Source: Octopus sinensis
Taxonomy: Eukaryota
Direction of reading: 5' to 3'
NCBI RefSeq assembly: GCF_006345805.1
Contig: NC_042998.1
Span: 41,292,001 to 41,356,000 of the forward strand
DNA length: 64,000 nt
This document shows, piece by piece, positions 1-64,000 of the stretch (positions within the stretch are counted from its first letter, which is position 1; every line of letters begins with the position of its first letter). The position numbers and the translations under genes were made by a program. The notes beneath the pieces are model-generated. The model saw only the letters and a list, made by a program, of their open reading frames with translations. It was not told the origin of the DNA and did no database searches.

Positions 1-811
1 TGGTTGCAGGCATGGCCATGTTGTTAGGTTCATATCACTTCACATTCATATGGTTCAGAATTCAGTTCCCCTGTATAGCACTACACCTGAGGTAAATTTC
101 TCTTACTGTAAGCTTCAGATGTGATCCAAATTTTGTGAAATCGAAAGAATATGGCCACCCATTGGATAGTATCTTATTCTTCGGTGGTAAACCTAATACC
201 TCACTCAGTTTAATACTACCATCTTGCTTTTGGGTTCCTTGAGAGATTGAAGTCCTCTCTGTTGCCAGCATTCACATCAGGTCTCCAGTTTGAAGATAAC
301 TTGATTCCTTGCTTAAATAAGTATTATTTTGCTCTCCCATACCTTATGAATAGCAGGGCAAAAAGTGCAACAGTACCACTACTCCTCTAAAGTCAGCGTT
401 TTATGAAACTACTCTTCAGACTAAAACAGAAAATGAGCTCCTGAATACAATTGGCTCATTCATCTCATACATATGAGCACAAATGTACAGAACCTTGTCT
501 ATGGGTTCTTCCTTGCTTCCTTCTGTATTGTCTATAGGTTCTTGAGAGGTTTGGCAAATGTTATGATTCTATATTTCTTCCTCTGAGGCTAAACCACATA
601 AAAAAATACAAGACTTGGGTTCTTCACACTGAATAACTTGAGAGCAATGTTTGTTGCATTTTACTGACATTGAAATACATGTGCATGATGATTCCATGTT
701 GCCTTTGTCCAGTCTCAGCACTTTGCTCATTGTCTTTTTGAGGTTAAATAAATATACTGAGGTTTCCAATTCCCATTTACATTGTGGAGCCAATTTAGAT
801 AATCTCCAAGA

Positions 812-1017
812 TGGAGAGCAGGCAGAAACGTTAGCATGCCTGGCAAAAGGCTTAGTGATATTTCGTCTGTCTTTACATTCTGAGTTCAAATTCCACTGAG
901 GTCTACTTTGCCTTTCATCCTTTCAGGGTCAATAAATTAAGTACCAGTTGCATACTGGGGTCGATCTAATTGACTGCCCCCTCCCCAAAAATTTTGGGCC
1001 TTGAGTAGAAAAGAATT
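812..1017 (+). mobile_element. tRNA-type SINE, family A (central domain resembling Meta/Sauria-type SINEs)
   Basis: A-box-like ggcagaaacgttagc, B-box gagttcaaattcc, core gactttgcctttcatcctttc(g/a)gggtc(g/a)ataaa shared with at least five other copies in the window. Confidence 0.85.
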
Positions 1018-1029
1018 TAGATGATCTCC

Positions 1030-1500
1030 TTTTGCTTTCAATTTGTGACCTACATTTCAGTTATTCGTCGGTAGATCTTAATTTACATTGTGGTTCTACA
1101 TAGTTTTGCTTAAATTTACATGCTTTGATTACCCAGAGAACCTTTTTGTTTCTGTCATAAATGTAATGTATGGTTGAGACTAATTGTAGGTACATTAGTA
1201 TCTCATGTTATGCACATATATACACACCTAGTTTGGTTTTGTAATTACCACAATGTTTTGGTGTGTTTGCAATAACCTCTCCATTCATAATGGTGACTTG
1301 TGAGTCATTAGTTTTAATTTTGGTTTAATATCAAATTATTTTTGTGTTGATTTAAAGACCTCTAGTTTTCTGGTGTCATATTTTCTACTTTCTGATTACC
1401 TCTTAATTGCGAAACATCCTTTCTAATAATTCCTCTTTTTTGACGATGGGGTCATTAATTAAAGATAATTAAGTATGGATTTATTTAGGATATTTCTTTA
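1030..1500 (-). mobile_element. Heavily decayed non-LTR retrotransposon 3' region, possibly RLE-type (R4/Dong/NeSL-like)
   Basis: Minus strand yields VIANT(P)NIVVITK-like text with a frameshift, resembling the ANRPDIVV motif of restriction-like endonuclease domains. Many stops. Confidence 0.4.
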
Positions 1501-2762
1501 ATTGCTTTTTGTGTCCTTTTGCATCAGCCATGCACATAGATGTGTGTGTACATGTTTACATATAAATTTATAAAATGTAAATTGCAAATAACAACAATGT
1601 CTTTTGTATAAATATTAATAAGAATATATTTATAAAACTACTCTTCAGAAAATGAGCTCCTGAATACAATTGGCTCATTCATCTCATACATATGAGCACA
1701 AATGTACAGAAAGAAAGTATTTCCGAGTGAGTGAAAAATAAAACTAGTCATAATTAATTAGTGATGGAACCTCTTAAATTTAAGAAAATGAAATGCAAGC
1801 ATTTATGTATTGGATATTTTGAGGGAAAAATTTACTGGTTTCTAGAAACCAGTCATTTCATATTTTATTCAAACTGTTCATTGGTTGATGTTAATTTTGT
1901 GGTTTCTTTTTATTATTAGCCATTTAAAGTGGCTTTAAATATTCTGAATGAGATTTGGTTCACAATAATTTGATGATGATTTTGTTGAAGTAACTTTTTA
2001 CTTCCTTTGATATATAAGATAGAGGATTATCTCACTAAACTTTATTAGTCTTATTTACTGACAATTATTGCATAATGTAATGTGCTTAAAGAATTTAAAG
2101 TTTATTCAATAATTTAATAGTATGCATTAAAATCATTGAAATAAAAAAACAACTCTATAAATTTAAATTAAGAACATTTTTGCACTCCTCAGAAGACAAT
2201 TCAAATTTAGGTTCATCTGACCATGTAGCCTTGTTCCAGTCAATTGTCTTATTTCAGTGCAGTCTTTTCTATTTATCTTTTGATGTCAAATAGTTTATGT
2301 TGTATTGTAATAGTTAATCAATTAATTGGCTCTAAACAAATACTGACATCTTTTTTTTTATTTTATCAGATACATCAAAATTCTTTAGGCTATCTTTTTC
2401 ATGTTTGTTTTCTTCTTTCATAATGAATTGTTCCTTTTCTCCTGAGTATTTAAGAAATCTTGGTGTTACTTTGGCATTTCTCTATTTCTAATTGATTTTC
2501 CCAATTTTCTGAAAGCTATAATCATACTTTTGATTTCATCTCTGATTTGATAACTGGTTCTTTGTACTACTTTTTTGTTATAAGAATTATTGAATAATGA
2601 ATTAACAGCTGCCTTGTTTTTGTAATGGTGGGATTGGGAGCTGATCATTTTTGAATGCTGCAGAAATTTTGAATATATTCAAAAGGATTCTAGAATTTAT
2701 TATTACTGTTAAGATTTAAAAAGGAATTATGCACACAATTCTAAAACGTAGACCTTAGACCT

Positions 2763-2979
2763 TTAACCTTTTTGTTACTGTATTTATTTTGAGATGCTCT
2801 CTGTTTCTTTCGATTACTTTAAATATAACTAAGAATTTAGTAAAATAACTTAGTTATCATTCAGCTAGTGTTAGGAACATAAATTGTGACTAATGTTTGG
2901 TGGAAGATTTTAATTCAAAACTTATGAGTACATTTGTACTCAGAGCCAGTTTCTGCCAGATTAGTAACAGAAGGGTTAA
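2763..2979 (-). mobile_element. piggyBac-type MITE (TTAA...TTAA, CC(C)TT/AAGGG ends), inverted relative to the copy at 6952
   Basis: ttaaccttttt...aagggttaa termini. Internal sequence is the reverse complement of 6952-7174. Confidence 0.8.
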
Positions 2980-3884
2980 ATGATAAAATCTAAATGAGCC
3001 TCTTCTGTAAATTACATCTATTTTGGTGACTATTTTTAGTTATATTTGTTTAGATGGATAAAGTATGACTAGAAAACATGTGCAAATGCTATATTGTTCA
3101 GTATTTTTTTTTTAATATATTCAGTCTATATTAATTTATATAGCTATATAATAATAACCCTTTAATTTAGAGAGAAAATATTAGATCTAGAACCAAGAAA
3201 TTGTTGCCATTAATTATCTTCAAGCATTAAGTGCATGCTGTAAAAGAAGTCATTGATAAACAGCTTTTGCTTCATTTAAACTGTTTCGGTTATAGGGCCT
3301 TATCATTTGAGTGAATATGTTGAAATTATTTGTTTTAAGTATGATTGAATTTTGTGCTCAAAATCTCATATCTCATTGATTGTTTTCATTTTTTGGTTCA
3401 GAAATATTTGTAACTTATTTATCTATTTTTTCTTTCTTTTCTTTGTTTTTTTCCTTTTTACCACACTTAGAATTGTTAACAATATACAAATTATTGATTT
3501 TGAAGTTACAAAACAAAAATCAAATTCATTGACTGAGATCAACAATGAATTTGATTTTTACTTACCTTTGCTTTTTATCTGTTTAAAATGTCTCATAACT
3601 GAAAGAACATTATAGGATAGGTGTTTTAAATATTGATTCTGACAAAAATGTGGTTGTTAGAAAAAATATTTCTACCTATTTAATCTTTATTGAATCATAC
3701 TTTCTTACTTATAGACCAATCTGCTATTATTGAATTCTAACTCGATGCTGTATTTTATTACAAGAAATTTTGTCTGTAACTATAATTTTGCTTTATGTTT
3801 TTAAGACTTAGGAAAGAAAGGAGATCCATTGCTATTTCAGGCTACTGATAGATATTAGGTTAATAGGAGTATGTTCAGTTTGAA

Positions 3885-4109
3885 CTTTTGGCAGAAACGT
3901 TAGCGCACTGGGCGAAATGCTTAGCGGTATTTCATCTGTCGTTACGTTCTGAGTTCAAATTCTGCCGAGGTCAACTTTGCCTTTCATCCTTTCGGGGTCG
4001 ATAAATAAAGTACCCGTTTCGCACTGGGGTCAATGTAATCGACTTAATCCCTTTGTCTGTCCTTGTTTGTCCCCTCTATGTTTAGTCCCTTGTGGGAAGT
4101 AAAGAAATA
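3885..4109 (+). mobile_element. SINE family A, near full length and CpG-rich (young)
   Basis: A box, B box gagttcaaattc, core domain and tail gtcccctctatgtttag...gtaaagaaat. Confidence 0.9.
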
Positions 4110-6951
4110 TATTAGTACTTGGAAGAGAAATAGTGACCAGAAAGGAGATCCAGGAATACAGATCTAGGGCTTATCAATTGAGCTGTGTGATACTTGTGGA
4201 GGTTTAGTAAAGTAGATAAGATATAAAAGGGGCATCAAGGGTAGGAAGACACATTTTGAGAGACAGGCCATCAAAATAGTAGTCAAAAAGATATTGGAGG
4301 ACATAATTTGATAGTTCATTCTGTTTCTCTTTCTCTCTCTCTCTCTCTCAATCACTCATCCATACATGTAGATACGTTTGTCTTGAGTGAACAGTCTCTT
4401 TTTTGAATCAAGAAAATAATTGAAAATATTTATTTTTAAGTCTACTTAAATAGTCACAATCTATTAAGAGTTTTAAAGTATTTAATTTGTGAAGATGTTT
4501 CTCATAAAATATGACATAACAAGTTTAACTCACATCAGTTATAAAACAAAAGAAAAAAAATCATAACATTCAGAATACCTTTATAGTATACCAGACATTA
4601 TTATATTTTATATCTTTTATCTAAATGTTTTGTTTATACTAATAATTTTATTTGATGAATATCATAAAATATTTAAGAAGTGTTTTCAAATAAATTAAAG
4701 ATTTTCTATTATTGTATTTCGTATTTATCACAAAATTACAAAATTTGTTTTCAATGAGATTCTCAGTAATTAATTTCTTCTGAAGTTAGTGTGAAGTTTA
4801 AACTGAGGGAAGTAACTACATTTCTTTCAATGTTTATATTTTAATATCCAATATGAGATCTCTACATTTCATACATTTTTGCAAACACAAATGATGTTAA
4901 TTGTTCATTCACATAACTCTTTGTATCAGTTTAAAACTATATTATTATTATTAAACTGCCAGATCTAAAAATTTAGTGAGCAACTACATTTTGCATTTTT
5001 GTGTTTCCTAGCTAATATACCTAGAACACTTTTTAATTTTGTGAACTAGGGCATATGCTTGCAGTTGTAGCAATTAGATTGACAGCTGAATAGTTATGGT
5101 AATTGGTATATTGACAGGACCTGAACACTTGAGTAAATATATTAATTTTCTGGGTTTTTTTTTTAATTATGATTGAATTTTACTCTTCTTGTTAATGATT
5201 TGTCTGCTGAGTAAAAAGAAAAAGTTGTGTGCTTTGCCTAAGGACATATCACAATAGTTATACTAAATTTTGGATTTTACCTTGAGATCAGTCGTTGAAC
5301 TTCTTATCTTTTCAGCCACTCTTCAGCTATTATTTCTATAAGCCAGCTTGGAAACCTTTATGTGGTCACTCAACCAGCAAGAAATAACAGCTATATTTCT
5401 GTCAAATTACATTTTATCTGAAAAAAGTAAAGACATGTTAGATAGTGTGATCCTAGATATACTCTGAAGATAAAGCAGGTTATTGGTGGATGAAATGCTT
5501 TTAACTAGATGTTTCCTTGATCAGGGTTAATGTAGAGTTAAATGGGAACATTATAATCCCTTAGAATTGTATACTCAATATGATTCAAGATTCTTTATTT
5601 GTTTAAAGAAAAGATCAATACTGTTAAAATGATATTAAAGAATCTACATCTACAATTATCTCAAAATAAGAATATAATAAATCAAAGTATTAATTATAAT
5701 CATTATAAATTGGACCCATTGTTTTATTAAAATGCCATCAATCTGTCTGTATTACTGAGATGAGAAATTATCAGTATTATATATTGGACTAGTGTCCTCA
5801 TCTTAATGGTTATAGTCAAATTTAAGCTATTGTAATCTTTGACCTCTTTCAGTTGCATGTCATATATAGTAACATTGTCAAAATTTCAAGCCAAACCCTT
5901 TGTTCAACCTACTGAGGTAGAATGTCACCTTCCTGTTATTCACAGCAGATATCTTCATATTAGTTATCCTTGTACTTGTAGCGCCACTTGCTTAATCCGT
6001 TTAAACCAAAGTATCCATCTAATAAACTAGAACACTTGAAATTCAGTCATTTCTTATGTATTATGTTGTCTTGTAAAACAATTAGATAATGAAAATCAGG
6101 CTTAGAGATTTGGTGTTGTTGATTAAAGGTTCCCTTATTGTGTTTATCTCTATGCTAGGCCTACTGAAGAGGTTATCACAGCCAGCATAATGCATTGATT
6201 CTTTCAACCATCTTATCTGTCAGTATTGTTCCTTATCACTTATTGTAACTTTATTCCACAAGCATAACTCCCTTTTTCTTCCACAGTGATCAGCTATATC
6301 TAATTTCTATGTCACCTCACAAATTACAACTTCACTTTAATCTTAAACCTTATTCTTTGAGGGTTACTTTCACTTTTATATTCCTTTTTACAACTGCATA
6401 GCATTATTGATTTCTTTTCATTGAAGCTTTGTTCAGAAGAGATGGTTCATGAAAGGTAGACCTATATTGGATGTTTATTTCATTTCATCTCATTTCATTA
6501 CTGTCCTGATGTATGCACAGCATATCAGAATTTTTTTTCTGACGTACATGTCTCTGAATGGTAGACAGATTATTTCACTTTTTTTTTCTTTTTTCTATTT
6601 TGTTATTTAACTAATATTCTCCACCTTTATATCACTGTTCTTGGAAGTTGGTGCTATGCTTGCAGAGTAATCACTACATTACTCTAATGGGTCTTTCTCA
6701 TCTTGATCATGTTTTGTTGACATATGCCTGGGTGGCTTCTCATCACAGTTGCTTGCTGTTTATTGCATCCCATAGACAGTCCCTTTCCTCATGTGAATCA
6801 TGGAAGTGAAAGGTCTAGTAGTGTCTGGTGAATGTAGACATACAACATACAGTTGTCATGAATCTATACTCTGTATGTTATTAACTTCTTCAGGAAAGCC
6901 AGCTTATTGTATTTTGTTTTTCTTCTGTTGTGAAGTATATTGAAAATCTTA

Positions 6952-7174
6952 TTAACCCTTTCATTACCAACCCAACTGAAACCGGCTCTGGGTACAAATG
7001 TCTTGTTTTCATAAGTTTTGAATTAAAATCTTCCACCAAACCTTAGTCACAATTTATGTTCCTAACACTAGCTGAATGATAACTAAGTTATTTTACTAAA
7101 TTCTTTGTTATATTTAAAATCAATTGAAAGAAACACTGAGCATTTCAACAGAAATATGGTAACAAAAGGGTTAA
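6952..7174 (+). mobile_element. piggyBac-type MITE with TTAA target duplication
   Basis: TTAA|CCCTTTCATTACCA ... TGGTAACAAAAGGG|TTAA; terminal inverted repeat 12/14. Confidence 0.85.
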
Positions 7175-8606
7175 GTTCATTTTGTCCAGCTGCACTTCTT
7201 TCTGTTGAGACCTGTGTATGAAAGTATCACATCCATAACTCAGCCATACAATCGACTTTAATGGTGTCTTTTATAAAATTATTTCCCCAAAGTATTCTAG
7301 GTATATGTTTACCTTTACTAGAGACAAAGGCAAAGCTGTAGCTAAGCCTTTCAAGTTCAGCCCATTGTGCAGCTCCTTGGGCTAGTGTCTTCTATAGCCC
7401 CAAGCTAATCAAAGCTTTATCAGTCATTTTATAAACAGATACTGAAAGAATGTGTGTGCGCTGTGTATGTTTACACTTTAAGAAAGTTGCAAGCTAGAAG
7501 AGATATTGTTGTTGTCATTCACACTGTCAATAAATTATTCACCCACTTCGTGCCTTCAAAGACATGTGAAATATGATATCTCCTACTTGGAAAATAACTA
7601 TGAGTTGATCACAGGAAGAATATCAGATTGTAAAACTGTGCATCAGTAATATATTCATATAATCATACTAGCATGAGGAAATGGATGTAAAAACAAAGAA
7701 TCTATGTTGAAGAATATATAAATTTCTCTTGAAAGTTATGATAAAGTGGGGGCATTTCTCTGTGGATGAAAACATACATTTTACTATTGACTTCTGTCAA
7801 GAAATTAGAAAATTTCTCAGCAATCCATATATTTCCGCTTAATGGTAAATATAGCAGGAGTTACTTCCCTTTAATTGTAGCTTCCCAGATTATATATATA
7901 TCTATTCTTGTAAACAAAATATTGCATGTTCAGTTTTTCTCTTTTCATTTTTCAGTATAAATTCCAGAAATTTATGGATATTTTCTCTGCATTTAAAACA
8001 AATATATCTACAGATAACTTTCTTTCTATTCTTTCATTGAATATCCCTTCAGATATATTTCCTATCTTAATAAGGAACATCAACACATGATTAAATACAG
8101 TCTCATTTTGTTTCTATTTTGTTTTTATTAATAATTAATGATATTAAATTGTACTTATCTTTATAGCAATACAAGTAGCTAATATGATTACCTTTCTGGT
8201 TCATTGGAAGAGGAAGTTACATTTTAGCGCAACTAGTCATGCCTAACTTTTTGCAGTTACTGGGAAGCTATACAAATAACTTTTTACAGTTACTGGAATT
8301 ATTTTCAAGATAATATTTGATGTATATTAAAAATAGCATAATTTATATGAATGTAAAATATAAAAATATTGCAAGTGTTAATTTTCTAAGAAAAACAATG
8401 CATGATATTTTTTTTATTGTATTTGTATGTAATTGTACATGTTACACATCCAAAAATACACAAGTACAAATATTGTCTTTGAATTCAAAATTCTTAACCT
8501 GTTTACCATAAAGATAATTAGAGATGACTGATTGAAGTGAATGCTGCCTATAATACTATTTAATCATTATTCTAACTTTTTATTATTATTTTTTTTCACT
8601 CCCCAG

Positions 8607-8779
8607 ATTGTAAAAGAGTCTCTTGATTGCATTCAGAAAAACATTCAAGATGCTGATACTCAAAAATTGTATATGTTAACTGAAAGTGGTGATGATGAAA
8701 GTAAGGACATTATGGCCATTTCAGATCGGCTCCAGTGTCAGTGGAAAAATGTCAATGAAGCTTATTCCAAACGCTACAA
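8607..8779 (+). CDS. Dys: Dystrophin exon equivalent to human exon 43 (173 nt, phase 0 to 2): IVKESLDCIQKNIQD...LQCQWKNVNEAYSKRY(K)
   Basis: Polypyrimidine tract plus ccccag acceptor, AA|gtaagt donor. QWKNVNEAYSKR resembles human QWEKVNKMYKDR. Confidence 0.92.
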
Positions 8780-8821
8780 GTAAGTCCCTTTTATTCTTTG
8801 CAACAAAGTTATTGGGCCCTT

Positions 8822-9200
8822 TTATCTTTATTGTTACTTGTTTCAGTCATTGGACTGAAACCGAGCTGTGGCACCACCATGAAGAGTCTTAGTCAAATAA
8901 ATCAACCTCAGTACTTAATTTTTTAAAGCCTGGTACTTACTCCATCAGTCTCTTTTGCCAAACAGCCAAGTTACAGGAATGTAAACAAACACACAGCCAA
9001 CACTAATTGTCAAGCAGTGGTGGTGGACAAACACTAAGACACACACACACATAATTGGCTACTTTCAGTTTCCATCTACCAAATTCACTCACAAGGATTT
9101 GGTCATCCCAGGGTTACAAAAACACTTGCCCAAGGTGCAATGGAACTAAACTTGAGCTCCTACCCCCAACCTTTCAGTTACTTTGCTACTTATGCAGGTA
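8822..9200 (-). mobile_element. tRNA-type SINE, family B (CORE-like ccttgggcaagt domain)
   Basis: Reverse complement of the 28245-28630 copy: acttgcccaaggtg, tttcagtttccatctaccaaattcactcacaagg, cttgtttcagtcatt. Starts about 40 nt after the exon donor. Confidence 0.85.
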
Positions 9201-9698
9201 TGTAATTTTAAAAATATTTTCATGTTTTTTGTCTTTTTTATACTAACCTAGTTTTAGGAATTAATATCTAATTTATTTTTATCCTGTCACACTGCAAGGG
9301 CCTTATAATTTGAAGAGTAATATTTGTAATAAGAGATATTACTTGTTGCTGCAGGGTACTCTATGTTATAGGGAAGGAAGCTATATTTTAATTTCAGGTT
9401 CTCTGGCATAACGGTGCTATTCATATTTAGGTTACTTTTGGTAAATTTAAAACAAATTAATTGATTTTGGATTATAGTTCTGCAGATACAATAAACTACA
9501 AGCATTCTTTACTTTATGGAAGACTTGTGTTCCTGAAAATCTTGGTGTAATGTGAAACTTATTTATTTTTCCATTGACATTCATGCTTCATGGAAGTCAT
9601 TGAAGAGAGGAAAACATGCTTCACATTCCAGAACATCATGCTAATATACAATTTTCGAAAACACAAATTTCCATAATGCAGAGCATGCTTGTATTTAA

Positions 9699-9711
9699 AC
9701 ACACACACACA

Positions 9712-9752
<41 letters not shown>
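9699..9752. repeat. (CA)n(CT)n microsatellite
   Basis: Seen directly. Confidence 0.95.
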
Positions 9753-9756
<4 letters not shown>

Positions 9757-10659
9757 TTGAACATTTGAAACAATATATTATAGTTTGTATTAATCATACA
9801 AAAATTATTGTTTTCTCTTTAAATTTTCTCAGAAAGAAGAAACGTTCACTAAACTTAATGTAATTAAATTTAATATTAATCATTTGAAATCTATGTGAAA
9901 CTCGGCTATCTAGTCATTATTATAACTTATTCTTTTACTCAGTTGGAGGTTAATGATAGTCTTTTCAAACATTTAATATTCATTTTGCTGTTGGAAAGGA
10001 GATAAAGCAGCAGAGCCAAAATGAAATGACACCACCGCATTTCATGAAAGAAATAAAGGAAAAATACATCAATCCTCTGCCATCTGTTACTGTTGCACTA
10101 ATCTATATTTTAATTGTTTACAGTAGAGGCGTATTCTGAATCAGTGCTCCTCTCCTCATTTGTGGTTCATTTTTCCCTACTTTATTACTGTTAACACAGT
10201 TGGTGCTTCAACAGCTTCTCAGCATGTGTTTACCTTGCTGTTTTTAATGTCACAAGCTCATTAGTCAGCATTCACCTTCCTCATGTTGTTTCTCAGAAAT
10301 TTTATATTAATATTTTATGTCAAATCTTGACATAAATAAAATGAAGCAGCAATCTTTAAAATCCTTAGATTTTTCATCCCTCCACTTAAAATGATTGTTC
10401 TGCCTTATTGCAGATGTTTCAAAAAAAAAAAAAAAAAAACCCAGCTCCAATACTCATTAGAAGACTCACTTTTATTTCACAGATTTCTATCAACTGCATC
10501 ACAGTTACTTATTATTCTCTGATGTATAATAAAATTGTTTTCTCACCATAACTTTATTAGAATATAAATGTTATTAATACAGCTAAGTATAAAACATATG
10601 ACAGCTTTATTATATATTTTGATTTTTTATGTCTAATCTACACTCTATCACTACATTTG

Positions 10660-12900
10660 AAGTATTTCTGTATCGTCATCACTTTACATCTGTTTTCCCA
10701 TGTGACACAGGTTGGATTGATTTGTTCTAGTAAAGCGTCTTGCCACTTTCCATGGTCTTTCATCATTTATGATCTTCCTCTGCCACATAGTCCTTCACTT
10801 ATATTGTTCAAGGATTTTTCACCAAACTGTTATCCTTAATAGACCTCAAATATCTGTACTAACACACTCTTCTTGCTTGCATTATGGCTGATTCTTCTGA
10901 TAATCTGTTTTTCTCTCAGCTAATCTATGCTCCATTGTTCACATGTATACTAAGTGTACACCTCCAGTGGAGCTTGCTTACCTCCTTTCTTTACACATCC
11001 TTTTTATTCAATGCCTATTTTTCCATTACCATACAGTATTGTCACTTTGTACACAAGAAGTATACAATCTGAGAAAGCTTGTGTTGTCTCCCGAAGTAAT
11101 AACTCCTTGAACTTTTCCCACCTCATTCTCACTCTGACTATTATGCATTTACCACAAACTCCTCTACTGTTGATTAGGCTACCTAGTTAATAGAAGCTAT
11201 GAATTACTTCTAGTAAATGGTTGAAAGATTTCATTTTTGGTGTTTCTTTTACATATGAAGTCCTACTCTGTCAATCTGCTTGTAATTCATTCTAATGCAT
11301 ATAATGAAAACTTAGTACCCATAGTTTGCATTATATACAGTATAGAATTCCTACTTACTCTATTTCTGCAATTAAGCATTACCACTTTCCAGTAGGTAGT
11401 AGAGTTCTGTTTTTTTTTTTCCTGCTAGCTAAGCTAAAACTTTTATCTTTCGTAGGTTGTTGTTGTTTTTTGGTTTTTTTTTTGTTTTTTTCTCACACCT
11501 CTCAGTTACAGGCCCTGCTCTCATGTTTAGAACTTTTCTAATTCTTCAGCTGATTCAGCTATGAGAACTAGATTGTCACAATGATCCCCATGGATAGTTA
11601 TGAATTCTTTTTATACAGCCTAGAGAATTATGATAACCAAGATGGGATTGAGAACTGCGACTTAATGGACATCTTGCATTCTAAGTATCTCTAGGTCATT
11701 TAATGTTAGTTATTGTGGTTTATTCTCAGCTAAAAACTTCTGTACTTGACTCACTAAGAAATGGTTACATGCCATGGCATAAACTCAAACTGCTTCTCAT
11801 TCAATACATTCTCTCTCTAGTTTTCATGACTTGATCCATCAATTTAATATCTTTGTACTTTCTCTTTTTTATCTTTGCCAATGTAGCAACTGAACATAAT
11901 ACTGTAATGTCAGTTACAGGGGATAAAACTTCACTGCACTATACCAAGACAGGTATACAACACCCTTAGGTACTACATCATCAATCTAAACTTGCTATCC
12001 TTCTCACTTGGTCCAGATGAGCATTATGCAACACATTGTCACAGAAACAACTGAAACACTGATAGCCCTCACTAGCTCCAAACACTACTGGGGTACAGAC
12101 CACTAACAATAAGGGCAAAGAAACAGTCCACCATACTCGCAAGTCTTTTCTGTACAGGCATACAGAAATAAACTTGAAAATGGAAATTAATACAATCAGA
12201 GACAGTAAAATAGATCTGTGAGTTGTATTTCGTCCTTGTTTCCATGTGTGACCACAAACCAACAGAACTGGTGTCCTTAATGGTCATTTTCACTATATCG
12301 TAGTTACTATATCTAGGTGGTCTCTCTGTTGGATCTATATGGATAGTATCTTTTTTTCTTTTATATTCTCTACATTCAACAACTCATAGTAAGCATTCCC
12401 AGGCCTCTTTCTTGTCAGCATCAGTGAGGGTAAGTTTACACCTACAATATTACATACAGTTTTCCTAGTTCATACTGACCCACTGCCTCACTACTTGGAA
12501 CTCCTGTTCTTTTGATTTTCAATTTTCAGGATGTTGGCAAACTTTTTATGTTCATTTTCTCTCCCTGCTAAGCATACTAGCGCATACCTACCCAATGCTG
12601 TTCCTTTTCTTCTACCGCCTTTCTTCCATTCTTTCTAGACCTACCTTTTAGCCTTTATGGCTTTGACTACCTTGTTCTAAACTTTTAGTTGAAACCTGGC
12701 TCACCCACAGCCCTGGTATCTTTGCAGAAGATTGTCACATAGCAAAACCTAGCTGTCATAGTTCTCACTTTCATCGCTTATTGCCAGAGGCATATTTTGT
12801 GCTTCTTGAAAGTTATATACAATGAAGGCATCATTCAGATTCCAAACCTTACTTTTCTAAGTTTGTCTTCTGTCTCTGAAGCTCTTATCCTGAAGTCATT
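10660..12900 (-). mobile_element. Decayed RTE-clade LINE (RT region and 3' part); boundaries approximate
   Basis: Minus strand gives Y(K)DIKLMDQVMK, QFEFMP and QVQKFLAENKP remnants of RTE RT, followed by a 3' region similar to 37641-38100. Confidence 0.65.
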
Positions 12901-13571
12901 GATTGCTTGTCTCTGTTGAGTTTTACAATCTTCTCTGGACAACATATTTACTTTTATTTTGTTCCTCAGCTTCCCTTACAGTAAAACAGTTCTCTGATAA
13001 ATTGTCCATGCATATATATGTCTACACGCAATGTTGATACAAATAGACAAGACACTGACTCATTGACAGTGGCCACACTAACTGCAGAAAATGCTCATCT
13101 CTCAGTACAGAATCCATTGGTCATGATGGAATTATAGTTATTCTTATCTCTAGTGATGGCTCAGGTCCTAACAAGCAAATTTCTTACCTTCCACCAACAT
13201 CTATTCCATAGTAAGAAAGTATGCATAATACATTTAATATCAAAAACAAAATAAAGTGGCACACATCTCAAATTCATTATAGTGATGAGCACATAAGAAA
13301 CAAGTTAACCATATCTACATGTGTAGTCTTCATTTTCAGTTATCAGTGGGTTGTAAAAATTAGAAATGCTAACTGAATGTTACATTTAACCAGCCATTTT
13401 TCTCTGCATACCATAGATCTGCTTAAATAGAGAGCATGGGAATTACCAACAAAATTTCAAGATGACTGTCTAAATGCAAAGTTATTGCTTTGGACACTTG
13501 TGAAGTTATCACTGAAATTTAGGATGCAAATCTTAATTTTATGCCCCTATAGTACGGAAATATAATTAATT

Positions 13572-13931
13572 ACGTTAGCCCCGTGCTAGTAGGGTATTAG
13601 GAGCACCATACGAGCGTAATCGTTGCCAGAGCGGCTATCTGGCCTCCGTACCGGTGGCAAATAAAAGACACCATTCGAGCGTGATCGTTACCAGCACCAC
13701 CTTACTGGCACCTGTGCAAGATTCGAGCGAGGTCATTGCCAGTACTGCCTGACTGGCACGTTAAAGCACCCACTACACTCTCGGAGTGGTTGGCGTTAGG
13801 AAGGGCATCAAGCTGTAGAAACTCTTCCAGATCAAGATTGAAGCCTGGTGCAACCATTTGGTTCGCCAGCCTTCAGTCATTCATCCAACCCATGCTAGCA
13901 TGGAAAGTGGACGTTAAACGATGATGATGAA
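13572..13931 (+). mobile_element. 3' UTR fragment of RTE LINE (5'-truncated, CpG-rich, with internal ~50-60 bp sub-repeats)
   Basis: gcacccactacactctcggagtggttggcgttaggaagggcatc...ccaacccatgctagcatggaaagtggacgttaaacgatgatgatga, the same tail that follows RT-coding sequence at 38100-38522. Confidence 0.85.
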
Positions 13932-15750
13932 TAGATGTATATATCTTTCTTACTGCAACATGTATAAAATAAATGCTTTCCAACCATTCACATCAGATAC
14001 ACAGCAATTCTAAAGTGATGAATTTGGACCAAAATATGTACAGCACTAAGATACTGACTCTTTTAAAAATTTCATTTCTCATGTTATCAGCGAAACACTT
14101 TCTTCAGATTGCATTTGAGAAAAATTGGACTGGCAACAATATTGTCAAAAACTTCTTCCAGCCTTTCTGTCATTTATGAAAATATTTTGCTCAATCCTTT
14201 TTTGCATTTATTTGACTAGACCAAATACTCACCTACAATGAACCAACATGAACATTTAATATTTTGATGGTTCATGGTATAAGGCCACAAATTTTTAAGT
14301 AATTGTAACTCATTGATTCAACTATAGTACATGATTGCTATTTATTTTATTGAGCTGTGATATATGAACGGCTAAGTCAATTCTGAAGGTATTAGATATC
14401 TGAATATACAGAATATAATACTTTAAAGTGTGTTTGAACTAGTCCTCTGACTTTTCTGCAATTTCATCATTGTTATGCAAACATGTTCAACTATATTAAC
14501 TTGACCCAACTCTTCTAATTCAATATCAAGGAACTTCTTAAATGTGGTTGCTATAACTGTGAATAATAATACTTAATAATATTAACATTGCATCAAAAAG
14601 CCCTTAAAACCTATCAGTCTAAGTGCCCCAAGTACTTGAATAACTCAGAAAAGGAAATAATAAGTGAAATCATAATTCAAAAACTTATACAAACATCAAT
14701 AGTATGTATGGATATGTATGTGTGTGTATACACACACACACACATATAATCAGGCAAATTTTAAAATTAAATATGACAAAAAACATTTGTATGTTTGAAA
14801 TATTCCATTTTTATACTGAGCTCAATGAAAGATTTCTGCTGATTATAAAAGTTTTGATGTAGGATTTGATCATTCTTTCTAGACAGTACATATTCATTGA
14901 AGTGTGTGTGTGTGTGCACGTGCGTGTGTATGTGTGTGCGTGCATGCATATATGTATGTGTGTGGTCATTAACAGACAAAAATAGACAACTTTTTCAAAT
15001 GCCATACATTTCATTTCACTTAAATTTTAAGGAAATTTGAAATAAGATATAACACTGCAGTACAATTATTAGACTCTGACCAGTAATGAACTGGGTGGAT
15101 TTTATTTTATTTTTATTTTTTAAGAAAGAAAAAAAAAACCTTGATATAAAATAACATTAACTTATAGATTTGCTTCATAAAGAAAACAAATCATGACACA
15201 TAGATATTGATTTCACAACACACCACTGTGCCAAGACAAACAGTTTGGAAACTGAAAATATAAATACCAAGTTTCATGCAGTAAAAACATTTTTATAGAA
15301 TAATAATGTTTACATTTTAATAATAAAAAAAAAATTGTGATAAATCAAGACAATTATATTTCAGTAGTAATTTGTTGTGGTTTGGGTGAGCTTGTTTGAG
15401 TCAATGGTTTGGAGATAGGGTATATGATTCAGAGAACGATGATTAGTGTAAGGCAGGGATAGAGCACGTGTGCATTAAGCATAAAAATTACTACTATGCA
15501 TAAGAGAGGCAGTCATGAAGAATTAACAACTGTTTTCAACTGTGACTTTGGATTTGATACAAATATTGTCAACTAGTATGTTGTTTCATAAAAGTCTTTA
15601 AAACAGCAGCATCTTATCTTCTACTTTACCCTGCTCTTTATGAAATAGCCCCTTCGTAATTTTTTCCCAGAAGTACTACATCAGTGATGTGTGCATTTAA
15701 AAACAATGAGTGTTTCGCGAGCTTACACACATACACACAGCTTTCACTAT

Positions 15751-15918
15751 CACCTGGTGATTTCAATGTTGATAGTTGGATTAATTACTTTACCAGTATA
15801 TAACACTATTAAACAGTTTCAGTAATCTATATAATATTTTACTGTCTCTCTTTCTCTCTCTCTCTCTCCCTCTCTCTCCACACCTGTTGGATATATATAT
15901 TTACACACACTCACACAT

Positions 15919-15955
<37 letters not shown>

Positions 15956-16023
15956 CAAACCCCTTAATTTGACAGAGCACCTGTTACAGTTCAGTTGTTC
16001 TTGTGACTTAGAGAAAACACCTG
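15751..16023 (+). promoter_or_regulatory. Candidate intronic enhancer or internal promoter: four co-oriented CACCTG E-boxes
   Basis: CACCTG at 15751, 15881, 15978 and 16018; CACGTG at 15465 and CAGCTG at 16297 nearby. I recognise no TE here. Function is inferred only. Confidence 0.35.
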
Positions 16024-19000
16024 CTTAAATTTAGTGGTGTGGTCAATAACACTCCAGCAAAATGCGTGAAAACACATATTCAAAATGTCCTACCACTGTT
16101 ACAAACAATAATTACAACAACAACAATAATGACACAACTGTGTCCAACAGCACTATTTCATGTGGGACCATAACCATCCCTTATGATCCCCAACTCCTCT
16201 TGTAAGTATACATATTTTTTCTGACCCCACCTCTAATCAGTAGCCGACTACTGTTGATTTTTGTTTTCTTTCAACATCTCATGATTTTCTTGTCCTCAGC
16301 TGGTGGTCTAGTGTATATACCATGCTCCATCCTGTCATTTAAGCATGCTTTATTCTTATAATCATTTTCAAATATTTTGTCTAAACAGAAACAATTTTCA
16401 TATAATGTTAATGCGAAAGATTTTACCAGTATATTATTTTTTCACTCGTAAATGTTACATATTATTCAGTTTTAATTCTTATTCATTTATATTCTTTTTT
16501 TTTTTGTGTACTTTTGCAAGTAAACTACTACCCCTTTCAGCTACTCATGTATGTATTCATTCACTTAGATGCTCGTATACATTGATAGAATAATACAGTT
16601 GAATGTGTATACACCACACGCGCGCGCATTTACTGCGCTAATATCATTGAATGCTTTTATTCTGCATGTATTTTAGTGTTCTGGATATTTCTCTCCAGCA
16701 CTATATGTGCTGGTAAAGCTGATTGCATACTATTGATTTTGTCATTGTATATATATATATATCAACACAGACAATTATTAGTTGAATCCGATTTCCCAGT
16801 TAGTCATCGCCAATTGTATACTACCGGTTTCTTTATTTAAACAAACTCTACTTTAGCTTGCTTTTTTGGCTCCAGTTCACATCTACACTTTAGTTAGATA
16901 ATTTTTGCCTATCAAAATTTTTAAAAGCCTACTGAAAATTATCACTATGCGTTAAATCTATGTTCATGTGCACATATGAAAAAATAACAGAGCTAACATT
17001 TTCCTAAACATCATTCCCTGTCATTGTCTTGATTATCTTACTCATCCCCTCTTGCTTTTACTCTTTAACATCAGTAACAGCAGCAGCAGCTGCAGTAATT
17101 AGGAGTATTCATTCAGCTAAATGTATTCATCAATAACAACCAATTGTAGATGCACTTGCAATTTTTTTATTGATTTGCTAACTACAAGTTCTTTACTTTA
17201 TATTTCTGTAAACTGTAATAGGTAGGTGAGAATGCATTCTTGAAAAACTAGTACACAATTGGAGTGTTAAACCTCTTCCACACATCTATTTTCATTTCAT
17301 TCAGACATATATTGATCTGTAAGCTAGAATAATTATGTCTAATGACTTAATTATTCTAACTTACCTAAACACATGCATACACAAACAAACATAATATATT
17401 ACTTATTTACATTGCATAAATTGTTTAATTATTAATGTATAGTGGCGTAAACTACTCTAAGCTTACTCATAAAGAGCCAAAATATACTTCTTATTTGCAG
17501 TCGAGTCCATTCTAAACTATTAACTGGAAATAGTTTATGGCAAAGTTCTCTAGTATCAAAGAGATGCTAAAAAGAGATGGATCTTGAAGTGTAGATTCAA
17601 ATTATCCTGCTCAGATTAATCTTAATCAATGTTATTTATAAAGTTTTAAGAAGTTTGCGAATATATTTAATGAAAATAATTTATCCAAGTAAATAAAATC
17701 TTTAAAGTATTTAAAAATTATCTTTTGAACTTGTATTCCAAATTTTTTTTGATGCAATAAATCAATGCACTAAATATGCCTTTGGCTTCTTTCTTTTCAA
17801 GGTTTCTTGAGCTAAACATAGTTTCTGTAGATATTATTAAATAATTTTCTCTAATCTATTTTCTGATGTTTACACTGAAATAATCTGACTCATTACTGTA
17901 TTGGCTAATTCACTTTCTCATAAATTGTTGGAATACTCATCATGACTCATGGGATAAAAGTCCTGGGATTATTAAAGCTCCCTCCTTTATGTAAGACCAA
18001 TAGAAGTGTCTGCAAAATTTCACCCAAAATGTCCTGTTTACTCCCATTCACTTGAAGCTGATTTTATATATCATATAACATTTTGTCTTCACTATTATAA
18101 GAACAATTCTGAGACATGACTTCATCTACTTCTTTTAATAAATCCCCTGTCTAACTTTCTTTAACATTCATGTCTTATACCCAAATACGACATTTGCTGC
18201 TTAACTTTTGCCTCTACTTATATTCTGCACATACACATCTTATCCACCCTTCACTTTGTCTCTCTACATTGTGCTCTTCACTATACTCATTAGTGAAGTG
18301 AAGCATCTTTAACTGGATGTGAAACAGTTCAATTTGCAGAGAAGTTGTACCTAACATGAAGCCTATCACTATATATTCTATACACATTGGTGATTATAAC
18401 ATAGTTATAACAAATTTAAATGATGAAATATAGTATTGTATTTATTTATTAATGAAATAAAGATCACAATTTATAAACAGCCACTCCTTTGTTTAGATGT
18501 GCAAGAAAGTGCTTATGATTGCACTGAAACCTGAAGGATGTTTATATCTTTACCCTCAGAGTAAACAAAAATTATTTCCAGCATTGAAAAAGAATCTCCT
18601 TGTTGAATCTGGTAAGCAACACGTGTCTGGATGTTACATCCCAGATTATAACAACTTGTATAAAAATGCTGAGAACCAGCCAAAATTTCACAATCAGTTT
18701 AGAGTAGTCATGTTCCTTGTGATTTACGAGATATATGCAAAAAACAGTGGAATCCTCTATTTGGAGTATTCATGTAAAAAAAAATCAGCTTCACAGGTTT
18801 CTAGTATGTACTTGTGTGACTTGGATTCACTGATATTCTCCTAAACAATTCAAATCACAATTCATAGCTCCATATTGGATCCAGATTGGATCCGTTATAT
18901 TTCATTATAAGGTAAAATACTGTTGTGTTGTAGCTCTCACAAAGAACAGTTTTTATCATACTCTGATTTCTAAATCCATTAAATATACTATTTTACATGT

Positions 19001-19989
19001 GCATTGATTGTGGATTGATAAAGCATTCTCAACTTCATGTAAAGACAAAAACTTCAAAGATGTGTTAAGGGAACTTTACTTCACTGGTGACAATATTGTA
19101 TTAGTGAAACATTTTAACGAAGAAAGACGCATCAAACCACAAAAAGTTTATCATTATTGATATGTGTGCAATCCGTGTTGAAGCAAGGTATATTGTTTTG
19201 TCTTTGTTGAGATTTGTGAAGGAAAAGATGCAGTCATGTCACATAGACTATATGATATTTGTAATATATTGTCTTTTAGTCTTTTTTCAGAAGTTGATAT
19301 ACAAGGTATTATGCACATGAATTTATGGCCTTGACAGTATGTTACATAGATATTGGAAAAAAAAAACAAATAATAATTAGGTAAAGATGCTCATTAATTA
19401 ACAACTTAAGACCAGTACACTGCAAAAGGGGAAATGAAATTATAAGGGTCTAATGTGCAAGAACATAGTCAAACATCAAACAATGGTCTAGAAAACTACT
19501 ACAATTGTGAACTGTAATATCACTGTTTACAATTAGTTCAATTGGACTATTTAGTGTTGTATGTTACTACGGAAGCAGCATGATGTAGATCTGGTGTTCA
19601 GATACCGTCAAGTGTGAAGCTGAATAAATCACTCTGCTTATGACTCAAAAAAAATTAGTCAAATTGGTGTTAAGTTTGTTTCTCACTGATCTGAGTCAAA
19701 AATCTTTCCTAGCTTAAATTATCCCTTGTAATAGCAGTAATAATATACTGATTTAAGATTAACTGCTAGTTGGTGTTAAACAACTTTGGTCAGCTTTCTG
19801 CAGTAACCGGACAAACAAAAGAAACTTTCAGGTCTTCACTTATTCCAGCATTCAGTATGATATGGGGCCAGAATGTGCTGTGTTTTGTTCAAGTTACTAT
19901 ACAAAAATAAAGTCTTGTTTATCAGTATGAAAAATGGTTATGATGAATTAGTAAGATGCTAGTTTTATAAAATTCACTAAAGGTGGATG

Positions 19990-22900
19990 AAAACTGAGCA
20001 CAAAATTGATATTGTAGTAACTTTTGTATATTGTATTTTGTGCTCCTTTAGGTCCCTAGCAGAAAACAAATTGTATCCTATTGCTCAAGGTATTGTTGAT
20101 GTGTTGAGCCGTATTTGGACATATAATTACAGAGATGGCCTGGATAGAAGCATAATATTTAAGTTTTGGTGTTGTTTTACCCTTTTGGTAATTTTTGGAT
20201 ATGGTGGGTTGTCTGTAATGATGTGGGTGTTTTGAAATAGCCTCCAGCTGAGAGATTGGCATTTCAGCCAGGCTGTTGCTGGCTTCTTTTGATTAGGATT
20301 TTATGTCAGTAAATGTTTTCAATGAGTTAAGCTGTTTTCTGCAGTTTGTGTGTCATCTATGTGTTGATTCGTGGTCACTGAGGTAATGTATTTTTTTTAT
20401 CCGTTAGTAGGGGCTGTGAGGAGCTTGCAGCAATAAGAAATTGTATGTCCTGGTGGCATTACATTTTCAGTATTTTTGTTTCATTGAGATAGTTTGTGGG
20501 TGTGATCTGTGTTCAACTTAAGATAATGAAGAGTGCACTATTTTACATTCATTTTAATTTTCTTATTTGTTGTGTAAGAGGACTGGTATAATCCATGATG
20601 GATCAAATATATTGTTGGCAAACAACTGTTGTTTTATTGTGTTGGTCAAATGTGAGTGCTCCCAAATTTCTCATATCTTATTTTCCTTTATTTAAGCTAC
20701 CTTCAACATGTAGTGTAAATGTTGTTAGAGGTGTTTCATGTAATTTTTAATATTTTATCATTTGTGTATGTGGTATGTTTATGCTATTGAGTGTGGTGGT
20801 TGGCTGTAATTGACATTATCTGATGTTGGTAATAAGAGAGATGCTGGGTGTGGCAGGTGCCTCTGTTTGTTATTTTGGAGTCATGTTGCCAAGTAATTGG
20901 ACTAGCTGTAATTGTGTTGTGTCTGGCAAATAGTAAAAAGTTGATTTGTGATGCCATCTGCAAGTCTGTATCTGTTGGGGTTGTACTGTTTTGCAGCCCC
21001 AAGTAAGCTCTAATTGAGCAGTCCTATGGAGTGTAAGTAGTTATTTAGATATTGTAACTCGTAGATCTGTTTGTTTTTGTGTTTTTTGTTATGTCTCCAT
21101 GCATTTGAGAACATATTGTACACCCTGATATGCAATAATAAATTGTACAGGGGAACTATGTGACAGTCTGAACATCCTTCACTCTCTCCACTGATCAGTT
21201 TGTTACTGCACACTCACATAACTGGTAGTGACTACAACAAAGGTGAACAAGGTCAGTTCAGTTATACATGTCTATGGTGGACATCTCTGTGCAATATTTG
21301 GGTATTTGGGTCTAGTGATGCTTTTGAAGTTGTAGCTATTTCATTGTCCATGTGTATTTTTTCTTCTTCTTTTACATTTACTTTGATTGAGTGAGAGAGG
21401 GTGTTGCAGTATTCTTTAGTTTTGTGTGAGTGTCTGTCTGTTGTAGGGATAGGCATAGTTGTGTGATTAAGAAGTTGGCTTTCTATTCATGTGGTCCCAC
21501 TATGCAGTACCTTGGGCATCTTCTATTGCCTCTGGCCAACCAACATTTTGTGAATGGATTCGGTAGACAGAAACTGAAAGAACTCTCTCTCTCTCTCTCC
21601 CCATCCTTGACTTGACATCATGTGATAGTTATAAACAAACACCATTGTCATATAAACAAGGTTGTTCATTTTAAGTCTCCCATGAGAAACATGTTTGACC
21701 ATGGAAAAGTGTTATCTTGAAAACAAATAAGAGTTGGCGACAGGAAGGGCATCCAGCCATAGAAAATCTGCCTCAACAAATTCCATCTGATTCATGCAAA
21801 TATAGAAAAGTGAACATTAAATGATGATTTGTGTGTTTTATGGTGAGTTTTAATGTAAAAGCAGTAACTGAGAGTGAGGTTTGTTATTATAAAAACTGTA
21901 CTCCATGCAAGTTTAAGTGGTCTTTCATTTGTAATATCATTGTTATGTTGATAGCTTGTGTTCAGTCCGTAATGATGCATAGTGTACTGTTCTGTTTACT
22001 ATTTTGTTTATTGAGGTTCCTCGTGGAGAGATTAAGGACCCAGGTAGAACTAGTATATTCCATGGTAATTCTAATGCATTGTTGGTGCTCTAGGTAGATT
22101 TGTGTCTCATTTTTCTTTCTTTACTATGTCTTTTGTGAGTGTTGTAAATATTGGAGATGTGTTGTATGTAACTTTGTAAGTATCAGCTTTCTGTATGGGG
22201 GTTTGTTGATATTGTTGGGTTTGGTAGTTGATCGTATTTGATATTTAGATCAAAAAACTGTTTCCCTGCTGGCCAGAGAGACTGAATTTGGTAAGTGCTA
22301 CTTATAGTCTATTATTTTGGAACTAAGTTTGTGGATGAATAATGTAGAGTCTGAGGAGTTGTGCATATGTGTCTGGAGATTGGCAACAGGATGGTGTTTG
22401 GTGTCAGTCATATATGTGTATATATATGAGATCATATGTATGTTTTGAGAAGTTGCTGGAGGGCATGGCTTGAAAAGAGTGAAATGACAAATCTGTCTAG
22501 TTCTCTTTTTAGGAAGCTGAAAATTCTAGAAGTGTTTTTGCCTACTACATAGTCTTGACAATATGATTTTGTGTGAAGTAGATTTTCTTTAAGTGAATAA
22601 GTTTTGCTAATGGAAAAAGTGGAAATTAGCACGGTGCATGTGACAGGTTTTCTTTTCTTCAATAAAAAATAATTTTTGTATGTTAAGTTCATGAGTATAT
22701 TAAGTATAATGGGCTAAATCCATGTTCTGATTTGAATTAAATGTGTAGGTTACTGATGTCATGGATTAGTATTTTTTTCCAGAATGTTTGAGGTTGTGCT
22801 TAGGAGTGTAATGGGCCTGTATAATGTTACTTTGTTTGGGCTTTTGTTGGGCTTTAGAATTGTTTATGATTTTTCTCATTCTCCAAATTCTGGGAATTGG

Positions 22901-23900
22901 GCAGTGTTGGTACAAGTAATTGAAGATATTAGTTAATGCAATGATCCCTTCAAGTTTTTGATACTGGCCCTGAGGCTTTTGAGTTTCCAGAATATTCTAT
23001 TGCTTGTTTTTGTTTGATGAAATGAAGATGACAAAAATCATGATCTAGGTTGGAAGTGTATAGTTTTCATTTTATGTTCTTGTCTGATTTTTAGTGTTTG
23101 ATTTTAGCAAAAAATGTCAAAGAACATTTGCTTGGTACTGAAGTATGGCTATTTTGTTCAATGTTGTTGTTGATAATTATTCTATATAGTGCTTTAATGC
23201 CCATTTTCTAGTTTGTATTCAATACAAATGTTTGCCAGTTTTCTGTTTTTTGTTGCATGTGGTGTTGGTGCAGTATCCCAGAGCTTCCTGACTTTTGTGC
23301 AGTTGTCTATTATTTCTGATATATTAATTGGTCATATATTATATTACCTTCTGGGATGTACTTTTGGGATCATTTAAAATTATTTTATTAAATGCATGTA
23401 CTGCATTGTCTATATTGGTGAATTTAGGTGATATGGAAATAGGGAAACCTTAATTCTGTTTTTGGTGGAACTCATTCCAATAAGCTTTTTAAGTTTGTAG
23501 AAATGTATTTGTTTCCTTCATTAAATATTATTTGTTTCCTTCATTAAATGTTATTGTTTCCTTCATAGATGGTCTAAGAATAGTTGGAGGATCATTGTTG
23601 TGGTAGCTAAATGTTTAGTACAGAAGTTAATGTCTGGAAAAGTTATAGTTGGCTTGAAAGTATGTGTGCATTGGTATAAATTCTTTTGTATATAAAGGGA
23701 TTTTAGTTTATGAGGCAGTTGAAAGCATTATTGGTATCAATAGTGTATTTTCCTTCATTTTTTTGTAACCCTACAGTATCCTTTTTGTTAAAAGTTTGTG
23801 ACATCTTTCTCAAGTGAATATAGTATACATCTGGTGTATGGGTTAGTTAGGGTGAGTAGTTTGGTTAATATTGCTTAAAATATTCACTATCAGTTCCAAA
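19990..23900 (-). mobile_element. Heavily decayed I/Jockey-group LINE relic(s): PHD-like, APE endonuclease and RT remnants
   Basis: Strong G/T strand skew. Minus-strand remnants include SGNSKASGP, LTNIFN, EHGFSP, PVTCTVLIS (RT), SDHES (endonuclease) and CSDCH...IRV (PHD-like). Interrupted by a SINE at 21449-21830. Confidence 0.6.
21449..21830 (+). mobile_element. SINE with family-B head and RTE-like tail
   Basis: Head ...gtaccttgggca...ggtagacagaaactgaaagaa; tail ttggcgacaggaagggcatccagcc...gtgaacattaaatgatgat. Confidence 0.75.
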
Positions 23901-24399
23901 TGATAATAATCAAGCTAACAATGAATAACAATGAAAAATGACTTATGTGTTATATATATATATATTTTAATTTTCTTCTTTGTGGAAGGGCTTCGCTCAA
24001 CCCATTAGGATACTTTTATCTCCCCATGGTTAACAAACTTATCCATATTCATGAACTTCACTGAATAATTTTTGCTAACATAGACCACCACTAGTTCCTC
24101 TGATTCTTGTTTTTATTTGGTTTTTATATAAATAGGTGTGTGTAAGATTAATGTTATATGAAAATGCTTATTTATCTATGTTGTTAGATAATGCATTGTC
24201 TGCTTCTACCATTAATTTTATTGTCCTGAACCATTTATCACACACAAGAGAGTTAAGATATTAATTCAAGAATTCATAATTTTGATTTTCTTTATTATTT
24301 ACTTTCACTACTGGCAAATTATTATCATTTTAATGTATTAATGTAGAATAATATTTTAAATAATAATATAGGAAAATATTTACTTATTTGTTTACCCAA

Positions 24400-25750
24400 A
24401 TTGCAAGACAATGTACCAGAGAAAATTGAGACATTGTTAGCGAGAAGGGTATTGAAAATGATACCTGCTTTTAACAATGCTAAAAAGTAGGAGGCAAGGA
24501 AATGTTATTTTAAGAGATTGTTGAATGAGGACAATTTGTGGAAGAGAGAGAGCACCTAGTCCTAAAATACTCAACAGAGGCACCAGCCTTCCAAATTGAC
24601 AGATTATAATAAGTAAAATAATTAAGGATTATGAAATGGGGGAAGCAACTGGACTGTTGGATATAATAGTTGACATGCTGGAAATATCTGGCAGGGTAAA
24701 TCGTGCACTAGTCTTATGCATAGTCAATCAGGTAGGACAAGAAAGTATTTAGCAATGAATTTATCTGAAAGTTGTTGTCCAGTATAACTCAGTTGTTCAG
24801 CCACCATCTGTTTATTATAGTTCTCCAAGTTATACTGAAGAATTCAAGACAGCTGTCTATGTGAATTGATTTTGTTTTCATAAAGAGAAATTGCTGGAAT
24901 TGAGAACCTCAAAGTAAACTTTGTAAAAATTTTAAAAGTTGGATAGAAGACAGTCATGGTACCATGACAGAAATAGCCAATGTTTGATATGCAGAAGAGG
25001 AGTTGGTTGGAATTACATATGATGCACCTATTGTAAACTAAGGAATACAAAACATGTAATGGGATTTATGAAGGAAAATACAGCAAACACGCAGGTATAA
25101 GTAAACATTAAGAGTACTATGAAATAGATTTTCCTAAATATTTATAAGAAGGCTCCCTAAAAATAGTTGATAGCTTTTGTTATCTAGGTGACCTAATTAA
25201 CAGTGGAGGTGGATGTTTTGAGAGCACAGTATCCAGAATAAGAATATAAGAATGGGTTGCATAATGTTCAAGGGGTTATTACCTCTTTAAGTTTCCTTCA
25301 TCATAGATGGTTGTACTGTTTAGTGCATGTGTATGAAATTCAATGATGCCTGGTTGCAAGGCACAGAACTTGAATGCAAAAGATTGGCTAAGAGTACAGT
25401 AAAATGAAGCAAGTATGATCCATTGTATGTGTAATGTTAATGGTCATAAACAGCAAAGTACAAATGAACTGAGAGAAAACTGACTATAAGAGGAATCAAA
25501 TATAGTGTGAAAGAGAGAAGACTTCACTGATGTGTGCATATGGAGGATGGCAGTTGTATAAAGAATTTCTTAGTGCTCCAAATTGATGGAACCTTTAGAA
25601 GTGTGAGAGACAAGGAAAATTTCCTGTGAAATATCGAAGACCAATCTTATGATATGGAACTTCGTCAAGGAGATTACAGAGTAGAGAGATGATTGCCAAC
25701 ATGTGGGACTGGAGAAGATTTGACCACACATGCAAACATGGAACTTATTG
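24400..25750 (+). mobile_element. Decayed RTE LINE
   Basis: Remnants of MKxGKATG...DMLEISG, VDSFCYLGD and NEASMIHCMCNV, ending in a catgcaaacatggaa-type tail. Confidence 0.7.
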
Positions 25751-27548
25751 ATGAAATTTGGGTGACGATGGAAGTTGGGATATATATAACATTTTTACAA
25801 CTGAGTTTTCAAAGTTTTTCACCCGTTTTCTACTTACTAACTCTCTATCTGCTCCCTCCTTGTTTATTCAACACCAACTATTACCCCATTGTAATCGCTA
25901 TACCATGCCCTTATGTAGGGAAACAAAACAAATCTATCCATACTCAATATGTTTCCATTTGTAACCTCCTGCTCTTTCTTTCATTATGATGTCTGAATAA
26001 TGAGAGATTACATCATACTTGTTAGTACCCCATACACTCTTCCATCTACCCTCTTCTACTGCTATTACTCATCGCTCTCTCCTCCTCAGTTCACTCTTTT
26101 ATTTTCATTCATCACTCTCTCCTACCATCACCATCTTCACTGTTCATCACTCTCGCTCTCTTTTACCAACAGACATGTATTTTCTATTAGTGTTGCATTA
26201 CCTTTCTATATTGCTGGTCATAACACCCTCTCCACTAGGTCACTCATTACTCATATCCATTACACTCTCATACTATTGACCACTTCTACAATTATCCATC
26301 ACTTGTGCTCTCTCTTACCAGCAAACATATAGTTGCCATCAGTGCTTCTCTCCTGCTATCTTCTGTTTCTCACTTCAGCCAGCTAGTAATATCTTCCATT
26401 ATCCTTTCTGTCTGTTAGGAGGTTGGTGAATGAGTGGAGAGAACGTAAGGTCAAAAGGCTCTTCTGTTTTGCTTTGTCGAGGACATGATAACCTCTCTAG
26501 TGCCATAATAAAATATATCCATTACACTCTGTAAAATAGCTGGTGTTAGAAAGGACATCTAGCCATAGAAACCATGTCAAAGGTAGAACATATGAGTGAG
26601 GTGTATCTTTTGATTTGTCTAAGAGTGAGCCCATGACTTCTCTCTTTTGTTTGGTAATTCCATAACTGCATCAGAACCATTATCATACATAAGGCATGTA
26701 AGATGTGGAGCCACAATTCATTTTGATTTACTTTATTATTTACTTTCATCACCATCAACTTATTATTCAAATAATGTATTAACATAAAACAATTTTTTAA
26801 TGATATTTCTATGAAGATACTTATTTACCTAGTTTAAGAATAGACAGAAAAACACGTTAGATAATGTTTTGAATATACAAATAATATACAAAATATTTTA
26901 TATATAATATACAAAATGTTTAGCCAGGCTCTGCATTAAGTTTTATTGTCTTGCAAAGAATCATGTTTTCATTCTTGCTATATGACAACTCACCCCCTCC
27001 TCCCCCAACCAAATTACATAAAGACTGTTTTGATGTGCTCTCTTCACAATTAGAACTATGATATCAGCCTCACTCTGAAAGCTGTATGTGCAGGGGAACC
27101 CCCCCCCCCATTATACATAGAGCTCATATTTCCATATATACACACATGTAGAACCCATAATCCCTTGCATATGTATATTATACCACCAACATCTAATTAC
27201 ATTTATGGCTGTTTTGCTAGTAAGTGTGTGTTTGTGTGTGTGTGCACGCATTTGTATATGCATGCAGATCTACATAAGTATGCATATGTATTTTTTTTAC
27301 CTCTTAGATGTACATATATATTTTTATTTACTGGCTAATATATCTGCAACTAATCAAGTGTAAAACTTTCTGCCACTGAAAATAGTAATTCCAGTGAGGG
27401 TATGAATATCAAGTCAATCAGTTGAAGCATCTGGCTATGTAAAAGAAGCAACCACAAAAACTTTCATCCTTGCAGGCACTGAAAACAGATTTAAATCTAC
27501 CTGCACACTACAAAAATTCCCCTTCTTTCTCTCAAGCCCAAGCCCTTA

Positions 27549-27642
27549 AGGTTGACATCATTAACGACAGATTGGTGAAAGGTAGGTGACAAGAGAGGTT
27601 GACATCATTAATGACAGATTGGTGAAAGGTAGGTGACAAGAG
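27549..27642 (+). repeat. 47-bp tandem duplication (2 copies, 1 mismatch)
   Basis: aggttgacatcattaa(c/t)gacagattggtgaaaggtaggtgacaagag x2. Confidence 0.95.
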
Positions 27643-28244
27643 ATTGTAGAAATACTGCAATAAAATCAAGTTGTGCTTTATATTCAAGCAGCAAGATGAT
27701 GAGAGACCTCAACCACAGACCTGAAGGGCAAGGAACAAATATAAAAGTTTTCTGGTTTGGGTAATAGGAGTGGAGTGGTGAAGTTGGTATATTGCTAGTA
27801 GAGAAATAGATAGATGGATTAACTGAGGTAATCAGGGTATGTGGTAGAATAATTAATCTTAAGGTGTTCACAGACGAAGCTACAGCCAGTTACCACAAGT
27901 GCTGACAGATGAACAGAACAGGGTTTTTTTTTTGAGCTTGCCTATTTCTGTGTCTTGACATCAAATGATGAAGATCACTATCACAGATTCAGTTTTAATG
28001 AGCATGCTACATAACAACATGATGATTTCTTTGATGAACATGGAAGGTATGGGTATAGCATAAGGAATGACGAAGGACCAAAAATTCTTTTGAGTTCTTT
28101 ATTAAAAATACACCTACATGTACATGTGCATGTATTTGTATGAATGGATGTTTGTAAATATTTGAATGCAAGAACTTTATGGACATAAGGTTAAAAAGTG
28201 TGTACCTAATACTGCCATGTAGACTATCAAAATATATTTATTAA

Positions 28245-28630
28245 TAGGACTGGCTATGTGGTAAGTAGCTTGTTTACCAACCACATGGTTCCAGGTTCAG
28301 TCCCACTGTGTGGCACTTTGGGCAAGTGTCTTCTACTATAACCTCGGGCCAACCAAAACCTTGTGAGTGAATTTGGTAGACGGAAACTGAAGGAAGCCTG
28401 TCGTATATATGTATGTGTGTGTATATGTTTGTGTGTCTGTGTTTGTCTCCCCAACATCGCTTGACAACTGATAGTGGTATGTTTACATCCCCGTAACTTT
28501 GCGGTTTGGGAAAAGAGACCGATAGAATAAGTACTAGGCTTACAAAGAATAAGTCCTGGGGTTGATTTGCTTGACTAAAGGCAGTGCTCCAGCATGGCCA
28601 TAGTCAAATGACTGAAACAAGTAAAAGAAT
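28245..28630 (+). mobile_element. SINE family B, full length
   Basis: A box tggctatgtggtaag, B box ggttcagtccc, CORE-like ggcactttgggcaagtgtct, internal (GT)n, tail gactgaaacaagtaaaagaat. Confidence 0.9.
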
Positions 28631-28894
28631 TAGCTCAAATTTCATATCTCTGACTTAGCACATATCTAATTTGCAATAAAAAATGGAAACCTCAAAAAAA
28701 AAAAGAAATATTCAGGAAATTGAAACAAAACAAAATAGAAGCTTTTGGTTGGCTGTATGCATGAAGATTAATTGAAATAGATAACATTTGATTGCTTGTG
28801 TATATAAAAATGAGATGTTTCTTTGTACACGTACATATGTATGTATATAAAATAAATGAAAATAACAATGCAATTCTATGTGAACGTTTCGTAA

Positions 28895-29080
28895 GACATT
28901 TAACAGAACCATTAGCATACCAGTCAAAACGCTTAGCAGCATTTTGTCCATCTTTATATTGTGAGTTCAAATTCTGTCGATGTTGACTTTGCCTTTCATC
29001 CTTTTAGGGTCAATAAAATAGGTACCTGTTGATCACTTAACCTCTACCTTGAAATTGTTAGCCCTGAACCAAAATCTGAA
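28895..29080 (+). mobile_element. SINE family A (diverged)
   Basis: gagttcaaattctgtcgatgttgactttgcctttcatccttttagggtcaataaaatag. Confidence 0.85.
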
Positions 29081-29481
29081 GCAAATATTTGACTAATTCA
29101 TGCTCAAATACTACTGTCTCAAACACAGAAAGTAAGACAAAGAAAGTGCCAGTATGTCATATAGTTCAAACAAAAAAAAAAAGAAAAAAAGGAAAAGTTA
29201 ATTCTAGAAAACACTCTGAATAGAATTTTCATTTGCAGCCCCTTATAAGATGAGCAAAAACAACCTGGAGGTGGGTGTCACAGGGAACATAGTTAAGTTG
29301 AAAACAAAAAGCTGAACAAGGAAATAAATGATAAACTTAGAAGTTATCAAAACTTCCTGCTCTGAAGTGAACCAGCCCTATGAAAATTATACATCAACCT
29401 TTTTGATTTTCATAAAGAGGCACTCTGGATGATGATTCATTAGTCCAAGTTGTTTCAAATTATGGTACAAAGGAAGGTGTA

Positions 29482-29643
29482 AGTTGATTACATCAACCCC
29501 ATTGCTCAAATGGTACTTATTTTATTGACCCCCGAAAGGATAAAACCCAAAATCAACCCCAGTCACATTTGAACTCAGAACATTAAGTCAGAAGAATAAC
29601 CATTAAGCATTTTGCCCAGCACAGTAGCAATTCTGCCAGCTCA
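29482..29643 (-). mobile_element. SINE family A (diverged), inverted relative to the 28895 copy
   Basis: ggtacttattttattgacccccgaaagga...atttgaactcagaac...ttctgccagctc. Confidence 0.85.
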
Positions 29644-31355
29644 TTTTACTGTTGTATTAAAATATTTTTTGTGAAGCAATGACACCTTGGCTTCTTTCTT
29701 CTATTGTCATGCTTGTAAGCAAGTGTGACAAGTAATGAATGATAGACTATCAAAGTCACTATCACTATTTGAAAGTCCAATAGTAGACTTCTCATTTGGG
29801 TTAACCAATAATTACTAATGCAAATAGAATCTCATTTAAAATTATTTTATGTTGATTCAATGCAAGACATCATTCAATCACAATTAATGCAGTATATGCT
29901 AAGGAACTGGAAAAACTGTTACCATTAACTGAAAATTTATGAAAGTTCCTACAATTATTCTTAGTCTCAGTTTTTGTATTACTATTACTTAATATGTTTG
30001 CATTTTTCGAATTCATTAAATTTTTGCAACAAGAGTAAAAAATTTCATAGAATTTATACTAAAGATCTAATAATACCTGTATTTTTTATAAAATGAAGTA
30101 AGACTAACTTAAAAAGCTCCTTGGTTATATTTGCCCTAATATCTAAAATAAAAATTGAACTATACTCTAGGATTTTGTTTTATGGAAGTCACAAGCCTGG
30201 TTATATATTCTAGCCAAAAATCACAACCTAATTCTTCATGACAAAAACACAAAATGTTTGCAAAAGCATCTACAGATAGTGATGATATTTAACTACTACC
30301 ATTGAAGCTAAGCTGTATATATATATATATATATATATTTGTAACATTAATTCAGGCATGGTAGTGTAGGTATGATCCTTGGTGTGTACCTGTTCAGGAA
30401 AACCTCAGCAGAATCTATACATGATATTTGCTGATCTAGGTATGCAAGATAAAATAACTGAGATCATCCAATCCTTCTACTTGAAAAAACCAGTGCTGGG
30501 TTAATGTTACATGCTGTCTTGCAAGGAAGATATCTATCTGATTTTTTTTTATTCCAGTGGTATGAAGCCAGTAGAGATTCATTCATGTATATATACTTTT
30601 CGGATAATTATCTCAGCAATACTTGGAACTGAATTCCATTATCTCGCTGGTGGTGTGAACATCCGGTTTCAGAACAGACATACTTTAACTTATAGAAAGT
30701 CAAATCAGTCTAGGAAAGATAGAATGAAAGTTTATAGTTTACTATTTGCTGATCACTGTCCTTGTGGAATATACATTGGCTTAAAAGCAGTGCATTAATC
30801 CTTATTTCTGTTGAGTAGAACTGTCTCTGTTTCAATTAATTTTGAAATAATGAAAAATTGTACTGGTGGTATTTGGAACATAAATTAACATGAAATTTTG
30901 ATACAAGGATTAAGTCACTTCGAAACAAAATTTGTAGCAGAACTAGGGTAGGTCTCAGACAGTGATCACTTCATGTCTACAGCCAAAGCCTTTCACTTCA
31001 CTGTCAGTATCCACAAGAGAGAGAGAGTGGGTGATTGCTTCAGCAGCCAGATCTTGATGCAGTACCATCAATGGTCAATTTCTGCCATAAACGGTGTGCT
31101 CTCTACCACTTGTAGGTCTTTTATATCCATTACTTTTAACATCACTAGGATCACTCATTTGTCTCGTTTATTTGAAAGTGCCAGAATAGTTAATATCCTA
31201 CATGCATTGGTATGGTTGCAACCATTAGAGGTGTCAATTTCCTCTATATCAGTTCTCACTTTACTGAACTACTCTACACATATGCACAGAAATAGTGTAC
31301 GCATTCCCCACCCACTGGCAAATACTCATATATCAGAACTAACTCAAGAAAAAAA

Positions 31356-31357
31356 TC

Positions 31358-31424
<67 letters not shown>

Positions 31425-31440
31425 TTCTCTCTCTCCTCTC
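31356..31440. repeat. (CT)n/(CTAT)n microsatellite
   Basis: Seen directly. Confidence 0.95.
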
Positions 31441-31776
31441 TCAATTATATATGCATTTGTAGTTACATGCTGCTCTGACAAACTGAGAAACATGCAAATG
31501 AATTTAGTGCTAGTTTGGAATGTTTCATCAAATTACTTTGCAATTTTAATAATAGTTTGTTTATTTTATAATCTAATCTCTTAAATATATAGAACTCATG
31601 ACCTTATCCTATCAAATTAATGGCCAAGATCAGCTTCATTTACTTTCAAATTATTTGGAAAAAAAAAATCAATTTTACAATTTTTGCTTTTGTTCTTTAA
31701 CATTTAGCTTAATTGCTTTGTGTCTCAAATATTCTTTTTATATTTTCTGATAACATAATAAACATTGTGTTTGCAG

Positions 31777-31912
31777 ACGATGGAGCAAAGCTGTCGAGCA
31801 ATGGCGCCAGTTCCACTGTGACTTGAAGGATATTATGTCATGGCTTAATGAAGCTGAGAAGAAACTTACTATAGCCAAAGAACTTGCCCCATCAGACAAA
31901 CAGCTATACAAG
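31777..31912 (+). CDS. Dys: Dystrophin exon equivalent to human exon 44 (136 nt, phase 2 to 0): RWSKAVEQWRQFHCDLKDIMSWLNEAEKKLTIAKELAPSDKQLYK
   Basis: ttgcag acceptor, AAG|gtaaat donor. Completes the AA+A Lys codon from the previous exon. Strong match to human RFDRSVEKWRRFHYDIKIFNQWLTEAE. Not in the ORF track. Confidence 0.95.
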
Positions 31913-33017
31913 GTAAATTTGTTGTTTATCTTCACGTTCTCCTTTTTTATTATGAACATAATTATAACCAACCTTAAACATTGTGTTTATTAGATTAATT
32001 TAAGTTCTCTTCTTAAATGTAAAGTCTGATGTTATTTTGAGAGGAACCTTATCAAAACTTGAAATATATGAAGAATTTACATATTTTCATTCTTTTAACG
32101 GTGAATAATTGCTCAAGCTTGATGTTGAGAAATATAAATTTGAAATAGTCTTCCTTAATGTAGATCAAGAAATTTAATTTTCTTAACATAAACACAAACT
32201 TTTTGTACCTAATTAATTTAAAAGCATCTAATTTTATTAATGTGGCCCATCTAAAACTACTGAAGTTTTTCAATTTACTCCTCCCTCCCCTCTCTCTCTC
32301 TCTCTCTCTCTCTCATTCATATGGTTGTATTTGAATTAGACTAAATGAATCACAGAAAAGAATTAGTAAATTAGCACCAATGATATTGCTTTCTTGAAAT
32401 CAAATATCCTTAAAATTCAGTTTTTCTTCAAAATTGTTTGTTTATCAAAACATCTTTCTGAACACATGTTCAAATTGCTTTTCAAGTTCCTTTATTTCAA
32501 GATTTAATCTTTATTTATTTATTCACTTATTTTATTCTTTTCTTATTGTATGTATAGATATTTTGGCATTGTGTAACTTGTTATATTTTCAAGGAAAGTC
32601 AGACAGTTTAACCCTAAGGAATACTAAAATAACTCTTGTAAAATGGTTTTAAATTAAGCAGAGATACAAATGACTTAACAACATGAACAAAAACTGTTGA
32701 CACTCAAACCAGTTTCCTTGTTGATGCTCTTATATATAGTTAGTTATTTGCTTTTGCACTCATACTTCAAATAAAAACATACAATGTGTATTATATAATC
32801 GAAAACTAACACTTACAATTTTGGCAGTTACAATTAGTATTCTATTGTATCTAAAGTTGACATTTGAGAAAAAAATGATCTCTTTGAAAAAGCTACTTAA
32901 TATATATATTTGCATTGCTGCTCCTAAATTTTAATCTTATTTTGTAACATAACTTTTGTCTTTGATTCTTTCATTGTCTCAAATGTGAACTTACATCTGT
33001 GTTAATTTTATTTGTAG

Positions 33018-33193
33018 GAATTAGAGAATGGAATCCGATCTCATCAAGGAACTGTAAATAGCATGAATGCAGCAGGCAATGAAATAATTCGTCAGTCAGC
33101 CGCTCCTGATTCTCATCTGTTGAGAGAAAAGCTGGATGCTCTTAATCACCGATGGAAATGCTTGTGTAAAGATGTTTTAGAAAGACCTGACAA
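33018..33193 (+). CDS. Dys: Dystrophin exon equivalent to human exon 45 (176 nt, phase 0 to 2): ELENGIRSHQGTVNSMNAAGNEIIRQSAAPDSHLLREKLDALNHRWKCLCKDVLERPD(K)
   Basis: tttgtag acceptor, AA|gtaagc donor. Matches human ELQDGIGQRQTVVRTLNATGEEIIQQS...LQEKLGSLNLRWQEVCK. Not in the ORF track. Confidence 0.96.
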
Positions 33194-34383
33194 GTAAGCG
33201 ACAGACATGCTGAAAGGTGTCAGAACACCATTCTGCAATTTAGATGCTCAAAAATGTTTTTTATGTTCTTTTCTTTTTTGACTCAGAAATGTTCCTCCAT
33301 TGAGGTACTACTATTCAATTAAAATATAGACTACATGCTGTTACAAGAAAATCTGTATTTATTTATAATGCTAATCCTATTTGAATTAAATAAACAAGTT
33401 AGTATTTTATGTTACATATGTATATGTTGTAATATGCAAGACATGGATATTTGACAAGCAATAATTTAGATAGTGATTTATTTTGAAATAGTCAGTTAGT
33501 GATGATATGTTAAATGGAAGTAATCTGCTTTTAATTAGAATATTATTTCACAGAACTCTGTTGTATTTTACAGGCCTTGAATTCAATGCATTCATCTACA
33601 CACATTTTTTTACAAATATTTTTTAATATATTGTTAAATCTTGAAAAATTCACATCATCTATAAATAATATTGTACATTTTTTGTGAAAGAAATTGATTC
33701 ACCTCACTAAGCAATATTAACTAGTGCCAGCCCCAGTAATTAAAAAAGCCTGTTGTATATTTTAGTTTCTACACTTCTGGTACCCTATTTCTAGTTGCTT
33801 GGATTTGACCCCATTCAACTGTTCTTAATGCTCTTATTGTATTTCAATACATCTATTTGAATGTTTATTGTTAACAGATGGTGTCAAATGGTCAAATGCT
33901 TAGTTTACAAAATACTTTGTTTGATTATCAGCTATGCATCAGCAGAGATTAAGGGCTGTTGTTCACAACAATGTTCTAGTAATTGAAGTTTGCTATTTAT
34001 GTCTCCCCCTCTTCCAAAACTTGGAATGTAATTAGGGGAATAAGGTAGGGCTTAAAATTCCCTCTTTAGAAATTTACATTCATCTCTTACATTGAAATGA
34101 ATATGAAGTCATAATTGACAAAAGTGTTCTTTTGTCAAAATTTATTTCATGGTTAATAACTAAGAATTCCATTTTTACCCTTCTACAGAATACAATGTTG
34201 ACCTCTGAATCATTAGGGTAAAAGTTTAGTGAGCAAAATTTGTGTTTCTGAGGTTTTTTTAAAGGTTACTGTTAACTCAAAGATGAATGTAATATATTTT
34301 ATTAGGTATTTAAATTGTTTTGGGCTTTTAAAGCTTTTCAGTTTTTACCTTAAATGGGCAAATTATATATATATATGATTTGT

Positions 34384-34620
34384 AAGTGTGATTGAGAAAT
34401 TTGCTTCTCAACTATGTGGTCTTGGGTTCAGTCCTACTATGTGGCACCTTGGGCAAGTGTCTTTTACTATAGGCCTGGGTTGACCAAACCCTTACGAGTG
34501 AATATGGTAGATAGAAATTGAAAGAAGCTCATCATGTATGTACATGTGCACCTTTATCTAGATATCACATGATGGTTGTAAATGAGCATCATTGTCATAC
34601 AAGTGGGGTTGTTCATTTAG
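34384..34620 (+). mobile_element. SINE family B (3' truncated)
   Basis: gggttcagtcc...ggcaccttgggcaagtgtctt...ggtagatagaaattgaaagaagc. Confidence 0.85.
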
Positions 34621-34924
34621 AGTTTGATGGATATAGTGGTGGAAATACTTGATTGTAAATAGAAGTAGAGGTAGTCAGTGGTATGTCAGAAGGCTGAGAT
34701 GAAGGAGTGTTTAATGTATACACACGCACACACATGCATATATATATATACCCACATTATTTAAAAGTAGCAAAAGTGTGTGTATACATACATATATATA
34801 TGTGTGTGTGTATATATATTTACATGTGTATATATATATATACATACATATATATACATGTATATATATATATGTATATATATAAAAATATACACATACA
34901 CGTATATATATAGACACACACACA

Positions 34925-35108
34925 TGATAGATCGGTAGAGCCACTACACGCATTTTCTTTCTTTCCTTGTTTTTTTCTGTGTTCCATTCTATAGAAGAGC
35001 GTAGGCTCGAAACATAAAAGACTTTTTCAATTTCCTGAGCGTTATACTAATACATCTGTTTGTTTTATACACCACCTGTCTTCGTCTTTTGTTTTTTTCA
35101 TAAACTCT

Positions 35109-35112
<4 letters not shown>
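34925..35112 (+). mobile_element. Penelope-like terminal fragment, second copy at 62170-62341
   Basis: gaagagcgtaggctcgaaa...caccacctgtcttcgtcttttgttttttcataaactctccc is shared by the two copies. Resembles the GAAG...CGAAAC tail of Penelope-like elements (family assignment from memory). Confidence 0.6.
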
Positions 35113-35161
<49 letters not shown>

Positions 35162-35519
35162 CACATACACATATGATCATCTTTCTTTTCTTTCAGGGCT
35201 GTCTTAAAGGCAGGGCATATCCTATCAATCTCTCTCTTCTATTTTTTCTCTTTTCAAAGGAAATATTTCTCTGTTTGCTAGTTTACCCTCTTTCCAGTCT
35301 AACAACTGTACATGTTTGTTTTTGTTCAGGTTCCTTGTATATCTCCACTGTGCTGGTTTTGTTCCCAGCTTTGACCTTCCATAAATCCCAAATTTTATGA
35401 AGGGTCATGCTTTATGTTGCATATTCAATTCATTTGTTTTCGTATTTCATGTTGCTCACTGTTCATGACATTCTATAGCCATATATGCATATATACATGT
35501 CTTCTTCAGCTCTTAAATA

Positions 35520-35559
35520 TAGAACTGTATTTCATATATATGTGTGTATGTATATATAG

Positions 35560-35604
<45 letters not shown>

Positions 35605-35975
35605 ATATATATATATGCATATACATATATATATATGCATATATATATATGCATATATATATATATATATGGATATATATATGCATATATATATATATAT
35701 ATGCATATATATATATATATGGATATATATATGCATATATATATATATATGCATATATATGCATATATATATATATGCATATATATGCATATATATATAT
35801 ATATGCATATATATATGCATATATATATATATATATATGCATATATATATATATATGCATATATATATATATATGCATATATATATGCATATATATATAT
35901 ATATATATATGCATATATATATATATGCATATATATATATATATATGCATATATATATGCATATATATATGCATA
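35520..35975. repeat. Compound (TA)n array punctuated by GC and occasional GG (units like gcatatatatatat)
   Basis: Seen directly. Source of the I/Y/M/H-rich ORFs 35414-36072. Confidence 0.97.
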
Positions 35976-36224
35976 TCTTGTATTAGTAATTTGTGGTAAA
36001 TCATTTTACCTTTGCCCATATAATACAGTAAATGAATTGATTGCATTGCAATCCTTAACATTTATGTATTAACTTTGTTGGGTACTTCACTAGCAGTATA
36101 TTGGATATATGTTATCCCATGGAGGGTTGCATTTACAACCCCTATCTCAATTTGGTACGCATATATATTTATGTATACATACACATATATATATACACAC
36201 ACGCATATATATATATATATATAT

Positions 36225-36562
36225 GCACTCTGTGTGGCAGATAAAAAGGAAAGAAGCCCAAGTTAGGAACCCATGGAAAACAAACCTCCACCAACTATTC
36301 TGCCTATATTTCTGTGCACACCTTTGAATGCAGTGTATGCCAGAAGATTTGCAAATCTAACGGAATCCTCAAAAGACATTTTAAGATCCATTAAGATCAG
36401 AATGTATCCGCAGCTCTTGGTGATCCAAATTGGATGTACAATCTATGTGGGTGTCTTTTTAGAACATTGTCTGGTTTAAAAAGCTACATCAGATGCCATG
36501 ATGGTTCTAAGGTGTAGGTACAGGATATGGTCAAACTTTGCATAAGAAGTAGACAACCACCA
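36225..36562 (+). pseudogene. Non-functional fragment with one intact and one degenerate C2H2 zinc-finger motif, probably a LINE C-terminus
   Basis: 36323-36391 reads FECSVCQKICKSNGILKRHFKIH then TAA. Downstream, after a frameshift, LCGCLFRTLSGLKSYIRCH. Confidence 0.65.
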
Positions 36563-36592
36563 TATGTGTGTGTGTGTGTTTATATATGTATA

Positions 36593-36833
36593 CTAGTATT
36601 ATAACCCAATTTCATTTGGGTCTACTCAGGCCACATTTTAAAGATGAGGAACTTTGCCCTAGAGGCCATGTCTTTCAATTGAGCAAACTCAAAGTTGCCA
36701 TGCAAACTCCCTAGCACTTTTAACATACTTGTGCAAAATTTCAGGTCAGTCCGACCACATTTACTAACACTTTGGCCTGCACAACTGCTTGTGAGACAAT
36801 GTCCACCCTTTTCAGAAATATATAGTAGATAGA
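36593..36833 (-). mobile_element. Non-autonomous Helitron-like element
   Basis: Minus strand A|TCTATCTACTATA ... hairpin acccaa/ttgggt 11 nt before CTAG|T. No target duplication; flanked by TA/CA repeats. Confidence 0.7.
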
Positions 36834-36890
36834 TATATATGTGTGTGTATACAAATGTATATATATGTGTGTAGATATACACACACACAT

Positions 36891-36946
<56 letters not shown>

Positions 36947-37640
36947 CTTGATAGAATAGGGCTTCAAGTCCCTTTTCATTTTCTTCAGCAGGCATGAGAG
37001 AACTTGTATGGATAGCATGGAGAGTAATCAGCTGAAATACTTGGGCATTTGATTTAAGGACTTGTTTTTCTGGTGACAGGAGGTAGGATTAAGGTGTCTC
37101 AAGCATATATAATTTTCTGCCAATCCACCAACCTAGACAGTTATTTGCACTAACCCTGAAAGAATGAAAGGCAAAATTAACTTAAGTGGAATTTCAGCTT
37201 GGAGCACAGAGCTCTGGGACAAATTCCAAGAAGCATTCTCTCTGTTGCCAGACCACTAAGCTATGGGGACATAAACACACCAGTTATCAAGTGGGGAACA
37301 GCACAATCACATGCAATAGGCTTTTCTCAGTTTCTGTCTACCAAATCCACTGACAAGGCTTTAGTCAACCCAAGACTACAGTAGAAGACGCCTAAGGTGC
37401 CTTGTCAGTAATTTTATCTTTAGTTCTTCAGTTATAAATTAGGTAGCTGAGTTGTTGAAGTAATTCCCATTAATCTTAGCACAACAAAGCTCTTTCATCT
37501 TCTGAATTGAAAAATAGTCTTTTGGGTATCAATTTATTAGAATTTTTGTGTTAATAGTTTTATCAGGCTGTTGTTGATTGAGCACACCTATCATCACAAA
37601 CATTCCATATGTAACATCTCTTCTTCAACGTATCTAAATT

Positions 37641-38522
37641 ACATTATTACCTCTGCTGATAACTAAGGGCCTCTTACTCAGGATGAAAAGTAGACTGTAT
37701 GATTCATGTGTGTGAACTGCCATGCTACATGGCAGTGAAACATGGGCCATGACTGCTGAGGACATGCACAGGCTTGAAAGAAATGAAGCTAGTATGATCC
37801 GCTGGATGTGTAATGTCATACACGACAGAGTTTGAGCACCGTAAGAGAAAAGTTGGACATAAGAAGCATCAGCTGTGGTGTCCCAGAGAGACGACTGCAC
37901 GGGTATTGTTATGTGTTACATATGTATGAGGACAGCTGTGTGAGGAAGTGCCACACCCTAACTATGGAAGGAACCTGTGGAAGTGGTAGACCCAGGAAGA
38001 CATGGGATAAGGTGGTGAAGCATGACCTTTGAGCGTTGGGCCTCACAGAGGCAATGACAGGAGACCGAGACCTTTGGAGATATGCTGTGATTGAGAAGAC
38101 CTAGCGACTAAAGTGAGATTGCAGCCATGGCTGATGCCAGTGTTGCATGTCCGGTCCATTTAAAAGTACCCTTGATGCGTCGGGCAATATGATATGCTTG
38201 AGAAGACCTGTTGAGTCAAGTAAAACCAAAGTCATAGCTGTGGCCAGTGCCCCCTGACTGGCTTCTGTTCTGGTAGCACATAAAAAACACTATCCAAATG
38301 TGATCAATGCCAGGACCACCTGACTGGCTCCTATGCCAGTGGCATAAAAAGCACCCACTACACTCTCAGAGTGGTTGGCATTAGGAGGGACATTCAGCTG
38401 TAGAAACGTTGCCAGATCAGATTGGAGCCTGGTGCAGCCACTGGCTTTCCAGACCTTAATAAAACCGTCCAACCCATGCCAGCATGGAAAATGGACATTA
38501 AACAACAATGATGGTGATGATG
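37641..38522 (+). mobile_element. 5'-truncated RTE LINE: RT C-terminal region plus complete 3' UTR
   Basis: AMLHGSETWAMTAEDMHRLERNEASMIRWMCNV and EGTCGSGRPRKTWDKVVKHDL, then the 3' UTR ending ccaacccatgccagcatggaaaatggacattaaacaacaatgatggtgatgat. Confidence 0.9.
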
Positions 38523-38719
38523 TATATTACCTTTATTAAGATGGATATTGTGTTATTTTAACTGATCAAACAATTGCATGGAAATATTCTTGTCTGCTTT
38601 TTTCTTTTTTGTTTTTGCATCATCATGGTACTTATGGCCTCTGCATTATTGTTTCATGTTATTGCATGTCTGATCCTTTCAGTTACTTCAGTTTTTTTTA
38701 ATTTTCTGCTTCTGCACAG

Positions 38720-38864
38720 GTATGATAATGAGAGTATTAAAACTAGTGAGTTCACTGATGACATGGATGAATTATTTTTATGGATTGATGAAGCAGAAAA
38801 CCTTTTGAGCATTCCATTAATTCAAGGTGAAGAAAATTTAGAGGAAACCTATGACAAATTCAAA
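38720..38864 (+). CDS. Dys: Dystrophin exon equivalent to human exon 46 (145 nt, phase 2 to 0): YDNESIKTSEFTDDMDELFLWIDEAENLLSIPLIQGEENLEETYDKFK
   Basis: ctgcacag acceptor, AAA|gtaaat donor. Matches human SEFQRDLNEFVLWLEEADNIASIPL. Lies inside ORF 38574..38918. Confidence 0.93.
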
Positions 38865-39699
38865 GTAAATATTCTAAATTTTTGTATCTATATTTTTAAA
38901 TATTGTGTTACACTGTAAAACTTATTTGTTCAAGTTTGATTAAATAAGACTAACATTATTCTCTGATCTGCAGGATTGATTTTTAATTTATTTCTCCTGG
39001 TTGCATCAAAAACATTATGTTGCTCACTAAAAGGCTTCTGTGTGGGTGATTTTATTTTGTCTTAAATACTTCTCTCACTTCATCACATTACTTTCTACAA
39101 AACTATATTACTAATTTTGTTTCGTAATTCTAGTCAGCTTTTTCAATTTTTGTCAAGTATTGATTATTTATATTATGAATTCATAATATGAATTATTATA
39201 TTTGTATATAATATCACATCTGATGTCTTAGTTTATTTCATAAAACATGAACTATAACAAATTATCAAATTAGAAATTTATTAAGTTTTTTTGTCTAATT
39301 CTTAAAATAATATTGATTGTTTTCTCATGACACAAATGAGATATATATTTAAAAGAACTAAATATTGGAACCACATTATAGTCTCAGTTCACCAGAAACT
39401 TATTGTAGTCTGTAGAGATTACTCCTTTTCTATGAAGGACAATATCTACAACTATTGCTGCATAAAGTTTTGTTCACAAATGGTATGTATCATCAAGATC
39501 AAGTTGACATAACACAATGATATTGATTTTGTACCAGTCTAATGTAAATGTTAGGAACTTCTTATTGCATTTGTTGGATATACAACATTTTTTCAATCAT
39601 GAACAAATCAATGTGCCATTCATCAGATAATCATTTAAACATCAAACAATCCAAAGCAATCTCTTAACTATGCCTTAAACTTCACATCAGAGTTTTGCA

Positions 39700-41640
39700 T
39701 AACAATTTGCTATACTAACATCAGGAAAATAACCAACCATCTAGTCAGCTATCCTTCTGGTGAACATGGAAGTTAGGCTTCATACCCACTAGGAGACAAG
39801 ATTGGCAGGTGGTTGTGAATATTAATTCCTTCCTTGATAAAGAATGTACTATTCAATATAGACTAGTGATTATGACACCAAAGCAAGAGTTAGATGGCTC
39901 TACAGACAAGATAATCTGGACAAGTATGTATGGAATCTGAAAGATTCCTAAGCCAGACTTAAGTTTAGAGAAGCGCCAAGTGATGGATATGTGAAGAAGG
40001 AGGAAGAAATAGAAACCTAAGCCATAAAAAACTGCTGGGAGCTTATATGAGACAAGTTGCTGTGAGTCACAAATGAGATCTATAGATGAAATCAGGTTCC
40101 AGTCAAATAGAAGGCCTGTGCATCATGTTGATAATGTTAGAATAGTACAGTGCGTGCAGACATAAAAACTAAGAGACAGGCCCAAAATAAATGAAAGGAA
40201 AGTTCAAGGAACAGTATCAGGTAGTTAGCCATCAGGTATTCATAACAAGGAGAAAAGTAGAAAGTAAAAAGTTTGCCAATGTTCTGTGATGTGAAGATCA
40301 CAAGCATCAGGTCTTCCACATTGTGAAGAAGTGTGTCATTATGAATCAGGACATTGTTCATGTGTATGTAATGGTAGTGGCATAATTGTTCTTAATAATT
40401 ATTTCTTTATTGCCTACATGGGGCTAAACATAGAGGGGACAAACAAGGACAGACAAAGAGATTAAGTCGATTACATCGACCCTAGTGTGTAACTGGTACT
40501 TATTTAATCAACTCCGAATGGATAAAAGGCAGAGTCGACCTTGACGGAACTTGAACTCAGAACATAATGGTAGACAAAATACTGCTAAGCATTTCGCCCG
40601 GCGTCCTAATGATTCTGCCAGCTCATTGCTCTAATTGTTCTTAATAATGCCAAGAAGGTATGGAAATGCTATTTCAAGATGTTGTTGAATGAGAAGTTGT
40701 AAGGGAGAGAGGACTACCCTGAATAAATCAAACAGAGGGACAAGCTGTTGAAATTGACAGCTATTTGGTTAAACATATGTATGTGAAGGCAGGAAAAGCA
40801 GCTGGACTATCAGTGATAGTCACAAAGATGTTATGGCCAACAAACAAGAAAAATGATAGTTAGTTGCACAGTCAATCAAATGGAACTGGAAAGGCTAATT
40901 CTAGTGATTGGTATAGCAGTGTCAGCATCAACTGCTACAAGGGTAAAAAGTAATGTTAAAAGTTTTAGTTAGTAGGAAAGAAAACATGACTCTGCTACCA
41001 TCTGGAAAGTGGCCATATATGATAAACAGGAAATGAGCAGGTAGAAATTCCATATGTTGTACCTAGTATAAATTAAGGTGCTTAAAGGGTGCAGGAGGGT
41101 CACAGATAGATTGACAGAGAAAAACCTAGTACAATACGTATAGAAGTAGTTAGGAGTTAAAAGCACCTATAAAATATATTCTTTCAAATGCTTTAAGGGT
41201 TCCCTGTAAGTAGTTAGTATGTTTTGTTATCTAAGTGGTAACAGTGAAGTCAACAAAATGATTCCATCTCCAAATGAATGGCAGATTATATGATACTTGC
41301 ATATGAAGTGATGCTGCACATTGGATAGTTGTGAAACAGGCATTGAATGCCAGAGATGTACAAAAGCTTAAAAGAAATGATGTGAGTTTGCTCTGTTGGA
41401 TATGTATTGTTATTGTTCATGAATAACAAAATGCAAATAAGCTAAAAAGTAAAAAGCCAGATATAATTTGAGTCAGATGCAGTGGGCAAGAAGAATGACT
41501 GAGTGGATATAGATGTAATGCATATGGAAGAAAACAGTTAGGTGAAACAAGAGCCAAGTGATCCAAGTAGAAGGAACCTGCGTTAGAAGTCTAAAGAGGA
41601 TATGGAAATAGTGGAGGCTAATCTCAGGAGATAAATCTTA
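39700..41640 (+). mobile_element. Long decayed RTE LINE (endonuclease end to 3' region) interrupted by a SINE; boundaries approximate
   Basis: Remnants LVSYPSGEH, NQDIV, KAGKAAGLS, CYKGKK, ERNDV-like and VEGT. Confidence 0.6.
40400..40631 (-). mobile_element. SINE family A, full length, with 17-bp target-site duplication
   Basis: TSD taattgttcttaataat at 40383-40399 and 40632-40648. Confidence 0.95.
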
Positions 41641-41798
41641 CATTGTAGGAGACACAAAGACTGATTTGTGGTCATACTGGAAAAGATTCCACAAGCCCAT
41701 ATAAGCATAGTCAAAGAGACATAAAATGGAAGTAACAGTGATTTTTATGGTGATTAGGATGAATTTCTCTCTACTTGTTTCTTTCTTCTTACCTTTAG

Positions 41799-41948
41799 GA
41801 AATGGAAGATGATTTACCAACACATCAGCAACAACTGAAGGCACTTAACCGCAATGCACAACATATGATGAAGCAAGACTCTTTATCTAACCAGGATAAA
41901 GAGAACATGAGTAAAGATCTTGAAAATCTCAATACACGATGGAAAAAG
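41799..41948 (+). CDS. Dys: Dystrophin exon equivalent to human exon 47 (150 nt, phase 0 to 0): EMEDDLPTHQQQLKALNRNAQHMMKQDSLSNQDKENMSKDLENLNTRWKK
   Basis: Long pyrimidine tract plus ctttag acceptor, AAG|gtgagg donor. Spectrin helix B/C with terminal Trp. Confidence 0.94.
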
Positions 41949-42241
41949 GTGAGGTTGCTTCATTTGCTTCTTATTTCAAGTTATTCTTATATCAAATCAC
42001 AGTTGCCTACATCTTCCCATTGTATTCATCATCTATAATGATGAAATCTCCTCTCACCTAATTCTATTGAGTGCATTTGTATCCTTCATTATATGATTAT
42101 AAGTTTTTAATAAATATGAGCTTAAATAAACTCAAATACTGTTTTAGATTATTTTTTCTCTTGTGTGTAATTAGATTGAATTTTTAATACTTTCCAGAAA
42201 TCTAAATTTCATTGTTTTGTTTTGATTGGTTCTATTTTTAG

Positions 42242-42433
42242 TTGATAGTTGCAATTCCAGAACGTGTGAAATTTTTAGATGTGAAGCTCAATACTTTACA
42301 AGTCTTCCTGAAAGATCTTGAGGAGTTACAAACGTGGATTACTGGAACCAAAAAGGTTTTAGAGGCCCAACAAAATCCTACTAACTCAAATACTGTCTCT
42401 GAAGAACAAGATTCAGTTGTTATAGATCCACAG
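42242..42433 (+). CDS. Dys: Dystrophin exon equivalent to human exon 48 (192 nt, phase 0 to 0): LIVAIPERVKFLDVKLNTLQVFLKDLEELQTWITGTKKVLEAQQNPTNSNTVSEEQDSVVIDPQ
   Basis: ttttag acceptor, CAG|gttagt donor. AIPER resembles human ALPEK; helix-A Trp present. Confidence 0.92.
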
Positions 42434-42499
42434 GTTAGTTTCATTTTTCATTTTTAACTAAAGATAAACATTAAGTTTAGAAAATAATTTCAATAACCA

Positions 42500-42765
42500 A
42501 AGAGAGAAACTGAAAGAAACCTATCATGTATGTATGTGTGTGTGTACTCTTCTCTAGACATGACATGATGGTTGTAATTGAGCATCATCATCATACAAGC
42601 AAGGATGTTTGTTTCCATTCTTCCATGTAAAACATGTCTGACCATGGTGAGATATTACCTAGCTTCGAAGCATGAGGGTGGGTGACAGGAAGGGTATCCT
42701 AGAAAATTTACCTTAACAAATTCCATGTGACCCATGCAAGCATGGAAAAAAGTGGAATCAGATTA
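42500..42765 (+). mobile_element. Partial SINE (family-B body with RTE-like tail)
   Basis: gaaactgaaagaaacc...gggtgacaggaagggtatcc...gacccatgcaagcatggaaaaaagtgga. Confidence 0.7.
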
Positions 42766-44215
42766 TGAAAGTCATGTGTTTTAAGTTTAAACTTAGTCTT
42801 TGGTTAAGCATCATTTTGACCCTCAGAAAAGCATCACCCACATTAATCTGTTTGAAGATGATAAAAATGTACTGGCAAAATACTTAAATTGATTTAAATG
42901 AGCTAACTCTCTTTACAAATATGTTTTTATTCTAAGCAGAGGAAATCATTGTTTTGTTTCTAAATTTCATTATAATATGTAAAGGCTGCTTGGTATTAGA
43001 TAATTTCATAATCAGAAGTCAGTCATTTTATCTTATTTTACCTAGCTATTACAGAAGGCCTCATTAAATTCAGATTATATTCTTTCTGAGCAGCTTTTGG
43101 ATTCAAAATCTGGAGATTTCATCTCATCTGGTACTTCTCAAAGATTGCAAGAGCGAGTTATTAGATTAGATATGATAATGCAATTAGTATTACTTGCTAC
43201 CGTCTGGCTAACTGCCAAAGGTAGTAACAAATACATAATGATAAAAGCTATAGATATCTATAATACATATGCACATATTTATAAAGTATATACATCTGTG
43301 CATGTTATGCACACTTGAAGCATATAAGATAAACTTAATGATGTGCTGTTCAAATGCTGAACCGCAAAAGAACAGTTTCTGTTTGTCACAATGATGATAT
43401 TAGTGTCGTAAGATTGTTATAAAGATAGGGGATTCATAAAAAAGCAGGTACCTGACATATGATCTTATGCTTATGACTGAATACCTATGTATCTAACAAC
43501 TTCTTCAGATGAATCACAAAGAAGTAATTATATCATGCATTAAGTCAGTTTACCTTGTTCATCTCTGTCACAAATACTAATGATGTTTTCTGTTGTCCTG
43601 GAGCATAAAGAATACCCAAACAGATTCAATATGTTCTGATTGCTCAGCGCAATGTGTGAAGCAGTGCAAGATAACTCTTGAACTTGAAAAGAACAGTAAA
43701 TGTCTAGTGTCAAAACCTATATCCTGTTATGCATTTCTTTCTCTTTTTTTTTTTTTTTTAACCTTTTTTGTGCATATATCACAGGCTTTCTTTACCAGAC
43801 TAATAAAATGTGTAATGAAATGCACACAATCCACAAACCAAATCCTACATAATATCCACTAAGTGTTAATACCTATCCACAATATCTGTACTGAATATAA
43901 AACCATACTCTTGAAAATGAAAATACTACTAGTTTGCAAATTGTTAAATAGCTTGACATTCTGCATTTAAGAGCTCATGTTAATATTTATTTCTTTAGTA
44001 CATACTGATTAAATTAGAGAGTGAATGGTAATAATCAATGAATCTTATTTAATTTTTAATTAAATTTTTATCTAATTTCATAGATACGTTGCTATTCATT
44101 TCTTCTTTCCTTAATCAATTCTTCCGATAGTAATTGTCTCTTAGCTTTTAGGAGAAAAAAGTTGGTTAAATCGGCTACATGCACACAAGTTATTGAATGA
44201 AACACTTGAAGTTAA

Positions 44216-44434
44216 TATGAGAGTGTGCTGAAAAGTTGCTGGCTTTAAGGGTATTGCAAAAGGCCTGGCTGAAGGCCTAACCTTCTGAGTTCTTTTACAA
44301 GGCTTAAAAAAACTGAAGAACCACTAATAAATATGTGAATCTGAGAGGAGAATATGTTAAATAAAATCTTAACTAACTGATCCTCTTGTGTTTTCTTTTA
44401 TCCAAAGCCAGGAACTTTTCTGCACCCTTTCATA
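44216..44434. mobile_element. Tc1/mariner-type MITE with TA flanks
   Basis: Left tatgagagtgtgctgaaaagttgctggcttt versus reverse complement of right tatgaaagggtgcagaaaagttcctggcttt, 27/31 identical. Confidence 0.88.
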
Positions 44435-45653
44435 TATCATGTATCAATTTTACAGTGTGCCATTACTTACAATAACAAGTTGTTCATCCTACCTTGTAGA
44501 ACTTATTAAAAATTAGCCAGATTTAGGCTTTCAAAAGTTGAGTGGCTTGGTCATCAATGTTATGCAGTTCTCATCCTTTAGACTATTGACATTTTAGCTG
44601 ATTATCTAATACCCGATAAGTTTAACCATTTGTAATCTATGATCGGCATTATAAATAATAATTTATTGAAGTTCCTGAAATTCTAATTCTTTAGTGCCAT
44701 TTTACTGTTCCGTCTATATAACTCTTCTATCACTTCCTAACCTTCTAAAATACTTAGGCTTGTTCATAAATACTGTTAGATAAGTAAAATGTGAAAAAAC
44801 CTGAAATAATGTCGAGTAATAACACAAGATTGAGAAATGTTGTTTTCTTTCTTGTTTGTTTTTCTGAAGGGTATAAATAAGATTTTAATATTTTGTGGGT
44901 AACTGCAATGGATTCGAATCTCCAGAATTATAGTGAGTTAATCTGTCTTAAATATAAAACTGAAGGTGAAAGATTTGCTTCTTGTTTAAAAAAATTGAAA
45001 AAAGGTGATTGTTATTATTGTTGTGGCTCATGCACAGGCCAGCTCTGGTCACACAGACTTATTATGACCAAAGATATTCAAGTTGTGACACATGTTAATT
45101 TCATGCATAGAATGTGATATGAAAGAGATTTGGCAGTTACTTCTAGTAGGTCAAGTGACTGCATGAAAATTTTTTACTAACTTAAGATAAGTGTTGTATG
45201 AACAAGTGATTATTCAGATATCTAATTATCTGATAGTTATGGATAATAATATATATAACGGGTTCAAAACTATGGTGATTTAGTTATTGACAGTGGCCAT
45301 AATGAGATATACGCCAAAGAACATTGAGATAGTTAGAGACTTGTTACTAGTCAGAGCAGGATTTAGAAAAGAATCACCTGGAACTATCATAGAGAAATGA
45401 TACTGCAGGTTCATTCAGGCCTTTTCAGTATAACAACTGTTTGATTTTTAACAATAATAAAATTTAAAATATCAAACCTGCAAATTCCCTTCAATACTGA
45501 GGTAAAAATGAGGATATTTTAAATCATAAATATGGGAGGATTTAGGATAGCAATTTTTAAACTATTTCATTTGTCTTGTTGATTGTGTGAAGATTTTGGC
45601 TTTGCTACTACATAAGTTATAACAGGTAAACCTATATCAACTTTTCCTTGTAG

Positions 45654-45870
45654 ACTATGCAGAAAGCTTTGAAAGCACGGCAAGTAAATGTAGACAATAT
45701 CAATCACAAGTATGGTCAGATGGTGAAAGAAGGACAACGGCAGAATATTAAGATGACAGATGCAATTCAAGACCGAGTTGTTCAGCTTAACAACGACTGG
45801 GAACACATACAAATAATGGCTTCTCAGATGAAGCCAGCTTCAGAAGCAGTTGTTGAAGTTATGAAAAAAG
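45654..45870 (+). CDS. Dys: Dystrophin exon equivalent to fused human exons 49+50 (217 nt, phase 0 to 1): TMQKALKARQVNVDNINHKYGQMVKEG...RVVQLNNDWEHIQIMASQMKPASEAVVEVMKK
   Basis: cttttccttgtag acceptor, AAG|gtatgc donor. Human 102+109=211 nt also ends in phase 1. Confidence 0.92.
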
Positions 45871-46527
45871 GTATGCAAATGCATTAGTTCTCTGTTTTAT
45901 GTAACTCATGAAAAAATAAAGCTTTTAAAACTATTTTATTAAGCAAGCCTTAATCTTGCTATCAGTTTTTAATTCCCAATTGGAACACGTTCATTTTATT
46001 TGAGATTTTTGTGTCTATGTGACTTTAAGATGCATAAAGTCATTCACTGTTAAGGTAGGAGTCATACTAAATTTCATACTTATACATTGATCTGCTGCAT
46101 TCATTGTAGTATAAAAGTTCATGTCAAAATCATTGTGGCATGGGTTTTTTGTTATTGTGCAAGTGATATGTTGCAAATGATTTCGTTTACAAACTATAAA
46201 TTAGTAGGCTATTGTTTTCTGAGATATGCTCCATAGAGCTATCTTTTGAAACACATATTAATGTTTATGATTTGTTTCATAATTATTGAATTGTTCACTT
46301 TTAAATTAAATAGCTGATTGAAAGAAAAAAAATGTATCCTAAAAGATCTATAGTAAATCTGATCCAGTCTTGCAATTTAAGTTGATATGCAAATATATTT
46401 AATAAAAAAATATTTTGTTTCTCACTGAAAATAAATGAATTTAATGTCCATCATTATTAAGAATATAAAAATGCTTAACTTATCTTGGGTATTATAAATT
46501 CAATTTCTTTTCTTCTTTTTGTAATAG

Positions 46528-46715
46528 TAAAAGTATCCCATGAGATGCAGCAAGCAAACCATTTGCCTCATGCCGGCACTGCTCGACATTCAGGCTATGA
46601 CAAATCTGTAAATGACATCATGGATTGGTTAGCTTTACAGAATCGAATGCAGAAAGTCAATAAAGCTGTGATTGGCAACATATCTGATATTGAGCAACTT
46701 ATTGTCAAACAAAAG
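46528..46715 (+). CDS. Dys: Dystrophin exon equivalent to human exon 51 (188 nt, phase 1 to 0): (V)KVSHEMQQANHLPHAGTARHSGYDKSVNDIMDWLALQNRMQKVNKAVIGNISDIEQLIVKQK
   Basis: Pyrimidine tract plus taatag acceptor, AAG|gtaggt donor. VIGNISDIEQLIVKQK matches human MVGDLEDINEMIIKQK. Confidence 0.94.
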
Positions 46716-47184
46716 GTAGGTTTTTCACTCGATTTTTAGTTATAGAGAAATTGAATTCGAGAAAAATTCTTTTACTTTTAATTTTATCCTGCTTTCCATG
46801 TTGGCGTAGGCCTGGACAGAATGTCACAATTGAAGTCATTACATATTTGGGGGTACTACTTCCTTAGACAGTACAGATGACCTCGTCTTACTCACACTTC
46901 ACACTTGGCTTCCTAGAACCAGCCACTTTACAAACTGTATTAGGTGCTTTTTTTTTTTTGATACCAGCACTAGAGAGGTGTCACATCCTCAACAAGATTT
47001 AAGAATCTTACTAGCTTACACTTTATAGAGTGTTCTAGGTGTATTTTACATGACACCAGCTTGAGAGAAGAGCATCTATGTCCTTGACCTGACTAAAAGG
47101 ACCTCACAACCTCATGCCTCTTCTTTCTCTCTGGCTCTTTTCAGAATGAGAGGTATTGGCAATAGAGACAAATATCTCAATATA

Positions 47185-47386
47185 TCTATAAACAGCAAAA
47201 TGTCTGTATGTCCTTTATACAAATCCACAGTTTTTCACATAAAAGGCTCGCATTTTCTATGGCCTTTCAAAACTGTCTGAGGATGGTTGTGAAGATCTTT
47301 TCATTTCCCCAGTCACCCCAGAAAGCCATTAAAAAATCGATAAACTGGCTAACACTATGACCGACGTTGCTGGGTCATAGTGCTAG
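47185..47386 (+). mobile_element. Non-autonomous Helitron-like element (202 bp)
   Basis: A|TCTATAAAC...AATGTCTGT 5' end. 3' hairpin ctaacactatgacc...ggtcatagtgctag ending CTAG|T. Confidence 0.8.
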
Positions 47387-48009
47387 TTAGTGATAAAGTG
47401 GGATGAGTGATATGGATATAATGAAAAATAAAAGTTAGAAATGCTTGTTATGAGATGTCAGTGATCAAATCATAGAAACATGATGAAATACTTGAAAAAA
47501 CACAGAAATTTATACATTTGTAAATGGCTAAAGTCACTCTTTTACAATGTAACTACTTCAGTTTCAACATATGATCTCAAATCAAACAACTTACCAGACA
47601 AGCACAACTCTGAAATATCAATCTTTCATATATTGACTTATTCTTTGTAAACTCTGGAAATTGTTTTCAAGAAAAGCCTGAATCATTCATAGTGTATATT
47701 GAATTCAAACATTAATAATGTACACAGTAGTATAAGTCTCAAAAATTTGGTCAAGAGACTCTACATGCTGATGCATTTAATGTTGGTCTTGCATTCATAC
47801 AAATTTTCAGCATAGATATTTAACAAGTCGAAGAATTTTCAACTTGAAAATAATCAGATTTAGTATGTTTATAGTGGTCTAATAGAGCTGCACCGGTTCA
47901 GCATAACTTAGTGACACTGACTCTAAAAGGATTGCTTTCTACATATTCTTTTGTTGAGAAGTTTTATTAGCTTAATTGTACTGAGAAAAAAGAATGCTTT
48001 ATGGAAAAA

Positions 48010-48047
48010 GTGAATCAACTATAAACGTTTGTTTATAGTTGATTCAC
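48010..48047. repeat. Perfect 17-bp inverted repeat with 4-nt loop, 50 nt upstream of the exon-52-equivalent acceptor
   Basis: gtgaatcaactataaac-gttt-gtttatagttgattcac. Confidence 0.97.
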
Positions 48048-48097
48048 ATCTTTTTTTATGTATAAACATTTTTATGACTTTATAAAATCATTTTCAG

Positions 48098-48215
48098 AAT
48101 ACTTTGCAAAATATGGAGAATCGACAACAAGATCTTGAAGACATTCTTCAGAAAGCATCAGTATTACAAAAAGAAACTAATTCTTCTGAAGTTAAGAAGG
48201 CAGTTCAAGAGAAGG
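48098..48215 (+). CDS. Dys: Dystrophin exon equivalent to human exon 52 (118 nt, phase 0 to 1): NTLQNMENRQQDLEDILQKASVLQKETNSSEVKKAVQEK
   Basis: ttttcag acceptor, AGG|gtaaat donor. Matches human ATMQDLEQRRPQLEELITAAQNLKNKT. Not in the ORF track. Confidence 0.94.
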
Positions 48216-48322
48216 GTAAATATAGTTTTTCTTATTAGATATTTGTAAACTTCAGCATCATCACCACTACTACCATCATCATAATTTTTATCTTGAGAAG
48301 ACCTTTTGAGTTTAGTAAAATT

Positions 48323-48857
48323 GTAGTCATTGCTGATGTCAGTGCCACCTGACTGGCTCCTGTTATGGTGGCACATAAAAAGCACCATTTGAGCATGGTC
48401 AATTCCAGAGCTGCCTAACAGTCCCCCATGCCGGCTGCACGTAGAAAGCACCCACTGCACTCTGAGTGGTTGGTGTTAAGAAAGGCATCCAGCTGTAGAA
48501 ACCTTACCAGATCAGGCAAGCTGGCAGAAATATTAGCACACCATGCAAAATGCTTAGTGGTATTTTGTCTGCCGTTATGTTCTGAGTTCAAATTCCACCG
48601 AGGTCGACTTTGCCTTTCATCCTTTCGGGGTTGATAAATTAAGTACCAGTTACGCTCTGGGATCGATGTAATCGACTTAATCCCTTTGTCTGTCCTTGTT
48701 TGTCCCCTCTATGTTTAGCCCCTTGTGGGCAATAAAGAAATAAGAAACCTTACCAGATCAGATTGGAGCCTACTGTAGCCTCCTGGCTTGCCAGTCCTCA
48801 GTCAAACCATCCAGCCCAGGCCAGCATGGAAAGCAGACGTTAAACGATGATGATGAT
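48323..48857 (+). mobile_element. RTE 3' UTR fragment, split by a nested SINE
   Basis: Same tail family as 13572 and 38100. Continuity is restored when 48516-48761 is removed. Confidence 0.88.
48516..48742 (+). mobile_element. SINE family A nested in the RTE tail, with 19-bp target-site duplication
   Basis: TSD agaaaccttaccagatcag at 48497-48515 and 48743-48761. Confidence 0.95.
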
Positions 48858-48869
48858 AAAAACTCAGGA

Positions 48870-49230
48870 ACTCCTTTCATCATTAGTATTAGGTTGGTAT
48901 GAATTGGAGTGGTCTGCAATACAATTTATTTACATACAACCATTCTCATCTCATCTGTTGGGCCCAATATTCAAAGATCCAACCTCATCACTTCTTCCCA
49001 TGTCAGTTTTATCTTTCTTTACTTCAGTACCTTCCACTGTCATTACACAGTACTTTTTCCATTCAAAATAGTTAACATTGCTATTTTGTTCAATGACTGT
49101 GATACACATCTCATTTCTCTTGTATTGCTTTTCATGCAATTTGATGTTACACCCCAACATACTAAACTCATTTCTCTTGAACTCTTGTAGATTTTTCAGC
49201 ATTTCTGATTCAAATGCCATGGTATTTTTT
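48870..49230 (-). mobile_element. Decayed RTE LINE 3' coding fragment
   Basis: ORF 48951..49220: LQEFKRNEFSMLGCN...MTVEGT, matching the RTE ERNEASMLRWMCN...TVEGT region. Confidence 0.7.
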
Positions 49231-49301
49231 CAAAAGTTTATTTCCATATACCTCTCTCTACCTTTGTCACTCAATAAACAGTTTTTTTCTTTATTTTGCA
49301 G

Positions 49302-49504
49302 CTGATGAAATAAGCCATCTTTGGAATGACACAAGATCTGCAGTTTCATCAAGAAAGACTCACTTAGAGGATATGTTACTTGAATGTCGACAGTTTGATG
49401 AAACATACTCTGCATTTAACCGATGGTTACACCAGATGGAAGATGAGGTGAAATCAAAATCACATAACTCTCGAGATATTACAAAATCACTTTCAAACTA
49501 TAAG
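49302..49504 (+). CDS. Dys: Dystrophin exon equivalent to human exon 53 (203 nt, phase 1 to 0): (A)DEISHLWNDTRSAVSSRKTHLEDMLLECRQFDETYSAFNRWLHQMEDEVKSKSHNSRDITKSLSNYK
   Basis: ttttgcag acceptor, AAG|gtaaag donor. LWND...RKTHLEDML resembles human QWDE...RRQQLNEML. Confidence 0.94.
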
Positions 49505-50154
49505 GTAAAGTTTACTACTGCTTTTTCAAAAATTGTGTTTTCAAAATTTAATAGTTTTTTTTTCTATCATTCATTCATTCTGTAGCAATGCATTATCATC
49601 GATATTTAAAAAAATGACTAGCTTTCCTTATGGGGAATAAATAATACATTGGAAATACTGATACCTGTAAAGCACCCACAAATATCCTGAAATGCATTCA
49701 ATCAACTATAGTATTCCTTTCAAAAATTTAATTACCATTGCAACAAGTTGACAGAAATTTGTATCTAGCTTTTTAAGCAATTTCCCAATAAACATGTGTA
49801 AATTCCTTGTGCTAAAAAAAAAAGTTGTAAAATGCATCTCAACGTTCTTCACGACACCCAAAATTATCTCCCTTATCCCAACTTAATTTATAATACCAAT
49901 TAAAAAGACTGACAGATACAGTCATAATTATATTACTATATTCTTAAGCGCAACTACATAATTGATTATAATTAATTATAAGGCTTTTAGTTATATTATT
50001 ATTGATAGCTTTTTCTCTAATAGGTACAATCACTACCTGATATATTTCTATATTTCAAATTAATATATTGTCAAAATTAACTCACACATAGAGAGGACTG
50101 TCTTTGTCTGTGTATGTATATATGTACATGTATATACATACACAAATATATATC

Positions 50155-50185
<31 letters not shown>

Positions 50186-50187
50186 GC

Positions 50188-50233
<46 letters not shown>

Positions 50234-50278
50234 ATATATATGTATGTATGTGTGTGTATATATATATATATATATATA

Positions 50279-51005
50279 CTAGCATTAAAGACCCGTCGTT
50301 ACCAGGTCATAGTGCTAGTGCATGTATATATGTGTATATATATGTGTACATATTACATGTACATCTATATATATACATCTACACATAAAATGCAAAATAC
50401 AAAGTTATATCTTGATATCGCTAGTGATAACAATACTCAAAATATATAACAGACTGGAATTGTTAGCTCTTCTTTTTTCTCTACATTGTATACTTTATAG
50501 ACAATAGTCTTTTCTTTAATTTAATTTTTTATTATCCATCTGGACTATTCCATTTCTGTACGCTAATCTTATTTTTAATTTATTCCCATTCATGTGAAAC
50601 CACTTATTCAAGTTCAAATAATTGATGCAATTTTATACCAATTGCTATTTTTACTTTTGTTATGTTATGGTTATATTATACTTTAGTTTGATTTTAATTA
50701 TCACTTACTACATATAATTCAATTGTTATTATTATTTTTATTGTTAAAGTGAAAGCATCTGACATAAAATAGAGAAATATTTTTGTTTCACTTTTAACAC
50801 GTAATACTGAAATAGTGAAGAAGATATGATATTGCTTTGGGCTCGATCTAGGCAAGAAGTTGAACATTTTTTTTTGCAGATGACACTCCCCGGACCCTAA
50901 GTAAGGCATGTGTAAAATTTGAATGAAATTGGTTGTGTAGTTCTCAAGTTTTAGGGAAACACACAGACAGACAGACACACATTCTCAGTTTTATATATAT
51001 AAAGA
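50279..51005 (-). mobile_element. Non-autonomous Helitron-like element, same terminus family as 47185
   Basis: Minus strand A|TCTTTATATATATAAAAC...TGTGTCTGTCTG ... CTAGCACTATGACCTGGTAACGACGGGTCTTTAATGCTAG|T. Confidence 0.8.
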
Positions 51006-51013
51006 TATATGTA

Positions 51014-51055
<42 letters not shown>

Positions 51056-51056
<1 letters not shown>

Positions 51057-52340
51057 TGGCATGGTTGGGTGGTTTGACTGGGGCTGGAAGGCTGCACCAG
51101 ACTCCTGTCTTATTTGACAGTGTGTAATGGGTGCATTAACATACCACCGGCATAGGTTCCCTTTGTGTGACACCAGTATCTGCCACTACTGGCTTGATGG
51201 TTCTTCTTCTAAAGCACAATATAATGCCAAAGGTCTTGGTCATTTGTCATTACCGCCATGAGGCCCAACACTCAAAATGTGCTTTTTACATGCCACTGAC
51301 ATGGGTGCCAGTTACGTGACACTAGCATCAGCCACAACTAGGATTTCACCTGGCTTGACAGGTTTTCTGAAGCACAACATATCACCAAAGGTCTCTGTCC
51401 CCAGTCATTGCCTCTGTGAGGCCCAAAGTTTTCAGATCATGCTTCACCACCTCGTTCCATGTCTTCCTAGGTCTACCTCTGCCACAGGTACCTTCCACAG
51501 TTGGAGATCAGCACTTCTTTACACAGATGTTCATACACATCAAATGACCATACCAGCACAATCATCTCTTGCACACCACATCTGATGTCACTTATGTTCA
51601 ACTTTTCTTTCAAGATGCTTACACTCTGATAAACATGCACACTGGCATTGCACATCCAGCGAAGCATACTAGCTTCATTTATTTCAAGTGTACACATGTC
51701 CTCTGCTGTCATGGCCCATGTTTCACTAACATGTAGCATAGCTGTTTGCACACAAGCATCATATAATGCCTTTCACTTTGAGGGAGAAGCACTTTGTTAC
51801 CAGCAGAGGTAGGAACTCTCTGAACTTTGCCCAGCCTATTCTTATTCTCACAGCTGTGCTCTTGGGGCATCCACCTCCACTACTAACTTGGTTGTCTAGA
51901 TAACGGAAGCTATCTACAATCTCTAGCTTACCCCATTGGCAATTGATGGAGTCTATTTTCTGTACATTTTTGGTGTTTATTGTACCTGTGTAACATCCAC
52001 ACACAAAACATATTCTCCCTGTTAACCTTACTCTGATATTGCTTCACCTCTTATGTGTTCATAGCTTACACCTGATACATCTTATGGAGTTTCTACCTAT
52101 GCCTTTTCTACAGATTCAATAGAGCCATTTACCTGAAGAGATTTGGGATTTGTCTGCCTTCCTACTTACTAAGACATTGGTTTTTTGTTAGGTTAACTCT
52201 AAGGCCCTTCAATTCTAGACCTTGCTTCCATACCTGAAACTTCTTTAGTTCTGGTAATGAATCAGCTATAACAACATAGACATGAGCATAGAAGAGCTCC
52301 CAGGGGCTGAGGTCTAATCCTTGGACCTGAATTCTTAGCT
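51056..52340 (-). mobile_element. RTE LINE fragment (RT C-terminal half plus 3' UTR)
   Basis: ORFs 51473..51751 and 51759..52004: KLEIVDSFRYL...RIRIGWAKFREFLPLLVTK, AMLHVSETWAMTAED...NEASMLRWMCN. Confidence 0.9.
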
Positions 52341-52464
52341 GTATTCTTTGTTAGCTAACAACTGATTTACAAGGGTCCATTCTCTGTGTTTGCTTGTCCC
52401 GTTTCCTATTTTTTCCTTGTTTACGTATTTCATGTTACTTGCACCATTGGTGATGGCCATTATA

Positions 52465-52836
52465 TGCATGTAAATATATTTATATATATATTATATATAT
52501 TTTATATGTATATAAATATATATATTAGATGTATATAGATATATATATGTGTATATATTTTATATGTGTATATATTTTATATGTATGTATATATATATTT
52601 TTATATGTGTATATATTTTATATGTATATATATATATTTTTTATATGTATATATATATTATATATATATATATTTATATATATATATATATTATTTGTAT
52701 ATTTTATATATATATATATATTATTTGTATATTTTATGTATATATATATATTATATTTTATATATATATATATTTGTATATTTTATATATATATATATAT
52801 TATTTGTATATTTTATATATATATATTTGTATATTT

Positions 52837-52883
<47 letters not shown>

Positions 52884-52910
52884 ATATAATATATGTTTAT
52901 GTATATATGT
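52465..52910. repeat. Compound TA-rich array with ~30-bp higher-order units (tattatttgtatattttat(a/g)tatatata)
   Basis: Seen directly. Confidence 0.95.
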
Positions 52911-52911
52911 A

Positions 52912-54340
52912 CTAGCTGGTGTAGCCAGTAATTTCCGGTGGGTAAAGATGTTCTATTGAAATGTCTTATTACTCTGATATAAGAAAGCAATTTCATTATG
53001 ACTGCCACAAGAGGTGTATTTTCCGTTGCAAAAAAGTACAAAAAACTGTCAGCTGGAGAGGGGAGTCTCCATTCCAGCCCCTGGTGGCCTAGAAGAAGTT
53101 AGAAGTGTCTAGTGACAACGACATTATTCTGCTTAGCAAAGGCATCTGGGAAATGTATAACTGCTCTCATTGACAGGAAAACAATTCTTTTTAACATGAG
53201 AAAAGCAATGTTGAATTGTTAAGTGAAATTTGGTGATACTGTCATGGAAAAAGTGTAACTGTAAAAATGCAAACTTATCAGAGTAATGGGCATTCAAAAC
53301 AGTATGAATGAAGTCTTTAAGGTTTAACATTAAAATCAAGGAAGTGCAATAATAATGTTTAGCAGCAGTTCAAAACTGAGTAGTGAAATGCAAAATTAAG
53401 TCTGCTGATCCTGAGAATTAAATATTGATCACTTCGCTAAAAACTGCAGGTGTTATGGGTTGTTGAAATAAAATATTAGTAATGGGTATTTGATAAAAGG
53501 ATCCATTGGAGGGGCCCAATTATCGATTTTTGTCAACAATCTAAGTATGTCACGAGGTTTCCAGACATGAGTTTTACTCACATGTCAAATAAAGTATAAA
53601 AGTTATATTGTCTCCAAAAATTAGAAATTGGACACACTAATATCAATATTCACGGTAACTGAACATAAACAATGAAACCTGTAAAACATTTCTAAATTCG
53701 ATGGCTCAATTAGTTTCATGAAAATGTATGAACTGTAAATAAACATTAAATATTGTGATTTGTAAAATAAGTATAAGTGATACAGGGTGTCCCAACTGAA
53801 TGTGGTGTAGAAGTTTGGTTGAATTTTTAAAGAATTTTAAGCATTCAAAGTATGAGTTCATTGTATTGGTACACAGTTATTAAATACGTTCTGGAATCAA
53901 AAATTTATGTACTGTCATCGAAAAATTTTAACTAGAAAAATGCAGAATTATCGGAGTTATGGGCATTGAATGTGTACATGCATCAAGAAAGTGCAATAAT
54001 AAGGTTTAGCAGTTGGAAACTGGGCATAGAGAAATGCAGAATTACGTCTACTGATCATGAGAATTAAATATTGATCACTTCACTAAAAACTAACAACTGT
54101 AAGTGCAGGGGCTATGGGTTATTATTTCCCCTGGGTGTTTAAAAAAAATGAGTTATATGATGTAGATATAAAGATCCCTTCTAGGGGCCGTATTAACGAT
54201 TTTTTAAACAATCTGAGTATGTCACAAGGTTGTGAGACATGAGTCCTACTCTTGTGACTAGTTTCATCAAAATCAATAAAACGATGTAAGAGTTAGCTAA
54301 CAACGCCACAAACACTCCGATTTTCCACTTACGTAGTAGA
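52912..54340 (-). mobile_element. Non-autonomous Helitron-like element (~1.43 kb) with an internal ~343-bp diverged duplication
   Basis: Minus strand A|TCTACTACGTAAG ... ccggaaattactgg hairpin ... CCAGCTAG|T. Direct repeats 53237-53579 and 53910-54251. TA arrays on both sides. Confidence 0.7.
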
Positions 54341-54432
54341 TATATATATATGTATGTATATATATATATGTATTTTGCATGTATATTTTATATAAGTATA
54401 TATATTTTATATATATATATATATTATATATA

Positions 54433-54477
<45 letters not shown>

Positions 54478-54724
54478 TTCCATGTCTTGACATTTATTGT
54501 TTTATATATTTTTTCCTTTTTGATTGTGTGATTGTGTACATGTGTGAGTATATGTATGTATGTATTAAATGTGTATGTGTGTGTATATATGTGTATGCAT
54601 GTATGTATATGAGTTTGGACTGTTTCCGGTGTATAAGTGTGACTTTCATGCACACATCTCCTTATATACGTATATGCATATGCTTGCATATCTACAGTTG
54701 TAGGTGTGTGATACAGTATATTCA

Positions 54725-54771
<47 letters not shown>

Positions 54772-54847
54772 TTGTGTACATATGTACAAATATGTATATG
54801 CATATATTCATATGAGTATATATGTATATGCATACATTCATATGCAC

Positions 54848-54883
<36 letters not shown>

Positions 54884-54901
54884 ATACGTATATATGTATA
54901 C

Positions 54902-54946
<45 letters not shown>

Positions 54947-55140
54947 GCATATATTTATATGTATAAATGTCTAATATATATGTAGGCATACACCTATGTG
55001 TACATGAGGATGAAGTTGCGTGCATATATGTGTGTGTGTGTCTGCATTTGTTGGGATATGTGTATGAGTACATAAAAGCACATATGTTTGTGTGTATGGG
55101 CATATGCATGTTTGTGTGTGTGTGCACATATGTGGACATT
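54341..55140. repeat. Compound (TA)n/(TG)n low-complexity array; a further array at 55500-55725
   Basis: Seen directly. Explains ORF 54297..55139. Confidence 0.95.
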
Positions 55141-55640
55141 ATGAATGCACAAGGTTTTTATGTCTATGTATTGTGAGAATATAGTTGCATGTATTTTTTT
55201 AATCTTTTATATTTTTTCCACCCTATCAGAGTAACTTCCCTTTCACTCAGCAATTTTTTTATATCGCGTCTATTAGCATAATAGCCGACGAGAATGCATC
55301 ATAGCACATAGCTCCGACATTTCAAACTCTTGAGTCCTATTATGACAACTTACTGATTGCCGTAAACTATACATGTTTCAATTCCTCTATTTACCTCATC
55401 AAGGTTTCATTCTTTGGTCGTCATTTTTTTATTATTATTACTATAATTCAACTTAAGATAAAAGTAAACAAAGTTTCTTTTAGAAGCATTGAGATGTATT
55501 GGAAGTATATATATATATGTGTGTGTGTAGATATGCATATATATGTGTATATATATGTGTGTGTGTATATATATATATATATACTTATATATATATGCAT
55601 ATATATATATGTTTGCGTATATATGTATGTGTGTGTGTAT

Positions 55641-55710
<70 letters not shown>

Positions 55711-55727
55711 TACATATATATATACAC

Positions 55728-57490
55728 AAAAAGGAACAAGATTCCAAGGGAGAGGAAGATCCTCATTTGTTGATGGACGAAGGTTGCAAATCTCTTCAAC
55801 CAACATTCCAAAATTAGCGAAAGGTCCCGCCTAAAAACAACATTGATGGAGATTGACAAAAGCTTGCAACAATACTATGTGAGGCGAAAAAGCAGACAAA
55901 GATGCCTAGGTTATAAAAAACATTAAGTCAAACCCATAAGCCTTCTTTTATTATCCGAAAGAAACAGACTCATTACGTTGTAAGATAGTACCCCTCTTCC
56001 AAAAGGATGGCTCCCTCACAGATAGTCCTGTCAGGATCAGTGAGGTACTGAATGACCAGTTCAAAAATTTCTTTACCACCCTGCTGGAAGACAGACAAGT
56101 GAACAAACCAGTGGATTTCTTTGCTGCCTCACCTATAACCAACAAGGCAGTTATGATGGATTACATCAACATTAGCGAAGAAAATATACTACTAGCCATA
56201 GATGAGGTGGATGCAAACTCAACTGATGGTCCTGATGGTTTCCCAGCAATCCTTCTCAAATCATGTAAGCATGCCCTGGCGAAACATCTGCAGATTCTCT
56301 TCCAGAGCTTTCTAGCAAAAGGCAGGCTGCCAAGCAAACTGAAGGAGGGAATAATATGTCTAATCCATAAAGGGAGAACCAGAGCAGATGCCAAAAACTA
56401 TAGGCCTATCTCTCTGATATCACACATCAGCAAAGTCATGGAACGGATAGTCAGAGGGAAACTAATCGCGTTCCTTGAAGAAAACAACTTACTTAGTGAT
56501 ACCCAGCATAGCTTTCGACCAAGTAGGAGCTGCCTGACCCAGCTCTTATGGCACTGATTAGGTGTTGAGGCATTTACTCAACAACTCAAATGTGGATGTA
56601 ATATACCTTTGCAAAAGCTTTTGATAAAGTTGATCATGGTATAATATGCCACAAACTGCATGATCTTGGCAAAGCTAGGAAAGTGGTTACATGACTTTCT
56701 GAAAGATAGAACTCCGGCAGTAGTAACCAATGTAGCCACCTTAATGAAAACACAAATAGTGAATGGTGTTCCACAGGGCACTGTCTTGGGACCACTGCTT
56801 TTCATAGTGGCCCTCTCAGATATGCCTTCAACTACCCAGATAGCAACCCTTGCTAGCTAGGCAGACAATATGAAAGTCTTGCAGAAAATACTGAACCCCA
56901 GCGTTGTTGCACACATGCAGCAGAAGTTGGACTCAATTTACAAATGGGCTGAGGATAATAATATGCAGTTTAATGCTGAAAAATACCAATCCCTGCACTA
57001 CCAGCATCCAAACTGAATATGAAACTTACAGGGTACACTGGTCCACAGGGGATTACATTCCCAGAGCTTAAATTAGTGAGGGACCTGGGTATCGACATGA
57101 ATGATAATGCCTCTTTCCAAGTGCACATTTCTAGAATGGCAAATTAAGTGCTGATGACTGGCTAGATGGATCCTGAGAACGTTCAGAACCAGAGAAAAGG
57201 AAGCCATGATGGTCCTCTGGGGAACATTTGTCCTCAGCTGCCTGGATTACTGCTCCCAGCTATGGTCACCCAACAGTGTAAAATTAACAGCAGAGCTTCA
57301 CAAAGAAGATTGTCTCATTGCAACAGCTCAGTTACTGGGAAAGGCTGAAACAACTAAGACCCTATTCCCTGGAGCGAAGGCAGGAGAGGTATGCATTAAT
57401 ATACAGCTGGAATTTTGGCATCGAAAGCTACACCAATGCCAGAATGGGTTGACACTGCATAGTGCCAAAGATCCCAGCGCTTCAGGACCA
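55728..57490 (+). mobile_element. CR1/L2/Jockey-type LINE relic with reverse transcriptase (pseudogenised)
   Basis: GPDGFPAILLK, NYRPISLISHISKVMERIV, QHSFRPSRSCLTQL, FAKAFDKVDHG, GVPQGTVLGPLLF. The catalytic YADD reads stop-A-D-N. Stops and frameshifts throughout. Confidence 0.92.
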
Positions 57491-58745
57491 GTTACTGCAA
57501 CAGCCTGGTTTCAGGGGTCCACATCACCATTGATTTTTAGGTGGCACTTTGAGTCTAGGATATCAGTTTTGTTGTGCTGGGCAGGTCTTCTTGAGTACAG
57601 CAATGTGCCACACGTCTTGGTCCTTTGTCATCTCCTTCACAAGGCCCAGCATTTTGAGATTGGCCTTCAATATTTTATCCCACGTCTTCTGTGGTCTCCC
57701 AGTTCCACAACTTCCCTCCACTTTGAGTCATTGACACATCTTTATGCAACTGTCCTCATCCACATTGCATGACCAAACCAGCACAGTCTTCTCTCTTACC
57801 TAACTTTTTTTTCTATACGCCAGTGCTCTGTCACACATGTACACTAACATTGCACATCCAGTGGAGTATATCAGCTTTGCTCTCTCTAGTCTTCACATGT
57901 CCTCTGCATTCAGAGCCTATGTCTGCACTGTAACATCGCAGTTCGTACACATGCATTATACATTTTTCTTTTCACTCAGAAAGAAAGATTCTTTTTTATC
58001 AACAAAGATTAAAAACTCTCTGAACCATTACCGTCCTATTCTTATTCTAGCAATTTACATTGTTGTTGCATCATCCTCCAATGCTAATTAGGTCGCCTAA
58101 GTAGCAGAAATTATCTACTAGTTCCAGAGAGCCTCCAGACATTTGAGGGAATCAGTTTCCTGTGCAACTGTAGTCTTTATGACTCTTGTACATCTTCCAT
58201 ATACAAACACTACTTTCTCTGTTAACCTTTCTACTATTCCACCACATGCCTTGTGCGTCCATAGCTTGTACTGGATACACTGAATGGGTTGTCTGCCTAC
58301 ACCTTTCCTACATATTGAGCAGGGTCATTTACCTGAAGGAGGTAGGGTCCTGTCTGACTTATTGCATATTAGGACTTTGGTTTTTGCTAAGTCAATTTTA
58401 AAACCCTTTGATTCCAGGTTTTGTTTCCACATCTGGAATTTCTTTTCTAGCTCTGTTACAGATTCTGCTATGAATACAAGATCATCAGCATTTAGTAGTT
58501 CCCATCGCCTTCATGTCTTAAATTACTGTTATGACCTAGAGGACGATGATGAATAGGAGGGTGCTGAGAACCAAGCCTTAGTGAACACCTATTTTTGCAC
58601 TAAAATTGTCACTGTACTCATGACTAACACTTGCTTTTTTAACAGCACCCATGTTTATGGCCTGTACAGTTGTCACAAACTATTTGTCTACCCCTAGCTT
58701 ACTCAGAGACCACCATATCACACATCAAGCTATTCTGTGGAACAC
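57490..58745 (-). mobile_element. RTE LINE fragment, decayed
   Basis: Minus strand ELLNADDL, EGSCGTGRPQKTWDK and the RTE 3' region. Confidence 0.85.
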
Positions 58746-59470
58746 TTTATATATGTGTGTAAGGAAAAGAGATGACACAGGAAAGACGATGGTTATGTTA
58801 TAAACTTCATTAGCTTACAGCTGTTTCTGCTATAATATGCAGTGGACTCAAAGTTGAGTGCTTGAATAACATCGTATAGCTTCATCAGAGCCTTGGGTAT
58901 GAAGTGCAGTTTATTTGGGAACAAAAAGAATTACATTTGGGCAATATACTAGGAAGGCATTACCAGTGAGAAAGTCATTACTGATGTATATACATTCGTG
59001 TGTGTGTGTGTCTGCATGTGCTTTTTGGGTGTGTGCATGTGCATAAATATATATATATATGTATACTTACACACACACACACACACATATATAATTGAAG
59101 AAATTGGAGTCAACAAGAAGGAATATGATTGGAACAGTTATTTTTTAATCACTACAATTTGTTTCCACCCAGTGTGGTTCTCCTAAAATACGCGTATTTA
59201 ATTATGCAATTGTTTGTTTGCGTAAGGGGATCCAGTTGTGTTTCCTCAGGTGATATTCAAGTGTTGTCTCCATTTGTTTAAAATCTTTGACTTCAAGATC
59301 ATCTCATTCACCCATCTTGGTTTGAATTTTGCAGCAGTTGGTAGATTCATGTTGTTTGCTACCAGTGTATGGTAGTGGATATCTGTTTTGGTATCGGCTA
59401 ATTGCTGACCTGTTCTTCATGGTTGGCTGCACGTGCAATTTTTATTAGCTGATCTTCAGTATTCAGTGGT
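58745..59470 (-). mobile_element. Penelope-like element 3' end (GIY-YIG C-terminal relic plus ctgatgaagc...gaaacagctg tail)
   Basis: Minus strand RPLNT...HTIHW...WVNEMILKSK-like remnants; tail motif at about 58815-58890. Confidence 0.55.
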
Positions 59471-60003
59471 CTGATACATACACACACAGAGACTCACACA
59501 TGCCCTCCTACATACAAGCAAACCTATGTATATATGTCTTTATACACACAGATATGCTCACATATACTCATATACACATGCATTCAGATACATACATATA
59601 TACACTCACACATACCCTCCCACACACAAACAACCCCATGTATATATGCCTATATACACACACAGATATGCTCACATATGCTACATACATACACATTCAC
59701 GTACACACGCACATCATCATTTAACGTCCGTTTTCCACGCTTGCACGGGTTAGACGGTAATATATATATATACATATATTTAGGCATCCATATATACTAC
59801 AAATACATATGTTTACACATATACATACAGAGATCAACATATCCACTTATTCACTTATATATACATAGTTATATAAGTAAATATCTAACAGTTGAATAAT
59901 CAAATACCTGTATTTTTGGAAAACCACATTGGGTGGAAACAATTAGAGTGATTGAAAAATAACTGCCCAACCATACTTTTTGTTGATTCCAATTTCTTCA
60001 ATT
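59093..60003. repeat. Diverged ~105-bp inverted repeat (59093-59199 and 59902-60003)
   Basis: aattgaagaaattggagtcaacaa...gtttccacccagtgtggtt versus aaccacattgggtggaaac...ttgttgattccaatttcttcaatt. Confidence 0.9.
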
Positions 60004-60521
60004 TTATATTCACTCATGATGAATACCCAACATAAACCTGGAAGTATATAATAATGCTACTGGATCGTATTGGGTAATTCTGAGGCTGGATGAGCTTTAT
60101 ACTGTACTCTGCCATGTTCCTAATGGAATATACCATAACTGTATTTTCTTCTTGTAAATCTAATTGCCTTTTGGACATACACTTTTTTATATACATCAGA
60201 AATGACACTCTCAATGGTAATGCCTTCCCTGTATATTGCACTCATTATTTTTTTTCCCCCAAATAAATTGCACTTCATGTCCAAGGCTCCAATGAAGCTA
60301 TAGGATGTTATTCAGGCACTCAACTTTGAGTCCACTGCATCTAATAGCAGAAACAGCTGTAAGTCAATGACATTCATAACGCACCCATTGTTTCTCTCTT
60401 TTTCTTATTACTACTCCTATACTCATCTAACACTTTGTTCTGAACATACATATATTGACATCACCACCAGGTTATTAGTCTCGCAATGCCTAAGTGAAAT
60501 CTATATATACATCTATATATA

Positions 60522-61973
60522 TCAGGTTGTGTTTTAAGTTCTCTGTGGTTTTTAGTCTTTAACAGTACAAACATGGTTTTTAATACTGTAGATTTAATCT
60601 ACATATATAATTTTCCTCGTTTTCTCTCTCGTCTCTTAATCTTTTTGTAAGTTTCTGAATATTTGATTTGCAAAATTTCTTGAGTTTTGAATTAAAAAAT
60701 ATATTTAAGTCATTTTCTGTAACTTCCCTGCTGTCTATCTAAATGATTTGGCAACAATCTAAATAAGTGGAAGTCTGATGGAACATGGTTTGGAGAATAT
60801 GGAGAGTGGAGCATTTTTTCACCACCCAGAACATTTTTAGTAACTTGTGTAGTTTTTGCGTTATCTTGATGGAAGAAAACCACTTTTCTGTGATTTATTA
60901 AGACAGGAAGTTTCCATCCAAAGTGATTCTTCAAGCCATGAAGTTACTGACAGAAGATGTCACAAGTGATTATTTTATTTCACCCTAAGGCTCATAATGA
61001 ATTTTTTTTCTCTATCCCTCTAAACCTTTTTAACCTTGCGTAACCCTTAAAATAAATTGCATGTCTCCAGGAACCCCTGCACAAAAAAATTATGTACCAT
61101 ATTTTTCTCATATTTTTTTCATCATAGTACATAAGGTAAATATATAAATATATCATGAAATTAGCATTATCTCACTCTTTCTTGCGGAATCCTATGTTTC
61201 CGGGGAACCCCAGTGTAGAAACGCTACTCTAAACACATAGTAAAATTTACTTTGGATGAAGTCCCCCTTGCAAATGTGTTACACATTTAGGATTTAGGTT
61301 CAATTACTGTCTGCAGTGTTTAACATTGCTGTAAAAAATCCAGTTCTCATACCCAGTCATGTACTAGTTTAAAGATGGTCTTTGGAGTTTACATGAATGG
61401 AGTGATTCTCAGCAGTCAGGCCTTTGGTGATAATTTGCTGCTGAAATAGCATGAGTCCATTTGCCTCATTTTGAAAGTTTACCTATCTTTTTCAAGTGAT
61501 TATGAATGTTCATAATGCTAATATTAAATCCACTGGAAAGCTCTCTTTCACTGTCACAGCAAGATTCTTTGCAAGTGTTGTCTCTAGCATTACATCATCC
61601 AATTCAGGTTATTTCGATCTAGGTTCATTCAATGAAATTGAAATTGCCACATCTGAATTTTTCAATCTAGCTTCTCCATATTTTCATTCACTCCATCTTG
61701 AATATTTCTGGCTGATTTGCTGCATTAAAATCTCAAGAAACTTGTGAAGTATAATGTGACAAATTTGTTGCATTCGATGTAGTTTTATAAAAGATTCTTC
61801 ATACAGAAAATTAGTATACTAAAATATGGTTGTTGCTTTATAAGAACTCCTTGTGAAATGATTGTGCGTCAATTAATGCCGCGAATGTTTATAGCTTTCA
61901 TTTTTCAAAAGAAAAAATACTGGTTTCAACAAGCTCAAACTCATAATTGGACAGAACTTTCTGTACAACTTGA
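60522..61973 (-). mobile_element. Mariner DNA transposon relic, interrupted by a probable MITE at about 60960-61230
   Basis: C-terminal HQDNA...HSPYSPNHVPSDFHLFR (60710-60934). N-terminal HNHLKKIGKLSK*GKW (about 61460-61510). Degenerate TA-flanked termini tcaggttgtg...aagttct / agaacttt...caacttga. Confidence 0.85.
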
Positions 61974-62169
61974 TATACATTTGTGTGTGCATGTGTTCCA
62001 GACAAGTTTTAATCAAAATGTTATTGCAAGTTTTGTTCACTTTTTAACTATTTACATCTAGTTCTGTAGTACTATGCCCCACCAAAATATTGCCACACCC
62101 AACCTTCAAAAACACTGGCATATATATATGTGTGTGAAAATATATATATATATAATGATGATTTTATAT

Positions 62170-62341
62170 ATTTTTTCTCTCCTTGTTTTTCTCATTGTTT
62201 TTTTCTGTGTCCCTTTCTGTAGAAGAGCGTAGGCTCGAAATGTAAAAGACTTTTTCTATTCCTGAACGTTATTCTAATACATCTGTTTTGTTTTGTACAC
62301 CACCTGTCTTCGTCTTTTGTTTTTTTCATAAACTCTCCCTA
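62170..62341 (+). mobile_element. Penelope-like terminal fragment (copy of 34925-35112)
   Basis: Shares ~150 bp with the 34.9-kb copy, and both end at a (TA)n run. Confidence 0.6.
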
Positions 62342-62345
62342 TATA

Positions 62346-62520
62346 TATCATTAATGTCTGCTTTCCATGCTGGCATAGGAAAGACAGTTTGACTGAAACT
62401 GGTAAGGCAGAGAGCTGCAAAAAGTTTCATTCAGATCTGGCATGGTTTCTATAGTTGGATGCCTTTCTCAATGACAACCACTCCAAGGGTGTAATGGATG
62501 CTTTTTACATGCAATTGGTA
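62346..62520 (-). mobile_element. RTE 3' UTR fragment
   Basis: cattaatgtctgctttccatgctggcat...tttctatagttggatgcctttctcaatgacaaccactcc. Confidence 0.8.
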
Positions 62521-62521
62521 C

Positions 62522-62552
<31 letters not shown>

Positions 62553-64000
62553 TTGTATATTTGTATGTTTATACACACACTCCGCTTACATATATGGATA
62601 CATGTGTGCAGATGTCAGTTAAGCTCCTGCATAGCTGTATTTTTACTTTTTCATTTATCATGTTATTTGAAACAATCATTATGGTGAAATTTTATTTAAT
62701 TAATTCTAGGTATGCAGCTAAATATTTACATTGTGAATATTTAAAAAATATTTATATTTATTTTAACCTAGAAATTGTGGCAATATTGAATAGTTCAACA
62801 GATATAACTTTTACAGTATTGCATCATTTTATTTTTAATGAATGTTTATTAGTTTTAGATAAAACTAAATTTAAATCAAAATTATCATTCATTCATAATT
62901 GCTTGTGTTCCTCAATAAAACCTACTTTCTTTTTCTCTTCTTTCAACTTCATTGAAGTTTTGTACATATTGAGGTAGTAACTTTTATGTAATTGACCATG
63001 GTTCAGCTGATAATCTTTTTTCTATAACTTAGACTTAACAATTAATCAATTGAGGTTATTGGTAAATATATTGCTTTAATAGTACTGTTCCAACATACAC
63101 CAAACACTTATGAGAAATTATTTCATAATTTGATTTATAATTCACTTTCAAAAAGTCTTTGTGATCTGTCACTGATTCTTGCCAACCTATCAAACAAATC
63201 TTTTCAAATTAACTTAGAGGATTTTAAATCCTGCTATATTTCCTGACATCGAAAAGTCAATTTTGATCTTGCCACTTTTTCATATTATCAGCCAATATCA
63301 GGTAACTTTCCTATTGCAGCTAATATACAAATTGTGATGACCAAATCTCAATAACTTCGTTTTCTAAATAGATTTTCATGCAAATGTTTCCCCAATGCAT
63401 CCAGTATGTACTGCCAACATCAGACTTGTAAAATGGATTTAACTGACTTTAGTAATAATTTAATGAACTAATTTGATGCAGCCGTCTTGTACCCTTGTAC
63501 CACACTATTTACATGAATGATTTTATTGTTAAAGCGGTCCTTCATCATGTCAAATACATGCTAGTCATAAGGCCAAAAACACAGTATTATGTTTTCTAAG
63601 AAACAAAGTGTACTTTTAGAAAATAATTTTTGTCAGTTTTGTAATCACTTTTAAGATGGCTTGTGTGTGCAGTTTTCCCTCTTCTCAAGGTTTTTCTTTT
63701 CTTCTTCTTCCTATGAAAATGTTTCATTTGGATTGTTGTAAACCAGATTGAAACTTTTGGGCTTATTTATCACATCATTAGTGGTAAAACATTTGCCAAT
63801 ATTTACATGTATGCCATCCTTTAAAAAAGGACCAAATTAATCAATATACATATAAATATTTTTTTAAAAAAAGACTTCATTGTCATATCAGTAGTCCAAA
63901 AAAATTTTACATATGATATTATTTGGCTTCCTTTCAATTAAAAAAATTGTTATTTATAATGATAAAAGCAAAATTCTGTCTGTCCATCTGGTATCCCTGT

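Follow-up and report, generated by a model that had tools for sequence, protein, structure and literature searches.

In this study, we describe a 41-kb piece of the putative dystrophin gene of a non-gastropod mollusc, which would encode 566 rod residues and whose introns seem to have been inherited from the protostome-deuterostome ancestor, a reading to which we assign a probability of roughly 0.93. The window, by which we mean the whole 64-kb stretch of DNA analysed, covers the rod part, and the N-terminal calponin-homology actin-binding and C-terminal WW/EF-hand/ZZ parts lie outside it. Ten plus-strand exons, here called A to J, were found at 8607-49504 with the phases 0-2-0-2-0-0-0-1-0-1-0 along the series, and splicing them together gives a stop-free frame of 1698 nt (566 codons). 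The features are as follows, with the E-value of each exon against a profile of dystrophin orthologues.

Exon A, 8607..8779, plus strand: 173 nt, phase 0 to 2; counterpart of human DMD exon 43 (173 nt); profile E=2.5e-6 at HMM 303-357
Largest intron, 8780..31776, plus strand: 22,997 bp, repeat-rich; counterpart of human intron 43
Exon B, 31777..31912, plus strand: 136 nt, phase 2 to 0; counterpart of human exon 44 (148 nt); profile E=5.7e-12
Exon C, 33018..33193, plus strand: 176 nt, phase 0 to 2; counterpart of human exon 45 (176 nt); profile E=8e-22
Exon D, 38720..38864, plus strand: 145 nt, phase 2 to 0; counterpart of human exon 46 (148 nt); profile E=7.7e-11
Exon E, 41799..41948, plus strand: 150 nt, phase 0 to 0; counterpart of human exon 47 (150 nt); profile E=1.6e-12
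Exon F, 42242..42433, plus strand: 192 nt, phase 0 to 0; counterpart of human exon 48 (186 nt); profile E=3e-13
Exon G, 45654..45870, plus strand: 217 nt, phase 0 to 1; counterpart of human exons 49+50 fused (102+109=211 nt); profile E=5.7e-18
Exon H, 46528..46715, plus strand: 188 nt, phase 1 to 0; counterpart of human exon 51 (233 nt), its hinge-3-like start being shorter; profile E=2.9e-7
Exon I, 48098..48215, plus strand: 118 nt, phase 0 to 1; counterpart of human exon 52 (118 nt); profile E=1e-4
Exon J, 49302..49504, plus strand: 203 nt, phase 1 to 0; counterpart of human exon 53 (212 nt), with 3 codons fewer in a loop; profile E=1.4e-14

The acceptors of all ten exons consist of a pyrimidine tract followed by AG (for exon A, ttcactccccag directly before the exon), and the donors, all beginning with GT, are in order gtaagt, gtaaat, gtaagc, gtaaat, gtgagg, gttagt, gtatgc, gtaggt, gtaaat and gtaaag. 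Since open frames of the given length and phase between an AG and a GT arise by chance 4-19 times per exon in 42 kb, such a splice pattern alone is unconvincing. The profile HMM was built from 13 dystrophin orthologues, with the window excluded, and run against 2870 six-frame segments of the window, where its significant matches were exactly exons A-J, colinear and with E-values from 8e-22 to 1e-4. No other dystrophin-like segment was detected by this profile in the six frames of the window, where nothing matched outside HMM 303-869, and none was detected inside the 22,997-bp intron by either tblastn or the profile; tRNA and Rfam searches of the window returned no matches. The exon lengths and phases claimed in the initial annotation are thus upheld by the coordinates, the canonical splice sites, the stop-free frame of 566 codons and a profile recovering the same ten segments, and we infer that this copy is transcribed and spliced as predicted.

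Human exon boundaries were taken from published HGVS tables, which confirm the human exon sizes used by that annotation, namely 173, 148, 176, 148, 150, 186, 102, 109, 233, 118 and 212 nt. The human peptide in the alignment (585 codons) is not a database record; 13 residues with published positions were used to anchor the human numbering, and the peptide carries each of them, it shares 69-70% identity with the database dystrophins of turtle and alligator, and the snake DNA junctions for introns 47-50 agree with it. Coincidence of alignment column and phase was computed twice, by MAFFT and by hmmalign, the latter leaving the last 12 residues of the window product and the last shrimp exon unplaced, so that the placement of these two is that given by MAFFT and by counting residues. 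All 11 window junctions have the alignment column and phase of human introns 42-48 and 50-53, and at 9 of the 11 (introns 42-48, 51 and 52) the codon is identical; introns 50 and 53 have the human phase at positions that agree within small indels. Intron 50 is phase 1 in all species, with a profile position scattered over 701-712; since the surrounding hinge is rich in indels, its placement is good only to about 6 residues. Taken singly, both junctions of exon A share column and phase with human, Patella and Tubulanus, those of exon B fall at profile positions 359/phase 2 and 410/phase 0 as in human, the split codons of exons C and I align to human R2205 and I2554, respectively, the junction of exon F agrees with snake DNA (L004 exon 22772-22936) and with human, and exon H ends in ..LIVKQK/ against human ..MIIKQK/ (the slash marking the splice junction), every species having this junction at profile position 773/774. 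By chance, 9 internal introns would coincide with 9 of the 10 human sites with a probability of about 3e-23, and in simulation the number of shared introns had a mean of 0.05 and a maximum of 3. Thus the homology proposed for all nine internal introns stands, with intron 50 placed to within about 6 residues, as do the four identical exon lengths (173, 176, 150 and 118 nt), and all lengths are equal to their human counterparts modulo 3.

Introns were also mapped in Lytechinus, Tubulanus, Patella, Thamnophis, Batillaria and the shrimp Halocaridina by exact protein-to-genome alignment with a unique GT/GC-AG solution per junction. Introns 42-48, 51 and 52 have identical profile position and phase in the window and in human, and also in Patella, Batillaria, Tubulanus and Lytechinus wherever these are covered. 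Exon lengths recur too, exon C being 176 nt in Patella and Tubulanus, exon D 145 nt in Patella, Batillaria and Tubulanus, exon E 150 nt throughout six species with covering DNA, the shrimp excepted, exon F 192 nt in Batillaria, exon H 188 nt in Patella and exon I 118 nt in Batillaria and Lytechinus. A layout common to the window, human, two gastropods, a nemertean and a sea urchin indicates introns older than the protostome-deuterostome split, and this origin, which the initial annotation had proposed and which is now read from the DNA of Batillaria, Patella, Tubulanus and Lytechinus, is well supported; the introns are thus probably shared by common descent. The region would then be part of the mollusc's single dystrophin gene, encoding the central spectrin-repeat rod and corresponding to human residues 2040-2624, and its introns would have come down from the dystrophin gene carried by the last ancestor that protostomes and deuterostomes share. 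Intron loss, gain and shift would have been rare in slowly evolving lineages such as molluscs, nemerteans, echinoderms and vertebrates, so that phases, and often exact exon lengths, could have been preserved even as protein identity fell to about 27%.

Human intron 49 was described as the only intron missing here, which agrees with our results: human exons 49 and 50 correspond to one uninterrupted exon G, in which the frame is continuous and the alignment gapless over the human intron-49 site, located between the codons for ..AIQ and DRVVQLNNDW. The accompanying choice between a deuterostome gain of intron 49 and a loss here is not supported in that form: a deuterostome lacks the intron as well, and so do three further lophotrochozoans, so that the loss would not be specific to this gene. 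The intron is present in human and in snake DNA, and absent from all 4 lophotrochozoans (the window, Batillaria, Patella and Tubulanus) and from the deuterostome Lytechinus, the fused exon measuring 217 nt in Patella, 220 nt in Batillaria, 208 nt in Tubulanus and 232 nt in Lytechinus, and in the shrimp a phase-0 intron lies at or adjoining the human site. Shrimp exon L005:47316-47585 ends AAG/GTAAGT, and since read-through would stop after 9 codons, the donor at L005:47585 is real; its junction lies in the MAFFT column of intron 49 in human and snake and has the same phase, and the 34 residues following a conserved motif align without gaps. Either a gain within chordates together with a parallel crustacean gain, or two or more losses of an ancestral intron, would account for this distribution.

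It is about an even bet that intron 49 arose by insertion in the chordate or vertebrate lineage once echinoderms had split off, the same proto-splice site (..K/) having been hit independently in the shrimp. The absence of the intron from the window, both gastropods, Tubulanus and the sea urchin, together with its presence in snake and human, points in this direction, and lineage-specific gain is made plausible by other intron turnover nearby in the shrimp gene, in which introns 43 and 44 lie 9-10 codons away in a different phase and intron 48 is missing; however, two gains at an identical codon boundary and phase are needed. Alternatively, and with a likelihood falling somewhat short of one half, intron 49 may be ancestral to bilaterians, kept in vertebrates and the crustacean, with two or more losses, one basal to the lophotrochozoans sampled and another among echinoderms. 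The real shrimp donor at the column and phase of the vertebrate intron argues for such an ancestral intron, but the shrimp alignment is weak (about 20% identity), its exon L005:47316-47585 was left unaligned by hmmalign, the downstream exon of the shrimp model looks spurious so that only one side of the site is anchored, and two or more independent exact losses are required. Under either history, the intron-49 site would offer a clean way to test recurrent loss against parallel gain.

As for the exons themselves, at least one call might be wrong, for example if exon A or I were a chance frame or another nearby splice site were used, in which case the match with human would be less complete. 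Exons A and I are weak when taken singly (profile E=2.5e-6 and 1e-4), tblastn alone detected neither at E<=1, and several chance AG..GT open frames exist per exon length. Against this, the orthologue profile finds both, as the sole matches at their expected profile coordinates, both are required for the frame, and their lengths are exactly those of human (173 and 118 nt), so a miscalled exon seems improbable. Exon B draws tblastn matches from 12 HSPs, and the boundaries of exon J are conserved in a second species. When exon J was compared with contig L007 of a related species, from run SRR11869384, the two were 94.6% identical with no indels, the flanking introns being 66% and 79% identical; third codon positions hold 9 of the 11 changes, and both splice sites are identical. 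Exon J is under purifying selection, with conserved splice sites, which indirectly favours the predicted transcription and splicing.

The predicted product is a rod-domain piece of dystrophin, and the gene a protostome (mollusc) orthologue. Pfam PF00435 Spectrin matches the spliced product in four stretches (E=5.9e-45), and the best full-length matches are named dystrophins and utrophins, colinear with it at about their residues 2050-2600. The dystrophins of Antedon, Pituophis, Patella, Tachypleus, Tubulanus and Lytechinus match nearly the whole query with their residues from about 1800 to 2660, and PDB 9c3c chain D, a full-length dystrophin, aligns query 18-544 with chain residues 2057-2592 (E=7e-88). 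In the tree, the window product is sister to the gastropod dystrophins (96/94) inside a lophotrochozoan clade (96/95), and the remainder tracks the species phylogeny, with Lophotrochozoa, Ambulacraria and vertebrates each recovered. A search with the window's own product gave Batillaria as the sole match; one with the crinoid region gave echinoderm, hemichordate and bowfin dystrophins, and did not find amphioxus, cnidarian or cephalopod ones, and the best 120 matches of a homology search with the snake dystrophin were sauropsids only. It is very improbable that the exons come instead from another giant spectrin-repeat gene of the dystonin/MACF1 or nesprin type, the intron match being a general feature of spectrin-repeat genes: proteins of dystonin, MACF1 and nesprin size do occur among the matches, at E 1e-61 and weaker, and the Pfam Spectrin_SYNE1 model is likewise reported for the product, but these matches break into many short stretches (14-18) to differing repeats, whereas dystrophins give the best scores in a single colinear end-to-end match, the tree among dystrophins reproduces animal phylogeny, and the exact-nucleotide exon lengths (173, 176, 150 and 118 nt, and 145/192/217/188 nt with molluscs) are specific to dystrophin orthologues. 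Vertebrate contamination was rejected on the 27% identity to vertebrates and the placement among molluscs in the tree, and a pseudogene on frames and splice sites that are all intact.

The finding is sound but ordinary, such intron conservation being expected of slowly evolving animal genes. For dystrophin, introns shared by orthology were already described in the sea urchin and the fly, an intron 'orthologous' to human intron 55 being spoken of in the literature, and sea urchin dystrophin was studied earlier by Wang et al. 1998, as cited in PMC1790709. That lophotrochozoans and cnidarians keep human-type intron positions is established, with genome-wide conservation in Platynereis and Nematostella according to Raible et al. 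2005 and Sullivan et al. 2006, as these are cited in PMC3096672. Because intron conservation with slow invertebrates is established, and such dystrophin introns were known from invertebrates, existing knowledge is left unchanged, and the history of intron 49 is the only point of some evolutionary interest. The claim that the reading-frame rule of this region predates the split is borne out by shared phases and by lengths equal modulo 3, so that exon deletions follow the same frame arithmetic as in human; the exon 43-53 phases behind the Duchenne/Becker reading-frame rule, common to molluscs, nemerteans, echinoderms and vertebrates, would therefore be more than half a billion years old. The layout may be of some use in annotating invertebrate dystrophin genes and in picking invertebrate models of exon skipping.

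Among the genes compared, those of the gastropods encode the closest proteins; that of Batillaria attramentaria (KAK7483286.1, locus L006) shows 38-40% protein identity and shared exon lengths of 145, 150 and 192 nt, and that of Patella caerulea (KAK6187729.1, locus L003) shares lengths of 173, 176, 145, 150, 217 and 188 nt. Both gastropod genes have the 49+50 exon fused as in the window; the window differs in branching outside the gastropods, and the Patella model is without equivalents of exons 52/53. The sea urchin Lytechinus pictus (XP_063954745.1, locus L001) has introns 45-48 and 50-53 at the same position and phase and a single 49+50 exon, but carries an additional 108-nt exon between the equivalents of exons 51 and 52 and a longer hinge. 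The Platynereis and Nematostella studies concern the same phenomenon on a genome scale or in other genes, whereas the present case is one segment of one mollusc gene. With human DMD exons 43-53 (residues 2040-2624), the window shares exon order and the phases at eleven junctions; however, protein identity is only about 27%, the exon 51 counterpart is 45 nt shorter at the hinge-3 end, and the counterparts of exons 44, 46, 48 and 53 differ by 3-12 nt. The window introns measure 0.3-23 kb, the whole human DMD gene being given as about 2.3 Mb in PMC10377302, and it is to the human locus, and not to this one, that the term 'deletion hot spot' applies.

Each of the ten dystrophin exons proposed in the initial annotation, equivalents of human DMD exons 43-53, was recovered on the forward strand by a mechanical scan for AG/GT-bounded open frames of the proposed lengths and phases. 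Human boundaries were taken from published HGVS whole-exon deletion descriptions.

Window exons recovered by the AG..GT open-frame scan, with the human DMD equivalents (PMC7327972, PMC2386868)
8607-8779, +, exon A; human exon 43, c.6118-6290
31777-31912, +, exon B; human exon 44, c.6291-6438
33018-33193, +, exon C; human exon 45, c.6439-6614
38720-38864, +, exon D; human exon 46, from c.6615
41799-41948, +, exon E; human exon 47, c.6763-6912
42242-42433, +, exon F; human exon 48, c.6913-7098
45654-45870, +, exon G; human exons 49 (c.7099-7200) and 50 (c.7201-7309) fused
46528-46715, +, exon H; human exon 51, c.7310-7542
48098-48215, +, exon I; human exon 52, c.7543-7660
49302-49504, +, exon J; human exon 53, c.7661-7872, followed in human by exon 54, c.7873-8027

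The ten acceptors all show AG behind a pyrimidine tract, the ten donors all begin with GT, and the spliced exons form 1698 nt (566 codons) free of stops, with phases 0-2-0-2-0-0-0-1-0-1-0 and introns of 293-22,997 bp. The splice pattern by itself proves little, because AG..GT open frames are common: 4-19 frames of the given length and phase were found per exon in 42 kb. When a profile HMM of 13 dystrophin orthologues, the window left out, was searched against all 2870 stop-free six-frame segments, exactly these ten exons gave the only significant matches (E 8e-22 to 1e-4), colinear along profile positions 303 to 869. The same search gave no window match to the profile regions flanking 303-869, so the first 8.6 kb and last 14.5 kb are intron and the neighbouring exons lie beyond the window. 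In tblastn with eleven homologues, 79 of 79 HSPs fell within eight of the exons and none elsewhere in the window. Exon J is further covered by a second, related species, whose 1660-nt contig (run SRR11869384) aligns to window 49161-49892: the exon is 94.6% identical with zero indels and both splice sites identical, and third codon positions account for 9 of its 11 substitutions, whereas the flanking introns show 66% and 79% identity and align with numerous gaps.

The predicted product contains spectrin repeats (Pfam E=5.9e-45). Among 1.84 billion representatives searched, the best full-length matches were named dystrophins and utrophins (crinoid, snake, limpet, horseshoe crab, insects, fish), each aligning colinearly over a single long stretch near residues 1800-2660, and the best partial matches were dystrophins of gastropods, nemertean and sea urchin. 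Among PDB entries, a full-length dystrophin (9c3c chain D) matched with E=7e-88, query 18-544 on chain residues 2057-2592. Proteins of dystonin, MACF1 and nesprin size scored lower, their matches consisting solely of numerous short repeat-to-repeat stretches. In a maximum-likelihood tree the window is sister to four gastropods (support 96/94), within a clade including the nemertean (96/95), with arthropods, ambulacrarians and vertebrates in separate groups of their own; the window therefore carries the dystrophin orthologue of a mollusc outside the sampled gastropods.

The HGVS boundaries give human exons 43-53 sizes of 173, 148, 176, 148, 150, 186, 102, 109, 233, 118 and 212 nt and phases 0-2-0-2-0-0-0-0-1-0-1-0, in agreement with the values given in the initial annotation. 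The equivalent of human exon 51 is short in the window (188 nt). For human dystrophin residues 2040-2624 in the alignment we used a working sequence that is not a database record. This segment has exactly 585 residues, as required, shares 69-70% identity with turtle and alligator dystrophins from the databases, and carries the correct residue at 13 of 13 published positions (D2043, R2095, R2098, Q2118, E2194, L2213, Q2325, Q2522 and R2553, PMC3607557; E2147, V2257 and Q2366, PMC5891934; M2461, PMC1790709). In the other animals, annotated proteins were mapped exactly onto their own genomic loci, with one GT/GC-AG solution reproducing the protein at every junction.

Exon lengths (nt) in the compared animals
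Tubulanus (nemertean): 173-151-176-145-150-147-208-191-115-212-155
Patella (limpet): 173-142-176-145-150-156-217-188, then 155
Batillaria (gastropod): ..145-150-192-220-209-118-212-155
Lytechinus (sea urchin): ..154-150-189-232-224-[108]-118-212-155
Thamnophis (garter snake): 165 (exon 48), 102 (exon 49), 106 (exon 50), then exon 51

When 18 sequences, this human peptide among them, were aligned with MAFFT, 11 of 11 window junctions were seen to share column and phase with human introns 42-48 and 50-53 (i42-i48, i50-i53), and they match the other invertebrates at every site these cover. A second, independent alignment to the orthologue profile placed window and human together at i43 (profile position 359, phase 2), i44 (410, phase 0), i45 (468, phase 2), i46 (518, phase 0), i47 (568, phase 0), i48 (632, phase 0), i51 (774, phase 0) and i52 (813, phase 1). 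The intron i50 has phase 1 in all species and sits in an indel-rich hinge, where its profile position varies: 701 (nemertean), 702 (human), 706 (the window, Patella and Batillaria), 709 (sea urchin) and 712 (snake). Within alignment uncertainty it is one and the same intron across species. At i53 the last window exon ends in phase 0 at the MAFFT column of the end of human exon 53, directly preceding the phase-0 intron of the other invertebrates; exon J is three codons shorter than its human counterpart, in a loop. Random placement would yield 0.05 shared positions on average, and the chance probability of nine of nine is ~3e-23. The observation in the initial annotation is confirmed, and its main reading was right that the introns are homologous and anciently shared, their positions being common to human, gastropods, nemertean and sea urchin where covered.

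Intron 49, described there as either gained in deuterostomes or lost here, is indeed missing from the window, but that wording does not hold, as sea urchin and three lophotrochozoans also are without it. In human and snake a phase-0 intron separates ..QPVK/T from R/KKLEDL; the aligned site in the window (..AIQ / DRVVQLNNDW) is uninterrupted coding sequence, as it is in Batillaria, Patella, Tubulanus and sea urchin, so the lack is not special to this animal and reaches a deuterostome. Two histories remain, a gain within chordates with a parallel gain in a crustacean, or an ancestral intron lost at least twice. The shrimp Halocaridina (L005 47316-47585) has a phase-0 intron at the same MAFFT column as vertebrate intron 49. 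Its exon end at 47585 is real, since the donor is strong (AAG|GTAAGT) and translation past it runs into a stop within nine codons. Alignment in this part is weak (~20% identity), gapless for 34 residues past a conserved motif; the orthologue profile does not align the shrimp exon at this site, and the downstream exon of the gene model appears spurious. In the same gene i43 and i44 have moved by 9-10 codons and switched phase, and i48 is absent, indicating that introns have turned over in the shrimp lineage.

Several features of the compared genes were observed alongside. In Patella (L003 53459-60909) the model runs from the exon-51 equivalent straight to the exon-54 equivalent, and tblastn found no exon 52/53-like sequence in the 7.4-kb intron between them; the missing in-frame 330 nt (110 aa) is about one spectrin repeat. 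Either a genuine, naturally occurring "exon 52-53 deletion" or incomplete annotation may explain it. Between its equivalents of exons 51 and 52, Lytechinus carries an additional 108-nt exon (L001 17949-18056) that begins and ends in phase 0, a crinoid protein has a homologous insert, and at the same junction an alligator isoform has a 12-residue insert and a Candidula model a long one; the exon 51/52 intron seems to be a favoured place for cassette exons. Also in Lytechinus, the intron immediately before the exon-46 equivalent (2823-2977) contains two partial duplicates of that exon's 5' end (L001 2332-2358 and 2660-2710). The Thamnophis "dystrophin-like, partial" model opens with 128 residues (L004 501-1688) that do not belong to dystrophin and look transposon-derived; its dystrophin exons proper begin at 22772. 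In Pituophis isoform X5, 19 residues are inserted where exons 48 and 49 meet. The window's equivalent of human intron 44, the intron with the Dp140 promoter in tetrapods (PMC1790709), is only 1,105 bp (31913-33017). The largest intron is the intron 43 equivalent (8780-31776; 22,997 bp), and it might hold an internal promoter, because published work ties large dystrophin introns to such promoters.

The window is AT-rich (G+C 27-44%), with abundant microsatellites and interspersed repeats, as expected for a large invertebrate genome.

Repeats and mobile-element remnants in the window
816-975, 3889-4117, 28896-29031, 29480-29645, 40393-40627, 48519-48743: SINE-like family, ~225 bp, both orientations, copies 72-89% identical to one another, all within dystrophin introns
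13756-13952, 38345-38538, 48292-48515, 48743-48856, 62351-62513: second repeat family
56099-56860, +: degenerate non-LTR retrotransposon remnant, two ORF pieces matching RVT_1 (E=4.6e-6 and 4.5e-4, under the Pfam cut-off)
57576-58504, 51319-52302, 37648-38143: diverged related copies of this remnant, 65-76% identity
60710-60934, -: short ORF with the motif ..HQDNA..YSPxxxPSDFHLF.., which we take to resemble the C-terminal part of mariner/Tc1 transposases; no Pfam match at E<=0.01
34700-36300, 50100-50450, 52400-53000, 54300-55800: very long TA/CA-type microsatellite blocks, yielding many spurious ORFs (Y, I, C, H, M, T residues) on both strands

The shared exon layout is explained by inheritance of the gene's structure in the ordinary way. 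The segment encodes a portion of the dystrophin rod, a structure that connects cortical actin with the dystroglycan complex in other animals. Introns are seldom lost, gained or moved in slowly evolving metazoan lineages, so that exon phases persist as the sequence drifts to 27% identity, and because every window exon length equals the human one modulo 3, the same exon-deletion combinations would keep or break the frame. The human deletion "hot spot" stems from how unstable the very large human introns are; nothing corresponds to it in the window, where introns are 0.3-23 kb. Jin et al. (2007; PMC1790709), with reference to Wang et al. 1998 and Neuman et al. 2005, describe isoforms of sea urchin and Drosophila that arise in the intron "orthologous" to human intron 55. 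Our literature search found no publication mapping rod-domain exons 43-53 in a mollusc. The general rule of intron conservation nevertheless predicts the layout seen here, and the window is a new example of a known phenomenon.
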